Part shown: positions 1-64,000 of the stretch, piece by piece | Layout: the number at the start of each line of letters is the position of its first letter | Position numbering within the stretch: position 1 is the stretch's first letter | DNA from: a virus | Length of the DNA: 64,000 nucleotides | Virus record (IMG/VR): IMGVR_UViG_3300044450_000310 | Strand: one strand, 5' to 3' | The notes under the pieces: generated by a model | What the model was told of the DNA's origin: nothing | Database searches by the model: none | What the model saw: the letters and a program-made list of their open reading frames with translations, nothing else | Position numbers and translations under genes: made by a program

Positions 1-25
1 TAGCAATCTATAGTCAAATGGCTGA

Positions 26-250
26 CTAAGAAACTTCTCCTATTGCAATCGGAGTTGCATTTTCAAGGACAACACACATATTGTTGACCTCTTTTCTAGG
101 TTGCTGATTCAAATAATCCAGCAGAACCGTTCTTAATTCAGGAGTAATCGCATAGTGTGTAGCGGTAACATTCTGCGCACTTTGCTCTGCAAGTTTATCA
201 GAAACAGTTTTCTTTTCAACTTGCTCTTCAGTCGGCTTTTCTACATCCAT
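26..250 (-). CDS. Hypothetical protein, 74 aa
   Basis: ORF track; start preceded by a copy of the ATACAAACACAC motif. Confidence 0.7.
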   Translation of the reverse strand: MDVEKPTEEQVEKKTVSDKLAEQSAQNVTATHYAITPELRTVLLDYLNQQPRKEVNNMCVVLENATPIAIGEVS

Positions 251-258
251 AGTAATAA

Positions 259-270
259 GTGTGTTTGTAT
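259..270 (-). repeat. ATACAAACACAC motif copy 1 (12-mer core)
   Basis: GTGTGTTTGTAT on + strand, 8 nt upstream of ATG at 250. Confidence 0.9.
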
Positions 271-299
271 TCGATTTAGAGACGGAAATGTACTAATCT

Positions 300-716
300 C
301 TAAGCAAATACCCTAGCTGGCGTAAGTGGAGCTTCAAGAATTTCAACACCATCAACCAGTGTTAATTCATTCAGCTCATCCTCGAGTTCACCAGCTCTAT
401 TATCATACTCTACAGGGAATCCTTTTTTCTTTGTATCAATGAGACGAACATTCAAATGCACTTCATCGGTTAATACCGGTGCTGTTATCTCATTTCCATC
501 TGAATCATAAGTTCCAGGAGTTGCTACTAATTGACCTACAAAGTCTATGGCAAAGCCTTTTCCAGCTTGCGCAAAATCATCATCAACAATGAAGCCCTCG
601 ATCGGTCGTAACGACTCGATCAGATCTTCTTTGGAGTTTCCTACTAAATATTTATCAATTATGTTTGGTTGAGTTTTCATGGTTCGAGTCCTTTTGTTAT
701 CATTAATTGCATTCAA
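300..716 (-). CDS. Hypothetical phage protein, probably virion-associated
   Basis: ORF track; ITAPVL..VHLNVRL segment resembles small ORFs that accompany lectin-like tail genes (recollection); start could be 680. Confidence 0.6.
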   Translation of the reverse strand: MNAINDNKRTRTMKTQPNIIDKYLVGNSKEDLIESLRPIEGFIVDDDFAQAGKGFAIDFVGQLVATPGTYDSDGNEITAPVLTDEVHLNVRLIDTKKKGFPVEYDNRAGELEDELNELTLVDGVEILEAPLTPARVFA

Positions 717-748
717 TAGTTAGCACTTCCTGAATGCGTTTTAGGTCA

Positions 749-773
749 AATGGCTCCTTCGGGAGCCGTTTTT
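749..773. terminator. Hairpin ATGGCTCC-TTCG-GGAGCCGT followed by T-tract on + strand
   Basis: 8-bp stem, UUCG loop, directly at the stop of 772..2160. Confidence 0.65.
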
Positions 774-2160
774 ATAATGGCACTATTCTCTTTTCAATAA
801 ATCCTCTCTCGCCTCTCTCGCACACTGCAAATCCACTCATTGAGCTCCACCCATTATCAAGTGCATAATCATTAGGAACCACTACTGATGGAATACCAAA
901 GCTGGTGTAGCGAATGGAGTCATCATGTACTTGCTCTTGATGATTGTGTGCATTCACCATCACATTGAATAAACGCTGATCCCCATATTCCATAATGAGT
1001 TTAGATGGAAGCATTTTAGTGATGCGCTTATCACCATGAGTGAAGATGTACTTCACTTTATCGATAGTTGGATTTAATACCCGGTGATGAAAGTGAATCT
1101 TTAGATTTGTGAAGTTGGTGAAAGTGCCAGCAATTAGCTGCGCAACTTGGCCTCTAGAGTCCTGTTCTTTTTTGTCTGTGATTCGATCATGATTACCACC
1201 GATGAAGAATACATCTACTAATCGGTCTATCGCATAAAAGAATTTCTTGAGTGTTTCAGTTGTGCTTAATACCAACTCCGCACCATGAGATTCAATCTGC
1301 TTCCATGTGTTAGGCTTATTATTACCAGTGAATGACTCAATAAAATCACCAAGGAATACAATGCGCACTGGTCGACCAGGATATTTACGATTCACATAAT
1401 CTGCGATGTACATCAACCTAGCTTCACACTCCTTCATGTTGTAATCAGGAACAAAACCTTCTCCTTCAATAAGAGCTCCGTTGTGTAGATCTCCTATTAT
1501 TACAACCACATCTTTACCCGATTTAACGGTTTTAAACTTGGCTTTCTTAACGTCTTTGTTCCATTCTTCAAACCATTTCTGATAGTATTCAGGATCAGGC
1601 TTCTCAAAATGCTTCCTAACAACTTGAGCCCTGACTTGGAAGAGCTGAACAATACCTACACTTCCATCGGGTTTTTTAAAGAATCCTTCCCAAGAGTTCT
1701 CACGGTATGAATCAATACCCCAAATATCAGTATCAATTTCCCCAGTCTCTATTAACTGGTCGAGCGTTTTGATTCTCAGACTTTCACTTGCTACTTCAAA
1801 ACCACGTTTACCATTTATCTTTTCGAGTTTATCTCCTTTATATATGCCTCTATTAGTTTCATCGTTGGCATACTTAATTTCACCGCTTTTAGGATTATCA
1901 CCGCCTCTTTTTGGTACTGGTGGCGTTCCTACTGGTGTAAATGGAATATTCTTTGCTTTTGCTATTGCACGTATTAATCGAAGAGTTTTTTCACTCTTTA
2001 GTGTACTAATGTGAATTAACCCGGCTAATTTCTTTCGACCTATATAATGTGGCTCTCCATAGTTCCTCAGAATATCAGGGATATAATGTAGTATCTCATC
2101 AGTGCCAGCAAGATCAACAACCTCTTGAAACACCTGTTGATACTCTTCAGGGTAACTCAT
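772..2160 (-). CDS. Calcineurin-like metallophosphoesterase with long N-terminal extension
   Basis: Motifs GDLH, LGDFIE, GGNHD, THGD, AHNH in the expected order. Confidence 0.85.
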   Translation of the reverse strand: MSYPEEYQQVFQEVVDLAGTDEILHYIPDILRNYGEPHYIGRKKLAGLIHISTLKSEKTLRLIRAIAKAKNIPFTPVGTPPVPKRGGDNPKSGEIKYANDETNRGIYKGDKLEKINGKRGFEVASESLRIKTLDQLIETGEIDTDIWGIDSYRENSWEGFFKKPDGSVGIVQLFQVRAQVVRKHFEKPDPEYYQKWFEEWNKDVKKAKFKTVKSGKDVVVIIGDLHNGALIEGEGFVPDYNMKECEARLMYIADYVNRKYPGRPVRIVFLGDFIESFTGNNKPNTWKQIESHGAELVLSTTETLKKFFYAIDRLVDVFFIGGNHDRITDKKEQDSRGQVAQLIAGTFTNFTNLKIHFHHRVLNPTIDKVKYIFTHGDKRITKMLPSKLIMEYGDQRLFNVMVNAHNHQEQVHDDSIRYTSFGIPSVVVPNDYALDNGWSSMSGFAVCERGERGFIEKRIVPL

Positions 2161-2164
2161 CTTT

Positions 2165-4111
2165 TTATAGAGATAGGGTTTTTGTTAGAAGCTGAATCGT
2201 AGCATCGTCATACGCTTTCGGGTAGTAGACTATTCTCTTAATCCTACCTTGTAGTTGAGCCGTATCACCCGCATGACCTATATGAAGTCGGTTAAATCGG
2301 GAAGTAAACTCAGTTGCTTGAACAACCGTCTGAATATCACCGCCATTTACTGAATATCGAACAGTATCTTCATCAGGCATAATGGCAAATGCCATTTTGA
2401 AAAAACTATCAATTGTAGCGTTAGTTATCTCTTTAAATGAATTAACATCCCCTTTCTCAAAGTAAATCTGAATATTTGGATCACTTGCGCCACGTCTTTG
2501 AATCTGAAGCCTATTTGTTGCATCATCACCTTGTAAGTACAAGTATCTTTGAAAGAGTGAACCCGCACCTAGATCATTGTTTTCAGCTTCGATTACAAAG
2601 GTTCCTTCTGACTGGTTATAGAAATCACTGAAAGCACTACCATCAATTGAAGCTGTGTCTTTTACTCTCGTAGCGGTAGCCATAGCATATACATCGACTG
2701 AACGGGTTACAGTTGATCCTGAAGTTGGAATGTAGGATGTTCGGTACGCACCTAATTCACACTGGAATCCAGCCACAAAGAAATCGGCTCCCTGTGTGCC
2801 ATCAGAAACATTACTATTATCACACTGACCAAGCCTAAACTCAAAAGATGTGTCTAAAGCTGTGAAAACAAGTTCGAACAGAAATATACCAGCGCCTACC
2901 TCAGTGACACGAACATCATCAAAAAATCCGCTAGTAAGTATTCCCGATGCGACTTTGTCTGTAAAATTAAACTTGCCACTATTTGAACCCTCACACCTTA
3001 AGCCTATACATTCCGAAGTTCCCGCTTCCGCATAAAAGCTAATGCAATACTGGCTAGACGCTACTACTGGGATATATTCTCTTAAATAGTTTAATCCTGA
3101 ACCAGATATTCCCCCAGTTCCAGTATTCGTAACTCGAACCCTTGTAATGCCTAGTAAGGTTCCGCTATTGCTCCATGAAACATTAGCATCTTGCCACGAT
3201 GTAAGATTTTCTGAATTTTCAAATAAGTTTGTAGCACTTTCTTCCAAGAGCAAACCAGCCGAAACCCATTGACCATTGTGTCTTTTGTATTGTTCTGTTA
3301 CCTCTTCATAAACTGAGGCAAGCTGATGATCTCCGTTTGAATCTTGGTAATACTTTGTTGATGCACGTGAAGTGAAGGTTGGGATTGTAGGGATGTAGCT
3401 TGTTGGAAAATCACCTTGTTCAAGCTGTGCGCCCCAAACATAAATACCCGAAACTCCATCACCACTATAAGAAAAAGAAGAGCCATTATGAGTACATACC
3501 CTAACAGTAGATGTAGTTGAACCACTTGCTGAAGTAGTAAATACAGCCCAACATCTATACCAACCATCACGCACAGGCTCAATACCCACTGCATCGGCAC
3601 TAGAATTAGTAGCAGTACCAGTTGTTAAATCAAACCAAGCTAATGAGATAAATGAACCGTCTTTATCTTGTAATCTTAGTCCCGCATTTCTTCCACCCTC
3701 TTTAAAATAGCACGATAATACATAAGTAGTAGAGTTTGATAAGGTAACAGCTTCTTGAGCTTGATGAATATTACTAGCTGTATTTTCAATAAGCTTTGAA
3801 GCATTAATTTTGCCATTAGGCGCTGTTACTACGTTAGGTATCCAGCTAGATTGTGAAGCAGTCCATTCTAAATTAAAAAGCTCACTAGCCCGTACTAAAT
3901 TCGTCCGTTGCTCTTCTATCAACAACCCTAGAAGCTCACCTGTAACCGGATCATAATCTAATCTTGGAATGTTATTACCAACCGTCTCGATAAATCCATC
4001 GGCATTAACAACAGTCGCTTCAGAGGCTCTATCAAACAGAATCTTAGAATCATCGAACTCATTTCGATCAAAGAGAAGTGCAAGTTTTGAACGTACTGAT
4101 AATAGTCCCAT
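2165..4111 (-). CDS. Lectin-like virion fibre/spike protein (two CBM-like repeats plus LamG-like C-terminus)
   Basis: PRLDYDP.TGEL.GLLIEE.RTNL; two GxQxExG..xTSYIPT motifs; paralog of 4114..6042. Confidence 0.7.
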   Translation of the reverse strand: MGLLSVRSKLALLFDRNEFDDSKILFDRASEATVVNADGFIETVGNNIPRLDYDPVTGELLGLLIEEQRTNLVRASELFNLEWTASQSSWIPNVVTAPNGKINASKLIENTASNIHQAQEAVTLSNSTTYVLSCYFKEGGRNAGLRLQDKDGSFISLAWFDLTTGTATNSSADAVGIEPVRDGWYRCWAVFTTSASGSTTSTVRVCTHNGSSFSYSGDGVSGIYVWGAQLEQGDFPTSYIPTIPTFTSRASTKYYQDSNGDHQLASVYEEVTEQYKRHNGQWVSAGLLLEESATNLFENSENLTSWQDANVSWSNSGTLLGITRVRVTNTGTGGISGSGLNYLREYIPVVASSQYCISFYAEAGTSECIGLRCEGSNSGKFNFTDKVASGILTSGFFDDVRVTEVGAGIFLFELVFTALDTSFEFRLGQCDNSNVSDGTQGADFFVAGFQCELGAYRTSYIPTSGSTVTRSVDVYAMATATRVKDTASIDGSAFSDFYNQSEGTFVIEAENNDLGAGSLFQRYLYLQGDDATNRLQIQRRGASDPNIQIYFEKGDVNSFKEITNATIDSFFKMAFAIMPDEDTVRYSVNGGDIQTVVQATEFTSRFNRLHIGHAGDTAQLQGRIKRIVYYPKAYDDATIQLLTKTLSL

Positions 4112-4113
4112 GA

Positions 4114-6042
4114 TTAGGTAGTTAAATCGATTAGTAATTGATCAGCTAAAGCAACGGGGAAGTAGACGAGGCTTTTGAGAATACCATTAAACCAGTGATC
4201 GGTTGAATGATTGGAATAACCAATGAAAAGCCCATTCACAATAACAGTCTCACCATCCAAATCCTGTCCAAGCTTAACTCCATCAACGAACAAAGCGAAT
4301 CCGTTTTCCTTGAGCGTGATAGCTAGCTTTATATCTTGTCCGGGAGTAGCCGAAGAAAAGACAAGGTCACACTGGTCTACACCTTCTTTTGTTACTAACA
4401 ACTGGAAACTTCCAGTGTTATCAATGGTTAATAATATTCTATTAGCCGTTGATCCATCTTTGTTTAATTCAATTATTCGATGAATTTGACCTGAAATGTA
4501 TTGCTCGGCACGAACTGTTGCTAAAAACGTTCCTTCATCCTGATTATAAAAATCATCTAGGATGCTACCTGATATAAATGGAGTATCAGCACTTCTTGTA
4601 GCCGTTGCAGTAGTGTAGACATCGGCTGAACGAGTTACTGCGGAACCGGAAGTCTCAATGTATGATGTTGGATAATACCCTAGCTCAACTTGTGCGCCAT
4701 ACAAATAAATCCCTGAACTTCCATCACCGAGATAGGTAGGATCAGCGCCATCTACACAACCGATATGAAACTGGTTATCTCCAACATACGTTGACGTGAA
4801 TGCCATCCAAACCCTATACCAGCCATCCGTGTATTTCTCAAAACCGTACCCATTAAGATCAGTTGAAACAAGTGGTGTAATTGTTTCCGTATCAAACTCA
4901 AATCTAATAGAAGCCCCTTCATTACGATCTTCCAGTAGTCGAACATTGCGCCCATTAGATTTTACAAAAACACTTGCCACATAATCAGAAACCCCATCAA
5001 GTGCTACATTTCTTCGCATTCTATGAACAGAATTACCAGTGTTTTCAACTACTTGATCAGCCGTTAATACGCCATCAGGTGCATTCGCTACATTTGAAAC
5101 AAGACTACAACCTGACTGTCCCCAAGCACTGAAGCCAGCACTAAAAGTTTGCTCATTCGTTGCAGAAGCCTCCATTAATAAGCCAGTAGGAACATATTGC
5201 CCATCTATATAAACATGATGATTGTCACGAGCCTCATCGATTGAAGCGGTTTGAAGCACACCATTTGCATCGGTATATCGAGCAGTCGTAGCACGAGAAG
5301 TGAAGGTCGGGATTGTTGGGATGTAAGAGGTAGGAAAAGAGCCTTCTTCAAGTTGTGCGCCCCATAAATAAATACCTGAAACACCATCGCCAGCATACGT
5401 TTTATTGTGGCTGTTTGAATTAGTCGTTCTAAATTCCATCCTTGCGGATGTTGAATCGGCTGTAAATGCCATCCACACTCGAAAGATATTATCAGCAAGC
5501 TCTTCATACCCATAATCAACCAAACTACCCGCTTTATCTTCGGCAAAATCTTTTTGATTGGTTCTGAAAGCTATTGCCGCATTGTCATTCACATCTTCAC
5601 GAATAGCAATACCACGATTATTTACCCCTTTGAAGTAAACACTAACTGTATAGGTTAAGCCAATTGTAAGCCCCGATTGAACATCCTCAACACCATGTTC
5701 ATCGTTTGCAGTGTTTTCTTGTAGGTATCCGGCTGTTACTTCATTGCTTAATAAATTGAGTTTTCTCGGAATAAGAGTTGCTTGTGAAGTAACCCAAGCA
5801 TCCGTATTAAATTCACTATCAACTATTAAGTTCGTTCTACCCTCTTCAATCAGTAGTCCTTTTAGCTCTCCTGTAAATGGATCGTAATCTAGTCTAGGTA
5901 CATCGTTAGCAACCTCTTCAATCTTTTTGAATTTATTAAACCTCGTAGCTTTAGAGGCACGAGAAAAGGAAACTACATTCTTGGCAACATTGCCACGATT
6001 AGGTAGGAATTGAAGGGAAGACCGTACTGGTAGGGTAGACAT
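4114..6042 (-). CDS. Lectin-like virion fibre/spike protein, paralog of 2165..4111
   Basis: Same architecture; shared block GDGVSGIY.WGAQLE.G.FPTSYIPTIPTFTSRA. Confidence 0.7.
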   Translation of the reverse strand: MSTLPVRSSLQFLPNRGNVAKNVVSFSRASKATRFNKFKKIEEVANDVPRLDYDPFTGELKGLLIEEGRTNLIVDSEFNTDAWVTSQATLIPRKLNLLSNEVTAGYLQENTANDEHGVEDVQSGLTIGLTYTVSVYFKGVNNRGIAIREDVNDNAAIAFRTNQKDFAEDKAGSLVDYGYEELADNIFRVWMAFTADSTSARMEFRTTNSNSHNKTYAGDGVSGIYLWGAQLEEGSFPTSYIPTIPTFTSRATTARYTDANGVLQTASIDEARDNHHVYIDGQYVPTGLLMEASATNEQTFSAGFSAWGQSGCSLVSNVANAPDGVLTADQVVENTGNSVHRMRRNVALDGVSDYVASVFVKSNGRNVRLLEDRNEGASIRFEFDTETITPLVSTDLNGYGFEKYTDGWYRVWMAFTSTYVGDNQFHIGCVDGADPTYLGDGSSGIYLYGAQVELGYYPTSYIETSGSAVTRSADVYTTATATRSADTPFISGSILDDFYNQDEGTFLATVRAEQYISGQIHRIIELNKDGSTANRILLTIDNTGSFQLLVTKEGVDQCDLVFSSATPGQDIKLAITLKENGFALFVDGVKLGQDLDGETVIVNGLFIGYSNHSTDHWFNGILKSLVYFPVALADQLLIDLTT

Positions 6043-6051
6043 GACAAATTA

Positions 6052-6087
6052 GATTGAGTTTCCTCAACCTTCTTCGCCACAGGAACA
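6052..6087 (-). promoter_or_regulatory. Hairpin-containing element copy A (TGTTCCTGTGGCGAAGAA-GGTTGAG-GAAA-CTCAATC)
   Basis: Near-identical inverted copy at 19329..19369; 7-bp stem with GAAA loop about 10 nt upstream of ATG 6042. Confidence 0.45.
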
Positions 6088-6193
6088 CCTTAATTTAGCG
6101 ATTTATTGGCAGAAAAGTCAAAATGACTCGTCTTTGAACTTGTTCCTTATTCATTTTGTTTCGTAAACTTAGCCAAAATCAAATTACGCTGTC

Positions 6194-6739
6194 ATGAAGA
6201 GACTACTTTTCCTACTAATTCTAGTTACTACAAGTATCCAGGCACAAACTTTAGAGCTTTATTCAGGATACTCAACAATTCTAAATCCTACCGTTTTTTC
6301 GGATTCTTACTCTCCATCATTTACTATTGGCGGAAGTGCAACACTACCGATGCTTGGAAGAGTAAACGTTCAGCCATTTGCAGATTACTCTCATTACAAT
6401 GGTGACATTGACGGTTCTGATTTCTCATACATTATTAATGCTGGATTTAATATAAAGGCTGACATCCTAAAGACTCGGTTACGCCCTTATCTCCTATCTG
6501 GAATGTCTATCAGCTATCAATTCAATGATAATGCTCGATTAAATAAGCTTGGATTAAATATTGGATCAGAATATGACAATGTTCAATGGAGCCAGCGACT
6601 TCAGGCAGGATTAGGTATATCATTCGATATCAATGATACCTTCCACATATTTACCCAAGGCACTTATGGGTACACTCCTCAGACCGCAATCAACCTAGAA
6701 GAAGGATTTGTAGTTGCTGGTATTGGTTACTCTCTCTAA
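6194..6739 (+). CDS. Outer-membrane beta-barrel protein (OmpA/Lom/Ail-like moron)
   Basis: Signal peptide MKRLLFLLILVTTSIQA; alternating amphipathic strands; C-terminal GIGYSL resembling a beta-signal; opposite strand to all neighbours. Confidence 0.8.
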   Translation: MKRLLFLLILVTTSIQAQTLELYSGYSTILNPTVFSDSYSPSFTIGGSATLPMLGRVNVQPFADYSHYNGDIDGSDFSYIINAGFNIKADILKTRLRPYLLSGMSISYQFNDNARLNKLGLNIGSEYDNVQWSQRLQAGLGISFDINDTFHIFTQGTYGYTPQTAINLEEGFVVAGIGYSL

Positions 6740-9700
6740 GGAGAATAAGAAGCAAGCTCTGTAATTTGCTTGAGTTCTCCACCAATTACCCAATGTAGTA
6801 ATAGTCTGTAATCGCCTCCCGCATCCTTAGTTGGATCACTCCAAATAAGCACCGCTTTATTTGTAGCATCATTAGGATCTACCACAGCAATACTTTCAAA
6901 GGCTCGGATATTAGAGGCATCAAAAGAAGTTTTAGTGATATGGGCCTTTGGAAGAATTTCATGTGCGTGAAGACTGTAGAAATCCCAATTCGCAAAACCT
7001 GTATATCCATCAGTATATATTTGAACTCTAAACTCATCGAAGGCTGGATCGGTAAAAAATACAACTGGAACAGTGAAATCAATGTATTGCCAAGCACCGG
7101 AAAATGATTGAGAGGTGCAGGCATCCAGTGACTTAATAGTTCCCCAAGTACCACCTGTCTTTCTAACTTGAATAGTTATAGTTAAATCAGATGAACCCGC
7201 AGAATTGGTTTTCATATAGATTCGATCAATTTTTATGTATCGACCAAGCGGTAAATCAGAAGTTAGTAAACCGCTTTGTCCCCATTGTATTATTAAAGGA
7301 CTACCACCATTGGTATTTGGTAACCCATCATCAACAATAGTATCAAATTCGGCTGTTTCTTGAATGGTATAATCATTCAGTACACCGTCTTCATCAGAGA
7401 TTTTAACCGCTTCATAGTCGGTGCCATCTCTATCCTCATCTTTGATAATAATTCTAGGATTATCGCCACCATGAATTTCTAAATCACCACGAACAAGCTT
7501 TTCAGAACTATTAGTTACGCCTTGCGCACCTACTTCTAAGCCACCAATGTAGGCTCTTTTAACTGAAACAACTCCAATTTTATCAAATGCCCAACCTATA
7601 GTACCAGGGTTAGTCATGTTTCCTGAACCATTAATTGTACCATTCCAATTGTCAGACTTCATTTGATTGGCTGAAAACGTAAATCCGTCCATGTCTTGAG
7701 TAAGCTCAGAAGCCACATCACCTACACTAACTTTTGAAGTGATCGATGTAGCATTTGCCACAATAGATGCCTCGGCAGTTACTAATCGACTATCAATACC
7801 ATCTACTTCAGTTTGGGTAGCTCTTAACCCGATATCGGTTGCATTCTGAGTGATGGAAGTCTCAGCCGTAGTTACTCTTCCATCTATGTTGGAAATATTA
7901 GTAACATTCGTTGCAATGTTTGTGGCATTGATTGAAATCGCAGAAGTATTACCAGTAACAGTGCCAGTTAGAGTATCTACCTCCGCTTGCGTAGCTCTTA
8001 GAGTAATGTCAGTTGCATTCTGAATAATCGAAGTCTCAGCAGTTATCAATCTTGTACCTATATCCGATACATCTGAAACTATTAATGCAATGGAAGCACT
8101 ATTTACTGAAATCTCTGCACGATTTACCCGAATCCCTTCCTCACTACCTTGAGTGATGGTATCAATCTCAAAAGCCAGTAATTGAATATTCTCCGCAGTC
8201 TGAGTGATCGATGTTTCCGCAACAGCTAATCTCCCATCGATACTGCTGATATCGCTTACATTGGTGGTAATGCCAGTCGCATTTACAGCAATTGAAGCTG
8301 TATTTGTCGCAACATCCCCTGAGATCGTATCAACTTGAGACTGATTTGCTTTAAGAAGGATATCCGAAGCATTTTGAGCAATCTCGGTAGTATGATTTGC
8401 AACAGTGCCCGAAATAGTATCTACTTCAGATTGATTAGCTTTTAAGGCTATATTTCCAGCATTTAAAACAATGGATGCTTCAGCCGAAGTAACACGACCT
8501 TCTATAGTATCAACTTCAGTCTGATTTGCCTTTAGTGCAATTGCACCAGCATTTACTAAGATATCAGCTTCAGTAGTCGTAACTCTTCCAGTGAGTGTAT
8601 CTACATCAGATTGTGAAGCCTTGAGAGCTATATCAGTCGCATTCTGAATTATGTTAGTTTCAGCAGAGTCTACACGTCCAGTTAAAGTATCGACTTCTGA
8701 CTGCTCTACTTTCGTAGCAATCTGATTAGCCTGTACTATTAATGTTGCTTCATTGGTTGTTACTCGACTTTCAACAAGATCTACATCTGAAGTCAATGCA
8801 CGAAGAGCAATTTGCTGAGAATTAACCTCAATGGATGCTTGGTTTTCTAAAACCCGTTCTTCATTGCCTTGAGTCACAATATCTAACTCTAGCGCCAATA
8901 GAGTGATGGAGCTTTGAGTTTGATTAATTGAAGTCTCTGCTGTAGATACTCTACCTTCCAGGATATCATAATCTGTCTGATTTACTTTTAACAGAATATT
9001 TGAAGCATTCACCGCAATTAAAGCCTCGGCATCGGTAATTCGCTGAGTCTCAATATCTAAATCTGATTGATTCGCTTTCAGTGCAATTTGAGTAGCATTT
9101 GCCGTGATGGAAGTCTCTGCCGTGGTTAATCGAGTATCGAGAATATCGACCGAAGATTGTGTAGCTCTCAGTGCAATTTCACCAGCATTCACTACAATTG
9201 AAGCTTCAGCCGTTGATACTCTACCTTCGATAGTATCTACTTCTGTCTGTGAAGCTTTCAAAGCAATCTGACCAGCATTCACTACAATCGAAGCCTCCGC
9301 AGAGTCTACACGTCCAGTTAAAGTATCAACCTCAGTTTGTGAGGCTTTCAAAGCAATCTGACCAGCGTTTACTAAGATATCAGCCTCGGCGGTAGTTACT
9401 CTAGTGTTTGTAGAGTTCAAACTTAACTGAGAAGCTTTTAGTGCAATATCATTAGAATTAACCGTGATGGATGCTTCCGCAGAGTCTACCCTGCCTTCAA
9501 GGGTATCCAAATCAGTTTGTGAAGCCTTTAATACGATCTGACCAGCTAATTGAATAATCGAAGTTTCATTGGCAGTTATTCGACCTGTCTGAGTATCTAA
9601 ATCTTCTTGTGAGGCTTTTAAAGCAATAGAATTTGCATTCTGCGTGATGGATGTTTCCGCACTGGATACCCGAACTTCAACCGCATCAAATACCGTTTGT

Positions 9701-12700
9701 GAAACTTTGGATGCAATTTCACTAGCTTGAACTACCAAAGTAGATTCATTTACCGTCACCCTTCCTTCAACATTATCTAATTCCGTCTGATCAGCCTTTA
9801 AAACAATTGCTTGAGCATTTACTTCAATACTCGCTCGGTTAGAAGTGATTCTTTCTTCACTTGCCTGTCCGATTGTATCTAACTCAATGGCTAGAATCTG
9901 AATGTTTTCGGCGGTCTGAGTAATCGATGTTTCAGTAGTATCCACCCTTCCTTCTAGGGTATCAAAATCAGTTTGCTCTACTTTGGTTGATATCTGTCCA
10001 GCTTGAACAGTCAACGTTGCTTCGGCAGTAGTCAATCTACCATCAACACCATCAAGTGCTGTTTGATTAGCTTTTAATGCAATATTACCCGCATTTACCA
10101 AAATATCGGCTTCTGCAGTATCCACCCTTCCAGTCAGAGTATCCACACTAGTTTGTGAAGCTTTCAGTGCAATTTGCCCCGCATTAACAATGATATCTGA
10201 TTCCGCAGTATCAACACGACCAGTTAGGGTATCTACCTCGGTCTGATTCGCCTTCAGAGCAATATTCCCTGCATTCACTAGGATTGAAGCCTCGGCTGTA
10301 CTTACCCTTCCAGTTAGAGTATCAACTTCACTTTGATTGGCTTTTAATGCGATATCACCAGCTTGCACCAGTATAGTAGCTTCAGCCGTTGAAACTCTAC
10401 TATCTATAAGATCAACATCAGTCTGATTAGCTTTTAGAAGAATGCCTTGCGCATTAACCTCGATGGATGCAGTGTTTTCAATAACTCGCTCTTCAGTTCC
10501 CTGACTTGTAATATCCAGCTCAAGGGCAAGAAGCGTTATTGATTGAGCATTCTGAGTGATGGAGGTTTCAGCCGTATCCACTCGACCTGTTAGGGTATCA
10601 ACATCAGTCTGACTGGCTTTTAATGCGATATCTCCCGCATTTACTATAATAGAAGCCTCTGCACTGGTTACTCTTCCATCAATGGTATCAACCTGAGTTT
10701 GATTTGCTTTCAGTGCAATATTTGTGGTATTCACTCCAATGGATGAAGTATTGGAAGAAACTGTAGCTGAAAGGGTATCTACTTCAGTTTGATTGACTTT
10801 AAGGGCAATACTGGTCGCATTTTGAGTGATCGATGTTTCAGCATCCGTCACTCTCTGTTCAACTAAATCAAAGACAGATTGTTCAACCTTAGTCGCAATC
10901 TGACCAGCTTGGACAACAATCGAAGCCTCGGCGGTAGTTAATCGAGTATCAATTGCACCTACTTCAGTTGTAGTCGCACGAAGCGCAATATCTGTAGCAT
11001 TCTGAGTAATCGAAGTTTCCGCAGTATTTACTCGACCTTCTAACACATTGAAGGTTGAAGTTTCAACCTTTGTCGCAATCTGACCAGCCTGAACAACCAA
11101 CGTAGCCTCCGCAGTTGTCACCCGACTATCAATCGTATCCACTTCAGTTTGTGAAGCCTTTAAAGCAATCGCAGTTGCATTAACTACGATATCCGCTTCA
11201 GCCGTTGTAACTCTGGCCTCAAGATCATCATACGCTTGAGTCTGAGGAGAAACTTTACCAATCTCAAAGACATCTAAGTCAAAATCATCGCCGGAACCCT
11301 CACCAACATATAAACGAATACCGGTAACAGTACCCGTCCAATTGGTTTCATTCATCACATCAATGCGAGATACATTGAATATATCAGGATCAGCAGGAGT
11401 TGGCATTGCCACCTGATACCAGTTGGTCCCGTCCTTAGTGTATTCAAAAGCTACTCCCCATCCAGTACCCGCAATTCTCTGAAGTCGCACATAGATAATT
11501 GAGTTATCAGAAGTATCAATGGATAGTCCTGTTTTCTCGATATAAGCTCCCGAAGCTGTTGGATCTACATTAAGTGTGTAGGAACCTGTGGTAAGAGTCG
11601 CATTTGTACCAGTAAATCCTTCATCAGTGTTTAAAAACTGAAAACGAACCGCAGGAGTAAGAGCATCCAGTACCTCTGCAATTTGCTGGTTTACTTCTGT
11701 CTTTGTAGCTCGTAAGGTGATATCTGAAGCATTCTGAACAATAGATGTCTCAGTATCAGTAACCCGTTGCTCTACGATATCAAAATCAGTTTGAGTTACC
11801 CGAAGCGCAATTTCATTGGCATTAACCTCAATAGATGCTTCATTTTCAATTACACGCTGTTCATTACCTTGATTTACTAAATCTACCTCTAAAGCAAGAA
11901 GTGTAATCGATTGCTGAGTTTGCTGAATATCGGTTTCAGTTGTGGTTACTCTACCATCAATACTTACCAGGGAAGCTTCTGCGGTATCTAATCTGGACTT
12001 TGCATTTACAATCTCTGTTTCCGCATCCGAAATAGCTGTTTCAGCCGTAGTCAATCGTCCTACATTGCTTGAAATAGTTGCTTCCGCAGTATCAAGTCTT
12101 GTTTTAGCTCCATCTATTTCAGAGTTCGCAGTTATAATATCCGCTTGAGCTGTTGCAATCAGCCCTTGATTCGCAGTGATATCACCTTGCGCATTAGTTA
12201 TATCAGTTTCAGCAGAATCCAATCGGGATTTAGCTGAAACAATTTCAGCCTCCGCTTGAGTAACACGGGTTTTTGTTACTGTAATTTGCTCTTCAGAACT
12301 TTGAGCAATGACATCTAATTCTAGTGCCAATAACTGAGCATTATCAAACGCCGTCTGAATATCAGTTTCAACGGTATCAATTCTTCCTTCAGCCGAAGAA
12401 ATAAGAACAGCCTGTGCATCTATCTGACTTTGAGCAGAAGTAATAAGTGAAGCTTGAGAAGTAATCGTTGTTTCGGCGCTATCAAGCCTACCTTGGGCCG
12501 TTACTAAGTCAGCTTGCGCCTGTACAATATCTGCTTCCGCTTGTACAATTTGAGCCTCCGCATTTGCAATCAAAACTCCTTGATTGGCAATCAGAGCTTC
12601 AGCAGAATCGATATCGATAATTGCTTGATCGATTTGCCCTTGAGCTGTAGCAAGAGTCGTATTAACTAAATCAATAGCAGATTGTTTCGCATCCAGCGCA

Positions 12701-12981
12701 TCATTCAGCCTAGATTCGGCATCAATTACTGCTTGATTAACAGCATCTATCCCTGATTGGAGAGCAACATCACTTGCTTGAAGAGCTGTAATTGAAGTCT
12801 GTATTCCTCCTACACCTAAACCAGTGCCAACTTGTGCTTGTAAATCAGAAAGCTCAATTATGACAGGTTTTTCATCCGCATTATCGGTTGTCATTGCAAA
12901 CAGCCGATCCGAAGGATCAAGAACAATTACCTGTTGAACTTGTTGCTGGTCATTAAGTGGTTTGTACTGGATAGTAGGCAT
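6736..12981 (-). CDS. Long tail fibre with about 30-aa coiled-coil repeats, internal globular domain and C-terminal tip
   Basis: Repeats of ANQSEVDTLTGRVSTAEASILVNAGNIALK (90-bp period, e.g. 10118 vs 10208); position in tail module. Confidence 0.75.
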   Translation of the reverse strand: MPTIQYKPLNDQQQVQQVIVLDPSDRLFAMTTDNADEKPVIIELSDLQAQVGTGLGVGGIQTSITALQASDVALQSGIDAVNQAVIDAESRLNDALDAKQSAIDLVNTTLATAQGQIDQAIIDIDSAEALIANQGVLIANAEAQIVQAEADIVQAQADLVTAQGRLDSAETTITSQASLITSAQSQIDAQAVLISSAEGRIDTVETDIQTAFDNAQLLALELDVIAQSSEEQITVTKTRVTQAEAEIVSAKSRLDSAETDITNAQGDITANQGLIATAQADIITANSEIDGAKTRLDTAEATISSNVGRLTTAETAISDAETEIVNAKSRLDTAEASLVSIDGRVTTTETDIQQTQQSITLLALEVDLVNQGNEQRVIENEASIEVNANEIALRVTQTDFDIVEQRVTDTETSIVQNASDITLRATKTEVNQQIAEVLDALTPAVRFQFLNTDEGFTGTNATLTTGSYTLNVDPTASGAYIEKTGLSIDTSDNSIIYVRLQRIAGTGWGVAFEYTKDGTNWYQVAMPTPADPDIFNVSRIDVMNETNWTGTVTGIRLYVGEGSGDDFDLDVFEIGKVSPQTQAYDDLEARVTTAEADIVVNATAIALKASQTEVDTIDSRVTTAEATLVVQAGQIATKVETSTFNVLEGRVNTAETSITQNATDIALRATTTEVGAIDTRLTTAEASIVVQAGQIATKVEQSVFDLVEQRVTDAETSITQNATSIALKVNQTEVDTLSATVSSNTSSIGVNTTNIALKANQTQVDTIDGRVTSAEASIIVNAGDIALKASQTDVDTLTGRVDTAETSITQNAQSITLLALELDITSQGTEERVIENTASIEVNAQGILLKANQTDVDLIDSRVSTAEATILVQAGDIALKANQSEVDTLTGRVSTAEASILVNAGNIALKANQTEVDTLTGRVDTAESDIIVNAGQIALKASQTSVDTLTGRVDTAEADILVNAGNIALKANQTALDGVDGRLTTAEATLTVQAGQISTKVEQTDFDTLEGRVDTTETSITQTAENIQILAIELDTIGQASEERITSNRASIEVNAQAIVLKADQTELDNVEGRVTVNESTLVVQASEIASKVSQTVFDAVEVRVSSAETSITQNANSIALKASQEDLDTQTGRITANETSIIQLAGQIVLKASQTDLDTLEGRVDSAEASITVNSNDIALKASQLSLNSTNTRVTTAEADILVNAGQIALKASQTEVDTLTGRVDSAEASIVVNAGQIALKASQTEVDTIEGRVSTAEASIVVNAGEIALRATQSSVDILDTRLTTAETSITANATQIALKANQSDLDIETQRITDAEALIAVNASNILLKVNQTDYDILEGRVSTAETSINQTQSSITLLALELDIVTQGNEERVLENQASIEVNSQQIALRALTSDVDLVESRVTTNEATLIVQANQIATKVEQSEVDTLTGRVDSAETNIIQNATDIALKASQSDVDTLTGRVTTTEADILVNAGAIALKANQTEVDTIEGRVTSAEASIVLNAGNIALKANQSEVDTISGTVANHTTEIAQNASDILLKANQSQVDTISGDVATNTASIAVNATGITTNVSDISSIDGRLAVAETSITQTAENIQLLAFEIDTITQGSEEGIRVNRAEISVNSASIALIVSDVSDIGTRLITAETSIIQNATDITLRATQAEVDTLTGTVTGNTSAISINATNIATNVTNISNIDGRVTTAETSITQNATDIGLRATQTEVDGIDSRLVTAEASIVANATSITSKVSVGDVASELTQDMDGFTFSANQMKSDNWNGTINGSGNMTNPGTIGWAFDKIGVVSVKRAYIGGLEVGAQGVTNSSEKLVRGDLEIHGGDNPRIIIKDEDRDGTDYEAVKISDEDGVLNDYTIQETAEFDTIVDDGLPNTNGGSPLIIQWGQSGLLTSDLPLGRYIKIDRIYMKTNSAGSSDLTITIQVRKTGGTWGTIKSLDACTSQSFSGAWQYIDFTVPVVFFTDPAFDEFRVQIYTDGYTGFANWDFYSLHAHEILPKAHITKTSFDASNIRAFESIAVVDPNDATNKAVLIWSDPTKDAGGDYRLLLHWVIGGELKQITELASYSP

Positions 12982-13382
12982 TATGCTATGAATCCGAGAA
13001 TCTCGTTATTGATTGACAGTAAATACCCATCCGGATATTCCAGCAAATACAAAACATCGTTCTGCAATTCGCCTATATATTCCATCAACCTTTGAGCCTT
13101 CTCGAATGCAACCGCCTTCACTTCGAAGTCAATCAAACTGTTTAGATTTAACTGACTAAGCGCATTCACACCAGTAATACGAACTTCGTACAAGTTAATA
13201 ATTCCCACACCCCCTAACAAAGTGCTATGCACATGATCGTAGGAATCAACAACGGACTGACCGAGTTTGTTTTGATGAGCGGTTAATAATCCAATGACTT
13301 GAATCGGAGAGGATTTTATTTGAGATACATTTGATACTAATGAACCGTTAACCGCACCTAATGGCTGACTAACTAGTTTCAT
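12981..13382 (-). CDS. Hypothetical protein (tail module)
   Basis: ORF track; coupled to both neighbours. Confidence 0.65.
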   Translation of the reverse strand: MKLVSQPLGAVNGSLVSNVSQIKSSPIQVIGLLTAHQNKLGQSVVDSYDHVHSTLLGGVGIINLYEVRITGVNALSQLNLNSLIDFEVKAVAFEKAQRLMEYIGELQNDVLYLLEYPDGYLLSINNEILGFIA

Positions 13383-13968
13383 CGGTTGTACTCACTGAAT
13401 ATCCATCTTTACCGAAAACAACCGCCCTTTCTTTTCCAATAAGCCCCGTTTGCTCGGCTTCAAATACTACAGAGTATTCATCTCCAGACTCGAACGCTCG
13501 TGCATCGCATGGAATAGTGATTTGCACACCAGCGTCCCCACCTACAACAACGCCAGTAAGTGAAGAGAAAGGACTATTTTCAATAGTAGAAGCAGATACC
13601 ACTACATTAGCAACCACCCCTGAATACTCTAATCGAATATCATCATAGTCAGATTGATCAAAACTTACCGTGTAATCGGTTGGAGTTCCATTACCTAAAG
13701 CAGAAACCACTTCTTGATGAATCTGAGTCCAAGTATCCTCCCAACGCATTTTACCTAAAATCGTAACAGTAATATCAACATCACCGCCCGAATCATTGTC
13801 AATGGTAAGAACCGCAGATGCAGTTTCAGGATCAGGTTTTACCGTATTCAGTATTCCTTTGAACTCCGTTCCTTTGTAGAGCTTGGCAAGAATAATTTCG
13901 CCAGATACATTTACTGTAGGAGTAGTATATACATTTCTTTTAATGTCAGATTGATAGAGCTTAATCAT
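13369..13968 (-). CDS. Hypothetical beta-rich structural protein
   Basis: ORF track; Val/Thr/Gly-rich; tail module context. Confidence 0.6.
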   Translation of the reverse strand: MIKLYQSDIKRNVYTTPTVNVSGEIILAKLYKGTEFKGILNTVKPDPETASAVLTIDNDSGGDVDITVTILGKMRWEDTWTQIHQEVVSALGNGTPTDYTVSFDQSDYDDIRLEYSGVVANVVVSASTIENSPFSSLTGVVVGGDAGVQITIPCDARAFESGDEYSVVFEAEQTGLIGKERAVVFGKDGYSVSTTDETS

Positions 13969-13973
13969 TGTAC

Positions 13974-16649
13974 CTAGCTTTTAACTTTATGTGGATAACG
14001 GACTTCTACTTCCGTTGTAATTTCTTCCAGATAGTGTGTTTCTGGAATCATCTTAGCCGAGATAGTAATATCAGCCATGTATTCACTTTTCCATTTAGGT
14101 CGAATCTTTTTTGAACCGACTAAATTTTTCACACTGGAAAATATCTTTGAACCAAATATCAGCCTGAAATCAAGCTTGTTATCATCGCTCGTATTCAACT
14201 CACCACGCAAGTACGCATATCGGAATCTCTTCAGCTTATCAGGAATCCCGAAATGAATGTTTTTCAATTCAATTAAAACATCTACCTCATTTAAGGTAGT
14301 GCTCTGAAAATCCAAGAAATCATCATTAACATTCTCTAGGGCATATAGATCTTCTTCAACATTGAGAAAGTGACGAATATCTTTAGCTGACGTGTACCAT
14401 CTCTTAAACTTAGTCGAGTAGTGATAAGTAACACCAGTATCTAGGGCTACCAGTAATTCACGCTCATCATCATCCCGCTTTTGCTGTCCTATAGCGACAA
14501 TACTTCCAAGTATGTCATGTACTGGATCACTGATAGGTTCAGGATTAGTACCGCCTAGCACATAAATCCCTTTAGCATTCGCAAAGACAATTAACTTTCC
14601 CAGGTTGATGAGTTTATTTTCACTATCAATACCTTGAGATACATCGATTGGTGTAATCACGGAGAACACCACATCTGCACTTGCGCTTTGCTCTAGCGCC
14701 CAAATTGAGTCTTCTTTGAACACGAATAGCGGATACTGACCAAACTGACCTTCTGAAACTTCAATGGCATTTACCGCAAACCCTACTACTCGAGAAGTGC
14801 TTCTACCAATTCGATACACTAAGGTCGATCCATAAGCCAATGGACTATTCACCTGACTTAATCTCACTTTATCAGGAACCACCAATAGTTCACTGTTTTC
14901 TGTGAGTGATGGATATAGCCAACTAAAGCCAATCGTTGATCCACTGTAAACCACCCCGCCAAACAAGAAGATAGTAGCGTAATTTGCACGTTCTCCTTTT
15001 TTCATGGATGCTCGGTATTGACGTTGAATTATCTGAGTACCGGCATTAGGTAATTCTGCGTAGATCGAGAATTGCTTTGCCCGATTATCAGGGTAAAAAA
15101 GCACCGAACCTTGTGGACTCCAATTTCCAGTAGCATCCGTGTAGGCAGTAAATTCAGCGCTCGTTCTTTTATACTCACCCGATTCAGTCTCAAGTTCAAC
15201 TTCTACCTGAAATACTCTCTGAAGCGCAGAACCAGCTCCCGTGTATTCCGAATAGGTGGATGGAGAAATAACCGTCACGCCCGAATTTTGAGTCAGATAA
15301 TCCAAATCAGTACCCGAAACAATCACTGAAAAGCTTTTAGCTCGGTCGCACGTCACATTTAAGGTGAATGATATCGCTCCACTTGAATCATAAGTAATCA
15401 ACCAACTTCCATTGCCTTCATCAGTAACAACAATGTTACTCATGTTGGAAGTATTAGTAAGAGTAACTGTAGTTCCTGTAGACGGATTGCCTACTACTCG
15501 AAGCCCTTTATCATTACGAATCAGTAGATGATTATACAGTCCTTCTTTTTGATTTAGGAATGGTAGAATATAATCTTCCTTTTCCTGACCAAGCATCACT
15601 CGACTATTATAGGTATCGCACGTACCATGAGATTTTGCATGATGAGTTCCATCATCAATATCAGCATTTGGCAGAGCTGGTATAGCCTCTTCATTGGAAG
15701 TTACCAGCCTCCATAAATCTTGAAGCTCTACTTCATCGGTTGGATCGATATAATCAAAATCAGTCAATTCATACCAAACCGCCTCTTTTAGAAATTGATC
15801 CAGCTCTGTTAATCCTAGTTGTGTAGAATTTGTGCAAAGAACAGCAACACCCGAAATCTTGTCTTTCCAGTATTCAAAATCCGAAGGTGTAGTAGTCTGG
15901 CCGTACCCTTCCATGAAGAATCTCAAAAACGAAGTTTTAAAGGTACTATCGCCTTGATCGTAGGTAGAAGTAATTATCAATTCAGGAGCAGAGTGTTTTA
16001 CCAGCGATCCATCACGAAGCCTAAAAGCATACCTGATAAAAAGCCTACCAGTATCCAATCCTTCATGAGAACCCGCATCTAACTGCTCTTGCGAGTAAGC
16101 ATCATCTGAAGGCTCTCGCCAAGCTCTCATAATTGGAAGTTCAGGAAACTCAAAAGGAATCAGTAAATCATCTTCTAAGATTAAATCCTGTTGAGGAATA
16201 CCGCCCTTAGTTACAGTGATAAACCCTGTATCATATAATTGCGTGAATGATATATCCCAGGAACCGCTATCTGTAGATGAAACTGAGTGAGAAACAACGG
16301 TTGCAAATCCAGGGGAAAGGTCAGGATCTATAATTTCAATAGTTCCATCGTTAAATAATCCAACTAATCTTGATAGACTTCCATCGGTAGAACCATGCTT
16401 ACCATTTCTTGAGCGCTTATGCCAAAATAATTTCAGCAGATTTGATTCATTGGAATGATTGAAAGAAATCAGGGATCCATTCTGAAACTCATTGACATTC
16501 TCAATAGGCACCCATTGAGGATTTTCTACAAATCCTTCAGGACGTACTCCGACCATGTTTTCAGCTAATCCCGAGATTTGCCTTCTTTTGGTAGGACGAG
16601 CATCCATACCTAGAATCGGTATGTTTAATACTTCACCCATTAATACCAA
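13974..16649 (-). CDS. Tail nozzle / tubular-B-like (stabilisation) protein
   Basis: 891 aa, beta-propeller-like C-terminal half (FGQYPLFVFKEDSIWAL, NLGKLIVFANAKGIYVL); follows adaptor genes as in podoviruses. Confidence 0.6.
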   Translation of the reverse strand: MVLMGEVLNIPILGMDARPTKRRQISGLAENMVGVRPEGFVENPQWVPIENVNEFQNGSLISFNHSNESNLLKLFWHKRSRNGKHGSTDGSLSRLVGLFNDGTIEIIDPDLSPGFATVVSHSVSSTDSGSWDISFTQLYDTGFITVTKGGIPQQDLILEDDLLIPFEFPELPIMRAWREPSDDAYSQEQLDAGSHEGLDTGRLFIRYAFRLRDGSLVKHSAPELIITSTYDQGDSTFKTSFLRFFMEGYGQTTTPSDFEYWKDKISGVAVLCTNSTQLGLTELDQFLKEAVWYELTDFDYIDPTDEVELQDLWRLVTSNEEAIPALPNADIDDGTHHAKSHGTCDTYNSRVMLGQEKEDYILPFLNQKEGLYNHLLIRNDKGLRVVGNPSTGTTVTLTNTSNMSNIVVTDEGNGSWLITYDSSGAISFTLNVTCDRAKSFSVIVSGTDLDYLTQNSGVTVISPSTYSEYTGAGSALQRVFQVEVELETESGEYKRTSAEFTAYTDATGNWSPQGSVLFYPDNRAKQFSIYAELPNAGTQIIQRQYRASMKKGERANYATIFLFGGVVYSGSTIGFSWLYPSLTENSELLVVPDKVRLSQVNSPLAYGSTLVYRIGRSTSRVVGFAVNAIEVSEGQFGQYPLFVFKEDSIWALEQSASADVVFSVITPIDVSQGIDSENKLINLGKLIVFANAKGIYVLGGTNPEPISDPVHDILGSIVAIGQQKRDDDERELLVALDTGVTYHYSTKFKRWYTSAKDIRHFLNVEEDLYALENVNDDFLDFQSTTLNEVDVLIELKNIHFGIPDKLKRFRYAYLRGELNTSDDNKLDFRLIFGSKIFSSVKNLVGSKKIRPKWKSEYMADITISAKMIPETHYLEEITTEVEVRYPHKVKS

Positions 16650-17107
16650 GGAGCAGATTTAGGTTTTACAAATGTCTTGAAGGCACTACTCTTTTTAACC
16701 TGATTGGCGTACAGCTCATAATCGCCTCTAAACTGATCGCCAAGTTCAAAAGAGCCTAAATTTCGATACCACACATGAAGCACATAATTCAGTAAAGCTT
16801 TGTCCAATAATCCCTGAAGAGATTTAAACCCGCCTCCTGTCAGCTCCGCAGTAAGTTCTATGAATACTGAATCTTCATAGTCTTTAATGGTTCCTTGATT
16901 GAAAAAACGATTTCTGAAGTCTTGAACACCTTCATTGTAATAGCCAAGAATCAGTGTTTTAAACTCATCATCTCCTTCAGGAATCACTAAATCATGATCA
17001 CTATGCACACGAAGAAGCAAAACAGTTCGTTGCTTTGCTTTTTCATACACATCTTCAAAGTCCAGATATATCTTATCGTTCGCCATTTTCTTCTCCCTTA
17101 AAGCCAT
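16640..17107 (-). CDS. Putative head-tail adaptor
   Basis: Helical 155 aa protein; ALLNYVLHVWY segment; position. Confidence 0.45.
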   Translation of the reverse strand: MALREKKMANDKIYLDFEDVYEKAKQRTVLLLRVHSDHDLVIPEGDDEFKTLILGYYNEGVQDFRNRFFNQGTIKDYEDSVFIELTAELTGGGFKSLQGLLDKALLNYVLHVWYRNLGSFELGDQFRGDYELYANQVKKSSAFKTFVKPKSAPWY

Positions 17108-18005
17108 TGTTTATTTCAACAAGCACTTTTTGGTATTCTTGAAAAGCCAAACCAGCCGAATCATTACGACCAGCAATCACCAGCACTCGATATACAGTAT
17201 GCCACACTAGAGCATCTTCAAGATTCTCAGGCATATCGTAGCTCTTTAGAGCTGGCACATAAGTAAGCGCCGGAGAAGTACCTTTTGGATACGACTCAAT
17301 AGCTTTATTGGAACTGTCAGAATTAAATGACTGCCCAGCCGTATATCGAACGATTACTTCACGAATTACTGTAGGAGCATCCACTTCAGTAAATGTCTCT
17401 CCTACTGCTGGCGCTCCCGCAGTTACATACGCCCAAAAGTGATTTTCTATTGGGCCATTTAAATCTGTAAGCACAAATGAATCAGGATCTACATTAGCAA
17501 AAGTATCTCCCAAATCATTTGGAGCTGAAGCTTCAGTAACCTCAACAAGAATAAACCCCGTTGGAACTACCCCACTTTGAGCTTCATGATAAGGCACGAT
17601 AAATGCTTTAGGCTTATCATTCCTTCCACGTCTCATAGAGAATTGCTGTTGCTGATAGGCGCTTGTATCGTCAGAAATCAGCCCTGTAACGTTTCTATTC
17701 CATTCAGAATACTTCAGGCTAACAAACCTTAAGAAATCGGCAGGAAGGGCTAAAATTGAACCATACCCATCATCGGTATCAACAGGCGAGAGCGTAGTAT
17801 CTCTAACCGAAGAATCAAGTATTGTAAATCTGTCTACGGAAGTAAGAACCTTACGAGCTGACTTATCCAACTCGAACTCGATATCTCCGTAGTTGATATC
17901 ATCATCGCCAATATTAGAAGCGCTCTCAGAGTATTCATCTACTCGAAGAGCCACTAATTGCTTCAGATAATCCAGTTGTGCTTGTTGTTCAGTCGTAAGT
18001 GACAT
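17073..18005 (-). CDS. Putative head-tail connector (tubular-A-like)
   Basis: LPADFLRFVSL and DALVWHTVYRVL segments typical of adaptors; SD TAAGGAG 5 nt before ATG. Confidence 0.5.
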   Translation of the reverse strand: MSLTTEQQAQLDYLKQLVALRVDEYSESASNIGDDDINYGDIEFELDKSARKVLTSVDRFTILDSSVRDTTLSPVDTDDGYGSILALPADFLRFVSLKYSEWNRNVTGLISDDTSAYQQQQFSMRRGRNDKPKAFIVPYHEAQSGVVPTGFILVEVTEASAPNDLGDTFANVDPDSFVLTDLNGPIENHFWAYVTAGAPAVGETFTEVDAPTVIREVIVRYTAGQSFNSDSSNKAIESYPKGTSPALTYVPALKSYDMPENLEDALVWHTVYRVLVIAGRNDSAGLAFQEYQKVLVEINNGFKGEENGER

Positions 18006-18008
18006 GAT

Positions 18009-18641
18009 TTACTCCTTAGTTGGTTTTTGACCGTCCTGATTTAAATCCAGTGCCCAACCGAACATATCAAATAGAAGTTGCTCGATAGCGATCAGGAGCT
18101 TGTCAAATAATTCTGCTTTCTCTTTATCTGATATCTTTTCTCCATCTTCACTGGTTTTAGATTTAGCTTCACGGTATTCCTTTATGATATCTGTCAATGC
18201 AGTCGCAAACTTCTGAGTAATACGACCAGTAGTAGCAAGCCAAGTAACAAACATGGTTAATGCCACACATACTATGATGGTGCCCCACTCGGCAAATTCA
18301 AATCCTGAAAATAGTCCAGTTAATCCAGTTAATAATTCCATTTCTGTTATTCCTGCAATTAAATTGATAACACTTATCACACCTGTTAGATCAAGTGAAG
18401 TAATGGTGGTAATTACCGCACCTACACCACCGATAATGGTCTTACCGGTCTTGTTCTTACCACTCAGGGTTCGCCCTAGCGGTTTATCATTCCAAAAGCT
18501 CTTTTTGATCTCAACAGGAGGCAGATCAGGCACGTCTACTTCTTTCAGCTTTACATCACGTACTTTGCCGTTAAACAAGCTCTCAGGAGCGCCAATTCTT
18601 CTTCTTTGTAATTCGCCTTCACCCATCTTTGTTTTCCTCAC
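18009..18641 (-). CDS. Membrane protein of the lysis cassette
   Basis: Two to three hydrophobic segments; adjacent to holin-like and DUF5675 genes. Confidence 0.55.
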   Translation of the reverse strand: MRKTKMGEGELQRRRIGAPESLFNGKVRDVKLKEVDVPDLPPVEIKKSFWNDKPLGRTLSGKNKTGKTIIGGVGAVITTITSLDLTGVISVINLIAGITEMELLTGLTGLFSGFEFAEWGTIIVCVALTMFVTWLATTGRITQKFATALTDIIKEYREAKSKTSEDGEKISDKEKAELFDKLLIAIEQLLFDMFGWALDLNQDGQKPTKE

Positions 18642-18828
18642 CCTTTGTTATATATCGAATGAATTTCGTAGCAGAGAAGGCCACGGCAATTACTACCAGT
18701 AAGGCATTGCCTATTTCAGTAACCGCACTCGATATCTGAGATATGATTTCAATTAAATTCAGCTTTGTCACAATCAAGGTGAAGAAAGTCGCTATCCATA
18801 CTTTCATTACGTCAAAATTCTCTATCAT
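18619..18828 (-). CDS. Holin-like small membrane protein
   Basis: 69 aa, two hydrophobic helices, charged C-terminus; next to putative lysin. Confidence 0.55.
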   Translation of the reverse strand: MIENFDVMKVWIATFFTLIVTKLNLIEIISQISSAVTEIGNALLVVIAVAFSATKFIRYITKGEENKDG

Positions 18829-19283
18829 GATGTCACCTTATCTAAGATTTGAATGAATACATCCTCATCGCTCAGTAAGGCTTTCGATACTACTTTATAG
18901 AACTCTTTATATCCTTTCACTGAATCCAGCAACTCACCACTGCCGTCTAAATTCGTGTAACACCCATTCCCCACAAGTAAACATCCATCGGTATCTTCAT
19001 CGGTATTTCCAGGATGAACAAGTACATGAGTGAATCCAGGCACATTGCATATTTCAAGCATCCCTACATGGAAGTGCTTAAATCGCTTCGAATAGCGGTT
19101 ATGAAACCCGCCTTCAGTTCGAAGTCTTACTCTATACTTTCCTGCTGGTATTGCTGTCTCACCAGCTACTTTCACCACTCTACGCTCATCTTCTAAGCCA
19201 AACACGTAGAACTGGCCATCTATGAACACTAAACTCAGTGTATCATCTGCCGAACCGCTAAATCTGATTACTCGTATTAACAT
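18825..19283 (-). CDS. DUF5675-family protein (putative endolysin)
   Basis: LEDE..VKVAGETAIPAGKY...NVPGFTHVLVHPGNT.EDTDGCLLVG family signature. Confidence 0.8.
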   Translation of the reverse strand: MLIRVIRFSGSADDTLSLVFIDGQFYVFGLEDERRVVKVAGETAIPAGKYRVRLRTEGGFHNRYSKRFKHFHVGMLEICNVPGFTHVLVHPGNTDEDTDGCLLVGNGCYTNLDGSGELLDSVKGYKEFYKVVSKALLSDEDVFIQILDKVTS

Positions 19284-19295
19284 TGCTTTGTTATT

Positions 19296-19329
19296 AAAAA
19301 AGCCACCACCCTTTCGGGCAGGGCTTTTT
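19296..19329. terminator. Bidirectional intrinsic terminator
   Basis: AAAAA-GCCACCACCC-TTTC-GGGCAGGGC-TTTTT. Confidence 0.7.
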
Positions 19330-19369
19330 GTTCGCTGTGGTGAAGAAGGTTAAGGTTGTGAACTTAACC
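19329..19369 (+). promoter_or_regulatory. Hairpin-containing element copy B (TGTTCGCTGTGGTGAAGAA-GGTTAAG-loop-CTTAACC)
   Basis: Inverted near-repeat of 6052..6087 with a compensatory stem change. Confidence 0.45.
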
Positions 19370-19380
19370 GGAGGTATTCT

Positions 19381-19959
19381 TTACAGAGAGAGATTCGGGA
19401 ACGTTACTCCATTCGCCTCGGCACTGGCCAAGATCTTATTTGGAGTATTAATGGTTCTCGCATCAACACTAAAATTCTCTCGCAGATAATCTTTTGCCTG
19501 ATTGATGTTTGTAACATCTTCGACTGTGATAACCCCGTCACCATTGGTATCAGTAGTCTCTTCAGCTACAACAGTTTCAGTTTCTTCAACAGGCTCTTCA
19601 GGAGCAGGCTCTTCTTCAGAAGTATTCTCTTCTTCTGTAGCTTCCTCTTCCTCGTCCGCATCTATGATCTCAACAGCTTCTTCCACTTCTGCTATAGGAC
19701 GTTCTTCAACAAAAGCTGGCTCACCAGTAAATACCGTTGGACGCTTCTCACCTTTCAGCTTGTCTGCATCTTTGACGATAAATCCTAATGAGTGATTAAA
19801 CAGAGGATGCTTTTTCAGGGCATTCGCAATGTCTTCGTTTGGAGCTGTATATCCACCATTAGTGATTTTGATCGAGATAGTCTCTTCATCCACTTTAAGA
19901 TCAGTGCTGAAAATTCGACCACTAATTGACGGATAGAAAACTTGTCTAACTTTACTCAT
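19381..19959 (-). CDS. Hypothetical protein with acidic linker (head module)
   Basis: ORF track; Glu-rich central region; motif-led start. Confidence 0.7.
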   Translation of the reverse strand: MSKVRQVFYPSISGRIFSTDLKVDEETISIKITNGGYTAPNEDIANALKKHPLFNHSLGFIVKDADKLKGEKRPTVFTGEPAFVEERPIAEVEEAVEIIDADEEEEATEEENTSEEEPAPEEPVEETETVVAEETTDTNGDGVITVEDVTNINQAKDYLRENFSVDARTINTPNKILASAEANGVTFPNLSL

Positions 19960-19964
19960 TGGTA

Positions 19965-19977
19965 TGTGTGTTTGTAT
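19965..19977 (-). repeat. ATACAAACACACA motif copy 2
   Basis: Exact; 5 nt upstream of ATG 19959. Confidence 0.9.
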
Positions 19978-19980
19978 TCA

Positions 19981-20013
19981 AAAATTAAAAGTAGAGAGCC
20001 GAAGCCCTCTACT
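19981..20013 (-). terminator. Terminator after major capsid gene
   Basis: AGTAGAGGGC-TTCG-GCTCTCTACT-TTTAATTTT. Confidence 0.8.
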
Positions 20014-20020
20014 CTATGAT

Positions 20021-21349
20021 CTAAACTTTCTTGATAGCCATGTGGGTATCAGGATAACGCACTTGAAGCGTAGAAGTCTTGATCATACGTGTAGCATCTA
20101 CACGCTTCTGACCAGTCTTATCTAGCTCAAGCTCAGTCTCTTCCATTGGCTCAAGAATACGCTCACGAATGTGCGCCATATCCAATGAGAAAGCATCACC
20201 AGCACGTCCCATTTCATCGAAGCCTTTGTGATGCTTCAACCAAACTTTACCGTAATTGGTAGTTACTTCACTAATCTCGATACCGAGTTTCACTTTGGTT
20301 TCCTTAGAAGCCAACTGCTTCTCAACCGAAGGAGTATTCAATACTTCCTCGATGAAATCAGCACCGCCTACAACCAAACGAGTCTGAGAGCCAGCATTAC
20401 CGGCAAACATTTTCTTCGTTAGGTTAATCCACTTAGCATTGTTAATGCTTCCAGTAGTGTACGTATCCGCTTGACCAGCGAAATGCTCAATTCCACCAAC
20501 AGTGTACACATAATCATCCTTGTTAGGATCGTAGGTTTTACTACGTGGGCCAAACAACCAAGCGTGTTCGCAAGAGTTACGATAATCGAAAAGAGCAAGG
20601 TCATGCTGAACGCTTTCATCGTTCATGTAACGTTGCATTCTCTTCAACAGCTTTTCCATCTCGATTTGGAGAATGAAAGTCTGATTGTAGTTCCACAAGG
20701 TTGTACCTTCGCTCCCTTGTGCATCCGCTTGCGCCTGAGTCGCAGTAGCACCACGAGACTGACGGTAGATTGCAGTTGCAGAAGGAACAGCAGGAACTAA
20801 CGCATCACCAGTAATGGCTTTCACGTCAATGGTATTACCCGCAATGTTACGGTCAACAACTAAGCCTCTGAACTCCGTAGCTGGAGCGCCGTGAGTGATA
20901 GTTGGGATATACACGATATCTCCAATACCCCACATTGCCACATCAGCAACAGCAAAGGTTTCAACAGCATTAGCACCGCCAGTAATATTACCAGTAGTTG
21001 CATCTTGCCTTGGGAAGTATCCTACTTCAACCCACTCAAACTTACGTTGAGCACATGGTTTAGCAGATTGCATTGCGTTAGCGACAGTCGTAATAGGAAA
21101 CCTGTCAGGTTTGTACATTACAACGATATCGTCAACGTCACGCTCAAATAGATCGGTTGGATACGTCTCCTCTGCGATGGTTCCCACTGAGGTAACAGCG
21201 AGAGAAATAGAAGAGGCTCCACCAGCCAATCCAAACAGTTCAGCAACGATTTCGATATCAAGACCGACCGCTACCATGCACACCATGAAGAATAAACTCG
21301 CTAGTGCGCCAAGAACTTGGGAAAGGTTAAATTTACGCATTGTTTTCAT
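20021..21349 (-). CDS. Major capsid protein (SU10/DUF5309-like)
   Basis: FEWVE, NYNQTF and GGIEHF segments; follows portal and scaffold; strong terminator after it; start reassigned to 21349 (GGAGGT at 21362-21367); ORF track start is 21400. Confidence 0.8.
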   Translation of the reverse strand: MKTMRKFNLSQVLGALASLFFMVCMVAVGLDIEIVAELFGLAGGASSISLAVTSVGTIAEETYPTDLFERDVDDIVVMYKPDRFPITTVANAMQSAKPCAQRKFEWVEVGYFPRQDATTGNITGGANAVETFAVADVAMWGIGDIVYIPTITHGAPATEFRGLVVDRNIAGNTIDVKAITGDALVPAVPSATAIYRQSRGATATQAQADAQGSEGTTLWNYNQTFILQIEMEKLLKRMQRYMNDESVQHDLALFDYRNSCEHAWLFGPRSKTYDPNKDDYVYTVGGIEHFAGQADTYTTGSINNAKWINLTKKMFAGNAGSQTRLVVGGADFIEEVLNTPSVEKQLASKETKVKLGIEISEVTTNYGKVWLKHHKGFDEMGRAGDAFSLDMAHIRERILEPMEETELELDKTGQKRVDATRMIKTSTLQVRYPDTHMAIKKV

Positions 21350-21359
21350 TTTTAAGGTT

Positions 21360-22415
21360 TTACCTCCAATCTGTGTTCGCAGAGCTTGATACAGCTCCAA
21401 CCAGCGCTTTCTTGCCCCTAGAAGCTTCTGAACGCTGTCTTAATGAACCTCCCGATTGAAGATTCGGGGTTCCATCCCCTGTTTTTTGTTTTGCTTTTTT
21501 TACCTCCTCAATGGCATCGTTCTTAGCCTTCACCGTTGCTTCATCCACCTTTTGCTGAACATTCTTGTCATAGCTGAGTCCTTTGTACATCACTTCTAGG
21601 AACTCATTATCAATTAGACCATTGGCTATGTTTGAAAAGATTCGATTAATTTGACCTTTAAACTCATTCCCGCCTTTCTTGTCTAGTTCTTTGGTCTTCA
21701 GGAACTCATTCCAATTTGTCTCTGAAACTGAAGCATTCTTTTCCATTAGCTCTTTAGCATCTTGCTTCTTTTTCTTCTCAGCCTTAATTCGTTGCTCTCG
21801 CTCAAACTGACGGCGAACCACCTTCTTGTAGCTGTCAGGATCGTTATCCTTTAATTCAGCTTGCCACTCTTCAAAATTAATTACCGAAGCCAACGCTTCA
21901 GGCATTTCCAATCCGTCTTCAGAAATAAGACGAGCCACTTCCACCATATCTTCACTCATATCAAACAAGTGAGTGAGTGATTGGAATGTGTCTTTCTCTA
22001 AGGTTAGAGCTTGATGTTCAGAAAGGATTTTTGCGAATGAAGCTTCAATAGCCTCAACATCGCCAAGCTCTTCTTCTCCGAGAATCGGAGTTAATTGCTC
22101 AATAAGGTAGGAATAGTCCTTAACTGGTTCTTCGGAACCTTCACCAGCTTCCGCTTGGTCTGGATTTTCTTGAGCGCCTTCGACTCCTTCAATGTCTTGC
22201 GCTCCTTCAATATCATTGGTTTTATCTTCATCTGATTCTTCACCATCATTCTGAAGTTCTTGTTTTCCGAACTTTTCTTCAAATCCAGGTATTACTCCTG
22301 CGAACGCACTTGAAGCTATGCTCGACAGTTTTTTTCCACGTCCCTCAAATTCAACATCATTGAGTTCTTCCAGTTCTTCGGCTTTCACCTTCGCACCTTG
22401 CGTGATTTTATCCAT
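21360..22415 (-). CDS. Capsid scaffolding-like protein
   Basis: Acidic, helical, between portal and capsid; start moved to MDKITQ (22415) because the motif lies 9 nt upstream and the longer ORF crosses terminators. Confidence 0.65.
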   Translation of the reverse strand: MDKITQGAKVKAEELEELNDVEFEGRGKKLSSIASSAFAGVIPGFEEKFGKQELQNDGEESDEDKTNDIEGAQDIEGVEGAQENPDQAEAGEGSEEPVKDYSYLIEQLTPILGEEELGDVEAIEASFAKILSEHQALTLEKDTFQSLTHLFDMSEDMVEVARLISEDGLEMPEALASVINFEEWQAELKDNDPDSYKKVVRRQFEREQRIKAEKKKKQDAKELMEKNASVSETNWNEFLKTKELDKKGGNEFKGQINRIFSNIANGLIDNEFLEVMYKGLSYDKNVQQKVDEATVKAKNDAIEEVKKAKQKTGDGTPNLQSGGSLRQRSEASRGKKALVGAVSSSANTDWR

Positions 22416-22424
22416 CTTTATGTA

Positions 22425-22437
22425 TGTGTGTTTGTAT
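22425..22437 (-). repeat. ATACAAACACACA motif copy 3
   Basis: Exact; 9 nt upstream of ATG 22415. Confidence 0.9.
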
Positions 22438-22447
22438 TGATTCCCTA

Positions 22448-22491
22448 AACGAAAAAAGCCCGACTCTTCCACTTGGGAAAAACCGAGCTTT
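22448..22491 (-). terminator. 16-bp stem terminator-like hairpin
   Basis: AAAGCTCGGTTTTTCC-CAAGT-GGAAGAGTCGGGCTTT then TTTCGTTT; G-U pairs fit the minus strand. Confidence 0.7.
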
Positions 22492-22505
22492 ACAAACGCT
22501 TGGGT

Positions 22506-22560
22506 AAAAGAGAAAAAAGCTATCATTCTATGGCTGAGAACCACAAATTGATAGCCTTTT
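22506..22560 (-). terminator. Second long terminator-like hairpin
   Basis: GGCTATCA..TGTGGTT-CTC-AGCCATA..TGATAGCT then TTTTTCTCTTTT. Confidence 0.6.
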
Positions 22561-22648
22561 CGCTAACTAATAAATATGTAACCTTAATAAAACTTCTGCT
22601 GTTGCAGATATGTCAATTAAAAGTACCTAAAATTTTGCTAAATACAAA

Positions 22649-22882
22649 TCAAGGGGCATCTGAATTAACATCCTCTAAATATCGGACGAATATTCTACGA
22701 TCACTGTAAACTTCTCTGATATGACCAGTTTCTTCATCACGTTCAAGCACAAGGATCTTTTTCTTCTTTCCAGCTACATCTAGCACTAAATTCAACAGAA
22801 ACTTAATAGAATCTGTGTCTAGTTTCGGGTTTCCTTGTCGCTCTCGGTAACGGTGCTTGTTTTCCGTTCTTCCGTTTGCCAA
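22649..22882 (-). CDS. Small basic hypothetical protein, 77 aa
   Basis: ORF track (TTG start); motif 11 nt upstream. Confidence 0.55.
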   Translation of the reverse strand: MANGRTENKHRYRERQGNPKLDTDSIKFLLNLVLDVAGKKKKILVLERDEETGHIREVYSDRRIFVRYLEDVNSDAP

Positions 22883-22893
22883 TATAGCTTATA

Positions 22894-22906
22894 TGTGTGT
22901 TTGTAT
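22894..22906 (-). repeat. ATACAAACACACA motif copy 4
   Basis: Exact; overlaps the portal stop codon. Confidence 0.9.
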
Positions 22907-24852
22907 TAATTTGGTTGAAGCTGTCCTTGACTCTGAATCGCCTGAAGCATTTCAGGGGTAATTCCTTGAGAAGACATTTGGCCTTGTAACTCTTCTTGCC
23001 GACTTCGAACTGTTTGTAACAATTTATCAGCAAATGGCATAGAGGTATTTTCCAAGAACTCTTCGAAAGTAATATATTGATTATTAAGGAAATTCATCAA
23101 GTAAGTATCTAAAGTTTGACGGAATACCGCAGTATCATTGGTATGACCTAGAGATACATCAAATTCAATCCCTTCAATGTCCTTTGGATCATAGACGGCA
23201 TTCACCGTATTCTTCATTCCGTTTCCGGCTACTCGAATAAATCTACGCTCAGTATAATACTGCTTGATGGTTTTGAGCACCTTCCAGTTTCTATTCTCCA
23301 TAATTGAATAGAAGAACTCAAAGAAATCCTTGTTTCCAACGGTTGCATTATCAACCCGAAGTGCATACAAAGAAGCTGGCTCTCCTGAATTTGGTCGCTC
23401 ACCTTGCATTGCATCATTTACAGAAGAAATACCTTCTAAATAATCTTGCATGATTTTGAGCATTTCAAACTGCCCAACCTGAATGGAATTTTGCTTGATT
23501 GGCGTTGGTGGTGGCATTCTAGGAATATGCGTGTAATACATGATTCCGTTATACTCCACAAATTGATCGGCAAAGGTCTGACGATCCATATCCGCAGGAA
23601 CATACTCATCAGGAATTGCCCATAAATCTTTTGCCCCTTTCACCATGGACTTATCAAAGAGCTGAATCAATCGATTCACAAATCGTTGCTGGTCAAGAAT
23701 CGAAGTAACCAGTGACATTGTTCTACCATCAATAAGCGGATGATAACCGAATGAATATGGATGTTCTTGATGCTCATACGGAGTTTCCATCTCCTGAAGA
23801 ATATGCCCTAAAGGAGTAATGTAGTACACCTTCCAAAATGACTCTCTATCACTATCCAGCTTTAGTAAAGGAACAGCATCTTTTTGAGTAACATCCACAC
23901 CTACTGATTTCGCCTGATTGGTTCTAACTCTGTTTACAAAGTCAGTCAAATCTTCATAGGAATAATCTTTAATGTTCTCGATCTGCAAGTCCATTTTCTT
24001 GAAGAGCTTTTCGAAGAACTCATAACTGGCTCTTTTTAGTGTGCCATCAGAGTAATCGTGGATGAAATCAAACCATCCATGCTCTTGTTTCCAAAACTCA
24101 ATGATGCGCACCTTGTTCTGATTGTCAGGTACATAGAAGTTACGATGCTTTTTCAGGTAATCCGGATATCGAGCGTAGTAGGTTTCATCGGGGATATATG
24201 GAAACATCTCACGAATCCGCTTCTCATCTCGCTTATTTTTAGCAAAAGCATTGAGCACCACATCTAAATCAACATCCTTCAGTTCTCCAACGGCAGATAC
24301 ATCAAACATTCGAATGTCTCTAGCATCCACATTATAGAAGAATCGTGTTTGATCGATTTGGTCAATCCGCACATCGGAATGGTCGTAGCGATCCCAACGC
24401 TGATACTGTGTTTTCCACCCACAACCCGCACTGATTAGGAGTTCCTCGAACTCTGAAGCATCTAATTCTTTGGCTTTATTCTTATCCAGGGAAGCTTGAA
24501 CGGCTGAAGTCATTCGTTCTTCTTGCTCTGAATTTTCCTCATTTCGAGCGTATGCAATAGGATCAGGATAATTTACCCTGAATTGTCCTTTTAGGTTTCG
24601 AAGTATTTTTGAGAGTAGGTTGTTGACAATAGGCATTCTACCATCTTCGAGAATGTATTGCTTTTCGGTCATGGTTCGACCGTCAGGAAGCGTAATGGTA
24701 TCATTCCATTGTTCACCAAATACATAATCAATAGCTCTTAATCGATCCGCTAGAAATCTTCTACGGTCGTTAAATAATTGCTCTGCTTCCTGTAAAAGCT
24801 GTAATCCTTTATTGAGTTCAGGATTACTAGAAGATGTTCGTGTTTTATTCAT
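22906..24852 (-). CDS. Portal protein (P22-like podoviral)
   Basis: GEQW, PIVNNLL..I.RNLKGQ, GISSVNDAMQG..NSG..ASL motifs; 648 aa. Confidence 0.85.
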   Translation of the reverse strand: MNKTRTSSSNPELNKGLQLLQEAEQLFNDRRRFLADRLRAIDYVFGEQWNDTITLPDGRTMTEKQYILEDGRMPIVNNLLSKILRNLKGQFRVNYPDPIAYARNEENSEQEERMTSAVQASLDKNKAKELDASEFEELLISAGCGWKTQYQRWDRYDHSDVRIDQIDQTRFFYNVDARDIRMFDVSAVGELKDVDLDVVLNAFAKNKRDEKRIREMFPYIPDETYYARYPDYLKKHRNFYVPDNQNKVRIIEFWKQEHGWFDFIHDYSDGTLKRASYEFFEKLFKKMDLQIENIKDYSYEDLTDFVNRVRTNQAKSVGVDVTQKDAVPLLKLDSDRESFWKVYYITPLGHILQEMETPYEHQEHPYSFGYHPLIDGRTMSLVTSILDQQRFVNRLIQLFDKSMVKGAKDLWAIPDEYVPADMDRQTFADQFVEYNGIMYYTHIPRMPPPTPIKQNSIQVGQFEMLKIMQDYLEGISSVNDAMQGERPNSGEPASLYALRVDNATVGNKDFFEFFYSIMENRNWKVLKTIKQYYTERRFIRVAGNGMKNTVNAVYDPKDIEGIEFDVSLGHTNDTAVFRQTLDTYLMNFLNNQYITFEEFLENTSMPFADKLLQTVRSRQEELQGQMSSQGITPEMLQAIQSQGQLQPN

Positions 24853-27800
24853 TGGAGTTACCGATTACTTTTTGCAATACGCTACTCCGATCACCACGAC
24901 CTTCTACTTCGTTCACCAAACGATTGAATGCAATATAAAGCTCATATTGAGAATCAGCAACCTTACGGAGCTTATCTCGAACTTCACGATTATCAGTTGA
25001 ATCTTGTTGATCCATTAGCTGTCCTCGATACCCATTCAATTGGCGTAACTGGCTCTTCACAGCTCGTAAATCATTGTATAATCCTAGAAGTTCTTCATTT
25101 TCTAGGGCAAACTGTTCACCTTTCGCCACCTGACCACTTTCGTAGTAAGATCTATAGTCAGCAAACAGCCCTTCAATTTCCTTCTGATTCTCGATGAAAT
25201 TCTCTCGAATAACGGTTTTACTCACTTTTCCGTACATCGATCGAGCAAACGGAACATCGTAGATATCGTACAGCTCCGCATCTTCAATACCTCGTACATG
25301 GTCAGAAATATTCTCTGCTGTTGAAGCAAGACCGCCAATGAATTTGGCTGGCCCACCACCCACAAAGTTGAATACATAATCAATGTACTCAGGAGAGACA
25401 TCAATAATGCCTTCGGTAAATTCGTCTCCACCGGTAACTTCATTCAAGCTTTCCGCAATTTTCTTCGACAATGAGGAAGCGTACGGATAGAATTGCTGGC
25501 TCTGAGGAGGTTGAACCGCATTTGGGAATGGTTCAGGCTTAATTTGATTACCCGCAAAGTCTGTATTGGTAACTAATTCGAATCCAGGTTTAAGCAAAGT
25601 CGGCAAGAATGTTTTATAAGTAGCCTCACCGAAACTATCACCCGATGCAGTTCCTATTGGATTGTAGGCATCAACGGTAACAACCGCCATTTCAAGAGCA
25701 CCTTCACTCAGTTCCAAGCTATCATTGGCAATTCTGTTAGTGATATCTCCCACCGCCCAATAAGTATTGTATCCATAAGGAAGCGGAATCTTGATAAAAT
25801 CATCAGGATCATCACTGAACAGATTTGGAATAATAATGTTATGGTGACGAGTCCAGTCAGATATCTTGTCATATCTCCATTCTTCATCATCATCCAATCC
25901 TAGCGCCGTTCTTAGCAATTCATTCCACAAGAAAGAAGTAGCCCCTAGAATAACAGGAGTAGCCATTGCCCGTGTCTGTATTCCTCGATGCTTGGAGAAG
26001 AAAGGACGAGCTTGACGAGCCACACCTTGAACCGTTGCATTGAAGAACAGGAACAATGAACCCATGAATCCGCTTCGGTTTCCTTTCTGATTGAAGTTCA
26101 CTGTTAGATTACGAGCATAATTAGCAGATTGCTTTGCTGTGTAAGGCTTATTGGTATCTGGATTAATTACTTTATTGTAGTATAAATGCTTGAATACACT
26201 CACACGAGCAATGTTCTCCAAGATTCGGTTGTAATCATCCACAAAGGAACCAAGCTTTTTGAGTCCATTTGCCATGTTGTTTTTGAAGGAATGATCCTCA
26301 ACTGCTTTCTTCAGGTTTTGAGTACGCTCTTTCACTTCATTTAACTGCCAATAACCAGTGATAGCACCATGCTTCATGTAGGCTTTCATTGCCTTACCCC
26401 ACTCTGAATCATCGAACTTACCTTTTCGGTAGTAACTTCTCAGTGCTTTGAAAGCTCCCGCATACGCCACTGGATTGATAACTTTAGAGGCATCAGCCAC
26501 ACTATTATCAATGGAAATGTTGATTAACCCTGTCCAGCTATCCCGAATAAGGTTACGAAGTCCAAATTCAGGAGAATATTGAGTAACTACATTTCGAAGC
26601 CATCGAACAGCAAGAGACATTGTTGCTAAATCTTGCGGAATACCTTCCACATCCATCTCTTTGAATGCTCGTGCCAAATGAGGTTTCGTTACTTCAATTA
26701 CCACTGGTCGACCATCTACCATTAAACGAATATTCTTTTCTTCATAAACGTTGGTAGCTTCTTCCCATAACATTTGCTCATTCTCAGGATCAAGAGAACG
26801 CTTCACATCACCTGATAAAAGTTGGTCTGCAGTCGGCTGATCATAGGAAGCTAACCACTTCTCTTTGCCTGTTTCTTCATCAATCTCACCCGTTCTTTTC
26901 CAGTAAACATTGCGAATACGGAATAAATCAGCTCGATTGTAGTTTTCCTTCACAAATTCCAATAGAGTTTGCTTCACACGGTTCTTTTCCCCGTGAATAA
27001 TAGCAGTATCATTCATAGCCATTACATAGGCTAAGATATCACCAGCTTTACTTTCACGACCCTCCATCTTCTGATTACCCGCATACATCGTTGGATCTAT
27101 ATCCATCAGCTCTTTAAATCCACGAAGAGGCACATAGTTCTCAAATCGCTTTCTACGAGCACCAAACTCTTTCTTCGAGATTAACCCGCCAACCATTTGA
27201 GCACGAAGTGTATTCTCAGTGATTCCGTACACATATCCTGCCACATCCTGTATATCCTCCAGGATTCCACGTTGGTCGAGTTCTCGCATTACCTGACGAG
27301 CTTCAGTATCACTCATACCTGATTGAGCATCACCGCCTCTAGGATTCTTTTTAAACAAATATTCATTTCGCTCAGTCGCATGGTTCGCATACAAATACTG
27401 GCGTAAATCTTCGTAGGAAACACCCTTTTCTTTATTGAGTGTTCTCATTTGTCGAAGCAATGGATTTAGGTAGTTTTGCTCGATATTCTTTTTCTGAGAC
27501 TCGATTCTACCATGATGATTTAACTCATCCTGAATGAAGTTAGATTTATCGTCTATTCGTCCACCATCTTTTACAACACCTTCTTGGATGCGCTGTCCAT
27601 CAATGAACTTGTTTTGATAGCGCCGGATTAACCAGTCTATCTTTTTATTCTGATATTGATGAAATACCTCTTCTAAAGGTTCTTTGGAAAGAATCTTGAA
27701 GCGAATATCAGGATCATTAGGATTGTATTGTCCGTTATTCTCCGTAGAAGATTTGATTTGATTTGGCTCAAATACTGAATACTCGGTATAAGAATTAGAT

Positions 27801-30800
27801 TGTTCATTCACTGACCAAATAATACCGTCATATCCTTGGCTCTTAATCTTCTGAATATCCTTGCTAGTTATCAGATAATTAGGATTAGACTGCTTTCTAG
27901 CTCGGTTTTTGTAAATCCTTTTTGAATAAAGCTTAGTTAAAACCGCTTCAGCTCCATCAGAGCCATATACTCTGAATGGATTCTTTATTCTGAGGCAGGA
28001 ACCATACACCCTGCCGTTTCCAGCTCCCATTCTATCAGCATAATCTTGAGCGTAGCTTTCATTATTTGTAAAGTAGATACCTGAACCTAGATTACCACGC
28101 TTACCTTTCTTAAAGGAAGTTAAATCCTTATTCGTGCTTCCGTGATAAACCACTAATGGATTGCCTTCAGTATCAACTACTTTGGAATCACTAAACCATT
28201 CAGCAAAGTTTTTCTCATCCGCAATTCTAAATGCTTGTCGCATGATAGTTCCATCGGCATACAAGGATACTTCGGAATCCACGAATCGGCGCATATCAGA
28301 GAGTAAATCAATTAAATCAGCACGAGAAAGCTTAGTCTGTATTCCTAAATGATCGGCAAGGAAGTCCTGAACCCATTGAATCGCTCTGTCAAGAAATGTC
28401 TTATGAAGATCGTTTTCAGCCATGTGTGCGATAAACTCCTCACTGGCTATCATTCTATCGTCATGCTTTCGCATATCAAGATCGTACTTCTTAGCAATAC
28501 GCTTGTATTCTGCATCATTCTTGAACGACTCATAGATACCTAATGTCAGTTCATTGTAATCCTTCTCATACGCATCACGATTGGCAGAATTAGACTGTAG
28601 AAGTCCTCTGAATCCCATGTGACCAACTACTTCATGGAGTAAGGTTTTTTCCAGTTCTTCACGACTCTTAATGTTTTGCGCAAGAATGAATACCTCACCA
28701 TCGAGATACAATCCACCAATCTTCTTAGGATCTTCTTTTATGTACTGCTGAATAACCCATGGTAACTCTTCCTCAGATCGGGCAATATGAATATGCTTCT
28801 TTACTCTCCAATCCTGAACAAGCTCTTCAGCCATTTGAGCAATATCTTCCGTTTGCTTGCTTATAACTGGCGCAACATCATCAAGTATCTTTAGACGTAG
28901 ATTTGGCTTTCTCGTCTCTGCAATTGGATCATCAGGATCAACTTCCCCAAAGATGTTATGTGCTCTTTCTAAGTAATCGAGTACAGCTCCAATATCATAG
29001 CGTTCAACCACGCCACGCATTGTCTTTCCTCTTTTCTCGAAATCACCCTGAATGTAGGTTGCAAGCTTTTCATCTAGGAAGTATTTACCTCCACGAGCCT
29101 TGGAAGAAGGAACTTCCAGCAGATAGTTTCCATCGTAGTCTTTGGAGAAACCAACACCACCGCTTAGTGAAACTTTATCCCAATATCCTTCCATCTCTTT
29201 CACTTTATCGGTGAGCTTGGAAGCTTTCACTCGAACTTTCGTGATTTTGTTTAATTCTTCATCTCGGATACCCGAAGGAAGTATCACGCCATTGTTCAAT
29301 TTTCCGTCATTGGTCGTATAAGAAATCAATCGACCTTTGGAGCCAAGCTTATTCACTGCTTGCAGAATATTACCAGTAGCAATGTATCGAGTCTCGAAGT
29401 TGGCAGAGCTTTGGTTGTGGTTCCAACCTTCACGAATATTTCTTTTTGCGTATGGACCAATCATGCTTTCAGAAAGTGTAGCTCTCACAAACTGAATAGA
29501 ACTACCAGGTATGGTAATTGTCCGCATTGAATCATTGGTAGCGAACTTGAGCTTCACATTACTTGGAGCGAAAGGGTTTTTCGCTTTCATATTCACATGA
29601 TGTCCAAGGAAAATAGCTTGCTTTACTTCTTTAGAAGCGCCTTGGGAATCAATTGGAATCATATACACCTGTCCAACTTCGAACGGTCTGAACAGTTTGT
29701 TTACCACATAATCACGAATACGATCTACATCTTCATTGATTTTGTTCAGTTTCGCTTGGTCAAAGCTTTTTGCAAGCCTAGCACGAGCAATTCTGTCTTC
29801 AGCCTTCTCATCGATGCTAGATTCAGCCTTCTTAATCCACTCAGAAGTGTATTGTTCTTCAGATCGACCGTCTAGTTCTTTTTCAACCAAACTGTTAATC
29901 TCTTCAATCTTCATTGGTTTACGAAGAACTTTAGCCTTCACTTTCTCCATGTAGGTATTACCGCCAAAAGCAGAACCCGAATCACGACCTTGAACCAGTA
30001 GTTTCTTTTCAATCTGCTCAGTCTGTAAATCGAAGGAATCAATCACTAAATCATTTTCTCCGTACTCATTGAGCATTTCAATCAGGGAAGCATATCGCTC
30101 TGATATCTCCTGATAAAACTCTTCTTGAATCTCCGAAGGCATGAACGCCATTCTGCCGGTAGTCTTCATTGCAAGATTTTCGGCAGGAGAATCATCGTCT
30201 CTCCTCATAGGTCGTTGCATTGCCTCGTTCAAGTCTTCATTCTCTTGCAAATACTCATAGACAATCTTATCCCCGTACTTATTGATGAAATCTTCCATCT
30301 CCAAGAATCCTGATGATGTTTTCTGAGAAGAAGTAGTATTGGCATCCAGTGACTTAATCTTCTTTTTCAGGATCATCATTAGTCGAGTTTCCGCAGGAAT
30401 CGAAGAAGTGATATATTGGTATTCAGGAAGGTTTACTTGTCCTGTACGGAAGATTCTACCCCATTTCTGAACCTCTGTATTGATATTTAGTTCAGGCTGG
30501 TGAATAATCATCACACGTTGACGTTGATCACCGAAATGTTCTGAAGAGTGAGCTGAAGCACCAGTAGCGCCGGAAGAGTTGATAATAAGAGCATCAATCT
30601 CTCCTTCATTGAATCCGTTGAATAAGGTATTCTTATCACGCTCTTTTTTGGCACGAATTTTAACTACTCCTTTATTCTCGCCCGTCAGATCGATTTTCTT
30701 GTTTCTACCAGTTACTTCACCAATGTTATAACCGCCTTTCTCAATCTTATTAACAATGTAGTCCAATGGTGAAGCGATAAGCTCTTTAGTGATGCTATTG

Positions 30801-33800
30801 GCTTTTGTTACAATCTCATCGAATGCTTCCTGACCATCTGCAAACAATTCATTTACATCAAGAATCTTGTAGGATTTTCCACCAGTGATACCGCTACGTT
30901 CCACATATTTCATAACCGAACGAAGTGCTCTTTCAAGAACTACACCGAAATGTAGATCTACTTCTTCTCCAACATCGAATAAATCATTGACAATGGATTC
31001 CATTGTACCACGTACAGCGATAATAGGCTTACGATTATTCTTGATTTCCTCGATCGCTCTGTCAGCAACGGCATCAGCTTTCACACTGAATAACATTTGG
31101 TCGACTACATTGTGAATCCGTGAAACGAATGGTTGATTATCCACACCAGCCATTTTCACCCCTTGGTTTCCATTGAACTGCTTTCCTTCATCTTTCAGCT
31201 CTTTTTCACGAGCTTCGAGAACAGGCCATACATGAAGCTTCTGAAAATCGATGATATCACGTAGTACATCACTTACTTCATCATAGAGCGCATGTTGAGC
31301 CACACCTTCAGGATTTAGGCTACCATTATCATCAGTGCCAATTACTTCAAAATCACGCTTTACGCCCTTGAACGATCGTTGACGGCGCACCATCTGTCCA
31401 GAGTCTACCAAATCAGAAGAAAGTATTTCCTGAAGTGCTACTCCTCCACGCTCGATAGCCTCAATCAGCTCATCCATATTCATCGAGACATCTGAGATAT
31501 CAGTTTTTACGGCATACACTGGCATATTATTCGGTCGCTTGGCAAAGGTAGCCGACAAGTACACTGCACCTTGAGCTTTATCCAATTGCTCAATCACGAA
31601 AGCACCAGTATTGGAAGCGCCGGAAGCATTATGAGCCTCATCCATGATGATAAGCGCTCTGTGAGCTATTCGTTTCACAAAGTTTCTCTTATCCTCATAG
31701 CGAGAAGAAGATATCTGAGAATATGTCATTGCTACATAGTCGTAGCTTTTTAGTGCACCAATTGGTTCTTCACTCTTCAGTAAATCTTTATGCTTTTTAG
31801 CTGGTAGAGTTTTATGAACCGTTTTTCCTTGCTTATCAAGAATCTTTGTATCACCATTTACAATGAATGGTTTGAAATTCACTCCGATATCCACCAAATC
31901 TCGGTGCATATCCGTGAGAAGGTTATTCTTTTCGGTGATGAATACTGGTATCAATCCTTGTTTTTTAGCGTAACGAATCATGGTCGCCGCAACTCGACCT
32001 TTACCAATACCTGTTTGATCTCCTACAATCAGAGATTTACCACGCTGAACCTGTTGAATTGCCAAGGCAACGGCATCGATTTGCTCACCAGCCAAGGAAT
32101 TGTACAAATCATCAACATCTTTGAACCCTACATTCTTGATAACAAAGCTATCCACATTACCTACAGAATCAGCTAGTCGGTTCAATGAACCAACCATACT
32201 CATTGCCATAGTTGCTGGCATTTCAGTTGTAATAGGAGTTCCATCAGAAAGCGGAGAATAGAGGATATTCCCGCCTTCATTGTTTACAATTTGCTCTAAA
32301 GAGATTCGAGCATCAATCGTAGATTTCTCTGACGGTAAATTCGATTGATTTCGGTCGGCATCTTCGGTTGATAGTTGGTCTTGTTCTTGCTGGCTATCTC
32401 CCTGAAGTCCGCTAAGTGTGTTTGTATCGGATTGCTGTTCAGTAGCAGTTGTGCTAATTCCTGATTGTCCGTCCCTGGTACTAGAGTCTCCAGTTCGGGA
32501 ACCATCTGTGCTATCAGCTCCTTCGCTTCGGGTTCCTCCTTGATCACCGTTTGAAGTTCCTCCTCCAAGTACGGTTCCAAGTCCTCCACCTTCTTGATCG
32601 ATTTCGTTGGAGCTTTCACCAGAAACAGAATCAGATGAACCGCTTCTTGATACCAGCTCGGATTGTAATAAGGCTTCATGATTTGCTGGTGTTAAATACT
32701 TGTTTATACGTTCGTAAAATCCTTCGAAAGAGTCAACGATATCGCCATTGACTGCTTCTTGTAACGGCGCAAGTCCTTGCGGAGTTTCCTTGCGACCATT
32801 TACCAATATCACACGGATCGGGAAGCTTGCCCCTTGCTTTCGGTAGAGCTTACCCGACACATTGATAACATCTTCCACATTATAGTGGTTATAGAGCCAA
32901 TTAAAGAAGATTGAGTCCTGTCCAATCTTTCTTTGACCATTCTTCCATTGGTCTAATCCACCTACTAGAATTGCTCCTTTTCCATCATCTCTCATGGCAT
33001 CTAAAGCACGAGCTGTCATGATATGATCGAGCTTCGTAAGTGTAACTGACTCACCGTTTACCTCAGAAATGTAGTTCGCTTTTGTGCGACCAAAAGGAGG
33101 ATTTGTAACAATTGCTTGCTGAGTATTCTCTAAGCCTTCAAAGGCTAGAGTTCCATCTTGATCGGTAACATCAAAGAATCGTTGCTGGCGAAGCATTTGA
33201 AGCCTGTCAGCATCAATTTCATTGACTATCACATTATCAGGCTGAGTACCGGTAGCAACTGTCAGGAATCCATTTCCGGCGCTTGGCTCTAATCCAGCAA
33301 CCCCGTCATGTAGATTAGTGTACACGCCCATTGCATAGGCAATTGGAATAGGCGTAGAATACTGCTGATTCTTGATGCTTTGAGCTGTCCTAGCTGTCAT
33401 GGAAGGTTGATAGTTATACACATCTACCAACTCTTTATAGGTCTGAGGAATATCCCCATCGAACTGTTCAACGGTCTGAGCGCTTACAACCAGTGTAGCA
33501 TACTCGGCTAGTTCCTTGATGCGCTTGGTATTCCCTTCCACTTCGTAGGATTTAGCCAAACTTTCGAGCTGAGTCTTATTAAGTGCATTATCACTTCGAA
33601 TAGCATCCATGATTGCACCGACAAACTTCTGCTCATTTTCAGGAAGTGTAATTAAGTCCTCTTCAGTTTCTTGAATAGGGCCATCATCAGTAACCAGTTC
33701 AAAAGCATCAATATTAGCCACCCACGTCTCAACAAAGGCAGAGATATCCAGTATCATTTCTTTATTGAACGCACCTTTTTGAATCGCTTCTTGATAGATA

Positions 33801-36800
33801 CCTAGTCCTGAATTAGTGTAGGTTACTGGTATTGCCAGCTCAAGATTCGGGAATATGGCAAAATCGATTCTTGGATCACTCATGATATCCCCTTCCTGGA
33901 GATACCATTGTTCCATAATCAGGATGAACGCATCAGGATCTACAATTTCTTCCTTACTCAAATCAGCCCACATCCACTGCTTCTCTATAGAAAGATTATC
34001 CACACCTTCTCCACCTTCAAACTTGCGGTAATACGCATTAGGTAGATTCTTTAGGTCGAACAGCTTAGAAATATCAGTGAAATTCTTCTTTGAGCTTCTA
34101 TGAATCCCCTTATCAATCAATGATCGATAATTAGGCGAAGAAGATTGAGGAGCTTCAGGAACTTCATCAAACAAATTGCTTTGAACAGACTCAGTTTGGT
34201 TCACATTTTCTGATACATCTTCCGTTGTTTCATCAGATAGGGCAAAATTGTCCTGACTTTCGCCCGAATTGCCCTTGTTTATTTCATTTGAAACTCCCGA
34301 TTCCTCAGATTCAGCTTCAATTGTGCTTTCTTGGGTATCTAAAGGCTGATTGTTTATTTCATCGCTAATCATTTCTTGCGGATTATCAATATCCGCTTGA
34401 GCAGTAAAGCCACTATTATCGATTCCAGGGTAATACCGAAGAGCATTGTAAATACTGTTCAAATAAGGCTCAATATTAGCGCCGGATGCTTCAATCATCT
34501 TCTGCGACCAGCCTTGGAAGTCTGAAGTACCACTTTCGATGAAGTACCCACCCACCTGAATACCAAGTTGAAGTAATTCAGGATCAATCGGAGCTGGTTC
34601 ATTTACTTGAGAATACTCCGTCTCAGGCTCTCTAATAACTCCATCAGCTCTTAATGAAATGAAATTATCATAGTTCTTATTGCTGGTATCAACAAATATC
34701 ACATCATTGACAGAAATACCCATCGATTTCATTTTCTCGGAAAGCTTTCTGAAGTCTACATACTCACCTTCTTGCCTTCCACCATAGATCACCGAGTTTG
34801 CACCGTGAAGTACAGCTACTCGCTTAGTGAAATTGAATACACCAGTCCACGTCTCGAAATCAGGAACCACATATATTGCCACTGGTTTCTTAGCATTATC
34901 CAGTAACAATACTTCCATCTTATCACCAACGGAATACCGCAGGGAATGAAAGAACTCCGAAGCTGTCTCAGGAGAGATAACTTGCTTTCCTTCATAGATA
35001 TCATTTGCAATCACATCTTGATTGTAGGCTCTTTTACCGAAGTGGAATACTTCAAATTTTACATCATCATTATGATATTCTTCCGCAAGCTTTACATCAG
35101 ATCTATTCTTAATTGGAATATCAGAACCCATATACCCGCCAGAGTAATCATCCCAAAACTTGATAAACTCTCCTTTATAGGTATCCATGATGATATGCAC
35201 AATCTCAACATCAGGAAGAGTCTCTTTAATTCTTCTAGTGAGTGCTATATCTGCACTACTCGCCTTCATGTTGCCTGAAGGATGATTATGAACCAAGTAT
35301 AATTTCTTAGCCTTGAAGTTCTCAGCTCCCGCTACAATGGTTGATGGCTCTACAATAGTTGCACTGGAACCACCTGTAGAAACATGGTGAGGAGTAATAA
35401 CACCGTCTGCATCCTCATATAGTGCAAAGAAATGCTCAACAGCCTCATCTTCTAAAGCTCTCATCAAGTGAGCTACATCATACGGATTTTCAATAGATGC
35501 TTTACCTGTAGTAAGCTCAAATAGATTGGTAGGAGTAAAAGTAGTTACGTTTTTCCAGTATCTAGGCTCTAACCTTTCTCCGAAGACGGTTTCACCTGAT
35601 ACTTGGTCTCGTCCTCGATCAGAATCCCCTTCTGAATCAAATATTCCAAGCTGACGTTCTTTTCTTGCTTCTGAGACGAAGCCGATTTGCTCTCCTGTTC
35701 CTTCAACGGTAAATGTTTCTTTTGCTTCATCAGCGAGGTATCCACGTTTAGGCTCTTCAACAATATCGTTATCTGAACCCAATTTTGCACGTAATTTAGC
35801 TAGTGCATCTTCTGTAGCATCTTTTGTGAATACTTTATTCGATTCACCAGAATCATCAAGAACCTCTTTCTTAGTATCAACCTTATCAATAGTTGACCCT
35901 TTTTTGAGATACCCACTAAGTATGGGTAGAGATAACGAACTACCTGAACCTGACTTATTTCTAAAGGAAACCTCCCCTTTGCTTGATACAGATTCAATTT
36001 CATATTCCGTATTAGATTTTATGTACTGAATATCATCTGAGAAAGTGACTTTATCGCCTTGATTTGCCCCGATTAACTCAAGCGCAACATCCTTTCTTGA
36101 CTTCTTTTTCTTGGTAGAATTATCAGCCTTATCACCACTTATTCTAGGAATAATGGTATCTGTCACAACTTTTTCGTCTTTCTCAACCAGTGTAACATCT
36201 CGATTGGCTCTAATAGCCTCATCACCAGTTACTCCACTTCCTGCAAATGGATCCAGTACAAAATCTCCTTCGAAGGTGGATTGCTGAATCAATGCTTTAA
36301 TGAACTCCGGCGCTTTCTCAGTCGCATAACCTCTAGGTCGAATACCTCTAAAGTTCAGTTCTGTTGGAATCTCACCTTCACGGGCATTCCCTGATTTTGT
36401 CCATAAAAGAACTCTTTCAGGATATGCCTCTTTTCCATTCGGAGAAATTACAGGTTTACCGTCTTTGTAGGTTTTCGTGTAGCTTCCTTCTCCTACTACT
36501 TGGAATCCAAACATCGGGAATGATTGTGCATACAATTCCATGTCATTTTTCGCCGTAGGGGCGCCGGAAAGCATTAAGTACACATGAGAGTCCTCTGAAG
36601 CCACGAGCTGAGATACCGCTTCAACTACAGTCCTAAACTGATCGAATCCGATGAAGTCATAAGTAATCGGTTTTCTATTCCCCCCGATGAAAGCCTTGGA
36701 GAAATACGCAGGATCTAAAAATATCATATCGAACTTGCGACCTTCTTCCACCATTCTTGGAAGAACCTCTTGCGCTTCTCCCGCCTCGATATAGGCATGA

Positions 36801-39800
36801 GTCTTACCATCTTCAGTAGTAAGGGTATAAACCCCTTTATCTACACGCTCGAATTTCCCTTTCTTGGCACCCTGACCAAGAATACGGCGTACATTTGGCT
36901 CTAGGATATCCAGCGCTTCAGCAACTTCTTTGATATGTCGCTCTTTGCCATCAGAAAGTAGGTCTTCAACTTGCTCTCGCTGAGACTTTGGCTTTTGTTC
37001 AGTTTTGTCAGTGAAACCACCAACAATGTTGCGAACTAGTATGAAGGCATCGCTATTCTCATTTTCACCTTTTTCATAGGCACGAAGCCCATAAACATTA
37101 TTGCCTTTTAAATGGTCATTTGGAAGGTGATCCACATCATTGCTTGTAGTTACAATCCAAGTTTCCCCGTTTTCAAGAGTGATTTCCTCACCTACTTCAT
37201 AAATACCGTAGATAGCATCATCAGTCTCATAGGTTTTACGGGAAGAATCGGAGGAGACAGGATTCTCCTCCGTTCTTGCTTCTTCCTTGGAGTCAACGTT
37301 ACTGAGGTCATCATCAGCACGAAGGGTACTACTTGGTGTAGTTTCTTGGTTTAATCCCGCCAACACAGGATCATTAGGATCATCTGTCCAGTCAAATTCA
37401 TCGTTAGAGACGCTATCAGTCTCAGACTCGGCTCTTTGCTCTTTGAGGTGCTTGATAGCTCCGTCAGCAATACGTTCGGCTAATCCTTTGGAGATTTGAA
37501 CACCTGTTACTTCCTCGAATCTGCTTTCTAGGCTCTCAACGGATTGAGATTTTTTATTAAGAACTTTACTTGGTCCACCAGGGTTTTCTTTGATGAAGTC
37601 GAGAATATCATCTACAGTTACTTCTTGCCCTATTTGGTCGGACAGGTATTCAGCTCTTTGAGCGATATCAGTCTTACCTTGCGCACTGGCATAGTTGGCA
37701 AGTGTAATTCCTAGCGTACCTGACTCTAAATTTCGTCCTTGAAGATCGTTTGTTGGAATCTTACCCGCCGATAAGTCTTGAGCAATCGCAATCTCTTTAT
37801 TACTAACCGATCGCTCTTCTTCATTCTTGGCAAGCTCCATCAGGTAGAACTCTGCAATCTCAACAGGATTTTCAGAAGCACGAGCCACTTCACGATGAAG
37901 GAAAGACTCTCCGACTTGTTCATTGTCGGATACACGCTCCATATCAGAGTATGCTTTCGCATTATCCTCGAAATACTGAGCTACCTTTGGAAAGTAGTAT
38001 TTGCTTTGCGATCCAATCGCCTGACCAGTGCCAAGGTTGACAACCTTAACTTTAGCTCCATTTGCCTGTACTTCGTACCCATCCAGTGCTCGTTGAGCCT
38101 TTTGTTCTTCTGTCTCCTCATATAGTCGAATGGTTGATTTAGAAAGAGCATCTTCCCCATCTTGAGCTTCACGTACAGCACGAATACCACGCTCTTCGAA
38201 GGCTTTATTGAGTTCATTAGTCAGAGCTGAAATCTCTGTTTCAGTCAAATCATCGAGTGAAACACGTTGAGGCTCACCCTTAATCAATCGGGTTACGCCC
38301 GTTACAGACTGAATACCAGCCTCGTTCTCAGTGAGTTGTACGCTTTTTCGGTTGTTTCCAGTACCAACGAACACTTCTTTGGCATTTTCATCGATTACCG
38401 GCGCTTGCTCTGAAGCTTCTGTTTGCTCGTCAGGATAGACAAAATCGCCCGTCTCATCCTGCTGAAGTCCTTGGGCATCCCGAATAGCTTCTACGATTTC
38501 ACCCGTAGAAGGCTGAAGTTCAACACCTTCAGCTAAGAGCTGAGTCTCAGGGGATATCTCTTCAATGTTTTCCAGCTCGGATTCAAATACACTCTTATGC
38601 TCACCATTAGGAAGTGTGATATACACTTTGCCTTTAACTTCTCCTTGGCCGTTTACAATAACTTGTTGACTTCCATAGTTGGCCATTGTTTGAGGAGCAC
38701 GATTACGAATCTCTACTTCTTGAGAGTCTAGCTTGTCCTGAAGAAGTTTATCAAACTGGTCAGGAGTTAGATCTACTCGTTGAGTAATCTGTTCTTCAGC
38801 CAGCTCGACCATCTCACCGTTTTTATCAAGTGCTTGGAATTGTCCTTCTCCTGAAGCTCCAATCACTTCATACACATTTCCTTCCGCTTGGACGAGAATT
38901 ACAGAACCATTGGCTTTTCTACGTCTGACATTAGCCACATTCTGAGAGCCGAAAGACAATGGCCCTAATCCAGCACCCATGATAGAACCACCCGCAAAGG
39001 CTTTCATCATGTTCTGAGGTATTTCCTTGAAGGTTTCAATACGATCATCCTGCTCTTGATATAGCATTTGAGTGATCGATTGAGCGACTTCAGTAATCAC
39101 CTCTTCTCCACCTTCGGCATACATACCCGTACCGACTTTGCGCATCAGTTCTTGGTATCCTGCTGGATTGTAACGTGCATAGCGCCGGAGTAGGTCTTCT
39201 CCCGCTTCCTCGGCCATGCGAACATTACCTTTCATCATAAACTTACCGCCCAATTCAGGCATCAGTTTATTTAATGAGAATCGTTCTGCGAGAGCTTCAG
39301 CAACCCCATAGGCCACACCTACAGCAAACTTGGCATTGGCATTTACTTCTTCTCCAATACCCTGCTTGTAGGACTCATATTCCATCATTCCATTACCAGC
39401 ACTAGACGTAGCCAAGCCAGCCATGGAACCATAAGCCAGTGAAGCACCGCCCGTATATGGTGCCAATCCAATAGCAACCGCCGAAGGAACTACCGAAGGA
39501 ATAAGTGATCCAAAAAACTGACCAGCACTATCGTCAGCAAGCGGAGCTGACTTAATGTAATCTTTCGCAACTTCTTTAGTTGTCTCACCCGCTTTATCAA
39601 AACCTAGACGATCAGCCACTTCACCCGAAGCGTATGCAAATCCACCTAATAAACTCTTAGTACCTTGCTCAAGTCCTTCTCTAAAGTTCTGACCGAATGT
39701 ATCATCAGGATTTTGAGAGCCTTTAGAAGTTACTTCTTTCAGGATATCGCCGACTGCTGGACGATTCTCAGGGGAGCTAGTAGATTTATTGCCAAAATAC

Positions 39801-39844
39801 TTGGAGAATAAATCCTTCTTAGGTGTATTCTTATCGTTGATCAT
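24845..39844 (-). CDS. Giant polyvalent (DarB-like, probably ejected) protein, 4999 aa
   Basis: HTH; MTase (FLDPAY...LDPFAGSG); JAB (HNHPSG..S..D); MTase (LEPSAGNG...NPPF); Strawberry-notch-type SF2 helicase (GDQTGIGKG, DEAH, SAT, QKWGRIFRTGQ); zincin HEVVGH; ART-like YHGS..GIYFT..EY.VF; LPD38-like C-terminus. Confidence 0.9.
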   Translation of the reverse strand: MINDKNTPKKDLFSKYFGNKSTSSPENRPAVGDILKEVTSKGSQNPDDTFGQNFREGLEQGTKSLLGGFAYASGEVADRLGFDKAGETTKEVAKDYIKSAPLADDSAGQFFGSLIPSVVPSAVAIGLAPYTGGASLAYGSMAGLATSSAGNGMMEYESYKQGIGEEVNANAKFAVGVAYGVAEALAERFSLNKLMPELGGKFMMKGNVRMAEEAGEDLLRRYARYNPAGYQELMRKVGTGMYAEGGEEVITEVAQSITQMLYQEQDDRIETFKEIPQNMMKAFAGGSIMGAGLGPLSFGSQNVANVRRRKANGSVILVQAEGNVYEVIGASGEGQFQALDKNGEMVELAEEQITQRVDLTPDQFDKLLQDKLDSQEVEIRNRAPQTMANYGSQQVIVNGQGEVKGKVYITLPNGEHKSVFESELENIEEISPETQLLAEGVELQPSTGEIVEAIRDAQGLQQDETGDFVYPDEQTEASEQAPVIDENAKEVFVGTGNNRKSVQLTENEAGIQSVTGVTRLIKGEPQRVSLDDLTETEISALTNELNKAFEERGIRAVREAQDGEDALSKSTIRLYEETEEQKAQRALDGYEVQANGAKVKVVNLGTGQAIGSQSKYYFPKVAQYFEDNAKAYSDMERVSDNEQVGESFLHREVARASENPVEIAEFYLMELAKNEEERSVSNKEIAIAQDLSAGKIPTNDLQGRNLESGTLGITLANYASAQGKTDIAQRAEYLSDQIGQEVTVDDILDFIKENPGGPSKVLNKKSQSVESLESRFEEVTGVQISKGLAERIADGAIKHLKEQRAESETDSVSNDEFDWTDDPNDPVLAGLNQETTPSSTLRADDDLSNVDSKEEARTEENPVSSDSSRKTYETDDAIYGIYEVGEEITLENGETWIVTTSNDVDHLPNDHLKGNNVYGLRAYEKGENENSDAFILVRNIVGGFTDKTEQKPKSQREQVEDLLSDGKERHIKEVAEALDILEPNVRRILGQGAKKGKFERVDKGVYTLTTEDGKTHAYIEAGEAQEVLPRMVEEGRKFDMIFLDPAYFSKAFIGGNRKPITYDFIGFDQFRTVVEAVSQLVASEDSHVYLMLSGAPTAKNDMELYAQSFPMFGFQVVGEGSYTKTYKDGKPVISPNGKEAYPERVLLWTKSGNAREGEIPTELNFRGIRPRGYATEKAPEFIKALIQQSTFEGDFVLDPFAGSGVTGDEAIRANRDVTLVEKDEKVVTDTIIPRISGDKADNSTKKKKSRKDVALELIGANQGDKVTFSDDIQYIKSNTEYEIESVSSKGEVSFRNKSGSGSSLSLPILSGYLKKGSTIDKVDTKKEVLDDSGESNKVFTKDATEDALAKLRAKLGSDNDIVEEPKRGYLADEAKETFTVEGTGEQIGFVSEARKERQLGIFDSEGDSDRGRDQVSGETVFGERLEPRYWKNVTTFTPTNLFELTTGKASIENPYDVAHLMRALEDEAVEHFFALYEDADGVITPHHVSTGGSSATIVEPSTIVAGAENFKAKKLYLVHNHPSGNMKASSADIALTRRIKETLPDVEIVHIIMDTYKGEFIKFWDDYSGGYMGSDIPIKNRSDVKLAEEYHNDDVKFEVFHFGKRAYNQDVIANDIYEGKQVISPETASEFFHSLRYSVGDKMEVLLLDNAKKPVAIYVVPDFETWTGVFNFTKRVAVLHGANSVIYGGRQEGEYVDFRKLSEKMKSMGISVNDVIFVDTSNKNYDNFISLRADGVIREPETEYSQVNEPAPIDPELLQLGIQVGGYFIESGTSDFQGWSQKMIEASGANIEPYLNSIYNALRYYPGIDNSGFTAQADIDNPQEMISDEINNQPLDTQESTIEAESEESGVSNEINKGNSGESQDNFALSDETTEDVSENVNQTESVQSNLFDEVPEAPQSSSPNYRSLIDKGIHRSSKKNFTDISKLFDLKNLPNAYYRKFEGGEGVDNLSIEKQWMWADLSKEEIVDPDAFILIMEQWYLQEGDIMSDPRIDFAIFPNLELAIPVTYTNSGLGIYQEAIQKGAFNKEMILDISAFVETWVANIDAFELVTDDGPIQETEEDLITLPENEQKFVGAIMDAIRSDNALNKTQLESLAKSYEVEGNTKRIKELAEYATLVVSAQTVEQFDGDIPQTYKELVDVYNYQPSMTARTAQSIKNQQYSTPIPIAYAMGVYTNLHDGVAGLEPSAGNGFLTVATGTQPDNVIVNEIDADRLQMLRQQRFFDVTDQDGTLAFEGLENTQQAIVTNPPFGRTKANYISEVNGESVTLTKLDHIMTARALDAMRDDGKGAILVGGLDQWKNGQRKIGQDSIFFNWLYNHYNVEDVINVSGKLYRKQGASFPIRVILVNGRKETPQGLAPLQEAVNGDIVDSFEGFYERINKYLTPANHEALLQSELVSRSGSSDSVSGESSNEIDQEGGGLGTVLGGGTSNGDQGGTRSEGADSTDGSRTGDSSTRDGQSGISTTATEQQSDTNTLSGLQGDSQQEQDQLSTEDADRNQSNLPSEKSTIDARISLEQIVNNEGGNILYSPLSDGTPITTEMPATMAMSMVGSLNRLADSVGNVDSFVIKNVGFKDVDDLYNSLAGEQIDAVALAIQQVQRGKSLIVGDQTGIGKGRVAATMIRYAKKQGLIPVFITEKNNLLTDMHRDLVDIGVNFKPFIVNGDTKILDKQGKTVHKTLPAKKHKDLLKSEEPIGALKSYDYVAMTYSQISSSRYEDKRNFVKRIAHRALIIMDEAHNASGASNTGAFVIEQLDKAQGAVYLSATFAKRPNNMPVYAVKTDISDVSMNMDELIEAIERGGVALQEILSSDLVDSGQMVRRQRSFKGVKRDFEVIGTDDNGSLNPEGVAQHALYDEVSDVLRDIIDFQKLHVWPVLEAREKELKDEGKQFNGNQGVKMAGVDNQPFVSRIHNVVDQMLFSVKADAVADRAIEEIKNNRKPIIAVRGTMESIVNDLFDVGEEVDLHFGVVLERALRSVMKYVERSGITGGKSYKILDVNELFADGQEAFDEIVTKANSITKELIASPLDYIVNKIEKGGYNIGEVTGRNKKIDLTGENKGVVKIRAKKERDKNTLFNGFNEGEIDALIINSSGATGASAHSSEHFGDQRQRVMIIHQPELNINTEVQKWGRIFRTGQVNLPEYQYITSSIPAETRLMMILKKKIKSLDANTTSSQKTSSGFLEMEDFINKYGDKIVYEYLQENEDLNEAMQRPMRRDDDSPAENLAMKTTGRMAFMPSEIQEEFYQEISERYASLIEMLNEYGENDLVIDSFDLQTEQIEKKLLVQGRDSGSAFGGNTYMEKVKAKVLRKPMKIEEINSLVEKELDGRSEEQYTSEWIKKAESSIDEKAEDRIARARLAKSFDQAKLNKINEDVDRIRDYVVNKLFRPFEVGQVYMIPIDSQGASKEVKQAIFLGHHVNMKAKNPFAPSNVKLKFATNDSMRTITIPGSSIQFVRATLSESMIGPYAKRNIREGWNHNQSSANFETRYIATGNILQAVNKLGSKGRLISYTTNDGKLNNGVILPSGIRDEELNKITKVRVKASKLTDKVKEMEGYWDKVSLSGGVGFSKDYDGNYLLEVPSSKARGGKYFLDEKLATYIQGDFEKRGKTMRGVVERYDIGAVLDYLERAHNIFGEVDPDDPIAETRKPNLRLKILDDVAPVISKQTEDIAQMAEELVQDWRVKKHIHIARSEEELPWVIQQYIKEDPKKIGGLYLDGEVFILAQNIKSREELEKTLLHEVVGHMGFRGLLQSNSANRDAYEKDYNELTLGIYESFKNDAEYKRIAKKYDLDMRKHDDRMIASEEFIAHMAENDLHKTFLDRAIQWVQDFLADHLGIQTKLSRADLIDLLSDMRRFVDSEVSLYADGTIMRQAFRIADEKNFAEWFSDSKVVDTEGNPLVVYHGSTNKDLTSFKKGKRGNLGSGIYFTNNESYAQDYADRMGAGNGRVYGSCLRIKNPFRVYGSDGAEAVLTKLYSKRIYKNRARKQSNPNYLITSKDIQKIKSQGYDGIIWSVNEQSNSYTEYSVFEPNQIKSSTENNGQYNPNDPDIRFKILSKEPLEEVFHQYQNKKIDWLIRRYQNKFIDGQRIQEGVVKDGGRIDDKSNFIQDELNHHGRIESQKKNIEQNYLNPLLRQMRTLNKEKGVSYEDLRQYLYANHATERNEYLFKKNPRGGDAQSGMSDTEARQVMRELDQRGILEDIQDVAGYVYGITENTLRAQMVGGLISKKEFGARRKRFENYVPLRGFKELMDIDPTMYAGNQKMEGRESKAGDILAYVMAMNDTAIIHGEKNRVKQTLLEFVKENYNRADLFRIRNVYWKRTGEIDEETGKEKWLASYDQPTADQLLSGDVKRSLDPENEQMLWEEATNVYEEKNIRLMVDGRPVVIEVTKPHLARAFKEMDVEGIPQDLATMSLAVRWLRNVVTQYSPEFGLRNLIRDSWTGLINISIDNSVADASKVINPVAYAGAFKALRSYYRKGKFDDSEWGKAMKAYMKHGAITGYWQLNEVKERTQNLKKAVEDHSFKNNMANGLKKLGSFVDDYNRILENIARVSVFKHLYYNKVINPDTNKPYTAKQSANYARNLTVNFNQKGNRSGFMGSLFLFFNATVQGVARQARPFFSKHRGIQTRAMATPVILGATSFLWNELLRTALGLDDDEEWRYDKISDWTRHHNIIIPNLFSDDPDDFIKIPLPYGYNTYWAVGDITNRIANDSLELSEGALEMAVVTVDAYNPIGTASGDSFGEATYKTFLPTLLKPGFELVTNTDFAGNQIKPEPFPNAVQPPQSQQFYPYASSLSKKIAESLNEVTGGDEFTEGIIDVSPEYIDYVFNFVGGGPAKFIGGLASTAENISDHVRGIEDAELYDIYDVPFARSMYGKVSKTVIRENFIENQKEIEGLFADYRSYYESGQVAKGEQFALENEELLGLYNDLRAVKSQLRQLNGYRGQLMDQQDSTDNREVRDKLRKVADSQYELYIAFNRLVNEVEGRGDRSSVLQKVIGNSNE

Positions 39845-41505
39845 TTATTGTTCGCTAAATCATTTCGTGAAACTGCTTGTCGAGCACGTTCAGCTCGTTC
39901 ATTGGCTCTTTCTCTGTCTAATTCACTGAGCTTATTCAAAATGCCCTTACCAGCATCCATAATAGAACCGCCTACAGCATTCCAATCGACAGGGATATTG
40001 TAAGGATCAAGCTTCTCGCCCCTGCTTTCAGCTTCAAGAACAGCGTTATAGATATTTTCGCTTACACTATTCTTTAACTGTTCTTTGGTGATATTGCCAT
40101 TATTGTACTCTTTCACCAGTGTAGTGCGTGTACCTTCCACTGAATTGTCAGGAGCTTCGGTCGTTCCGGCGCTTTCAGGAGTTTGGGCAAGCGACTCTTC
40201 TGAACTGGATCCCTGATTATCCGCTTGAGGAACTCCGAATATTCCATCGAAAAGCTGTTCTACTTCTTCAGGAGAGTAGCCCATTGCGAATAAATCATCT
40301 TGCATACGCTGGAATCCCGCACGTTGCATATCCTCATTACCTTCACGAATGATTGATTCTTTCATTCCTAACAGGTAATTCGATACCCCTTGATTGATTG
40401 GAGGCACATTTCGAAACCCGCTATAGTCAAAAATGTTCTGAGAGATCGCCCGAATGTAATTGTCATGAGAACCTTCGGTCTGATTTTGTGCTGGAGCTGG
40501 AGCACCCGTTGAACCAGCTTGCGGAGGAGGTTGCATAGTCAAAGGAGCATCTTGAAGCATGTTCATTGGCACATGACGTAAATCACCTAAATCACGTCCA
40601 AGAGCTTCGAGTTTTTTAGCTCTCTCACTCATTGCTTCCCCACTGAAGGAGTTATAATCGCCTTCTGCTGGATTTTCAGTGATATCAGCCATCAATTCGT
40701 GATACTGCTCAATCATATTGATTTCATGCTTCGATACTTTTTCTCTTCCTAAGTATTCAGCAATCCGAGAGGCTACACTGGTAGTTTGCTTATTTGCTCC
40801 AAGTAATTCACGAGCACTTTCTACATCCATTCCCGCTTTCTCGAGAAGAGCCAAACCCGCTTCTTCTTGTCCTTGGGAGATTAGTCTTAGTCCAGGCTCG
40901 ATATATCGCTCAGTCGTATCCTTGTCAGCCTTCAGGTTCGCTATCTCCCCTTGAAGTGCTTGCATTTGCTCATTATTCTCGAATCCAAGCTTAGTTTGTG
41001 CAATCTGCACATCCACATTCTTGTTATTCTGACCAATCTGAGCTTCAGTGAGTTGATTTTGTTGGTCAATTCGGAATACTTGATCATCATATCGTCTGAG
41101 CGTATCTCTATGCTCGGCATCCATTCCGTACAATGCCTCTAATCCCGACATACCCAAGTTCGAGATTCCAGAAGGCACATGATTGTAATCGGAGTTCGCT
41201 CTACCTAAAGCAATTGCACTGAGCGCTTCGAATAACTGTCCTGCAAACCCTACAGTAGTCATATTCTTAGCTTTCTTCATGCGCTCTTCATCCAATACAG
41301 GCTTCTCAGGCTTATTCATCAGGAATGGAGCAACCTCATTCATTTTCACTTTGGTTGCTTCGAGAGCATCAAGAACACCTTGTTGAGCGCTATTCTCTTC
41401 TTGTTGTGGCTCGGTATTTGGATCAAAGTCCAGTAAAGTGTTAGGTAATCCAACAACTTCAGGTGGATCGTCCTTTCTTCGTTGTACTGAAATAGATTGT
41501 AACAT
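39841..41505 (-). CDS. Putative ejection/internal virion protein
   Basis: Gln/Glu-rich coiled coil with a short hydrophobic segment; upstream of giant protein; SD AGGAGG. Confidence 0.55.
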   Translation of the reverse strand: MLQSISVQRRKDDPPEVVGLPNTLLDFDPNTEPQQEENSAQQGVLDALEATKVKMNEVAPFLMNKPEKPVLDEERMKKAKNMTTVGFAGQLFEALSAIALGRANSDYNHVPSGISNLGMSGLEALYGMDAEHRDTLRRYDDQVFRIDQQNQLTEAQIGQNNKNVDVQIAQTKLGFENNEQMQALQGEIANLKADKDTTERYIEPGLRLISQGQEEAGLALLEKAGMDVESARELLGANKQTTSVASRIAEYLGREKVSKHEINMIEQYHELMADITENPAEGDYNSFSGEAMSERAKKLEALGRDLGDLRHVPMNMLQDAPLTMQPPPQAGSTGAPAPAQNQTEGSHDNYIRAISQNIFDYSGFRNVPPINQGVSNYLLGMKESIIREGNEDMQRAGFQRMQDDLFAMGYSPEEVEQLFDGIFGVPQADNQGSSSEESLAQTPESAGTTEAPDNSVEGTRTTLVKEYNNGNITKEQLKNSVSENIYNAVLEAESRGEKLDPYNIPVDWNAVGGSIMDAGKGILNKLSELDRERANERAERARQAVSRNDLANNK

Positions 41506-41514
41506 CAGAGCCTC

Positions 41515-42018
41515 CTACTTTTTGGTTTTAAAGAAGTCGCTCTCGATAACAGCGCCGGTAGCTTGGGTAAGCGGTTGAATAATGCTTGCCGTGTTTTGCT
41601 GTCTACGACCTAATCTCTGTTGCTTGAAGTTATCCTGAAGAGCAAGAGTGTTCATGAACTTTCCTTGGGAAAACTCACGGAATCGTTGTGCAGATCGAAA
41701 GAGCTGGTTGAAGGCATTGGCAAAAGTATCGTTTGCACCTTGCATCACAGATAGCTTTGCATCTTGTGTTACATTTCCAGCGCCAGCTATGTTCTCACCT
41801 TGCTCACGGTTTCTCTTATCGAAGGAATTGAGCTGAGTTATACCTTCCTGAAACACTCTGTTATCGGTGATTGGTGAAGTAGCATCGTTCTCGAACACTC
41901 CCGCCATCTTACCGAGCTTGTTTTCAATATCGGTGGGTTTAGATGGATTAAGTAATTCGTTCCCTACATTCACCGCAGTTGGTAGGACAGCTAATCCTAG
42001 TTTTGCTAAAAGTGACAT
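41515..42018 (-). CDS. Putative small ejection/pilot protein
   Basis: Hydrophobic N-terminus, Ala/Gly/Gln-rich; motif-led start. Confidence 0.55.
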   Translation of the reverse strand: MSLLAKLGLAVLPTAVNVGNELLNPSKPTDIENKLGKMAGVFENDATSPITDNRVFQEGITQLNSFDKRNREQGENIAGAGNVTQDAKLSVMQGANDTFANAFNQLFRSAQRFREFSQGKFMNTLALQDNFKQQRLGRRQQNTASIIQPLTQATGAVIESDFFKTKK

Positions 42019-42023
42019 GGGTA

Positions 42024-42036
42024 TGTGTGTTTGTAT
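42024..42036 (-). repeat. ATACAAACACACA motif copy 5
   Basis: Exact; 14 nt after the tRNA 3' end, 5 nt before ATG 42018. Confidence 0.9.
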
Positions 42037-42050
42037 GATTAATCAACTTG

Positions 42051-42122
<72 letters not shown>

Positions 42123-42123
42123 A

Positions 42124-42171
42124 AATAAAAAAAGCCTACCTCTAGGAAATTCCGTCCCGGAAGTAGGCTTT
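42124..42171 (-). terminator. Terminator-like hairpin immediately upstream of the tRNA
   Basis: AAAGCCTAC...GTAGGCTTT followed by TTTTATTT. Confidence 0.7.
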
Positions 42172-42258
42172 CTTAAAACCAAAATCTATGTAACCTCAGT
42201 TAGCTCATGAAGAGCTACAACTAAATATAGTTTTTACAGAGAACAGTTGAAAGTGAGA

Positions 42259-44319
42259 CTAGATAACCGCTTCAGATTTGAACATCTTCTTGTTTCTAGT
42301 TACCACAGGGTTTCTTGGTTTAAGTAGTTTCGGTGTATTCATGTGCGAAGTAGCCAACCAAAAAGCACCCGCCGTTGTAATTACCACATCATCATGCGTA
42401 CCGTCTTTAGCGCCATAAGAACCATCTTCTTTGATTTCGTAGTAATCCATCTCTTTCACCGCCATTTCATCTCGCTCTATGTACAGCTCGTCCCGCAGAG
42501 CGCCGTTGAGAGCATCGATAATCATTGGCTTAGTAAGTTTGTTGGTATGGAATCCCCACTTGTCAGGATATCCCTGACGTACCTTTTCGGGAAGTGTGCG
42601 TGAGTACAGCCTTGGATAGTCCTTGACAATCTCATCAAGCACCGTGAATGAATGATCCCCATCGGTAGTCTCTTTCTTCTTCAGGGAATTTACCTCTATT
42701 GCCAGTAAAGCATTTTGATACCACTTGGCGAGTCTAGCGCATTCCCAAGCGAATAAATCTTGATCCAAATGGCCATGCCATGAAGCAACCCGTTCCGGCG
42801 CTCCTCCAAAAGCCATCCAATATCGATCCAGTACCGTGATTGAACAGAAATCCGTTCCTCTAGCCCTACCTCCAATATCAGCGAAGGCACAATACCTGTC
42901 CTTCATGAGTTTCCCGTCTTCAGGAATAGGATCATTAGGTAATGCCCATAATCTGAGTCTTCCACCTTTGTTAGACTTGGCAAACTTGATATTCTGAAGG
43001 GCATCTGCTCCTTTGTGAGAATCAGCAATGAGTTCTCCTTGGTAGATTGGTTTCTCGATACCCTTGCGAGTCTTAACCACATATTCGTGAGCGAACACTC
43101 TACGGCCTGAAGACTGAAAAGCTTCTTCTGCATTGGACGGAAATTCTTCCATCATGCGCCAATCGTCCATGCGCTCAGTGTGCTTTTTGTTGCGATACCA
43201 GTTAATTCCTTCCAAAGTAGCGCCTTGTTCCCATAAACCACGCTCATATTCGCTCCAAGAAGCCACGAAATCTTTTACAGCAACATCTAGGTCTAACAAA
43301 TATTCCTCAATTTCCCACCATGCAACGAATACTGGTGCATATCCACTCTCGCCAGTAACCGCCGACTCCCATTCTCGGTGAAACAGGTTCCCCGTTCCTT
43401 TAGCCGTTGACTCCATGCAGATGAGTGTATCCTTGACCGTATTAACCATACCACGCAGAGATTGAACCACATCTTCAGCCGACTTGGACGGAGTATCCTT
43501 CCATAACCCTACTTCAGATAAGTGAAGCATATAGAAGTTAAATGAACGTAGACTGTTTGGCTTTTCAGCCGTTCCTACTCCAATAACCGTTGATGTACCG
43601 CCTATCTTTCTGTTCTTGGTAGAACCTTCGAAGGATTTAAGCTCAATTTGGCGCACTTCCTTTGGATGAGACTCCGCAATGTGAGTGAACATATTGCGAA
43701 TGTTGCGAGACTGGTCTTCTACTTCAGCTACAATGGCTGAACTCCACCCTTCTTTCACCCATAGTTGAACCCAGTTCATATATATCTGAACTAATGTAGA
43801 TCCTCCCCACTGACGAGCCTTGAGAAGTATAATTCGAATAGGTACTCCCGCCCATCTCATTTCTTCGAGTTTCATGAGTAGCTTTAACTGCGCCGGACGT
43901 AGCAGGAAAGGAATATCTTTACCCGTTCGCTTGTCTTTGATCTTTGCGCACGTATAAGCCCAAAATTCGAAGTCATATCGAATCCTTTCGTACATGAACT
44001 TAGTAACCATCACATCGAGAGGAAGCTTTTGGAACTCTGCGACCTTATCGAGTCCACCTAGTACATCGATTTGCCTAGCCAGCTCAGAGCTTTCCATCAT
44101 CAAATTTGGAAGATGAACGATACCAGGGAGAGTCGAATACAGCCGAACCGCCGTTCTTGGCAGTGGTGAACCTTTCCCGCTTACAGGATCATAATCCCGA
44201 TAGACATTGATTTCGTAGGTTTCCCCCGTATGCTCATTGATTCGCTCCTCAAGTGCATACCCGTAGAAGAGTTTCTTCCTCCGGCGCTTGTTCTCAGCAC
44301 TGATTTGCTTAATGGTCAT
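42259..44319 (-). CDS. terL: Terminase large subunit
   Basis: LLKARQWGGST Walker A, LHLSEVG Walker B, MEST coupling motif, nuclease acidic residues (FADIG, HDDVV). Confidence 0.95.
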   Translation of the reverse strand: MTIKQISAENKRRRKKLFYGYALEERINEHTGETYEINVYRDYDPVSGKGSPLPRTAVRLYSTLPGIVHLPNLMMESSELARQIDVLGGLDKVAEFQKLPLDVMVTKFMYERIRYDFEFWAYTCAKIKDKRTGKDIPFLLRPAQLKLLMKLEEMRWAGVPIRIILLKARQWGGSTLVQIYMNWVQLWVKEGWSSAIVAEVEDQSRNIRNMFTHIAESHPKEVRQIELKSFEGSTKNRKIGGTSTVIGVGTAEKPNSLRSFNFYMLHLSEVGLWKDTPSKSAEDVVQSLRGMVNTVKDTLICMESTAKGTGNLFHREWESAVTGESGYAPVFVAWWEIEEYLLDLDVAVKDFVASWSEYERGLWEQGATLEGINWYRNKKHTERMDDWRMMEEFPSNAEEAFQSSGRRVFAHEYVVKTRKGIEKPIYQGELIADSHKGADALQNIKFAKSNKGGRLRLWALPNDPIPEDGKLMKDRYCAFADIGGRARGTDFCSITVLDRYWMAFGGAPERVASWHGHLDQDLFAWECARLAKWYQNALLAIEVNSLKKKETTDGDHSFTVLDEIVKDYPRLYSRTLPEKVRQGYPDKWGFHTNKLTKPMIIDALNGALRDELYIERDEMAVKEMDYYEIKEDGSYGAKDGTHDDVVITTAGAFWLATSHMNTPKLLKPRNPVVTRNKKMFKSEAVI

Positions 44320-44759
44320 TACTTATCGAGCCTGTTAATGGTGAGGTTGTTCATTTGCTGGAAGTAGTTGACCGAAGCTGGAGTATTATCCCCACCCCCT
44401 TTCTTTTCTACTTCATTCTTAGCCTGTTCTAACAGCTCCATAGCCTTGCCGACATTACCCGCATCAATCATCTTATCAAGTAAGTCCTGAATCGTCTGTA
44501 ATCGGTAGTTTTTGTTGGATACTGGAATCTTCAACTGCTCGGCACGAAAGACATCACGAGCTTCATTGAAATAGTCTGTCCATTTCTTTCCAAGCTTCTG
44601 TCCTTCGATAGTTGAAGGATCATAAGAAGCTACCTGAGAGTTAGTCACCTTGATATTAAACTTATCCTCGACCGATTTGATAATCTGCTTCGGACGGCGA
44701 TAGCAAGCTAACTCAGTAATAATAAACTTTTTATGTTTGTCCTCAAGCTTTGCCATCAA
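44319..44759 (-). CDS. DUF2280-like terminase small subunit
   Basis: FIITELACY..P..I...V...F.I.V...QVASYDP...G.KL.KKW...IP..NK.YRL pattern; directly upstream of terL. Confidence 0.75.
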   Translation of the reverse strand: MMAKLEDKHKKFIITELACYRRPKQIIKSVEDKFNIKVTNSQVASYDPSTIEGQKLGKKWTDYFNEARDVFRAEQLKIPVSNKNYRLQTIQDLLDKMIDAGNVGKAMELLEQAKNEVEKKGGGDNTPASVNYFQQMNNLTINRLDK

Positions 44760-44796
44760 TTATTGGTTCTTAGAATTTTTGTCGAGTTTTAACGAT

Positions 44797-45414
44797 TTAT
44801 GCTACTTTCCTCATGCAGTTACCACAAACACCGTTGATCTTTTCTATCGAGAGTTCAGGTGCAGAGTTCAGCGCTTGCTTCATTCGTTCTAATTCATGCG
44901 AGAAAGCACCGTATCTTTCAACTACTCCAATAAACTCTTCAACATCATGCCCAACGAGCGTGAGAATTGGAAGTCCTGAGTCTTTGTAGAACATTGGTGA
45001 CTGAAATTCATCCAACTTCTGCTGGATGTGATATAGTTCATGCTCGAGTACCGCACACTTCTGATTATTACTCATCTCCATCCAAGCAACAGCATCGATA
45101 GTCACGATGTAATCAGGAATACGTTCAAACCATCCACGAATTTGTACTTCCTTTTTAGCTTTCACCCATGGACGGCCTTTTGGTTCTCCTTCTTCGACTT
45201 GAGCAATCACTCTTCGAGACTTGGTTACATTCTGAATGTTAGTGAACAGGAAAGCAATATCTGTCTCTTCCAAGTGCAGATGATCTTCATTATAGAGTTT
45301 AGCATCTTGCGCAATGAAAGCACGTTTAACAAAATCCGTCAGCTCGTGATTAGGTTCCAGCACTGTACGAATCGTGTTATTCAATAATTCCAAAAAAGGC
45401 ATTGGGATATCCAT
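44797..45414 (-). CDS. Putative phage metallopeptidase
   Basis: HELYH zincin motif and GHDVEEFIGVVERYG. Confidence 0.8.
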   Translation of the reverse strand: MDIPMPFLELLNNTIRTVLEPNHELTDFVKRAFIAQDAKLYNEDHLHLEETDIAFLFTNIQNVTKSRRVIAQVEEGEPKGRPWVKAKKEVQIRGWFERIPDYIVTIDAVAWMEMSNNQKCAVLEHELYHIQQKLDEFQSPMFYKDSGLPILTLVGHDVEEFIGVVERYGAFSHELERMKQALNSAPELSIEKINGVCGNCMRKVA

Positions 45415-45920
45415 TAGTTATCCCGTTCATCAATTAATGCCGACTGAGCCACATACTCTTCAGGAGCAATCTCTTGTTTCCAAAACTTGTAAGCTAGAGG
45501 ATCTAATTTACTAACCAGCAAATCGTAATCTGAGCGTTTACAGGTGCGAATCATCAAAAACATCTGCAATCTTAGGTCATATTGAACAGAGTCCTTCTTA
45601 AATTCTCGTTTTAACGCCTTCAAATAAACATTATGCTCCTTTCTATCCAGTGAACGGAGCTGTTCTATATCCCAATCAAGCTCAGAAGCAGTCAGTACTT
45701 TCTTTATGTTCTGATCCACGAGATACATGAAAGATATCCAATGTCGCTGGTGATTATCCAAGGTGGACAATACCGGTAATCCTTCACTTACACTTGCCAT
45801 AATGTTTTGAGCCAGTACGCCAAGAGCATCTTTACGGAAGTCTAAAAAGTTATATGCTTCAGATTGAGTGCAGTAAGCATACGCCAACATTTCGGCGTTA
45901 CATCTCGAATTTTTTCCCAT
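45414..45920 (-). CDS. Hypothetical protein
   Basis: ORF track; motif-led start. Confidence 0.7.
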   Translation of the reverse strand: MGKNSRCNAEMLAYAYCTQSEAYNFLDFRKDALGVLAQNIMASVSEGLPVLSTLDNHQRHWISFMYLVDQNIKKVLTASELDWDIEQLRSLDRKEHNVYLKALKREFKKDSVQYDLRLQMFLMIRTCKRSDYDLLVSKLDPLAYKFWKQEIAPEEYVAQSALIDERDN

Positions 45921-45933
45921 CTTGTCTCGTAAA

Positions 45934-45946
45934 TGTGTGTTTGTAT
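45934..45946 (-). repeat. ATACAAACACACA motif copy 6
   Basis: Exact; 13 nt before ATG 45920. Confidence 0.9.
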
Positions 45947-45960
45947 TTTCCTAAATGTAC

Positions 45961-45991
45961 AAAAAAAGCGGATACCGTGAAGGCTCCGCTT
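45961..45991 (-). terminator. Intrinsic terminator
   Basis: AAGCGGAGCC-TTCAC-GGTATCCGCTT-TTTTT. Confidence 0.7.
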
Positions 45992-46037
45992 GTATTCTTA
46001 AAACCGTTTATACTGGTTATCGTTTTTCAATCAGGTT

Positions 46038-46322
46038 TTAGTGTGAACTAATCTGAGTCTCGAATAGAAAGCATTGTTTCCAGTTAGATACTAATTCACT
46101 TCGATCCAGTTCTTCCGCTCGAACAACAATTGGTTGATCTTCCATCCCCTTTAAGGTCACTTCAAAGACTCTAGTATGAACACCATATTCAATGGTTTTT
46201 TCTCCACTCACCATTTTTATTTCCCGCATATCTATAGCACATTCTCCATCATGTATTGAAGGAATTACTGCTATAGGGTTCACGGGATATTTACTCTCTT
46301 TAAGTGTTAGCTTATCAGTCAT
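46038..46322 (-). CDS. Hypothetical protein
   Basis: ORF track. Confidence 0.6.
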   Translation of the reverse strand: MTDKLTLKESKYPVNPIAVIPSIHDGECAIDMREIKMVSGEKTIEYGVHTRVFEVTLKGMEDQPIVVRAEELDRSELVSNWKQCFLFETQISSH

Positions 46323-46399
46323 ATAATTCTGTTTTAGTTAATATTTACATGGATAATTTAATCGTTGAGCGCTGTCAATGCTTGAAAACTTGTCCACAT

Positions 46400-46645
46400 T
46401 TATTCACCACTTGTACTATCTGCTGGCGGTGACGGTGATCCATCTTCAAGTATGATTGGTGCGCTTCCCCCTGATTGAATATTATCTTCACCATAAAAAG
46501 GCGGTGGTGGCGGTGGTGGTGTATTATCATTAATCCCATCATACTGATCTTTATAAATATCACCAGTATCATAGATAACAAAATAAGTTTGAATAGCTAC
46601 CAGTACCGTAACAACAATCAGGAAGTATCTAAGAGCTTTTTTCAT
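46400..46645 (-). CDS. Small secreted/membrane-anchored Pro- and Asp-rich peptide
   Basis: MKK plus hydrophobic stretch, then DNTPPPPPPPFYGED; coupled to upstream ORF. Confidence 0.65.
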   Translation of the reverse strand: MKKALRYFLIVVTVLVAIQTYFVIYDTGDIYKDQYDGINDNTPPPPPPPFYGEDNIQSGGSAPIILEDGSPSPPADSTSGE

Positions 46646-47070
46646 TTATACCCCTGACTTTCCTCATCCCAAAACTCATACTCACCAGTATTAGGATTTA
46701 GTAAAGGTGGTCGTGGTGATTTCCTTGAAAAGCTATCTATGAAATCGTTACCGATCATCGTCTGATTGTTATCCGCAATAGTTTCGTTGTTATCTAATTT
46801 AGTTACATTTGTTTTGATGTCTAACTGAGGAGAACCTTCAACCACCTTCAATTCCATACTACCACCTGATAACTTCACTTCTGTTGGTATTCGAAGAAAC
46901 CAAACTAAAGGTATATTAATAGCATCCTGAAACTCTTCCTTTGTGATCTTCCACGTACCACCATAATGCATTGCTGTTTCAATTAGAAGGTCAACATCTT
47001 CAATTCCTACTTCATGAACTGCTTGCATAAGCGCATTAACTATCTTTCTGTATTTACTTAATTCCATCAT
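46642..47070 (-). CDS. Hypothetical protein
   Basis: ORF track; ATGA overlaps with neighbours. Confidence 0.65.
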   Translation of the reverse strand: MMELSKYRKIVNALMQAVHEVGIEDVDLLIETAMHYGGTWKITKEEFQDAINIPLVWFLRIPTEVKLSGGSMELKVVEGSPQLDIKTNVTKLDNNETIADNNQTMIGNDFIDSFSRKSPRPPLLNPNTGEYEFWDEESQGYK

Positions 47071-47408
47071 TCATCCTCATCGTTTAATAGATCTATAATA
47101 TCATCACTTGATTGCCCAATATCCCAACGGAAGGTAGTGAACTGGGTATTATTGAAAGGTTCACCCGCATGATAGATAACTTTCAATGTTTTTGTATCAA
47201 TCACTTGAACCCATTCAATGTTAATCTCTAATGGGAAATCAACTTCATTTGGTTTCCACTTCTTTGTTTTCTTGATGCGCAATGCCATCTCTGCTGTTTT
47301 GATTGCGTATTCCTCATCATCAGCAAAGCCGAATAAATCATTCACTCCACCTGAAGGGTAATGCGTTTCACCAGCAAATATTAGATATCTATTCGTATTC
47401 ACATCCAT
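47067..47408 (-). CDS. Hypothetical phage protein
   Basis: ORF track; RYLIFAG..YPSGG..D segment. Confidence 0.65.
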   Translation of the reverse strand: MDVNTNRYLIFAGETHYPSGGVNDLFGFADDEEYAIKTAEMALRIKKTKKWKPNEVDFPLEINIEWVQVIDTKTLKVIYHAGEPFNNTQFTTFRWDIGQSSDDIIDLLNDEDE

Positions 47409-47536
47409 TATTTACTCCATTCTAAAATTGTTTTGATTAGTAAGAAGAGAAGGGCACCAGCGAGTGCGATGTACACTGGCTTCATGTTCTCATCGTTATA
47501 TTCAGGCTCCCATTCGGGATTCTCTAGGTTATTCAT
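47408..47536 (-). CDS. Small single-TM protein, 42 aa (not in ORF track)
   Basis: Hand-translated MNNLENPEWEPEYNDENMKPVYIALAGALLFLLIKTILEWSK; TAATG overlap with the next gene. Confidence 0.55.
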   Translation of the reverse strand: MNNLENPEWEPEYNDENMKPVYIALAGALLFLLIKTILEWSK

Positions 47537-47563
47537 CACGATTAACCAACTCTTCTTCTTTAG

Positions 47564-47803
47564 TCATTTTGATTCCTTTCTTTTAATTCGTTCAAATATC
47601 CAAACTCGCATCTTCTTATATCTCTCCCACTCATCCCAATACTCTTTAGGTGCGTTAGATATTTCTGTTAATTCATCCATCATTTGATATTGATCTGTAG
47701 CCCAATCCAAAGCATTAACCCACCAACTAAATGAAAAAGGTTCAACCTCTCTTTGCGTAAATGAAACCACATAACCTCTATGTAATCTAAACGGTTTACT
47801 CAT
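47564..47803 (-). CDS. Hypothetical protein
   Basis: ORF track. Confidence 0.6.
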   Translation of the reverse strand: MSKPFRLHRGYVVSFTQREVEPFSFSWWVNALDWATDQYQMMDELTEISNAPKEYWDEWERYKKMRVWIFERIKRKESK

Positions 47804-47813
47804 ACTACTTTAG

Positions 47814-48020
47814 TCATTTGTACAATAATTCTAGTTCCATTGTTAAATCTAGTTGAGGTGAATCCTCAGCAATCCCTAAATCTTCCATCATCATATCAAG
47901 CGTGTTATGAGTGTAGATTTTTGTTAGTGCATCCCAAAGTTTTAACGTCTGTTCTTCTTTTGGATACGTTGCTATAATTGCTTTCGCTTTCTTTTTCTTT
48001 GACCAACTCTTTATACTCAT
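47814..48020 (-). CDS. Hypothetical protein
   Basis: ORF track. Confidence 0.6.
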   Translation of the reverse strand: MSIKSWSKKKKAKAIIATYPKEEQTLKLWDALTKIYTHNTLDMMMEDLGIAEDSPQLDLTMELELLYK

Positions 48021-48038
48021 GCTACTTTCCTTTGTGTG

Positions 48039-48251
48039 TTAGTTGGGTTCTAATTCATTCGTTAATTGATGATTCATTTGTTTTTCACTCTCTAATTCAG
48101 CTTTTAACCTTGCAACTTCTTCGGCTGAATGATCGAATCTTGCTTTATGCAGAAATGATAATTGAGCCTCTTGTGATTTACAGATATTGTATAATGCCCT
48201 AGCTTGCCGTAGTAGTGAATCGTAATTATCAGAAGGTTTAAATTCGTTCAT
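48039..48251 (-). CDS. Hypothetical coiled-coil protein
   Basis: ORF track. Confidence 0.6.
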   Translation of the reverse strand: MNEFKPSDNYDSLLRQARALYNICKSQEAQLSFLHKARFDHSAEEVARLKAELESEKQMNHQLTNELEPN

Positions 48252-48259
48252 CGTCTATG

Positions 48260-49315
48260 TTATGTTTTGGGGTTAAAGTTTAATAGTGGCTTTTCAAACT
48301 CTCGAAGTAATTCCAGTATTGAACCATCAAATTTTTGAGTCTTAAATCTGAATGAATGGTTTATTTGTAATCTTCTTAGAAACAGGGTAGCTTTTTCGTG
48401 ATTATTTACTCTTTTACTCTCTGCCCTTACTGCTTCTTCGAATTTGGATAATTCTTCTCTATCAGCGAAATAGTACCCATGTTCTACCCATTCACCTTTT
48501 GAGTTTTTAATTTCACTTTTAGCCTCATCCCTCAACTCTTCCAACTGCTTTATTGGTTGGGGCTGAACAACTTCAAAATGATTTGTTTTTTCACAAACTT
48601 CGCATTGTTCTTCACAGTAAAAGCCCACCTTATCATATTCTTTGCAGTAGAAATCATCAGTCAAAGAATCTTCGTTTTCTTTAATCATTTCTAAAAATTC
48701 AGGCTTTGGATTTACCAAAACAACATCATTAATCTCAATCTTATGTGCGTTTTCCTTGAAGTCTTTTGCTATTCTTTCCCAATCATCAGATGTAAATGGT
48801 TTTTCTGAAACGTGTAAAGGATTCTCGATTTTGTTTGCATAATGCTCAACAATCTTAGCATAAATCTCTTTTATCGTTGACCACTGAACAGGAACTTTCG
48901 ATTCAATATCCTCATCCGTTAGTGAGAACGAATCAATATGAGTTTCAAAAAACTCACCATTCAATAAATACTTAGCTCCGTTTTCGGCTGTTAACTCTCT
49001 AGGTAATAAAACTCTATCCTCTAAAGGTTGCTCTTCACTGCTATGGTTGGTTGGTTGGGCTAAGACAATTCTTTGAATTTCGTTTGCATCACTTTCCATA
49101 AGTGTTACTCCATGTTCTTCTAACATATAGTTAAATAAACCTTCATAATTCAACTCAACATCCACACCTTTAGCGCTTTTGGATTCTTCTTCAAAAGCAC
49201 CTTCTATCCTTCTTCTCATCCATCGATGGAAATCATTATACCATTCAGCGATAGCAGGTTGATAATCAGGTTGCTCATTCCCCGTTGATTTGATATACAT
49301 CTCTTCTGCTGTCAT
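48260..49315 (-). CDS. Mosaic hypothetical protein
   Basis: ORF track; SD AGGAGG; appears stitched from short modules. Confidence 0.65.
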   Translation of the reverse strand: MTAEEMYIKSTGNEQPDYQPAIAEWYNDFHRWMRRRIEGAFEEESKSAKGVDVELNYEGLFNYMLEEHGVTLMESDANEIQRIVLAQPTNHSSEEQPLEDRVLLPRELTAENGAKYLLNGEFFETHIDSFSLTDEDIESKVPVQWSTIKEIYAKIVEHYANKIENPLHVSEKPFTSDDWERIAKDFKENAHKIEINDVVLVNPKPEFLEMIKENEDSLTDDFYCKEYDKVGFYCEEQCEVCEKTNHFEVVQPQPIKQLEELRDEAKSEIKNSKGEWVEHGYYFADREELSKFEEAVRAESKRVNNHEKATLFLRRLQINHSFRFKTQKFDGSILELLREFEKPLLNFNPKT

Positions 49316-49653
49316 TGAATCCTCCTGTTATGATCAATTAAAATTGCGAACACTATCACTGGTTTGTCTCCGAAGTGCTCATGGGTAATGGTTCTTCTGA
49401 TATATCCGCAATAAGGAAATACCAATCTTCGTGAAGTATCATCTTTCTTTGGATACCCTAGACAGATAATCAGGTTCTTGTACTTTCTTCCTTCCAGTCT
49501 CTTTTGCCATCGCTCATTGTCCAGGCGATACTCATAATGCTTTTCTCCACTCTGCATTTGGTAGAAATACTCGGCTTTCACATGAAGAACTAAGTCTTTG
49601 AGTTCTTCTACAGGATCTAGTGAGAAACTGAATTTCATACAGATATCTCCCAC
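49312..49653 (-). CDS. ASCH/PUA-like protein
   Basis: L.L.VK..YF..M.SGEK..EYR....W.KRL pattern. Confidence 0.65.
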   Translation of the reverse strand: MGDICMKFSFSLDPVEELKDLVLHVKAEYFYQMQSGEKHYEYRLDNERWQKRLEGRKYKNLIICLGYPKKDDTSRRLVFPYCGYIRRTITHEHFGDKPVIVFAILIDHNRRIQ

Positions 49654-50144
49654 ACAACTTTATCACGATACAAGTACGCTGGTTTCATCTGCCACTTCTT
49701 CTTTGACCAGGATATCATTTGATCCCTTGTATTAGGTTTTGGCATTAAAGGGCTTTCTGCACGATACATTGCTATATGATTATGCTTCCACTCCTCTAGT
49801 TTTTCATCCCAACAGTACCACACCATAATTGGAAAATGGCGAACCAACTCTTTAAGACGGGTATAATATCTGAATGAAGGAAGGTTATTTTCATAGGTAG
49901 CAACTGTAGAGGCTTTAATACTTAAAATCTCAGCAAGATCTTTTCTACTCATCTTTAAAACCCGTTCACGCTGTTGCCGAATCAACCTTGGAACACTATC
50001 TAAATCCCACTCAGAACCACAAACATTACATCTACACCCCACATAGCTCATGTTGTGCTTTGCATTGCGTAAACAGACAGGACACTCCGTAAGGATAATG
50101 TCCCCTGTTACAAATGAAGAAAACGTAGCAATATGACTACCCAT
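49635..50144 (-). CDS. Zn-ribbon plus XRE-type HTH protein
   Basis: CPVC...CNVC; MSRKDLAEILSIKASTVATYE. Confidence 0.7.
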   Translation of the reverse strand: MGSHIATFSSFVTGDIILTECPVCLRNAKHNMSYVGCRCNVCGSEWDLDSVPRLIRQQRERVLKMSRKDLAEILSIKASTVATYENNLPSFRYYTRLKELVRHFPIMVWYCWDEKLEEWKHNHIAMYRAESPLMPKPNTRDQMISWSKKKWQMKPAYLYRDKVVWEISV

Positions 50145-50382
50145 CTTCTAGCTTCTTAATTTCAGCTTTATGCTTTCTAATCAGATTAAGCAGAGTTCTA
50201 AGATTCAGCTCTGTCAGCTCTACATAATCCAAACTAGAAGTATCAAGAATCACACATCCTTCAGTTACGAATTTGCAATTCACTGGATCAAGTTCGGCAT
50301 CATAAATTGATGCCTCCCCATAACCGTCATCATTCATTTCTAAAATATTCACTTTAGGGTTTAAGAATTTTTCAACGCTCAT
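50137..50382 (-). CDS. Hypothetical protein
   Basis: ORF track; SD GGAGGT. Confidence 0.65.
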   Translation of the reverse strand: MSVEKFLNPKVNILEMNDDGYGEASIYDAELDPVNCKFVTEGCVILDTSSLDYVELTELNLRTLLNLIRKHKAEIKKLEDG

Positions 50383-51932
50383 TAAGCTACCTCCGCAATT
50401 ATTTCATTCATGTATAGTTTATTTGTCAAAGCTTCCATCATTGCTTGCACAACCGCAGGAGGTACAGAGTTTCCGATGAACTTCTTCTGATCCGCTTGAT
50501 TGCCAGCTAAGTAGTAATCTTCTCCGAATCCCTGAATCTTCTTGAGTTCAGGTACACGTAGCATTCGAGTTGTGATATCAGTAATACCATACTCCTGACA
50601 AAATTCTTTGATCTTCACCATCATTGGAGAATCTTCAATATCGATTTCAGGAACTTCACCATGAGAAGCGCTTACCAGTGAAGGAGCACTTTTATCCATT
50701 GAAGCAATCAGTGTGAAGCATGGAGAATCAATAGAACCACCTTTAGAATTGTACTGAGGATTCATGATGAAATGATTACTCTTTGCGCTCACTAAATTGT
50801 GCTTCGGAACTGAAGTAATTGTATTAGCAGGAGCATCAATTGAAGAGTGCTGTCCACCATTTGAATACTGCATATCTAGGAAAGAACACTGAGCCAACAT
50901 AAACCCGTCTTTGGTGCGAATTGTACCTGAGGGCTTATTGATTGATTCTACATTATCTCCATTGCCGTAATACTTGGTACTGAATGCGCCTTTCACTTTA
51001 ACTACACTTTGATTCGCTGTAGTTGTGATGCTGTGAGCTGGTTGATTTACATCATACACTTTGCCCCAAGGTCTGCCGGAGAAATGCTTTTGAATGAATA
51101 CTCCATCGCCTTTGGCAACATACTTATTCAATCCCGCCAAGATTCGTTTTAATGTAGCCTCAACTAATGGCTTTTTGCGAGTGAAAATACTCTGTCCTTC
51201 ATCCTGAAAGTCCAAGCATTCACGAACTGCATTCCAAGGCTTTAACTGGTCGAACAATCCATCATTTTGAGGATGTTCAGCATGAGTTGGAGAAGGCCAT
51301 ACAATCGGGTTATCTCCTTTAGAAAAGATTCCAAACAATCTACGGCGCTTGGTATGAGCACCGAAATCCGCACTATTCAATACATTTGCATCGTAAGAAT
51401 ATCCGTTGCGCTTAATCTTATTCGTCCATTTGATATAATCAGCACCTTTCTTCATCGATACTGGTCGACCGTTTTCATCTAATGGCCCCCACGCCATAAA
51501 CTCTTCTACATTCTCGAAGTAAAAGAAGTCAGGATCGATAGCCTCAATGTAATTGTGCATATACTCAGGAAGAGAACGTGAGTCTGCATCTCTAGGCATT
51601 CCACCTTTTGCTTTTGAATAATTAGTGCATTTCATGGAAGCCCATAAAAGAACGATCGCTTCAGGATACTTCTCCTTCCAGTAGCGTGTAATCTTAGCAG
51701 TTTGAGCAACTACTTCTTCACTTCGGATATCTTCATTGAAGTGAATTGCTTGTTTGTGATTGGTCTTATGAGATTCGATTGCCAAAGGATCGTGATTCAC
51801 GCAAGCAATCAATTTAACTGGTCTATATTTCCCTAAAATTCGTGCTCTGTCGGCACCAGTGGATACCCCACCAGCACCGCAGAACAGATCGATAAAAAGG
51901 ATTAGCGGTAATTTCTGTGTGTTTGTATTCAT
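50382..51932 (-). CDS. DNA cytosine-5 methyltransferase
   Basis: IDLFCGAGG, catalytic Cys in WASMKCTNYS, FENVEE, RRRLF, IGNSVPP. Confidence 0.92.
   Translation of the reverse strand: MNTNTQKLPLILFIDLFCGAGGVSTGADRARILGKYRPVKLIACVNHDPLAIESHKTNHKQAIHFNEDIRSEEVVAQTAKITRYWKEKYPEAIVLLWASMKCTNYSKAKGGMPRDADSRSLPEYMHNYIEAIDPDFFYFENVEEFMAWGPLDENGRPVSMKKGADYIKWTNKIKRNGYSYDANVLNSADFGAHTKRRRLFGIFSKGDNPIVWPSPTHAEHPQNDGLFDQLKPWNAVRECLDFQDEGQSIFTRKKPLVEATLKRILAGLNKYVAKGDGVFIQKHFSGRPWGKVYDVNQPAHSITTTANQSVVKVKGAFSTKYYGNGDNVESINKPSGTIRTKDGFMLAQCSFLDMQYSNGGQHSSIDAPANTITSVPKHNLVSAKSNHFIMNPQYNSKGGSIDSPCFTLIASMDKSAPSLVSASHGEVPEIDIEDSPMMVKIKEFCQEYGITDITTRMLRVPELKKIQGFGEDYYLAGNQADQKKFIGNSVPPAVVQAMMEALTNKLYMNEIIAEVA
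51916..51928 (-). repeat. ATACAAACACACA motif copy 7
   Basis: Exact; lies just inside the annotated start (codons 2-6, MNTNTQ). Confidence 0.85.
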
Positions 51933-52006
51933 TTCTGTTCTGTTTGTTAGTATCAGGTTCTTACATCAATATAATTTAAAATTTTATTTGATGCAAGTAT
52001 TTATTT

Positions 52007-52459
52007 TTATTGAGCTTGCATTTTTTCCACCCTTGATACTAGAAGTTCTTGTGAGAACTCTTCTTCTTCACTGGTAGCATCGGAATGCCACACATATTTC
52101 CATGAAGTAAAGCCATTGAAACTGACTAAATCATACTCATCATACCCGCCGAATAAATTTCGGTCATTGGAATGTTGAACAAACGCCCAATCATTCGGGC
52201 AAATCTCTTCGAGCTTTACTATTTCCCCCACCACCAGCTCAATAGAATTGGTAAGAGATATCCTTGGCTCGTCAGGATATACAATTTCATGGATGATGAT
52301 GATGTTATATTCAGCCAGCAATTCATACTTATACCTTGCTTTATTAGACTCACCATTTAAAATGGACTCTTTAATCTTTCCTGAACACACTGGACCAATA
52401 CCCTTGGTCACACTTTTCTCATTGGTCAGCTCACGTCCGCAAATTTTACACCTAACCAT
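52007..52459 (-). CDS. DUF6011-like Zn-finger protein
   Basis: CKICGRELT..KS..KGIGPVC; start moved to 52459 (SD AAGGAGG 6 nt upstream). Confidence 0.7.
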   Translation of the reverse strand: MVRCKICGRELTNEKSVTKGIGPVCSGKIKESILNGESNKARYKYELLAEYNIIIIHEIVYPDEPRISLTNSIELVVGEIVKLEEICPNDWAFVQHSNDRNLFGGYDEYDLVSFNGFTSWKYVWHSDATSEEEEFSQELLVSRVEKMQAQ

Positions 52460-53246
52460 TGGAACCCTCCTTTTGCTTATACACATCCCCATCAACATGA
52501 GTAGTATTATTGCCCCAATGATTTTTGTACATCTCATTTAAATCATCATTGGTTATGGTTATTTCATCAATACTGAAACCACGCTTTGCGAACTCTTCAG
52601 CTACCCTATTGAAGAAATTATCAGGCTTTTCCTCATTGAAGAGTGTTTGCACTTTTATTCCCCGATGATCCAGCAGAACCAATGTCTTGAAGGTGGAATA
52701 CACTTCGGTATCTGACCACTTCTCGATGTTCTTGCCTGTTTTAGCAGGAAGAGCTTTCTGATTCTTATTTTTTTCCCGCCACCACTGGACTTTGATTGAC
52801 TCCAGGTTCTTGTTCATACACTCAGCAAGAGCACTGATATTGTTACCATTGCGCTTGAATCGCCCATTGATAACATTGGTTGTGAACTCGAAAAGGACAA
52901 AACCAACAGGAGCATCAGCAGGGATGTATGGATTGTTTTCAATAAGGTGGAACATCAAGTCTTCGAAGTGTGCTCGTATCTGAGCTGTCCTATTCTTTTC
53001 AGCCTGTTCAGGAGTTTCTTCAGCTTTTGGATGGTATTCAGGAAGATTCCCCTTGGCTCCAATAAATTCATAGAATTGGAAGAGAGTTTTCACGATATCC
53101 CCATCAGGCTTAACCGTGAATCCTTCAGATTTAGCTTTTAAAATTTCATCCCGTGTATTACGATCATTGTATCGTTGGTACTTGGTCGAGTCGGTCGAGT
53201 TGTTCAGAGAAATCCCCGACACTGGTATGTTTGATAGTGCTTGCAT
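52452..53246 (-). CDS. Hypothetical protein (replication module)
   Basis: ORF track; motif-led start; follows replisome organiser. Confidence 0.7.
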   Translation of the reverse strand: MQALSNIPVSGISLNNSTDSTKYQRYNDRNTRDEILKAKSEGFTVKPDGDIVKTLFQFYEFIGAKGNLPEYHPKAEETPEQAEKNRTAQIRAHFEDLMFHLIENNPYIPADAPVGFVLFEFTTNVINGRFKRNGNNISALAECMNKNLESIKVQWWREKNKNQKALPAKTGKNIEKWSDTEVYSTFKTLVLLDHRGIKVQTLFNEEKPDNFFNRVAEEFAKRGFSIDEITITNDDLNEMYKNHWGNNTTHVDGDVYKQKEGSNG

Positions 53247-54081
53247 TGTTCTGTGTGTTTGTATTCTTTTTATTCTTGAAATCGCTGAACCAGCTCTTTT
53301 GCTTGGCTATGTAGAACTTCCATCCTGTATGATGGATTAAGGTGCCATTAGGTGCCCACTGATAACTATTCACATGATTCCAAAGATGTTCAGCAAATTC
53401 TTTGGAATAGCGGTTAATTAAACACTCTTCTATGAACGTTGATTGATTCGGGTAGTAGTCAGGGTTAATAACAGGAACATCATCAGCTTTTCGAGTAAGG
53501 ATAGGAGAACCTAAACCTATATCAGCTCCAATGATAGCAACCTCCGTGAGCGCCGGAGCACTTCCATTGTTTAGTTCTTGATCATTCTTATCATTATTGT
53601 TTGTTCCGCTTTGAATCTCGTCAACGTCTTGCACTAAGTTGCTTGGCGGTGCAAACAAAGGTGAATCCTGAATCGCATCCGTGTCGTTTTGCGACTCGTC
53701 AACGTGTTTTTTATCCTGATAAACCTCATAATTACAGATGGTTAACCGTGTCGTAGTCTTTAGGTTCTCCGTGACTATCATATCGTCAGACTTGAGCAGA
53801 TCAAAGAACCTTCGAACTTTATCTTTGCCCCACTGCCAACGGTTTCCCCACTCCTTCATACTTCGGACAGATTGACCACGATCACAAGCTACCAGCCCAC
53901 CTTTAATGCGAACTTTCTTAGGCTTATGATTTACTTCTAGGATAAGATCAATCCACGCTTCAAATTCAGTGAACTCTCTATCAGAAGGATACAACCAGTG
54001 ATTCTTTGTGCTTCTGTACAGCTTAATCCAGCCTTGGATGATATTTTCATCAAAGTTAGACTTAATCATCACACTCACCAT
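53164..54081 (-). CDS. Phage replisome organiser / replication initiator
   Basis: GWIKLYRS..HWLY..EAWIDLIL..RGQ..RW.W..VRRF..TRLTICNYE N-terminal family pattern. Confidence 0.8.
   Translation of the reverse strand: MVSVMIKSNFDENIIQGWIKLYRSTKNHWLYPSDREFTEFEAWIDLILEVNHKPKKVRIKGGLVACDRGQSVRSMKEWGNRWQWGKDKVRRFFDLLKSDDMIVTENLKTTTRLTICNYEVYQDKKHVDESQNDTDAIQDSPLFAPPSNLVQDVDEIQSGTNNNDKNDQELNNGSAPALTEVAIIGADIGLGSPILTRKADDVPVINPDYYPNQSTFIEECLINRYSKEFAEHLWNHVNSYQWAPNGTLIHHTGWKFYIAKQKSWFSDFKNKKNTNTQNNASTIKHTSVGDFSEQLDRLDQVPTIQ
53252..53264 (-). repeat. ATACAAACACACA motif copy 8
   Basis: Exact; inside the 3' end of the upstream CDS, 5 nt before ATG 53246. Confidence 0.9.
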
Positions 54082-54379
54082 TTACTACAGCTTTAGCAAA
54101 GGATTTGCCTAAAAAAGTGATGGTTTTCTGACCAAAATAAGACTCCCATTTACGGATGTATTCAATACCATCCCGAACAAATACCATTCGCAAATATCGC
54201 TTAAATGTGCCGTCTGTTTTTTGAACGATACTCTGATAGAATTTAACGATTCCATTTTTAGTGTAGACGATTCCGTACACTTCTCTGAGTCTTCCAAATT
54301 CTTTCTCTCGAAAAACCGTGTATTCATAGACTTTACCTTTAGATTGAGTAAAGTCCTTTTTTGGCGCATTCTTACTCAT
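54062..54379 (-). CDS. Hypothetical protein
   Basis: ORF track. Confidence 0.6.
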   Translation of the reverse strand: MSKNAPKKDFTQSKGKVYEYTVFREKEFGRLREVYGIVYTKNGIVKFYQSIVQKTDGTFKRYLRMVFVRDGIEYIRKWESYFGQKTITFLGKSFAKAVVNGECDD

Positions 54380-54762
54380 ACTCTAGGCATTACACTTGCG
54401 AACATATCCGATTGAACAGCATTTGCTACAACCTGACCATGTTCAGGGTTAAACTGGTAAGTACCGCAGGATTTTTGCGTGTACTGGTTCTTCTTCTTGG
54501 TATCCTTGAGATATATTGCAAAAGATCTACCATGTTTATCTTCATGCTCAGAGCCAGTAAGATCAGTTAATGCTCTTTTCACACTTGCCTCATGAATAGG
54601 ATGCCCCATTCGATCCAAAGCTTGCTGTACCTCGAAAAATGCCATAGGCTGTTTATTCCATTTCAGGACAGACTTAATACGATCTACCTGAGTAATTGCC
54701 TTGGTTTCCAAGTCCTTCTTTTCATCGGCTTCTAACAGCCCTTCATATCGTTCGTGTATCAT
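54376..54762 (-). CDS. Hypothetical winged-HTH-like protein
   Basis: PMAFFEVQQAL..EASVKRALTDL pattern. Confidence 0.6.
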   Translation of the reverse strand: MIHERYEGLLEADEKKDLETKAITQVDRIKSVLKWNKQPMAFFEVQQALDRMGHPIHEASVKRALTDLTGSEHEDKHGRSFAIYLKDTKKKNQYTQKSCGTYQFNPEHGQVVANAVQSDMFASVMPRV

Positions 54763-54774
54763 GTGTGTTTGTAT
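54762..54774 (-). repeat. ATACAAACACACA motif copy 9
   Basis: Exact; last A is the A of ATG 54762. Confidence 0.9.
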
Positions 54775-54780
54775 TTATAG

Positions 54781-55086
54781 TTAGTCGATTACTAATTCCA
54801 ATTTCTCTTTATCAGCCCGATATTTTGCACGAGCCACCACTAATCCAGTATCAATGATGAAGTAATTCATTTGCCTTTGTTCACTTCTTCTTGTACCGAT
54901 TATATTATTATCTCTGAGCTTGTAAAGAATAGACCGAGCCACTCTTTTTGAATTTGAAGCCACAAAAAACTTCACATCATTTTGAATAAATATGTTCTTA
55001 TCAGCCAACATCATTAGAAGCAATACCCACTTGGATGAGTAGTCTAAATAGTGATGCTTTTCAATTGCTTTAACTAGCTCGTTCAT
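54781..55086 (-). CDS. Hypothetical protein
   Basis: ORF track; SD AAGGAG. Confidence 0.65.
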   Translation of the reverse strand: MNELVKAIEKHHYLDYSSKWVLLLMMLADKNIFIQNDVKFFVASNSKRVARSILYKLRDNNIIGTRRSEQRQMNYFIIDTGLVVARAKYRADKEKLELVID

Positions 55087-55576
55087 GGTATAGCTCCTTT
55101 AAAATGTGTGTTTGTACATATTCGCATGGTTCATAACTCCCATCTAAGTAGGAATTAACGGTATCCATCACTTCATCCCCATTCCAGCAGACTTCTATTG
55201 CATATCCTTCCAGCCACATATCCACCAGGAATTGCTTTTGATCTTCATCGGGATAGTTGCTCCGCTTGTACTTCGGAATACCTTTTACAATATCAGTCAA
55301 CTTTTCTGACTTCAGCTCAATAGCTAATCCACCATACCCGTGAGCCATCTTGAAAATGAGCATATCACTTACTCCTTTTCTCACTCCCATTTGTCTGAGC
55401 TTATTTCCTTCAGGAGAAAACATCCTCCCATTCTTACCCTTCCTCACTTTCGTTTTACGCTCATTAGCTACATGAGTAAAGTTGAGCTTTTTGATAGTCA
55501 GGAAATTAGCTGTGAACTTCGTGAGCTGTTCTTCATTCATTCCTACATGAAACTTTTTTACCGGAGAATTACTCAT
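55070..55576 (-). CDS. VRR-NUC family nuclease / resolvase-like
   Basis: HVANE...GVRKGVSDMLIF..GLAIELK...Q..FL PD-(D/E)XK pattern. Confidence 0.85.
   Translation of the reverse strand: MSNSPVKKFHVGMNEEQLTKFTANFLTIKKLNFTHVANERKTKVRKGKNGRMFSPEGNKLRQMGVRKGVSDMLIFKMAHGYGGLAIELKSEKLTDIVKGIPKYKRSNYPDEDQKQFLVDMWLEGYAIEVCWNGDEVMDTVNSYLDGSYEPCEYVQTHILKELYHERAS
55105..55117 (-). repeat. Motif copy 10 (one mismatch, GTACAAACACACA)
   Basis: Inside the VRR-NUC 3' end, 18 nt before ATG 55086. Confidence 0.75.
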
Positions 55577-55715
55577 GCCAATCCTCCATAATTTCTAAGT
55601 AGTTTTTATGAGCTCTCCACGTCTTATACTTTCTCCAAGCCCATCGAATGACATATCCCACCCAAATTGGAAGTAACAAACTGAATGGCAACAGCATTAA
55701 AACAATCATTGACAT
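55569..55715 (-). CDS. Small single-TM protein, 48 aa (not in ORF track)
   Basis: Hand-translated MSMIVLMLLPFSLLLPIWVGYVIRWAWRKYKTWRAHKNYLEIMEDWHE; fills the gap, overlaps the next start. Confidence 0.55.
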   Translation of the reverse strand: MSMIVLMLLPFSLLLPIWVGYVIRWAWRKYKTWRAHKNYLEIMEDWHE

Positions 55716-55729
55716 TATTTGCTCAAAGC

Positions 55730-56167
55730 TCATGATATTACCTCCACTTTGAAATGTTCATCGAGATACCAAGTGATTGTTGCGATAGATCTATTCATCA
55801 CAGAACCAATCTCTTTTAAAGTGTATCCTTTATCCTTCAGATTTTTGGCTACAGCTTTTCTCACTCTCTTCACATCATCACCCGTGATTCGGGAAGTCAC
55901 AGTTTCAGGTGCCATTGCTAATCGACCACAAGCACGATTGAAATTTGCTTTAAGATTAGCCCTTCTTCTTCTGTTACTTAATAATTTTTCCTTATCAGGA
56001 TTAAACTCTTTAGCATTCTCAAAACTCATGTAATGTTTAGCCAGAGATACCGCTTGATTTGCGCTTAACTCATTTCTCTCACCCGAAGGAATAATCACTA
56101 CTTCAGGTGCTCTTTTTGCCGTTAATCCTTCTGTCAGCTCAGTTAGTATTTCTTGATCCAGTCGCAT
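55730..56167 (-). CDS. HTH DNA-binding protein
   Basis: C-terminal GYTLKEIGSVMNRSIATI. Confidence 0.7.
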   Translation of the reverse strand: MRLDQEILTELTEGLTAKRAPEVVIIPSGERNELSANQAVSLAKHYMSFENAKEFNPDKEKLLSNRRRRANLKANFNRACGRLAMAPETVTSRITGDDVKRVRKAVAKNLKDKGYTLKEIGSVMNRSIATITWYLDEHFKVEVIS

Positions 56168-56185
56168 AGGTATTCAATTAGTTAG

Positions 56186-56223
56186 AATTAAAATTCCAGC
56201 GCCGGATGCACCAACACTGGAAT
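56186..56223 (-). terminator. 13-bp stem hairpin with U-rich tail
   Basis: ATTCCAGTGTTGG-TGCAT-CCGGCGCTGGAAT-TTTAATT; three G-U pairs valid on the minus strand. Confidence 0.6.
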
Positions 56224-56351
56224 CTTTTGCAATCAGGGGCATCCCTGCTATCCACCAACCACCATTGGGATTACTGTAGCTGGTCGATTATTAGTCAAGT
56301 AAACTGGTTGAGTTGGGGACTCTTCAGCTTGACTAAAGCCATTGAATACGG

Positions 56352-56657
56352 TTATGCCTTCAAAACCTCTTCTCGAAGTTTAGTGATATCAAAATTTGGT
56401 CTGATGCGATACAAGACGTAATGAAAATGAAACATCTTCTTACTTAGTCGCTTTTCACGAACTCTGATTAATACTCCTTGTTCTTCCAAGAACTCAGCCA
56501 GCCCAATTTCTTCGTGCCCATAGTTATTAGTAGGGTTTTGATCCACACAGAAGGCAATCGGCTGAATGTCAAATCTTTGACGATTACGGCGCAATTTAGT
56601 TAGTGCGATTTCAATGCGTTTCTGAATAGGTGTAGTTCGATTTCTAGTTTTGCTCAT
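56352..56657 (-). CDS. Hypothetical basic protein
   Basis: ORF track; motif-led start. Confidence 0.65.
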   Translation of the reverse strand: MSKTRNRTTPIQKRIEIALTKLRRNRQRFDIQPIAFCVDQNPTNNYGHEEIGLAEFLEEQGVLIRVREKRLSKKMFHFHYVLYRIRPNFDITKLREEVLKA

Positions 56658-56669
56658 TGTGCTCTGTTA

Positions 56670-56682
56670 TGTGTGTTTGTAT
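56670..56682 (-). repeat. ATACAAACACACA motif copy 11
   Basis: Exact; 12 nt before ATG 56657. Confidence 0.9.
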
Positions 56683-56747
56683 TGATTTAGGAAAGAGGAG
56701 TCAGCCTTTCACAACTGCTCCACACTGATACTAACTATATATCTATG

Positions 56748-57278
56748 CTAAACTATGAACCAGTCAGTCGACAGCATATCTGTCTGAGAAGCCAGCCAAC
56801 CAGTAAGAATTTTATTATCAGCAGTTTTCATTCTAATAGTGCCTAATGCTGAAATACTTCCACCATTTCCTTCAGCAAGCTCTTTCAAATGCGGTTCTTT
56901 ACACCATTCTGCTTTAACTTCTGCTTCAGGCATCAACCATAAGTACATATCCTTACCATTCCATCCTTTTCTTGAAACTCGCTGTCCTGTTTTCATGGCT
57001 TCAATAGCTAATCCAAAACTCAAACCTTCAGTAATCTGATATGCTCTTTCAAATACCTCTTGAGGACTCCAAGAGATGTAATTTTCATGTGCTGAATGAT
57101 TTGAATTTGGACTATCCATGTACTCAACGAGATACCCTTCGTCATTGCCGTCTTCACCTTCAGGCAATGTCCACCCTCGGTAATTGTTGTAATCACCACG
57201 AGTCATTGGATACGCCTTGATTAACTTCGTACCTATGTACAATTCCATTGCATTAGGTACATAAACTTCATTACTCAT
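56748..57278 (-). CDS. DUF2829 (Tad2-like) protein with extra N-terminal domain
   Basis: FGLAIEAMK.G.RV.RKGWNGK..MKTAD..GWLASQTDML..DW; start moved to MSNEVY (57278), 5 nt after the motif. Confidence 0.8.
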   Translation of the reverse strand: MSNEVYVPNAMELYIGTKLIKAYPMTRGDYNNYRGWTLPEGEDGNDEGYLVEYMDSPNSNHSAHENYISWSPQEVFERAYQITEGLSFGLAIEAMKTGQRVSRKGWNGKDMYLWLMPEAEVKAEWCKEPHLKELAEGNGGSISALGTIRMKTADNKILTGWLASQTDMLSTDWFIV

Positions 57279-57283
57279 ATATA

Positions 57284-57296
57284 TGTGTGTTTGTAT
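57284..57296 (-). repeat. ATACAAACACACA motif copy 12
   Basis: Exact; 5 nt before ATG 57278. Confidence 0.9.
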
Positions 57297-57477
57297 TAAT
57301 TGTTGGGAAACAGGAAGAAAGGCTACCAACCTAACTTCCAGCCATTCTCAAATCTGCCAGTATTCGCCTACTGACAATCTTCTGATACTAACCTAAACAT
57401 TGAAATAGAAGCCTGCCCATCACGACAGGCTTCACGGGGTTTTAGGGGTACAATAAATCAATCGGGAAAAACACCAT

Positions 57478-58212
57478 TCAGCGCATTGACGCTATCTTCT
57501 TGGTATCTTTCGCAAAATTCGCCTTGTCAGAACACATCCACTCCAGGTATGGACGACCTGACCGAGCTAAGTCTTCTAACTTCTCTCCTTTGTGCTTACC
57601 AATAGTGATGTACACTTTGCCACCAAGTATTTCACCTTTCTTGAAGATTCCAGCACGATCAACAACCGAAGATTCAATCTCAGAAAGATGCTTTCTAACA
57701 TCTACTCTCCGATTCATCACCTTTAGGATTTCAATAGTAGCAGTAACATCAGCCAAGGCATCGTGAGCATCTTCGAGTTCTTTACCGGTAAGCAGATTGT
57801 ACACACTGGAAAGAGTTCTAGGATAAACTTGATTGAAGAGTTTGAACATATCCATCATCTTCAACTCAGAAAGATCTAGGGAAGTGAATCCACATTCGTT
57901 AAACTCTCTCTCTAAAATCAAATCATCGAACTGGAAATTATTATATCCACCTAGATACTCGACTTTGGCAAGCTGAACAGCTATCTCTTTTGAAAGCTCA
58001 CAAAACTTTGGAGCATCCTTGACATCTTCATCAGAGATACCATGTACTTCTTTTGCCTCTTCAAGAATCGGTATTTCAGGATTAATCAAACTCTTCTTTT
58101 GGTATTCCACCTTCCAAGTTTTGAGGCAGATAACCACAATGGCTATCTGCACAATTTTATCCTTGTTTGCATCGGGGCCAGTCGTTTCCAAGTCATAGAA
58201 AAATGCTTTCAT
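57478..58212 (-). CDS. DEDDh 3'-5' exonuclease (DnaQ/ExoX-like)
   Basis: YDLETTG, GYN..FD, HDALAD; C-terminal IGKHKG..YLEW; start 58212 has SD GGAGGT. Confidence 0.88.
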   Translation of the reverse strand: MKAFFYDLETTGPDANKDKIVQIAIVVICLKTWKVEYQKKSLINPEIPILEEAKEVHGISDEDVKDAPKFCELSKEIAVQLAKVEYLGGYNNFQFDDLILEREFNECGFTSLDLSELKMMDMFKLFNQVYPRTLSSVYNLLTGKELEDAHDALADVTATIEILKVMNRRVDVRKHLSEIESSVVDRAGIFKKGEILGGKVYITIGKHKGEKLEDLARSGRPYLEWMCSDKANFAKDTKKIASMR

Positions 58213-58402
58213 ACTAACCTCCGAATGGTAATTCTTGTTCTTTAGCATCCGCTTGCCAGTTACCCATATCGATAGCTGGTTTACCGTCTGCAGTCACTAG
58301 CTGACCATTCTTTAAGTCCACATCGATTTCAGGTTGCTCTTCGAAATTGTCTTGAACAATGTGCGCATCCTGAACCTGATTGGCTTTTTCTTGATCCTGT
58401 TG

Positions 58403-59347
58403 CTATTTAACCAAGAACTGAGAAAGATTACTCACTAGATAAGAAAGAGCCGAGTACGGCAAATCCATCAAGTCTGTAGTAACCTCTTTCATGTACTTTT
58501 TGGAAGCTACTTTAGCAAACTCAACTTTCTTAGTTGTCCACTCCGCACCGTAGGCTTTCTCACCAAGAGCATTCACATCCTCAAGAGCCTTACCCCATAA
58601 TTCGGATTGTGATTGATCGGTGATTCCGTGATCTGTTACCACACCATCAGAATCAGCTTCAATAGTTTTAGTGTAATCACCATTGATGTTTCCTTGAAGT
58701 TCTTCCAAGTCTTGAGTAAAGATATCTGAAGCTCCCGTTGCAGTAAGAATACCATCAACATGAGCACGTTTTTTACCCATCTTCAGAACCGTATTGAAGG
58801 TATCGGCGATATCAGGATTTTCAACCCTTTCTCCGTTTCCTACCACTCGAACTACTTTCCAAATATTATCAATCTTTTTGCGCTTGTATTTACCAGTACC
58901 AAACTTTTTGACTAGGTAAGCATCACGATCCTGCGGATTATCTTGAGGTATATTCCAATACCCTTTATCAATATCACCAACTACTTCTTCTTTGTATTCT
59001 TTTCGCCAGCGATACTTTGATTCCATGGTCGAACAAATACCCACACCTTGACCAATTATATCTCGCGTATTAATATGAGTGAGCGTACAAATAATCTCAT
59101 ACTCTCGGTGCCCATTGGGAAGATCTTCTTTTTTAATGGTGTAGCTTGGTGAAAGACGAAACAGTACAGAAAGTTTTTCTGCTCCCGCCTTCAGCAAGGT
59201 TGGTTTATTAGTTCCAGGGATTTTGCCGAAATGCTCACCCGCCTTCATAACCGATTTCATTGCTTTTTGGATCACCTGTGCCTGTGCATTTAAACTATCC
59301 ACAGATGCAGGCTCACCAATAGCAATAAGTTGCTTCGAATCAGACAT
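58403..59347 (-). CDS. Putative single-strand annealing recombinase; frame continues past TAG to 58214
   Basis: GKIPGT.KPTLLKAGAEKL..F.L and NTVLKM..KRA.VD..L.ATG.SDIFTQDLEE; lies between Gp157-like and exonuclease genes. Confidence 0.7.
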   Translation of the reverse strand: MSDSKQLIAIGEPASVDSLNAQAQVIQKAMKSVMKAGEHFGKIPGTNKPTLLKAGAEKLSVLFRLSPSYTIKKEDLPNGHREYEIICTLTHINTRDIIGQGVGICSTMESKYRWRKEYKEEVVGDIDKGYWNIPQDNPQDRDAYLVKKFGTGKYKRKKIDNIWKVVRVVGNGERVENPDIADTFNTVLKMGKKRAHVDGILTATGASDIFTQDLEELQGNINGDYTKTIEADSDGVVTDHGITDQSQSELWGKALEDVNALGEKAYGAEWTTKKVEFAKVASKKYMKEVTTDLMDLPYSALSYLVSNLSQFLVK

Positions 59348-59348
59348 C

Positions 59349-60236
59349 TTAGAATCCTCGAAGTCCGTCCTTCACAGTTACATCAATACCCGTTAAAGGC
59401 AGATGCTCTAATCGGTGCTTTAATTCAGCAAAGAACTTATCCTGTTCTTCATCTTCCATATCTTCAGGATCAAGCCCGTCAAACTCTTCAATAAGCTCAG
59501 TTCTGATTTCTCTGCGCTCAAGCACTCGTGCTCGTACAAACTTGTTTACCTCACCCCCTGTTGCAAAAGAGTAATTCGGTAATACTTCTGACAATTCTGA
59601 GGACAGGTTCAAACAAGCTTGAATCATTGGAACAGGATCAAAAGCGATTGGCTCTCCCGTTTCCTCATCGGATGCTTGACCAAGCACTGAGCATAAGGTT
59701 GCTCTTAACTTGCGTAAATGTTCGCCACCAATATTGTAATGAACACTAGCAAGTCCATGCTCTGAAAGAGTATCGTATGCTTGAACTTCATCGGTGATGG
59801 TGCCAGTAATACTCTCAGTTACAATTATATTCTTACCGTCAACTTTCACTTTTCCTTCAGGAAGAGCCTTGACGATTAGAATTACACGATCTTTTAGTCT
59901 CTCAAGATCGTTTTTTCGAGCATTTTCAGTATCTCTAAATGAGTCAGATTGACTCTTGTACATATCCTTGACAGCCTTGGAAGCCACCACTTGCTCATTT
60001 ATCTTGTCTTTCACCCAACGCATTGACTGAACCTTCCCTTCAAGAGAATCTTCAGTTTCAATTAATCGTGCCTGAAGCTCATTGAATAATTCTTCAAAGT
60101 TATCAGGCTCTTCAACTAAAAGCTTTTGCATTTCAAACTTGATAGCGCCAGCATCTTTCAGCATATCGAAAGAGGTCTTTTTTCTTTCAACTACTTCCAC
60201 AGTCTTAGTGTTTTCTTCAATTGTAGTCTGTTGCAT
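59349..60236 (-). CDS. Siphovirus Gp157-like / Gam-like coiled-coil protein
   Basis: N-terminal coiled coil LEGKVQSMRWV...RKNDLERLKDRV; recombination module position. Confidence 0.6.
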   Translation of the reverse strand: MQQTTIEENTKTVEVVERKKTSFDMLKDAGAIKFEMQKLLVEEPDNFEELFNELQARLIETEDSLEGKVQSMRWVKDKINEQVVASKAVKDMYKSQSDSFRDTENARKNDLERLKDRVILIVKALPEGKVKVDGKNIIVTESITGTITDEVQAYDTLSEHGLASVHYNIGGEHLRKLRATLCSVLGQASDEETGEPIAFDPVPMIQACLNLSSELSEVLPNYSFATGGEVNKFVRARVLERREIRTELIEEFDGLDPEDMEDEEQDKFFAELKHRLEHLPLTGIDVTVKDGLRGF

Positions 60237-60278
60237 TTTGTTCTATTTTGGAATTTATGCACATCCCGCTCGTCGGTA

Positions 60279-60291
60279 TGTGTGTTTGTAT
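60279..60291 (-). repeat. ATACAAACACACA motif copy 13
   Basis: Exact; 42 nt before ATG 60236, just after a 9-bp hairpin. Confidence 0.9.
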
Positions 60292-60296
60292 TCATG

Positions 60297-60325
60297 CCTA
60301 CTCCGTTGATTCGGAGTAGGTTTTT
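60297..60325 (+). terminator. Perfect 9-bp hairpin with T-tract on + strand
   Basis: CCTACTCCG-TTGATT-CGGAGTAGG-TTTTT. Confidence 0.65.
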
Positions 60326-60647
60326 ATATTCTCAGTTCTCTCCACTGCTTCACGCAGAAACACAATGGGTTTCCACGTCCGCTAGTAACTCGGTGCTCCA
60401 AGCCATTTTCAGATAAGGCTTTCAACTTTCCATCATTAATCAAGCGACGTATCGTTTTTGCTGGTATTCGCAACACTTCAGGTGCTCGACTAACTTTAAG
60501 TATCCAATACCCATTGATTTCCAATACTCGCTCAAAGTCTTTCACTTCACCAAGCTCATTCTTTACTGGCAGATCAACCAGTGCCATTTGATTGGTAATC
60601 TTTCTAGGTATTAATACTTCAGCTTGCAATTCGATCATCCTGGGCAC
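60324..60647 (-). CDS. Excisionase-like HTH protein
   Basis: LKVSRAPEVLRIPAKTIRRLINDGKLKA (HTH_17-like). Confidence 0.7.
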   Translation of the reverse strand: MPRMIELQAEVLIPRKITNQMALVDLPVKNELGEVKDFERVLEINGYWILKVSRAPEVLRIPAKTIRRLINDGKLKALSENGLEHRVTSGRGNPLCFCVKQWRELRI

Positions 60648-60716
60648 GCTCTAACACCCTCAGTTTTAGCTCAGAGTGTGTTATATTTTCTATTATTTTG
60701 CTGGCTTTTTGGATCA

Positions 60717-60748
60717 TTTAATTACTGTTTTTCTTTTACTTAGATTTG
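60717..60748 (+). promoter_or_regulatory. Candidate Bacteroidota-type promoter (TTTA-20 nt-TAGATTTG), antisense to cro
   Basis: Matches the TAnnTTTG -7 consensus; host sigma specificity unverified. Confidence 0.3.
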
Positions 60749-60777
60749 CATTTGACACCACTGTAAGGAGTTGCGCT

Positions 60778-61041
60778 CTAACCGGTCTTACTTAATAGTT
60801 GGGATTGATGCTTTTGGCGAAGCTCTAAGGCAGCAGCTTCCAGCTTTGATAATCGATCATTAGAAATGGCAGAATCATCATCATTATTTATCAAACGACT
60901 AATAGCTGTAGAAGTAGACTTAATTTTTTCTATTCCAGCTTCTTTACAGACATCAGAAAAAGAAAATTTATCTGAGTTAGCCCCCAACAAAGACCGAAGG
61001 TCTAAAGCCCTTTGTTTCTTTGGTTTTAAATCAAGACTCAC
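60778..61041 (-). CDS. Cro-like small HTH regulator
   Basis: FSFSDVCKEAGI..STSTAISRLIN; divergent from the cI-like gene. Confidence 0.6.
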   Translation of the reverse strand: MSLDLKPKKQRALDLRSLLGANSDKFSFSDVCKEAGIEKIKSTSTAISRLINNDDDSAISNDRLSKLEAAALELRQKHQSQLLSKTG

Positions 61042-61106
61042 TATATATTGACTTAGTTAATGTTAACATGACCAATGTACATACTTCACATACTTTTATC
61101 AACCAT

Positions 61107-61559
61107 ATGTTGAAAGAATTTGATAACTTTGCCGAAGCGTTTGCGTATGGAGTTGATTACTTAGGACTTAAACACGCTTCTATTTATGAAAAAATTGGGA
61201 TGGATAAGGGACAATTCAGTAATATTTATACTGGTGTCGTTAAAAATCCACAGTCTTCAACGCGGAAAAAGTTGACAGAATATGTTGATTTTGAGATAAA
61301 TAAAAATGGTGAATCTTGGCATTTATCTTTGCCAAACTCTCAAGTTAAAAATCAAGTTGCTGAACCAGCTGTTGAATACCGCACCCTCACAATGGAAGCG
61401 AAACGCGAATTATTGGACAGGGTAACCGATGATTTAAAAGAAGTAGTCTCAGACTATAAGGCCATTCGTAAAACTCGAATGCTAGAAGATGCAACACGAG
61501 AACTCACCTTCGATGGTATTGTTAAACGTCTTCAGGATATTATTAAAGAGCTAGATTAA
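61107..61559 (+). CDS. CI-like repressor (N-terminal XRE HTH)
   Basis: LKHASIYEKIGMDKGQFSNIYTG..NP; start uncertain (61020, 61068 or 61107). Confidence 0.7.
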   Translation: MLKEFDNFAEAFAYGVDYLGLKHASIYEKIGMDKGQFSNIYTGVVKNPQSSTRKKLTEYVDFEINKNGESWHLSLPNSQVKNQVAEPAVEYRTLTMEAKRELLDRVTDDLKEVVSDYKAIRKTRMLEDATRELTFDGIVKRLQDIIKELD

Positions 61560-61694
61560 TTTAACTTTTCACAAGTTTTCAACAATTTATTTTAAATTAC
61601 GTACATTATACTTAAGCACCTTCGGGGAACGTTCGATAAGAACTACGTGTACAAGACAAAAATTACTCTCTATTTGCAACCAAACTAACCAACC

Positions 61695-61916
61695 ATGAGC
61701 ACAGTTAAGAGCCATATCAAGTCATTTGGGAAAGGTCTGATTTTTGGAATAAACGAGCTTCTAGACATCGATATCAATTATCGCTACCCGGTTGAAGATG
61801 GAAAATCAATGATTGAAACCGATTCAATGGAAGCAATCAACAATGATATGCGCCGGGTATATGGCGATATTCATAAAGGCGTTGTAAAGTTCAAAAAAGA
61901 AGCTCACGCTGAATAG
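61695..61916 (+). CDS. Small hypothetical of the type found upstream of DUF2335 genes
   Basis: G...LLDI......TD.MEAI.NDM..V.GDI pattern (recollection). Confidence 0.6.
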   Translation: MSTVKSHIKSFGKGLIFGINELLDIDINYRYPVEDGKSMIETDSMEAINNDMRRVYGDIHKGVVKFKKEAHAE

Positions 61917-61981
61917 TGTCAACTGAAGTAGGCCATATCGATGATTTACCTGAAAATGAAAATTAAGGTGAACATCGTGCA

Positions 61982-62416
61982 ATGGTTTATACTGAAACTT
62001 ATTCTGGTCCTATTGCCCGCCCAAATAGCGTAAACGGCATAAACCAAACATATGTATTCACCGATGATTCAAATGAAATTTTTGGATACTACTGCATTTC
62101 ATCTGGAAGTATAACAGCTGACAAGCTCCCAAAGGGCTTCCCCTATGCACAAGTTCCAACGATTAAGCTCGGCCGACTGGCAGTTTCAATTGATCATTCC
62201 GGGAAAGGTATTGGACCTTTTTTATTAACCGATGCAATAGATAGAATTATTGATTTAGCTGATCAAGTTGGCATCTATTGCATAACAGTTGATGCCATTG
62301 ATGAAGAAAAAGTTAGCTTTTACTTACACCACAATTTTACACGATTAGAAGAAGATGGATTCGAATTATTCATGTCCATCGAAAAGGCGCGTTCTAGTAA
62401 AATTAGGAGTATTTAG
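61982..62416 (+). CDS. GNAT acetyltransferase (AtaT/TacT toxin-like), N-terminus atypical
   Basis: GYYCISSGSI, IKLGRLAV...GKGIG..LL.DA, VDA.D..FY...F. Confidence 0.85.
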   Translation: MVYTETYSGPIARPNSVNGINQTYVFTDDSNEIFGYYCISSGSITADKLPKGFPYAQVPTIKLGRLAVSIDHSGKGIGPFLLTDAIDRIIDLADQVGIYCITVDAIDEEKVSFYLHHNFTRLEEDGFELFMSIEKARSSKIRSI

Positions 62417-63371
62417 CAGTGATCTTATTTGGCCGGTTTAAATACTTTCTTACTCTATAACCAACAAATAAGAAGACAGCTAAACCCTGAATGATCCATT
62501 GTAACACCTTCTTAGTCTGTCTAGCTTTAGTTTGTTCAATTTTAGTCTCTAACCTTAAATAATCTTCTGATGCATTCTCAAAAAACACTTCATAGATTTT
62601 TGGTGAAGTCAGCATTAATATTTCTTCAGTTATAATCATCGCAGTTTCATAGTCTTTTTCTGCCTCAATGATTGAAGACTTCATTTCTAAAAACTCCAAT
62701 TTTGTAATCAAAACCGCGTTAGTAGTATCAACCTCATTGATATAGTATTTAGCTGCATTTAAGCTATCAACACTTAAAAAGTATTTTGCCAAATTTGTGC
62801 TATTCCTGTTTTGACGCTTGGTCTTTAAGTTAGAATCAGGATCTATTTTGTCGATGTAATAGTTTGCAGAATCTAAATTAGATATCCACCCATTTTTATC
62901 ACGCAATAATTTCCTCACTGATGCATAATTGTTGTGTGCTACGGCCTTCAAGGAAGGCATGTTATTTGGTATATCAATAACAATTCTTTCAAATAAAGAA
63001 TCTGATTTTTCAAGGTAGTCTAAATTTTTCAGCAGCTGTGCTTTTTTTAGTTGAACATCATAGTACGTGCCTAAATGTGTAAGCGAAAGAATATCTATTT
63101 TATTTATCTCATTATATCCTTTCTCATCGTTGTTATGGTCAATATTTGCACTTGCAACTAGGACTGTTGCATAAGCTAACCAATCACCTTTTACACCTAA
63201 ACTTGACAATCTTTCATAGGTGAAAGATGCAACAGAGTCGGAATAGTTAAAGTCATTGTATCTCTCTTGAATAAAAACATAGGTATCCTCAGCCTCTTCA
63301 TTTAGAAGTTGAGAATATCCACTAAAAGGAAGTAGACTAAGAATACCCAATATGATAAAAAACCGAATCAT
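62403..63371 (-). CDS. Exported TPR-like protein with C-terminal membrane anchor
   Basis: Signal peptide, helical repeats (AVAHNNYASV..NLDSANYY), TM WIIQGLAVFLFVGY, only about 15 residues after it. Confidence 0.75.
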   Translation of the reverse strand: MIRFFIILGILSLLPFSGYSQLLNEEAEDTYVFIQERYNDFNYSDSVASFTYERLSSLGVKGDWLAYATVLVASANIDHNNDEKGYNEINKIDILSLTHLGTYYDVQLKKAQLLKNLDYLEKSDSLFERIVIDIPNNMPSLKAVAHNNYASVRKLLRDKNGWISNLDSANYYIDKIDPDSNLKTKRQNRNSTNLAKYFLSVDSLNAAKYYINEVDTTNAVLITKLEFLEMKSSIIEAEKDYETAMIITEEILMLTSPKIYEVFFENASEDYLRLETKIEQTKARQTKKVLQWIIQGLAVFLFVGYRVRKYLNRPNKITAKYS

Positions 63372-63376
63372 GACAA

Positions 63377-63502
63377 TTAGGTGTTATTACCCCCACCCGG
63401 ACCACCACTTCCAGGATCATTGTCATCGTTGTTATCGCCTTCGTCGCTACCATCACCATTAGGTGAGTTTAACCGAAAATTGTCGAATTTAATTTTTTTC
63501 AT
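63377..63502 (-). CDS. 41-aa peptide (not in ORF track)
   Basis: Hand-translated MKKIKFDNFRLNSPNGDGSDEGDNNDDNDPGSGGPGGGNNT; stops 5 nt before the TPR start. Confidence 0.65.
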   Translation of the reverse strand: MKKIKFDNFRLNSPNGDGSDEGDNNDDNDPGSGGPGGGNNT

Positions 63503-63707
63503 AGCATAAATGTTTATAGTTAATATTTATTACCTTCACTTGTAAGACCACGCCCAAATGAAGTCCTTACAAAAAAAGTGAAATTTTCTGTAAGATGAAA
63601 TTATGTAGAGACTTAGTAGTCTTAACCCAAGTACATACACCCAATATAATTAAGAGTTCCTAATTAATTACTCTGAAGTTGAGAGTCACCCCGACTTATA
63701 AAATGAC

Positions 63708-63738
63708 TTTACAATGATTATTATGATAGATACTTTTG
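63708..63738 (+). promoter_or_regulatory. Candidate promoter TTTA-19 nt-TACTTTTG
   Basis: TAnnTTTG match 4 nt before ATG 63743, so near-leaderless if real. Confidence 0.3.
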
Positions 63739-63742
63739 CAGA

Positions 63743-63904
63743 ATGGCGCATTTTGAACAGACAAAACCAAAAGATATCATCATCTGGATTATTGGCTTAA
63801 TAATTATCACATTATTAGTAGCTTTGCCCGGAATGATCGATGATGTGCCTAGAGATAATTCAGAGCGATTCGATACGCACGATCAATACGATCCAGGATA
63901 CTAA
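63743..63904 (+). CDS. Small single-TM protein, 53 aa (not in ORF track)
   Basis: Hand-translated MAHFEQTKPKDIIIWIIGLIIITLLVALPGMIDDVPRDNSERFDTHDQYDPGY. Confidence 0.6.
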   Translation: MAHFEQTKPKDIIIWIIGLIIITLLVALPGMIDDVPRDNSERFDTHDQYDPGY

Positions 63905-63919
63905 CACACAAACAGAACA

Positions 63920-64000
63920 ATGGCCTCTCTTACTACAGCAAAGGGAGGTAGATATTGGCGAATTAAATTTTTCAATGCGAATAAACGCCCTAAAGAAAAG
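63920..64000 (+). CDS. Probable tyrosine integrase, N-terminal arm-binding fragment (truncated by window end)
   Basis: MASLTTAKGGRYWRIKFFNANKRPKEK resembles integrase N-termini; lysogeny-module position; only 27 codons visible. Confidence 0.5.
   Translation, partial: MASLTTAKGGRYWRIKFFNANKRPKEK

Follow-up and report, generated by a model that had tools for sequence, protein, structure and literature searches.

The window, by which we mean the whole 64-kb stretch of DNA that was analysed, is a 64-kb temperate podophage present as a prophage integrated in a Balneolaceae (Bacteroidota) genome. Its lytic genes lie on the minus strand, and start numbers quoted below give the first base of each ATG.

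The repeated motif and the genes behind it

The 12-mer ATACAAACACAC occurs in the window in 13 exact copies and one copy with a single mismatch, all on the minus strand, and at two or fewer mismatches there are 22 matches against 5.5 expected. The consensus in gene sense is AAT.AATACAAACACACATA, which contains no G, is letter-perfect over 12 to 16 bases, lacks AUG, GUG and UUG, and includes three ACA triplets. PWM scores are bimodal, with the copies above 20 and almost nothing between 10 and 20, a distribution that fits base pairing or highly specific recognition and not a loose preference for composition. In five Balneolaceae genomes the motif was found 0 to 1 times per 3.3 to 3.8 Mb.

About 13 stand-alone lytic genes are motif-led, with ATG as the start in 12 of 13 cases, and the spacing from motif to start is 0 to 19 nt with a mode of 6 (12 copies), the exceptions being the copies at 32427, 51928 and 60291. 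The copy with the top PWM score (copy 1, or "master"; 60280..60291) lies 43 nt before ATG 60236 and opposite the predicted antisense RNA described below. Further copies stand 6 nt before ATG 57278, where a 199-nt gap ends and a Tad2-like gene starts (57285..57296), 13 nt before ATG 56657 (56671..56682) and directly against ATG 54762 with 0 nt spacing (54763..54774). A G-variant (GTAC...; 55106..55117), located within the upstream ORF, is separated from ATG 55086 by 19 nt that include AAGGAG. The copy at 53253..53264, 6 nt before ATG 53246, sits inside the 3' end of a DnaD-like ORF, the overlap there being 83 nt. At the C5-methylase gene one copy (51917..51928) directly follows ATG 51932, and a degenerate copy, ATACTAACAAAC (51942..51953), precedes the same ATG by 9 nt; just upstream, from 51996 on the minus strand, is a host-type promoter, TTG-N20-TATATTGA, which would place the motif-type leader in a 5' UTR.

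In the remainder of the window, the motif precedes the first gene of the packaging operon (45935..45946, after a terminator and 14 nt before ATG 45920) and ATG 42018 (42025..42036, at 6 nt). The latter copy begins 13 nt after a phage tRNA-Met(CAU) with initiator-like features (42050..42122, minus strand), which lies between a terminator and the motif. The copy at 32416..32427 is inside a 4999-aa polyvalent ORF, with no start codon near, and is not conserved in the related phage L001. At 22895..22906, where TTG 22882 follows after 12 nt, the motif overlaps the stop codon of the portal gene; at 22426..22437 it follows a strong terminator, 10 nt before ATG 22415 of a scaffold-like gene; at 19966..19977 it follows the terminator of the capsid gene, 6 nt before ATG 19959; and at 259..270 it stands 8 nt before ATG 250. 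On the plus strand, a variant (ATACTAACACAC, 63898..63909) lies 10 nt before the integrase ATG 63920, whose gene runs off the window. Every coordinate in the preliminary description of these sites was correct, but its list was incomplete: it missed the copies at 22906, 32427, 51928 and 60291, the variants at the methylase (51953) and integrase (63898-63909), and the Shine-Dalgarno (SD) sites before 55733 and 21349.

The gap upstream of motif-led genes is free (median 74 nt), and about half of the copies are 12 to 25 nt downstream of terminator-like hairpins or the tRNA. In five gaps of 90 to 240 nt the motif always lies 6 to 14 nt from the ATG; it is tied to start codons, not to intergenic space. 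Motif-led initiation regions are the least structured in the phage (unpaired probability 0.77 versus 0.56-0.60, p<0.001). The motif does not match the host (Bacteroidota) sigma-A promoter, taken as TTTG at -33 and TAnnTTTG at -7, and there is no consistent box upstream of the copies.

Shine-Dalgarno-led and motif-led starts

SD sequences are rare in the Balneolaceae host (2 of 301 ORFs; another figure gives 3% of ORFs), whose initiation regions are likewise G-poor and A-rich. Bacteroidota mRNAs have Kozak-like, A-rich, SD-less initiation regions, and their 16S rRNA keeps CCUCC (Baez et al. 2019, PMC6847099; Jha et al. 2021, PMC7797042). In the host, and for most phage genes, translation by default starts without an SD, and since the host is almost without SD, it is the SD-led genes that form the odd class in the phage. 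The phage SDs are nevertheless real signals, present at 10 of 55 starts against 0.93 expected (p=5.5e-8).

All SD-led genes are at tight or overlapping junctions. TAAGGAG (18012..18016), conserved in the related prophage G102, lies 6 nt before ATG 18005, where the gap to the upstream gene is 3 nt, and AGGAGG (41512..41516) precedes ATG 41505 at a 9-nt gap. Overlapping junctions hold AGGAGG before ATG 49315 (49322..49326), GGAGGT before ATG 50382 (50390..50394), AAGGAGG before ATG 52459 (52467..52471) and GGAGG before ATG 55576 (55583..55587). GGAGGT also precedes ATG 55733 (55741..55745) and ATG 58212 of the exonuclease (58218..58222), all of these on the minus strand, and a non-canonical SD precedes the start at 21349.

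The preliminary description had proposed that SD-led and motif-led starts are complementary classes. Its individual sites are borne out: GGAG-type sequences lie 5 to 7 nt before 18005, 41505, 49315, 50382, 52459, 55576 and 58212, none of the nine motif-led starts that it listed has such a site, and the start at 55086 does carry both signals, the G-variant motif and AAGGAG. Complementarity itself did not hold, as 31 of the 54-55 starts carry neither signal, against 13 that are motif-led and 10 with a strong SD. The anti-correlation between SD and motif, on which the proposal had been staked beforehand, was not significant (Fisher p=0.43 for strong and 0.08 for moderate SDs), and the claim narrowly fails. 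A rank test on anti-SD pairing energy did give p=0.0004, but this only reflects the presence of the G-free motif between -1 and -20; the apparent association is trivial, the SD slot being taken up by the motif. In free-standing genes an SD is about equally frequent whether the motif is present (1/13) or absent (1/10). The two classes reflect operon position: SDs belong to junctions with coupling and overlap, the motif to starts that stand alone.

A predicted antisense-RNA cassette and its counterpart in a relative

Opposite the top-scoring motif copy, the plus strand carries a predicted host-type promoter (TTG, 20 nt, TATTTTGG; 60221..60251, a pattern match) followed by a predicted RNA of about 70 nt (60257..60326) made up of a 5' hairpin, a single-stranded anti-motif segment, a terminator hairpin and a U-run. 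The putative seed, TATGTGTGTTTGTATT (60277..60292), is complementary to every motif copy, with 12 to 21 nt of perfect complementarity. The terminator hairpin (60296..60326; 10 bp, 6 of them GC) is followed by a T-run on the plus strand only. Hairpin (60296-60321) and T-run together make the best terminator match in the 19.5 kb of the early region, and there is no plus-strand gene that they could end. On the sense strand the same hairpin has an A-run before it and no U-run after it. Because the cassette hairpins fold equally well on the sense strand, the assignment to the antisense strand comes only from the U-run and the promoter.

Host rRNA promoters have the form TTTG..TAnnTTTG, and the pattern TTG-N19-21-TAnnTT[TG][GA] has only 5 plus-strand and 4 minus-strand matches in the window. 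One is the match at 60221, about 70 nt upstream of the terminator. Others are the methylase promoter at 51996, a likely repressor-gene promoter (TTG..TATATTGA, 61020..61051, plus strand) and a likely early lytic promoter (TTG..TACATTGG, 61072..61102, minus strand) that carries no motif and precedes the cro-like gene at 61041. The flanks of the other motif copies converge on the copy opposite the cassette. An anti-motif arises automatically in any RNA antisense to one copy, and action in trans is a further step of inference. Compared with Rfam, the predicted RNA matched no family, whether the gathering threshold or E<=10 was applied, and showed no homology to c4 or sar.

We compared three relatives, L001, G102 and L099. 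G102, whose portal protein is 42% identical, shows the same pattern of SD-led and motif-led starts with its own motif variant, and its early operon is headed by three tandem motif copies. Although its early and lysogeny proteins are not homologous to those of the window phage, the cassette is conserved in these two phages: on the antisense strand G102 has TTTG-N19-TATTTTTA, its own anti-motif and then its top terminator match. Both predicted RNAs fold into a 5' hairpin, an open seed and a terminator (z about -5 to -6) and leave the anti-motif single-stranded, and the -7 boxes of both predicted promoters are one base off the host consensus. A search for further homologues found none, leaving the cassette in two full genomes.

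Motif variants are uniform within each phage and occupy orthologous slots (ATACAAACACAC in the window, ATCAAACACACA in L001, GAGAAACAC in G102); at the slot orthologous to 22895..22906, L001, G102 and L099 all hold variants of their own. In L099 terminator, short spacer and ATG follow one another in the same way; its leaders are generic or contain an SD, and a repeated motif is absent. Across the four phages, orthologous slots hold the motif, a canonical SD (GGAGGAGAT in L099, TAAGGAGAA in L001, AAAGGAGAAACAC in G102) or a generic A/C-rich leader, and for this reason an RNA-level, SD-independent role of the motif is plausible.

How the motif may act

We tentatively favour the explanation, to which we give somewhat less than an even chance, that the motif is a shared mRNA leader and the target set of a small phage-encoded antisense RNA. 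The motif would then work at the mRNA level, neither as promoter nor as operator, being a common G-free and unstructured 5' leader cassette 0 to 19 nt (mode 6) before the AUG, and in the SD-poor host it would fill the ribosome-binding slot. Motif-led lytic genes stand alone: their translation is not coupled to that of an ORF upstream, and many directly follow a hairpin or the tRNA. The SD-led genes are a separate set, internal, at overlapping junctions and with the SD inside the upstream ORF, and most genes use neither signal. Base pairing would best explain the letter-perfect identity of the motif. The anatomy, the statistics, the host type and the presence of the cassette in two phages are shown directly; we infer from the sequence that the RNA is produced, that it pairs in trans and in which direction it acts. 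Among the observations that run counter to the antisense reading are the one-base departure of both -7 boxes, the equal folding of the hairpins on the sense strand and the restriction of the cassette to two full genomes; in addition, the copies at 32427 (in an ORF) and 51928 (after the AUG) are outside ribosome-binding sites, and the seed has only 9 nt in common with that of G102.

A possible though unlikely alternative is that the motif is a plain SD-independent initiation cassette without any antisense RNA, an open, A/C-rich landing pad which the host ribosome (possibly protein bS1) or a further factor would recognise and which would be kept uniform by copy-and-paste recombination or by strong selection for one optimal leader. 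The mixed contents of the orthologous slots, the low structure of motif-led regions, the G-poor, A-rich host initiation regions and the lack of AUG, GUG and UUG in the motif all speak for it. At the commonest spacing of 6 nt, moreover, the motif has its AAA at -14..-12 and one A at -6, which Baez et al. (PMC6847099) report as positive determinants in Flavobacterium. Yet 13 identical 12- to 16-mers and bimodal PWM scores exceed what composition would need, about half of free-standing starts manage without the motif, and the start at 55086 has an SD behind it. The copies at 32427, 51928 and 60291 are away from the direct start position, a spacing of 0 to 19 nt is loose for a positioning signal, and the antisense promoter-terminator cassette is left unexplained.

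We consider it improbable that the motif is a phage-specific promoter or start-site region, at which the host RNA polymerase, together with a phage factor that escaped recognition, would make very short-leader or leaderless mRNAs. Such a role would suit the position of about half of the copies 12 to 25 nt past hairpins or the tRNA, with no space for a host -33/-7 promoter, the tandem copies in G102, the depletion of TAnnTTTG on the gene strand (12 versus about 27) and the identity, strand specificity and phage specificity of the copies, as in T7-type promoters, which they loosely resemble (AATAC...ATA). However, neither an RNA polymerase nor a sigma factor turned up when the ORFs were scanned with Pfam and PHROG, and the sole DFDxD match (DFDLD) is in a repetitive fibre protein. 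The motif core is common to the window phage and G102 although their early proteins are unrelated; an ATG abuts the motif at 54774 and precedes it at 51928; and the host-type promoter at 51996 is upstream of a motif-type leader. Since the tRNA that follows the terminase terminator lacks its own promoter, terminators must be read through, and L099 keeps the terminator-spacer-ATG layout without a repeated motif.

Also quite improbable is a protein site in the RNA, either a RegA-like translational operator or a processing site, for example for an ACA-specific endoribonuclease that would yield short-leader mRNAs. The motif is near the AUG, strand-specific and sequence-exact, has three ACA triplets and follows hairpins able to stabilise upstream mRNA 3' ends, but no candidate RNA-binding protein or nuclease was found among the ORFs, the early proteins being orphans, and the window phage and G102 share no conserved early protein.

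Least probable is a stoperator-like DNA site at which the prophage repressor blocks elongating polymerase, as in mycobacteriophage L5: the copies are asymmetric 12- to 16-mers, numerous and oriented with transcription in a temperate phage, in short intergenic spaces or over stops and starts and never before lysogeny genes, in agreement with the description in PMC9283540, but there is no PWM match in 60640-61130, where the predicted early lytic promoter lies (61102-61072), the motif is always close to the ATG in long gaps, and motif core and positions are common to the window phage and G102 despite dissimilar repressor candidates. In L5-type systems one copy serves as operator at the early lytic promoter, and the repressor is a monomer with an HTH and a second DNA-binding domain. 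A poor single-sequence model (pLDDT 44) of the candidate repressor suggests long helices in its C-terminal half rather than such a second domain, and the candidate had no sequence match among solved structures. The many asymmetric 13-mers of L5 and Cluster A, oriented with transcription in short intergenic spaces of temperate phages (PMC9283540), share those features with our motif, which differs from them in the missing early-promoter copy, the tight ATG coupling and a core common to phages with unrelated repressor candidates.

Among known systems, those nearest to the motif are the start-associated sequences (SAS) of Cluster K mycobacteriophages, described by Pope et al. 2011 (PMC3203893) and with their function still without test in 2025 (PMC12699233). 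Both are short asymmetric repeats (13 bp in SAS, 12 to 16 here) in about 10 to 20 copies, in one orientation and a few bases before starts (ATG at 80/93 for SAS and 12/13 here); both are missing from the host genome and sometimes lie over the upstream stop, and about half of the copies follow an inverted repeat (ESAS there, hairpins here). SAS, in contrast, has an AGGAG core that can pair with 16S rRNA, whereas the G-free motif cannot (duplex with host 16S rRNA -6.6 kcal/mol, weaker than shuffles at -8.9+-1.7); SAS is limited to the non-structural arm, whereas the motif also heads packaging and head genes; and the host here is an SD-poor Bacteroidota, and no antisense RNA has been proposed for SAS. 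The motif resembles Bacteroidota initiation regions (PMC6847099, PMC7797042) in being G-poor, A-rich and unstructured upstream of the AUG, but those of the host are degenerate, whereas the motif is an exact repeated word missing from the host genome.

Small antisense RNAs are familiar from temperate phages, among them P22 sar, which acts against the ant ribosome-binding site, P1/P7 c4 (Rfam RF01695) and the P4 CI RNA. The RNA predicted here is similar in its length of about 70 nt, its own promoter and intrinsic terminator, its direction against lytic genes near the immunity region and its predicted exposed segment complementary to ribosome-binding regions. It has no sequence or Rfam similarity to sar or c4 and is known from prediction, and the established RNAs act on one mRNA at 1 or 2 sites, whereas 13 to 14 identical sites are spread here over 60 kb.

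The preliminary description had also suggested that the motif is an SD-independent route letting the phage control one gene class separately. The first part stands insofar as the motif sits in the slot for ribosome binding, lacks complementarity to 16S rRNA in the anti-SD or elsewhere and marks the least structured initiation regions; it is not a special alternative route, as SD-independent initiation is already the default in the host and most phage genes. Separate control of one class has gained a concrete candidate mechanism in the predicted antisense RNA. In each motif-led mRNA its exposed seed could cover the ribosome-binding region with a duplex of 12 to 21 bp, and it would also pair with the integrase leader with one mismatch. 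The RNA would in this way silence the motif-led genes together, either adding to the silencing in the lysogen or serving to time their expression.

Motif copies at start codons

The core of the motif, ATACAAACACAC, belongs to an exact G-free word that stands before start codons, and it occurs in 13 exact copies and one single-mismatch copy, all in gene sense. Its information-rich stretch covers about 16 nt (AATACAAACACACATA). When up to 2 mismatches were allowed, 22 matches to the core were found where 5.5 were expected, and the PWM scores were bimodal, with the motif copies above 20 and next to nothing between 10 and 20. Several sites had been overlooked in the preliminary description: the first copy (60291), which has consensus flanks and the top PWM score; a copy at 51928, directly behind the methylase ATG, which is itself preceded at 9 nt by a degenerate copy; a copy at 32427 within the polyvalent ORF; a copy at 22906 that overlaps the portal stop codon; and a one-mismatch variant on the opposite (+) strand, 10 nt ahead of the integrase ATG. 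The copies at 32427 and 51928 lie outside ribosome-binding sites. Motif-led initiation regions were the least structured in the phage. Host-family genomes contained only 0-1 motif copies each, which excludes a host element, and IMG/VR gave, among the matches listed, single chance-level ones only. The motif is useful for annotation, as it favors 22415, 53246, and 57278 as true starts over longer ORF calls. If ATG 53246 is the start used, the ORF that it opens overlaps the DnaD-like ORF by 83 nt (53164-53246, - strand), and a motif copy 6 nt upstream backs this start; public gene calls in this region take later starts (213 or 256 aa).

The genome is that of a temperate podophage of roughly 64 kb, with almost all genes on the - strand. 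We identified a P22-like portal (22906-24852), a large terminase (42259-44319), an SU10-type capsid protein, a DnaD-like replication protein, a C5-methylase, an exonuclease, and a Tad2-like protein. Between terminase and portal lies a polyvalent protein of 4999 aa (24845-39844, - strand) with N6/N4 methylase, RadC, SNF2/Sbno-type helicase, ADP-ribosyltransferase, and LPD38 domains; in relatives, this protein has 3355 and 5267 aa. A tRNA-Met(CAU) gene (42050-42122, - strand), located 5 nt past the T-run of the terminase terminator and 13 nt ahead of a motif copy, has initiator-like features (A1xC72 mismatch, A11:U24, G30-C40, G31-C39) but A29-U41, and CCA is not encoded. The integrase (start 63920, + strand) extends past the window end, and the host genes beyond it are thrS-infC-rpmI-rplT-pheST, the ThrS being 93% identical to that of a Balneolaceae genome. 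Megablast found no close relatives in IMG/VR and INPHARED, the closest cultured phages are Bacteroides phages (portal identity 31%), and a portal search across 401 genomes of the class returned one further, distant relative. As a check of strain variation, the remaining contigs of the phage were compared and were 100% identical throughout.

Related phages have motif words of their own. In L001, a relative with a 55% identical portal, AAT(A)TCAAACACACA is found at the portal stop and ahead of the scaffold-like gene, while the relative prophage G102 (portal 42% identical) contains (A)AAGAGAAACAC(A) 11 times in gene sense, 0-27 nt ahead of ATGs and in some cases in orthologous slots. An AAACAC core is common to the three phages, each with its own uniform word. 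At orthologous starts of four phages, the slot before the ATG holds the house motif, a generic A/C-rich leader, or a canonical Shine-Dalgarno (SD) site (GGAGGAGAT in a further relative, L099, TAAGGAGAA in L001, and AAAGGAGAAACAC in G102). The head of the G102 early operon (3826-3944 on its contig, L094) has three motif copies with 55 nt spacing, and the window phage has one copy in the corresponding position. The commonest 10-12-mers of G102 are unconnected with the motif; they come from 90-bp coding tandem repeats, of which the fibre-like proteins of both phages are made (window 6736-12981, - strand; G102 66132-70385).

The house motif was not seen near the portal in relatives at 30-40% portal identity. 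Gut Bacteroides relatives have TATCTTTG host promoters in its place. A near-identical host promoter word, TTATCTTTGCA, is repeated in IMG/VR gut contigs with a 32% identical portal (L122, L126, L141, L158, and similar), about 30 nt ahead of several gene starts and about 450-1050 nt past the portal; it is a different "house signal" solution in the same phage family.

Shine-Dalgarno sites and operon position

The preliminary description had proposed two complementary classes of translation starts, SD-led and motif-led. All the SD and motif sites it quoted were correct on checking, but the complementarity was not borne out: among 54-55 starts, 13 were motif-led, 10 had a strong SD (one of them together with the motif), and 31 had neither signal. 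The expected anti-correlation was not significant: a strong SD preceded 1/12 motif-led starts versus 9/43 others (Fisher p=0.43), and with a moderate SD threshold the counts were 1/12 versus 17/43 (p=0.08). A test of pairing energy over all starts did give a significant difference (rank test p=0.0004), which is an artefact because the G-free motif occupies the -1 to -20 window.

The SDs of the phage are genuine. GGAGG or AGGAG was present at 10/55 phage starts (0.93 expected; p=5.5e-8), with a spacing of 5-7 nt to the ATG for nine of these 10 strong SDs. The feature that sets the classes apart is their place in the operon: in the window, motif-led starts lay a median of 74 nt from the gene upstream and SD-led starts a median of -1 nt (p=0.03), and in G102 the medians were 90 nt versus -7 nt (p=0.017). 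The SDs fall in the final stretch of the upstream ORF, at coupled junctions, while the motif precedes stand-alone starts, about half of which lack it. The strong, correctly spaced SDs, those of starts 18005, 41505, 49315, 50382, 52459, 55086, 55576, 55733, and 58212, are all at overlapping or tight junctions. In a gut Bacteroides-phage relative of the L122 group, AAGGAGGG occurs at an internal junction.

The host 16S rRNA ends in ...GGAUCACCUCCUUUC and thus retains the anti-SD, yet GGAG, GAGG, or AGGA was found upstream of 10/301 host ORFs, a strong SD upstream of 2/301 (<1%), and an SD upstream of none of the ribosomal protein genes; SD-less initiation is therefore the norm in this host, as described for Bacteroidia (PMC6847099, PMC7797042, PMC9976891). 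With a strong SD at 18% of its starts, the phage is enriched relative to the host (Fisher p=2e-7), and it is the SD-led phage genes, not the motif-led ones, that are the anomaly. The motif itself is not a 16S pairing site, since its duplex with host 16S (-6.6 kcal/mol) is weaker than that of shuffled sequences (-8.9+-1.7).

A predicted antisense cassette

Opposite the first motif copy (60291), we predict a full promoter-to-terminator unit on the + strand. The predicted promoter consists of TTG at 60221, a 20-nt spacer, and TATTTTGG at 60244-60251; the anti-motif, the complement of the motif, follows about 25 nt past the promoter box (60277-60292), and 3 nt further on lies a predicted 10-bp terminator hairpin (60296-60321) followed by TTTTT. 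This hairpin is the best terminator match in the 19.5-kb early region, only the + strand has a T-run behind it, and the entire + strand upstream is free of genes. Across both strands of the window, the relaxed promoter pattern matches only nine times; besides the cassette promoter, three of these matches fall at the repressor, early lytic, and methylase promoters, which indicates that the pattern carries information. The probability of a chance promoter match within about 80 nt upstream of the terminator is about 0.006. Promoters of the host rRNA genes belong to the Bacteroidota TTTG/TAnnTTTG type, and TAnnTTTG is otherwise depleted on the phage gene strand (12 versus about 27 expected). Candidate host-type promoters (TTG-N19-21-TAnnTTGR) lie before the cro-like gene (61102-61072, -; the likely early lytic promoter), the repressor gene (61020-61051, +), and the methylase leader (51996-51966, -), and at the start of the 230-nt gap preceding the scaffold-like gene (22647-22617, -), where the candidate is followed by two terminator-like hairpins and may form an attenuator.

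The same cassette was found on the antisense strand of G102, with TTTG-N19-TATTTTTA, an anti-motif of its own, and the top terminator match there (chance probability about 0.01); the layouts are alike although the early proteins of the two phages are unrelated. In this comparison of only two genomes, both predicted RNAs are about 70 nt long, with a 5' hairpin, a single-stranded anti-motif, and a terminator, and share a seed of only 9 nt. The cassette hairpins fold on either strand. The small hairpin that adjoins the first motif copy (60258-60276 on +, sense 60276-60258; gene-sense core CCGAYGAG.GG) is kept in G102 (L094 3826-3856) despite unrelated flanking protein genes; it is the 5' hairpin of the predicted RNA or, alternatively, acts on the sense strand by sequestering a short upstream AUG (60264). 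BLAST of 216 Balneolaceae genomes gave only weak partial matches to the cassette, no second, independent anti-motif locus with a promoter was found (for example, next to the integrase), and duplex energies of the full-length RNA with initiation regions were not discriminating against a high background.

From these sequence features, we tentatively propose as a possible mechanism that 13-14 scattered genes form a regulon under a single prophage antisense RNA of about 70 nt, which acts on identical G-free leader cassettes at the translation starts. The integrase would belong to this regulon, along with anti-defence, replication, methylase, packaging, and head genes. In every motif-led mRNA, the stretch 0-30 nt ahead of the AUG would form a 12-21 nt duplex with the RNA, with one mismatch in the integrase leader; such a duplex would lie inside the ribosome footprint and thereby block initiation. 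Because any antisense RNA opposite copy 60291 contains the anti-motif, its action in trans is what we infer. The predicted host-type promoter lies about 1 kb from the repressor gene, so lysogens could produce the RNA as a second level of silencing; once the prophage is induced, the convergent lytic transcript could overrun and titrate it, as with P22 sar or P1 c4. The predicted RNA would work in a similar way to sar and c4, but it has no homology to either and many more targets are proposed for it.

Alternative functions and implications

Pairing with an RNA would explain at once why the copies are exactly identical, why variants are phage-specific, why the host lacks the motif, and why it adjoins start codons. 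Among described phenomena, the nearest are the start-associated sequences (SAS) of Cluster K mycobacteriophages (PMC3203893), whose function was still untested in 2025 (PMC12699233). SAS and the window motif have a common anatomy, but the latter lacks an SD core and its host is SD-poor. We regard a plain SAS-like initiation cassette as rather unlikely.

That the motif is a promoter appears quite unlikely. A host-type promoter is absent within or directly ahead of it, and Pfam and PHROGs scans detected no phage RNA polymerase or sigma factor; a sigma-70 consensus scan was uninformative, with fewer matches than in shuffled sequence. A DxDxD polymerase scan returned chance matches only; DFDLD at residue 566 of the 2081-aa repetitive fibre protein sits in an inserted globular domain, not a polymerase. 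Moreover, the L099 gene must be reached by read-through, as its SD follows the terminator T-run at a distance of only 4 nt, and the window tRNA immediately past the terminase terminator likewise lacks its own promoter, which together favor a leader function over a promoter function. We consider it very unlikely that the motif is a protein operator or a processing site. An L5-like stoperator is highly improbable: the asymmetry and orientation of the motif fit that description (PMC9283540), but the early promoter has no motif copy, the motif always hugs the ATG in long gaps, and the repressor candidates of the window phage and G102 are unrelated though motif core and positions are shared. The repressor candidate of the window phage (61068/61107-61559) had no PDB match by sequence, and its predicted structure was poor.

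To our knowledge, Bacteroidota and their phages mostly lack SDs, and little is known about how such phages mark or regulate translation starts. Here, an exact, phage-private word occupies the ribosome-binding slot, and an apparent matching small RNA lies opposite one copy. The antisense RNA model would give substance to the earlier idea of a separately controlled gene class, and the motif with its predicted RNA suggests a testable explanation of how the start-associated repeats of other phages, long a puzzle, may work. The leader and RNA pair, if real, would supply an off-the-shelf orthogonal expression switch for use in Bacteroidota. The strong SDs at coupled junctions in an SD-avoiding host bear on when Bacteroidota ribosomes free their anti-SD, and raise the question of whether this occurs during termination-reinitiation or in bS21-poor ribosomes. 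If the proposed antisense mechanism is true, a single RNA would give a prophage a compact means of silencing or timing many genes that lie far apart, and immunity or timing in an SD-poor Bacteroidota host would have an RNA layer that acts across the whole phage genome, with RNA and targets co-evolving between related phages.

Follow-up and report, generated by a model that had tools for sequence, protein, structure and literature searches.

The 64,000-nt stretch of DNA analysed here (the window) comes from a prophage of a marine Balneolaceae bacterium and carries an A/C-only 12-mer, ATACAAACACAC, in 13 exact copies, all on the minus (sense) strand. The 12-mer forms the invariant core of a longer, strand-specific element (about 20 bp), which lies before the first gene of at least 13 expression units and marks their 5' edge. 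The reading that we favour, tentatively, is that the element is a compact, phage-specific promoter/5'-leader cassette.

Copies of the element and their placement

The initial annotation had counted 12 exact 12-mers and described the giant gene as free of them; a recount gave 13, the additional one (32416–32427) lying inside that 4999-aa gene, and placed 11 of the 12 earlier coordinates one base too low. The one single-mismatch copy it had listed is present on the minus strand (55106–55117), but there is a second on the plus strand (63898–63909), which corresponds to the related leader noted earlier at the integrase start. The recount agreed on eight full 15-mers, on the minus-strand position of every exact copy (13/13) and on a copy-free stretch at 271–19965. 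At up to one mismatch, 15 copies were found against 0.4 expected from shuffles, and 0 of 100 shuffles reached 15. Extra matches at three mismatches came to about the chance number, so that sites are either near-perfect copies or absent. The core CAAACACAC occurs 14 times on the minus strand of the window and 0 times on the plus strand. Conservation covers about 20 nt, from about −5 to +14, in the form aAtnA-ATACAAACACAC-ATa, and the sequence further upstream, including −35, is not conserved. The individual copies are as follows.

259–270, minus: exact copy with TT, not AT, as the next two bases; 8 nt to the ATG of a 74-aa ORF (26–250)
19966–19977, minus: full 15-mer, 10 nt past a 12-bp terminator stem (19988–20015) that is itself downstream of the capsid gene; 6 nt to the ATG of a 192-aa gene
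22426–22437, minus: full 15-mer past a 16-bp terminator stem (22455–22491); 10 nt to the ATG (22415) of the scaffold-capsid operon
22895–22906, minus: full 15-mer immediately next to the stop codon of the portal gene; 12 nt to the TTG of a 77-aa ORF
32416–32427, minus: exact 12-mer with non-consensus flanks at codon 2473 of the 4999-aa polyvalent gene, in a region encoding a disordered G/S/T/D-rich linker; next in-frame ATG 206 nt on
42025–42036, minus: exact copy 13 nt past tRNA-Met (42050–42122); 6 nt to the ATG of a 167-aa gene heading the unit of the 554-aa, giant and portal genes
45935–45946, minus: full 15-mer past a hairpin and T-run; 14 nt to the ATG of a 168-aa gene in a unit with metallopeptidase, TerS-like and TerL genes
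51917–51928, minus: exact copy forming codons 2–6 (NTNT) of a C5 DNA methylase, whose ATG is 4 nt upstream of the copy; ACAGAAAT is duplicated, one on each side
53253–53264, minus: exact copy within the 3' end of a DnaD-like ORF; 6 nt to the ATG at 53246
54763–54774, minus: full 15-mer filling an 18-nt intergenic gap; the 12-mer runs straight into the ATG
55106–55117, minus: one-mismatch copy (GTAC...) within the 3'-terminal part of the preceding ORF; 19 nt to the ATG
56671–56682, minus: full 15-mer past an imperfect hairpin; 13 nt to the ATG of a 101-aa gene
57285–57296, minus: full 15-mer in a 199-nt gap, at its far end; 6 nt to the ATG (57278) of a Tad2-like gene
60280–60291, minus: full 15-mer directly past a 10-bp GC-rich hairpin (60296–60321), the first copy downstream of the lysis-lysogeny switch region; 43 nt to the ATG of a 295-aa gene
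63898–63909, plus: one-mismatch copy ATACTAACACAC in the integrase leader, overlapping a second repeated word, GATACTAAC; 10 nt to the ATG at 63920

For the 12 exact copies beside starts and both one-mismatch copies, the end of the 12-mer lies 0, 6, 6, 6, 6, 8, 10, 10, 12, 13, 14, 19 or 43 nt from the start codon, with −16 for the methylase; 6 nt is the commonest spacing to an ATG. The claim that every copy is beside a start codon thus holds for these and fails for 32416–32427. Copies had also been reported in the 3' ends of upstream ORFs, and were found inside or abutting them at 53253, 55106 and 22895. Within intergenic gaps the copies are at the start-codon end (combined p 0.004–0.007), and in seven or eight cases nothing else is conserved between a terminator-like hairpin and the start codon that follows it. 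Density is highest in the early region, with 8 copies in 8.4 kb, and copies are sparse in the late operons. At the plus-strand integrase gene the copy is flipped, its orientation following gene direction. The general proposal of a sequence-specific, strand-locked cis element at gene starts in both early and late modules is upheld, and a literature search, like the initial annotation, turned up no description of it. As possible roles that annotation had named a translation signal, a protein-binding site and a processing or antitermination box, favouring none.

In three close relatives (L120, L121 and L122), the core CAAACACAC is kept 4–8 nt before the same start codons. The 22426 position is retained in L120 and L121 and the 22895 position in all three, and the junction between the portal gene and the variable region carries a copy in four phages. 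The variant is uniform within a genome and differs between genomes, being AATACAAACACAC here and AATCAAACACAC in L120 and L121. A more distant relative has one motif copy in 43 kb. Every other public contig with this phage is 100% identical, and a search of IMG/VR for the exact 15-mer gave nothing beyond single chance matches in unrelated contigs. Capsid protein searches found no relatives in IMG/VR and GTDB genomes and two short, distant loci in JGI metagenomes; a phage genome collection held no DNA match to this phage.

The initial annotation had proposed that an equal frequency before host genes would mark the motif as a host habit. Across 121 Balneolaceae genomes it occurs at most twice per genome and seldom adjoins a gene start, so we rejected this explanation.

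A proposed promoter with leader, or a possible signal in the RNA

As a promoter/leader cassette, the element would set the transcription start of each unit, or a restart past an intrinsic terminator, to the conserved A after ACACAC or its vicinity. The unit's first gene would then have a very short, G-free, unstructured leader without an SD, and genes further down the unit would rely on an SD or on translational coupling. Because the element is unlike the host −33/−7 promoter and is missing from host genomes, a phage-encoded specificity factor that acts on host RNA polymerase would be needed; a candidate is one of the uncharacterised early HTH proteins.

Among Balneola tRNA genes the host −7 box, TAnnTTTG, stands out, being exact in 13 of 24 and reading TAnnTTTA in several more, with the form TAT(A/C)TTTG. 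In the Bacteroidota housekeeping promoter (−33 TTTG/−7 TAnnTTTG) this box precedes the transcription start by about 5–7 nt. The motif contains no such −7 box, and a host-type promoter inside it was rejected. In the window TAnnTTTG is scarcer than expected (42 vs 56). A sigma-70-type consensus scan of three regions gave promoter-like sites that were not enriched over shuffles.

Several observations argue for the promoter reading. The element is sharp, compact and of one orientation, with a block from −5 to +14 and nothing at −35. Its copies sit between terminators and start codons, as at the 16-bp and 12-bp stems; the surroundings of T7 gene 10 have a comparable layout. Dense early and sparse late copies are the distribution expected of phage promoters. 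The host −7 box is missing before most lytic units and the motif heads SD-less first genes, while the word is not a host habit and its core is conserved in close relatives.

Other observations speak against it. A transcription start at the element's 3' end implies leaders of 0–14 nt, whereas Flavobacterium johnsoniae transcripts are mostly leadered (PMC6847099). The methylase ATG is upstream of the motif. At only two sites does a host-like −7 box of the TAnnTTTA variant lie 5–8 nt upstream (TACTTTTA, ending 8 nt before the 19966 copy, and TACATTTA, ending 5 nt before the 45935 copy), which would put the start at the motif's 5' end and make the motif a transcribed leader. One promoter common to early genes, late genes and integrase would give no temporal control, and the commonest 6-nt spacing suits a translation signal at least equally well.

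Such a signal, acting once transcribed as an SD-independent start site or as the binding site of a translational regulator, is a possible explanation that we rate below the promoter reading. The motif would keep the ribosome landing zone single-stranded, possibly bound by S1 or by a phage RNA-binding protein; this is compatible with a promoter lying upstream. The position of copies near the start codon within gaps is significant, as given above, and the 6-nt spacing here has its counterpart in the 4–8 nt of the relatives. Motif and SD are nearly mutually exclusive. Motif-led genes come first in their unit and lack an SD (mean pairing −0.7 vs −4.1 kcal/mol, p = 0.003), pairing to the anti-SD being about zero at their starts; the only motif-led start also bearing an SD (AAGGAG) is that at 55106. 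Two motif-led leaders exceed 14 nt; that of 19 nt has an SD and that of 43 nt has none. The host is itself SD-poor, with an SD at 6 of 38 genes. Start regions led by the motif are much less structured (unpaired probability 0.67 vs 0.47, p = 5e-6), and how open the start region is ranks among the main determinants of initiation in SD-poor Bacteroidota (PMC6847099). Some copies are also found at internal genes whose gaps are tiny, and one overlies the methylase's first codons; degenerate A/C-rich leaders such as ACAGAACAATG are found in relatives and before other genes.

However, a generic unstructured leader would not require that 12–15 bases be the same at 13 sites, or that matches fall off so sharply, and the motif is unused by the host. 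The most abundant protein, capsid, relies on an SD instead: its gene, second in its operon, has a strong one, as do internal genes like it. Nor is A kept at −3, where it is known to act as a positive determinant, and no phage RNA-binding protein was identified. Pairing with 16S rRNA, a route suggested by the initial annotation, was rejected, as the best duplex with Balneola 16S (−8.6 kcal/mol) is no better than the shuffled-motif mean (−8.7 kcal/mol).

Candidate phage factors and less probable readings

The promoter reading calls for a factor, but Pfam and PHROGs scans of about 45 of the 55–60 ORFs, which took in every long ORF but three late-region genes of 133–210 aa and not several small late-region ones, turned up neither a phage RNA polymerase nor a sigma or NusG-like gene; this counts against a promoter. 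A DxDGD motif is absent from all called minus-strand ORFs, and the scanned ORFs contain neither an NGN nor a KOW domain. For the 145-aa early protein (55730–56167), language-model and structure-based searches gave leads, and leads only, to the DnaA C-terminal HTH; Pfam gave no Bac_DnaA_C match at E<0.01, and the single-sequence AlphaFold model was poor (pLDDT 47). A CI-like 150-aa protein gave weak leads to XRE-type repressors, had no sequence match in the PDB, and also modelled poorly from a single sequence (pLDDT 44).

These two proteins bear on a further reading, which we consider unlikely: that the motif is a DNA site for a phage regulator, in a genome-wide network of the kind formed by L5 stoperators or by the C1 operators of phage P1, which are dispersed and asymmetric. 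Each copy would be bound by a monomeric HTH protein, of which the 145-aa protein is one candidate, so as to silence or switch on every unit. Cluster A mycobacteriophage operators and stoperators (L5 gp71, TipsytheTRex repressor; PMC9283540, PMC6550527) likewise consist of an asymmetric word of about 13 bp in many copies, locked to the direction of transcription and placed in short gaps or over start and stop codons. Where the L5 type has an asymmetric site of 13–14 bp, the temperate prophage has an asymmetric word of 12–15 bp, likewise in many copies oriented with transcription (13 exact and 2 near copies, the integrase copy flipping with its gene). The uniformity of copies within a genome, with a different variant in relatives, fits such a site, as does the lead to the DnaA HTH, a reader of an asymmetric 9-mer. 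Compared by eye, the motif and the DnaA box 9-mer TTATCCACA, to which DnaA domain IV binds, have only the box's CACA end in common.

An L5-type site also doubles as operator at the early lytic promoter next to the repressor gene, but the divergent switch region here (61041–61107), the expected operator place, contains no copy. The nearest full copy ends at 60291, a truncated ATAACACAC lies near 60683, and the region has its own GTTAAC-ATTAAC repeat. XRE-type repressors as a rule bind palindromic sites, and the CI-like protein gave only weak leads to that type. No repressor like gp71, the two-domain monomeric immunity repressor whose family reads L5-type sites, was detected, and the host belongs to a different phylum. 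Moreover, a roadblock of the L5 type, in which the bound repressor halts elongating RNA polymerase, need not hug the start codon in long gaps, yet the copies do, and the missing SDs of motif-led genes are left unexplained.

We give still less weight to the idea that the motif is the phage's private translation-start code, in which a phage factor would recruit ribosomes to unit-first genes through the A/C leader while internal genes use the SDs that are rare in the host; the phage tRNA-Met, which is atypical and initiator-like, would perhaps be involved. Least probable of all is that no trans-acting factor exists and that each word merely provides a short stretch of homology linking modules at their junctions, recombination having spread the words and kept them uniform, with the leaders tolerated as harmless (or, in a variant, that the words are RNA-processing cleavage sites): copies do flank accessory cassettes (Tad2-like, methylase, small ORFs), one marks the junction of the conserved portal gene in four phages, another lies in the giant-gene linker as though two ORFs had fused there, and the phage encodes an exonuclease beside a gene first read as a recombinase (PHROGs: no function), but 12–20 bp is short for homologous exchange, recombination requires neither strict sense orientation nor closeness to start codons, and no exchange events are visible among the public copies, because all are identical.

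Relation to known systems and significance

Prophage-wide oriented motifs are a known kind of feature. For the promoter reading, the comparison types are promoters of phage single-subunit RNA polymerases, such as T7 class II/III promoters, and the −10-only late promoters of T4 gp55. Like these, the element is a contiguous, near-identical block of about 20 bp without a −35 box, before early and late units, including directly before the capsid operon, and after terminators. It differs in that the scanned ORFs hold no phage RNA polymerase or sigma gene, that the phage is temperate, and that leaders would be almost absent, since the start codon is 0–14 nt from the block.

The CAA-rich omega leader of TMV and CA-repeat enhancers are SD-independent translation enhancers. 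The motif shares with them, and with the unstructured A-rich starts of Bacteroidota (PMC6847099), an A/C-only unstructured sequence directly before or over the start codon of SD-less genes in an SD-poor host. Those enhancers depend on composition and are degenerate, whereas the motif is an exact 12–15-mer unused by the host. As with the ops element of RfaH and with the UpxY proteins of Bacteroides, a 12-nt sense-strand element is found in the leaders of operons whose genes lack an SD, but ops lies early in a long leader, whereas the prophage copies follow terminators beside the start codon, and the scanned phage ORFs include no NusG-like gene.

Gene expression in phages of Balneolaceae and other SD-poor Bacteroidota is poorly known. 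An exact word 0–14 nt before SD-less first genes, with strong SDs at internal genes, makes a clean test case for how transcription units are marked and ribosomes recruited without an SD. Were the element a promoter, it would be a compact, portable 20-bp part and would point to an uncharacterised specificity factor; should it instead act in RNA, it would represent a rare kind of start signal, specific in sequence and independent of the SD.

Motif copies and their position

The A/C-only 12-mer ATACAAACACAC was found by motif search in 13 exact copies in the window, every one on the minus strand, and in two one-mismatch copies, at 55106-55117 on the minus strand and at 63898-63909 on the plus strand; the mean for shuffled sequence was 0.4 matches. 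The initial annotation had counted 12 exact copies, at coordinates mostly one base low, and had placed none in the giant gene. However, the copy at 32416-32427 sits within the 4999-aa gene, at codon 2473 in a disordered G/S/T/D-rich linker. Eight copies carry the full 15-mer, as had been stated. The window's minus strand holds 14 copies of the core CAAACACAC and its plus strand none. Allowing three mismatches added about the number of matches expected by chance, so copies are either near-perfect or absent. In an alignment of the sites, conservation extends from about -5 to +14 (aAtnA-ATACAAACACAC-ATa), and no conserved sequence was found upstream of about -5.

A start codon adjoins both one-mismatch copies and 12 of the 13 exact copies, the exception being the copy at 32416-32427. 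Measured from the 12-mer's end, the start codon is 0-19 nt away in twelve copies, most commonly 6 nt, and 43 nt away in one. Within gaps, copies lie at the start-codon end more often than expected under uniform placement (combined p 0.004-0.007). The methylase copy encodes codons 2-6. Across 51917-51960 the motif encodes the first methylase codons, MNTNTQ, with ACAGAAAT(G/T) duplicated on either side, and it looks as if an older leader had been absorbed into the coding sequence.

Seven or eight copies come after terminator-like hairpins, including a 16-bp stem before the scaffold-capsid operon and one of 12 bp behind the capsid gene. A terminator likewise precedes the 19-kb tail operon, which nevertheless carries no motif copy. 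Directly upstream of the first motif copy is a 10-bp GC-rich hairpin (60296-60321), which has the form of a canonical terminator on the plus strand only, where there is a T-run; in the sense direction it lacks a following U-tract.

Phage, host and relatives

The window is a podovirus-like prophage with the following recognisable genes.

SU10-type capsid protein and P22-type portal
Large terminase
4999-aa polyvalent protein with DarB-like, methylase and helicase modules
C5 DNA methylase, Tad2-like protein, DnaD-like loader and RNase T-type exonuclease
42050-42122, minus strand: tRNA-Met (CAU anticodon)

The end of the tRNA-Met (A1 x C72) is unpaired, and its anticodon stem has just two G-C pairs at the base; it looks like an atypical initiator, and a motif copy lies 13 nt after it. 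In another assembly of the same DNA (L126:1-8200; window 63920 onwards), the prophage junction is visible: the 403-aa integrase lies next to host genes of a Balneolaceae bacterium, namely a PAS histidine kinase and thrS-infC-rpmI-rplT-pheST. The host ThrS shares 82-93% identity with proteins of Balneola and Balneolaceae. Other contigs with this phage were all identical to the window.

The 3.6-Mb genome of Balneola sp. EhC07 has a single copy of CAAACACACAT. None of 121 Balneolaceae genomes has more than two occurrences of the pattern AATNCAAACACAC (62 matches, against 25 for the reversed control), and only three of 30 host matches inspected were just upstream of a long ORF. The motif is thus no host habit, and the outcome that the initial annotation had named as a refutation, equal frequency before ordinary host genes, did not occur.

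[quoted passage not shown] The multi-copy system is therefore specific to this phage and those closest to it. The motif variant (AATC- or AATAC-) is uniform within each genome and differs between genomes. In L163 (1040-2320), three consecutive early genes share an identical start region, GAGGTAGAATAATG, a repeated SD-type (Shine-Dalgarno) cassette in place of the A/C motif.

Motif-led and SD-led starts

Motif-led starts pair weakly with the anti-SD (mean -0.7 vs -4.1 kcal/mol, p=0.003), and a strong SD precedes one of 13, against 12 of 41 other phage genes. They are also much more open (unpaired probability 0.67 vs 0.47, p=5e-6), in part because the motif consists of A and C only. Within the scaffold-capsid operon, the first gene (scaffold) has the motif and the second (capsid) a strong GGAGGT. 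Strong GGAGG-type SDs go with internal, non-motif genes, such as those at 21349, 41505, 49315, 50382, 55576 and 55733. SD sequences are richer among these phage genes (about 12/41) than in Balneola-like host DNA, where six of 38 genes near thrS have one, in agreement with the known Bacteroidota pattern (PMC6847099).

Candidate functions

At host tRNA genes the Bacteroidota -7 box TAT(A/C)TTTG was exact in 13 of 24 cases, with several more carrying the variant TAnnTTTA, and in measured cases lay 10-13 nt before the mature tRNA 5' end (L166-L195, tRNA surroundings in Balneola sp. EhC07); Balneolaceae therefore use a Bacteroidota-type promoter. We rejected the motif as such a host promoter. The box is below expectation in the window and absent before most lytic units. 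TAnnTTTA ends 5-8 nt before the 12-mer at 19993 and 45959 only, where transcription would start at the motif's 5' end. Pairing with rRNA was also rejected, complementarity to Balneola 16S rRNA being no better than chance, as was a switch operator, since 61041-61107, between the Cro-like and CI-like genes, holds no copy.

We tentatively rank first a compact phage-specific promoter-plus-leader cassette, which would best fit the exact 20-bp block, the placement past terminators, the lack of host promoters, the early-region density and the use by each unit's first gene. Its weak points are the very short implied leaders, the methylase case and the lack of a specificity factor: scanning of phage ORFs revealed no gene for an RNA polymerase, a sigma factor or a NusG-like protein among those covered. 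Second comes a start signal or regulator site that acts in RNA and independently of an SD; possible but somewhat doubtful, it best fits the spacing, SD scarcity and openness, but leaves motif exactness and host non-use unexplained. It is compatible with the promoter cassette, and both may hold. A network of regulator sites resembling the L5 stoperators (PMC9283540) is unlikely: asymmetry, orientation and lineage-specific variants all fit, but the operator at the switch is absent and nearness to start codons is unexplained. Recombination linkers or RNA-processing sites are quite improbable.

For a 145-aa early protein (55730-56167, minus strand), leads from language-model and structural comparison point to the C-terminal helix-turn-helix (HTH, domain IV) of DnaA; as a candidate motif binder it is only a lead, and many small viral proteins resemble it. 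A truncated motif, GAATAC, stands just before its ATG, past a terminator-like hairpin. Other candidate HTH proteins of the phage are encoded at 49635-50144, 60324-60647 and 61107-61559. The window also holds four exact copies of a second repeated word, GATACTAAC, three of them as the 11-mer CTGATACTAAC.

51946-51954, minus strand: GATACTAAC
56727-56735, plus strand: GATACTAAC
57384-57392, plus strand: GATACTAAC
63897-63905, plus strand: GATACTAAC

It runs in the sense direction in the integrase and methylase leaders, which are alike overall, and has its orientation reversed in the two gaps preceding the Tad2-like and 101-aa genes; possibly it is a further regulator site.

We found no description of the motif in the searchable literature; dispersed oriented prophage motifs are already known as stoperators and phage-specific promoters. 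What is unusual is an exact A/C-only word that nearly abuts start codons lacking an SD, in a host itself poor in SDs, and motif-led starts next to SD-led internal genes in one phage.

Follow-up and report, generated by a model that had tools for sequence, protein, structure and literature searches.

A conserved peptide–TPR gene pair in the lysogeny region of Balneolales prophages, a candidate ligand–receptor module

To our knowledge, peptide/TPR signalling in phage lysis–lysogeny decisions is known so far only from Gram-positive hosts. The Gram-positive systems use intracellular receptors and peptides that are imported by Opp. We analysed a viral stretch of 64,000 nucleotides (IMG/VR record IMGVR_UViG_3300044450_000310; hereafter the window) from a temperate phage of marine Balneolales (Bacteroidota), near the end of which a short ORF precedes the gene of an exported TPR-like protein. 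Do these two genes encode a peptide and its receptor in a diderm host, and how could such a receptor act? A preliminary description had offered three readings: a peptide-sensing module influencing the lysis–lysogeny decision, a decoy receptor for a host peptide signal, or a sensor truncated by a neighbouring GNAT cassette. The locus comprises the following features.

60762–60791, plus strand: second copy of a promoter-like element, pointing at the cI-like gene from within the divergent ORF at the cro position
61020–61559, plus strand: candidate gene of a cI-like repressor (longest ORF, 179 aa), convergent with the cassette
61695–62416, plus strand: 73-aa ORF and GNAT acetyltransferase, an insertion between the cI-like and TPR genes relative to the G085 prophage
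61982–62416, plus strand: the GNAT ORF itself (phrog_1758 acetyltransferase, 3.9e-22)
62403–63371, minus strand: exported TPR protein, 322 aa (from the ORF list, the family alignment and AF2)
62406–62456, minus strand: 17-aa basic tail of the TPR protein
about 62457–62507, minus strand: TM helix of the TPR protein (residues about 289–305)
about 62508–63311, minus strand: TPR ectodomain (residues about 21–288)
about 63312–63371, minus strand: signal peptide of the TPR protein (residues 1–20)
63377–63502, minus strand: peptide ORF, 41 aa, leaderless, starting MKKIKFDNFRL
63542–63571, minus strand: promoter-like element TGTAAGGACT-N14-TCTTAC, ~40 nt upstream of the peptide ATG
63743–63904, plus strand: 53-aa ORF with one TM segment and a PRDNxER motif, preceding the integrase
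63917–64000, plus strand: integrase N-terminus, cut by the window end

The coordinates and features of the two ORFs agree with those first described, as does the placement of an AT-rich pair between the cI-like and GNAT genes and the integrase-like gene. The GC content is 0.347 across positions 62001–64000 versus ~0.40 elsewhere in the window. The peptide stop codon (63377–63379) and the TPR ATG (63371) leave a gap of 5 nt, and the TPR and GNAT ORFs are convergent with an overlap of 14 nt. The cI-like candidate has no Pfam match of its own; it is 27.7% identical to the 170-aa protein that the G085 prophage encodes in this place, and its positional equivalents match Phage_CI_repr (6.8e-7) or, weakly, HTH_3. 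The 53-aa TM ORF likewise has a positional homologue in the G085 prophage (BLASTP E 3e-5), and the integrase N-terminus resembles the integrases of G085 and G463, the former of which, at the same position, matches Phage_integrase weakly and below the curated cut-off. The 73-aa ORF and the GNAT gene, absent from the G085, G443 and G403 layouts, are context and lie outside the cassette. The window had no match in the phage collection, Rfam gave none between positions 60500 and 64000, and sigma-70-type promoter scans stayed at chance level.

Three parts make up the peptide: the N-terminal motif F-R-L-N-S-P-N-G-D, an acidic core of Asp/Asn residues and a tail rich in Gly and Pro. Alignment of six copies from five loci defines a family of 36–55 aa with a conserved N-terminal motif, [FY]-x-(L)-N-x-P-x-G-[DE], followed by an acidic core and a Gly-rich tail. 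Its members are 32–44% identical across phages, and their partner TPR proteins 24–30%. Two paralogous copies differ by 5, 9 and 21 changes at codon positions 1, 2 and 3, respectively, and show 14 codons with synonymous changes only and in-frame indels of 48 and 9 nt. Judging by sequence comparison, the 41-aa ORF is a real, coding gene, because it recurs at the same place in four other Balneolales genomes and its substitution pattern is of the coding type. The peptide belongs to no NCBIfam, Pfam or PHROG family and has no look-alike above chance in the Atlas; its only database relative in a set of 5.8 billion proteins is the G403 copy. A profile search of 283 Balneolales genomes detected the peptide only beside TPR genes, apart from one weak match to an ORF beside a TPR–CHAT protein in G049 (E 0.0011); the promoter motif described below was not found upstream of this ORF, which we treat as a weak lead. 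Inspection revealed a hydrophobic segment or secretion signal in none of the six peptides, and no peptide exporter gene lies nearby.

In the protein of the second gene, a signal peptide is followed by a TPR solenoid, a single membrane helix near the C-terminus and a tail of 17 aa, a build that recurs in all 15 family representatives (207–350 aa). Together with five genomic homologues, these span 207–353 aa, the closest homologue being P0001 (54% identity). The N-terminal hydrophobic segment ends in [AG]-Q in nearly all family members, which we take to be the usual Bacteroidota signal-peptidase I site (‘Q-rule’), and the family alignment and AF2 concur on a single C-terminal TM helix, in keeping with the topology initially proposed. 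The proposed TPR-like helices are also borne out. Although Pfam, NCBIfam and PHROG searches with the window protein's own sequence returned no family at all, TPR included, TPR_12 matches 8 of the 15 family members (best E 2.3e-7). AF2 supplied with the 15-row alignment yielded an all-α model with a pLDDT of 91.2 (40 from the single sequence), in which the helix spanning residues 261–311 runs unbroken into the TM segment, and the top Foldseek matches are the TPR domains of LGN and KLC at a TM-score of about 0.6, a superhelix type that binds peptides. The tails beyond the TM helix measure about 16–32 aa in the four genomic members read off and are comparably short across the family alignment. 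No output domain (kinase, HTH, other DNA-binding or enzymatic) was found in TPR family members, which extends to the family what had been noted for the window protein. A search for longer TPR relatives retrieved one marginal TPR-cyclase match (E 4.3e-4); related-locus searches of viral and metagenome contigs, and of genome contigs with P0004, retrieved nothing. The window tail contains the string YLNRP, identical to the G001 peptides, which is probably chance because the other tails lack it.

A neighbourhood search for peptide–TPR pairs found them in four other Balneolales genomes. The peptide gene precedes the TPR gene, with a gap of 0–5 nt or an overlap, in the window, G001, G085, G443 and G403; in each of these loci the stop codon of the first gene abuts or overlaps the start codon of the second. 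In the window, G085, G443, G403 and G463, the TPR gene lies between an integrase gene or a tRNA, the presumed att site, and a convergent cI-like gene. The G085 prophage reproduces the window layout without the GNAT gene, and G463 has the TPR gene without the peptide and without the promoter motif. A lipoprotein encoded in the peptide's place in G463 was considered as a peptide homologue and discarded; the two have an acidic tail alone in common. By synteny, the pair is a conserved cassette in the lysogeny region of those prophages whose flanks can be read.

The cassette also carries a recurrent promoter-like motif. The bipartite element TGTAAGGAAT-N14-TCT[AT]AC, with fixed spacing, stands upstream of six of six peptide copies. 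Five host genomes contain 23 exact sites versus 0 for the reversed control, and 5–25 sites per genome at ≤1 mismatch versus 0–1 for the control; the window holds two copies at ≤2 mismatches, whereas shuffled sequences average 0.19 and 0 of 100 shuffles reach two. The motif is sense-oriented before a gene set, far above chance, and the verified genes downstream of host copies encode YifB/ComM, RadC, RecA, ComEC, SSB, RecF and an integron integrase. In three genomes, it also lies between a sigma-like gene (181-aa product; a weak, sub-threshold Sigma70_r2 match, E 0.0024), which most genomes of the order carry (258 of 283), and an anti-sigma-like gene. The anti-sigma-like protein of G443, G403 and G049 is 268–270 aa long and has a C-terminal, presumably periplasmic, TPR domain after a predicted membrane segment. 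The motif resembles ECF sigma promoters in its two-part build with fixed spacing and in having a copy beside the sigma-like/anti-sigma-like pair.

Co-folding places the acidic core of the peptide in the concave TPR groove with an ipSAE of 0.87 (0.87, 0.88 and 0.87 in individual runs), versus 0.00 for the best of three controls. Among solved complexes, 58 of 80 reached the mark applied, as did 2 of 110 mismatched pairs, a calibration that is only rough here, custom alignments having been used. The runs share at least 63% of their contacts, with a partner pLDDT of at least 55. The predicted interface involves peptide residues 20–35 and a groove including the conserved residues D63, D105, N147, N148 and N193; interface positions show no significant excess of conservation over the remainder of the domain (Mann–Whitney p = 0.064). 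The high score may reflect likeness to TPR–peptide complexes, which are common among solved structures, and an acidic disordered peptide might be put into any TPR groove. The model predicts that the peptide binds the receptor, as had been anticipated for a peptide–TPR pair.

Known peptide–TPR pairs of the RRNPP/arbitrium type, AimR–AimP, Rap–Phr, PlcR–PapR and Rgg–SHP, belong to Firmicutes and their phages. As in these systems, a small peptide gene (10–100 aa) lies directly beside the gene of a 250–500-aa TPR protein, the pair sits in a phage lysogeny module and the peptide is predicted to occupy the TPR groove. Unlike in these systems, the receptor is exported and membrane-anchored rather than intracellular, it has no HTH, phosphatase or other output domain, and the peptide carries, on inspection, neither a Sec nor an SHP/PrgQ-type PptAB signal; moreover, the peptide gene comes first and is apparently translationally coupled, and the host is a diderm. 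No sequence relationship of the window protein to AimR, Rap, PlcR or Rgg was detectable. Of the five points that make up the RRNPP signature in PMC10075063, the cassette shows numbers 1, 3, 4 and 5, but not number 2, a Sec signal on the peptide. We rejected membership in RRNPP/arbitrium because the receptor is exported and has no HTH and because the peptide has no secretion signal. The Bacteroidota one-component sensors with a signal peptide–TPR–TM build are structural look-alikes in their TPR_12-like ectodomain and topology. They continue into LuxR/GerE, SpoIIE/PP2C, cyclase or kinase tails, whereas the window family stops about 17–30 residues past the TM helix, and the sequence link between the two is the single marginal match mentioned above.

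Our preferred reading, which we hold tentatively, is that the two genes form a cassette, conserved among Balneolales prophages, for a cognate ligand–receptor pair. It takes up the conservation and position of the pair, the coding signature of the peptide, the receptor fold and the common promoter motif, as documented above, and in our view the cassette represents a phage peptide/receptor module of a new kind, its output being putative. The diderm peptide-sensing module first envisaged is upheld in part: the conserved pair, its site in the lysogeny module, the co-fold in the groove and a promoter type common to the repressor gene speak for it. Against it stand a leaderless peptide paired with an extracytoplasmic TPR domain, a receptor without an output domain, the TPR gene of G463 that has no peptide beside it, an interface conservation short of significance, and a repressor-directed motif copy in two of five prophages only.

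A somewhat unlikely alternative is that the TPR protein protects the envelope of the lysogen. It would bind a periplasmic component of the host or of an incoming phage and block DNA entry, in superinfection exclusion, a block of transformation or both, the peptide having a purely accessory role, for instance in plugging the groove or in assembly. The integrase–repressor slot of Gram-positive temperate phages holds exclusion genes, and the TPR gene occupies the corresponding integrase/att–repressor slot. Blocking transformation would have a rationale in that transformation could cure the prophage; the promoter type, common to comEC, comM, ssb, recA and radC, fits a timing with DNA uptake, and in G463 the TPR gene is retained with no peptide beside it. 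Mobile elements can antagonise competence (PMC12378983, PMC4774983), and Ltp is described as a surface-exposed, membrane-anchored exclusion protein (PMC3952083). As with Ltp (S. thermophilus TP-J34) and Sie2009 (lactococcal phages), the gene has the integrase on one side and the repressor on the other, and an extracytoplasmic product, tethered to the cytoplasmic membrane, is presumably made from it in the lysogen. The window protein differs from both in its TPR solenoid fold, in its C-terminal helix anchor in place of a lipid and in having a conserved partner peptide. PHROG and Pfam returned no Ltp/Sie match and fold searches generic TPR matches only; nor did Pfam, NCBIfam, PHROG and fold searches reveal likeness to any known exclusion protein. 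Envelope protection would also leave unexplained why the peptide is so strictly conserved, constrained in its coding sequence and translationally coupled, and why it is predicted to fill the groove.

It is quite unlikely that the small ORF is a regulatory uORF that controls TPR synthesis, with a functionless product and a TPR protein that works alone. The abutting or overlapping stop and start codons in all loci would suit such a role. Gly/Pro-rich stretches, of which PPPPP in the G403 peptide is an example, can slow ribosomes. However, there is constraint on the amino-acid sequence, in which both the acidic/Gly-rich build and the motif at the N-terminus are kept at 32–44% identity; the paralogue substitutions are concentrated at third positions, and the co-fold score is high.

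We consider very unlikely the decoy receptor of the preliminary description, by which the phage TPR protein would titrate a periplasmic signal made by the host, such as the one recognised by its TPR-bearing anti-sigma-like protein. That membrane protein does adjoin the sigma-like gene in G443, G403 and G049, and the promoter motif lies directly upstream at this host pair. Yet no host peptide of the family was found outside the cassette, bar the weak G049 match, and the phage encodes its own predicted ligand. The phage TPR domain is, moreover, not specifically related to the anti-sigma-like one (hhalign probability 9.7%), a value that also leaves mimicry of the host domain unsupported.

Capture of a host TPR sensor and its truncation by the GNAT cassette, which the 14-nt convergent overlap and the existence of Bacteroidota signal peptide–TPR–TM proteins with LuxR, SpoIIE or cyclase tails (structural look-alikes, with one marginal match at E 4.3e-4) could suggest, is almost certainly wrong, because the GNAT-less G085 prophage encodes an equally long TPR protein (324 aa) with the same ending and no homologue has a kinase or HTH tail, all 15 representatives and five genomic homologues keeping to the length range given above and the window tail (…KYS) ending like that of G463 (…AYS).

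If the cassette does encode a cognate ligand–receptor pair, the first gene would yield a small peptide without a secretion signal, and translation of the second would be coupled to it. The Sec signal peptide would export the TPR protein and the C-terminal helix would anchor it in the inner membrane, with the solenoid facing the periplasm, about 17–30 residues in the cytoplasm and the acidic core of the peptide in the concave groove. The operon would be read from a host alternative-sigma (ECF-like) promoter of the type that also serves genes of DNA uptake and recombination. The peptide's N-terminal motif may act as an export or processing tag. A host exporter could carry the core into the periplasm, or the core could enter by peptide uptake through the outer membrane once cells have lysed. 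With its ligand bound, the receptor might then act through contacts with a membrane protein, such as the TPR-bearing anti-sigma-like protein, and would tune the sigma factor driving both the cassette and the repressor gene, in a logic like that of arbitrium with different parts. The complete circuit, an extracytoplasmic phage peptide–TPR communication in a diderm, in which peptide that is exported, or set free by lysis, reaches the periplasm and acts through the receptor on a host ECF-like sigma/anti-sigma switch, giving autoinduction of the cassette and repressor expression such that high peptide favours lysogeny, is in our estimate unlikely. Were it true, an arbitrium-like decision circuit would have been assembled from unrelated parts outside Firmicutes and tied to the host DNA-uptake/recombination regulon; signalling by the pair would in any case show a way of setting up peptide communication in a cell with two membranes. 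Should the cassette instead be an exclusion or anti-transformation device, the analysis would still have defined a new family of small proteins, with a partner that is strongly predicted.

The promoter motif, too, bears on either outcome: also as part of an exclusion or anti-transformation device, it suggests that prophages plug lysogeny genes into a host alternative-sigma regulon (recA, ssb, comM, comEC, radC). A repressor-directed copy is present in two of five prophages only, the window and G443, where it lies 345 nt upstream of the cI-like gene. Like lambda P_RE, the window copy points at the repressor gene and crosses the cro-position gene in antisense, although the activator here would be a host sigma factor rather than phage CII.

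The 41-aa peptide gene and the 322-aa TPR gene at the lysogeny end of the window are best read as a candidate cognate peptide/receptor cassette of the lysogeny module. Re-reading the window bore out the two ORFs of the preliminary description in their coordinates, sizes and spacing, and the surrounding genes are laid out as follows.

61020-61559: 179-aa ORF in the repressor position, on the other side of the pair
61982-62416 (plus): GNAT acetyltransferase gene (phrog_1758, 3.9e-22)
62403-63371 (minus): TPR ORF, 322 aa, starting 5 bases downstream of the peptide ORF
63377-63502 (minus): peptide ORF, 41 aa
63743-63904: 53-aa single-TM ORF, beyond the pair
63917 onward: start of an integrase gene

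The final 14 nt of the TPR ORF overlap the GNAT gene tail to tail. The remaining window is that of a tailed phage, with terminase, portal, tail proteins, exonuclease, a Tad2-like protein and a C5 methylase.

We entered host genomes through one NCBI-derived homologue in a Balneola MAG and then ran the family profile over the order Balneolales, where the TPR gene is present in 5 of 283 genomes (G001, G085, G403, G443 and G463). In a sample of 401 genomes of the phylum only two matches were close (E <= 1e-88), both in genomes already found in Balneolales, and five others were marginal and lay within much longer TPR proteins. An ORF of 36-55 aa and like build lies directly 5' of the TPR gene in four of the five genomes, its stop abutting or overlapping the TPR start; public records list the G403 copy as an annotated protein. 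The six aligned peptide copies have in common [FY]-x-(L)-N-x-P-x-G-[DE], an acidic stretch and then a Gly/Pro-rich tail. Run over the 283 genomes, the peptide profile found no further copies except one weak match (E 0.0011), a 41-aa ORF (…KYNMPDGTGGNGGG…; L022:1483-1608, genome G049) divergent from a 998-aa signal-peptide–TPR–CHAT protein (L025:6260-9256). This ORF may represent a host-encoded relative of the pair or may have matched by chance, and we treat it as a lead only.

A tandem duplication in G001 (L001:9244-9905) spans the promoter, the peptide gene and the 20 initial TPR codons, which form the signal-peptide part, leaving a second peptide gene and a broken TPR stub. The two peptide genes differ by 5, 9 and 21 changes at codon positions 1, 2 and 3, with 14 synonymous-only codons and indels of 48 and 9 nt; their 76-nt upstream regions are identical at 70 of 76 positions. 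The third-position excess, the synonymous codons and the indel sizes mark the peptide ORF as a translated gene under constraint. The locus is at the end of a contig, beside immunity-like genes and the C-terminus of an RHS-type toxin.

The 322-aa protein itself gave no family match, and an exhaustive homologue search over 1.84 billion representatives returned a small family of 15, all of 207-350 aa, the nearest 54% identical to the window protein and the others 24-31%. TPR_12 is matched by eight of the 15 (best E 2.3e-7). Members with an intact N-terminus align over their full length and share one build, in which a hydrophobic N-terminal stretch that closes with [AG]-Q leads into an alpha-helical body, followed by a single hydrophobic helix at the C-terminal end and a short tail of basic character. 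Since [AG]-Q is the usual signal-peptidase I site in Bacteroidota, we take the TPR domain to lie in the periplasm, anchored to the inner membrane. AlphaFold2, run with the family alignment, predicts a TPR superhelix (pLDDT 91.2) whose last helix (residues 261-311) continues directly into the membrane segment; among solved structures, the nearest matches in fold (TM about 0.6) are the TPR domains with which LGN and kinesin light chain bind peptides. Among longer proteins there was a single, marginal match, to a TPR-cyclase (E 4.3e-4), and structural look-alikes include Bacteroidota TPR-LuxR and TPR-SpoIIE proteins, so the ectodomain is of sensor type, in a TPR family without an output domain. 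The short cytoplasmic tail of several homologues contains an acidic [DE]-[DE]-F-I-S-[DE] motif, a possible docking site for a partner in the cytoplasm; in the window protein the motif is degenerate (…ITAKYS).

To model the pair, the ectodomain (residues 22-285, 15-row alignment) was co-folded with the peptide (6-row alignment). The model supports binding, with the caveat that solved structures are rich in TPR–peptide complexes: the median run scored 0.87 (0.87, 0.88, 0.87) and the best of three controls 0.00. Of 80 solved complexes, 58 attain the mark reached by the pair, as do 2 of 110 mismatched pairs, counts that apply only roughly here, with our own alignments in use. The runs share at least 63% of contacts, with a partner pLDDT of at least 55. 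In the model, the peptide follows the concave TPR face with its acidic core and the first part of its Gly-rich tail (residues 20-35), which contact the conserved polar residues D63, D105, N147, N148 and N193; conservation was not significantly higher at interface residues than in the rest of the domain (p = 0.064). The peptide's conserved N-terminal motif falls outside the confident interface, which suggests that it may serve something else, such as export or processing. The main difficulty is topology, with the groove periplasmic and the peptide without a signal sequence. Bacteroidota take up oligopeptides across the outer membrane. Pheromones that lack a signal sequence can leave the cell through host ABC systems, as SHP and PrgQ do via PptAB (PMC10075063).

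The TPR gene and a cI-like gene of 150-179 aa are convergent in the window, G085, G443, G403 and G463; the TPR gene sits between that cI-like gene and an integrase or tRNA at the prophage edge. One cI-like gene matches Phage_CI_repr (6.8e-7), and others weakly match HTH_3. Gene by gene, the G085 prophage matches the window, down to the small PRDNxER membrane ORF that precedes the integrase, with the GNAT cassette absent and a TPR protein of 324 aa. This makes the GNAT genes an insertion next to a gene that is intact, and the earlier proposal of a sensor truncated by the GNAT cassette is rejected, the protein being equally long where that cassette is missing. The 73-aa ORF (weak phrog_23198 match) and GNAT gene at 61695-62416, missing from this otherwise matching prophage, look like an inserted toxin–antitoxin-like cassette. 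The single-TM ORF directly 5' of the integrase (53-57 aa, D-x-P-R-D-N-x-E-R) is conserved between the window and the G085 prophage (L005:2908-3081).

Alignment of the regions upstream of all six peptide genes revealed a bipartite promoter-like motif, TTTTGTAAGGAAT, 14 nt and TCT[AT]AC, about 30-45 nt before the ATG. With this fixed spacing, the exact pattern has 23 sites across the five host genomes, 2-8 in each, and the reversed control gave none; one mismatch yields 5-25 sites per genome versus 0-1 for the control. Nearly all motif sites examined lie in sense orientation shortly 5' of a gene. In host loci L027-L076 (G001, G085, G403, G443 and G463), TGTAAGGAAT-N14-TCT[AT]AC marks a gene set that by NCBIfam assignment comprises YifB/ComM (four genomes), ComEC/Rec2 and integron integrases (three each), RecA and SSB (two each), RadC, RecF, IS200-family transposases and four-helix-bundle proteins. 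The set looks like a competence- or DNA-damage-type alternative-sigma regulon of Balneolales, of which we found no published description. GIY-YIG-like genes also occur within it.

In three genomes, the stretch between ppk and scpA contains, in this order, a sigma-like gene (181 aa), the motif and a gene encoding a membrane protein of 266-270 aa with a predicted periplasmic TPR domain (L034:636-2077 in G443, L025:2354-3779 in G049 and L053 in G403). The sigma-like gene was found in 258 of 283 genomes of the order, its Sigma70_r2 match being sub-threshold. Together with the membrane protein it is a candidate sigma/anti-sigma switch of the regulon, and the motif would be the target promoter of this alternative sigma.

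The window holds exactly two motif copies at up to two mismatches (shuffle mean 0.19; 0 of 100 shuffles reached two). One precedes the peptide gene, and the other (60762-60791, plus) aims at the cI-like gene from within the divergent cro-position ORF, a geometry like that of lambda P_RE. A second copy placed in the same way, within the divergent cro-position ORF, lies 345 nt upstream of the repressor gene in the otherwise unrelated G443 prophage (L014:11686-11715, minus), and G085 and G403 have no repressor-directed copy. From these second copies, the repressor gene and the cassette appear to share a candidate host-sigma promoter in at least two phages. The G001 locus has a third motif copy, at 9244-9273.

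A candidate peptide/receptor cassette of this kind would be switched on together with the host DNA-uptake/recombination regulon and would act via protein contacts, not through enzymatic or DNA-binding output. It resembles the Gram-positive RRNPP/arbitrium systems in outline, with a small peptide encoded next to the receptor, a TPR groove and a setting among phage lysogeny genes, but lacks what defines them: an intracellular receptor, HTH output, a secreted propeptide and homology. Of the other suggestions in the preliminary description, the peptide-sensing module is partly supported, and a decoy receptor for a host peptide found no support.

An exclusion or anti-transformation device occupying the classic integrase–repressor slot is a serious alternative; this reading accounts for the promoter shared with DNA-uptake genes and for the variant in G463 but leaves the constrained peptide unexplained. 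In G463, the exception, the TPR gene stands without the peptide, whose place is taken by a 63-aa lipoprotein that is unrelated to it and has a tail both acidic and Pro-rich (L016:9655-9846), 130 nt upstream of the TPR gene and behind a hairpin. This locus has no sigma motif, and a GTGTAAC...GTTACA palindrome precedes the TPR gene. A 293-aa protein with a peptidoglycan-binding domain (L016:10976-11857) lies between its TPR and cI-like genes.
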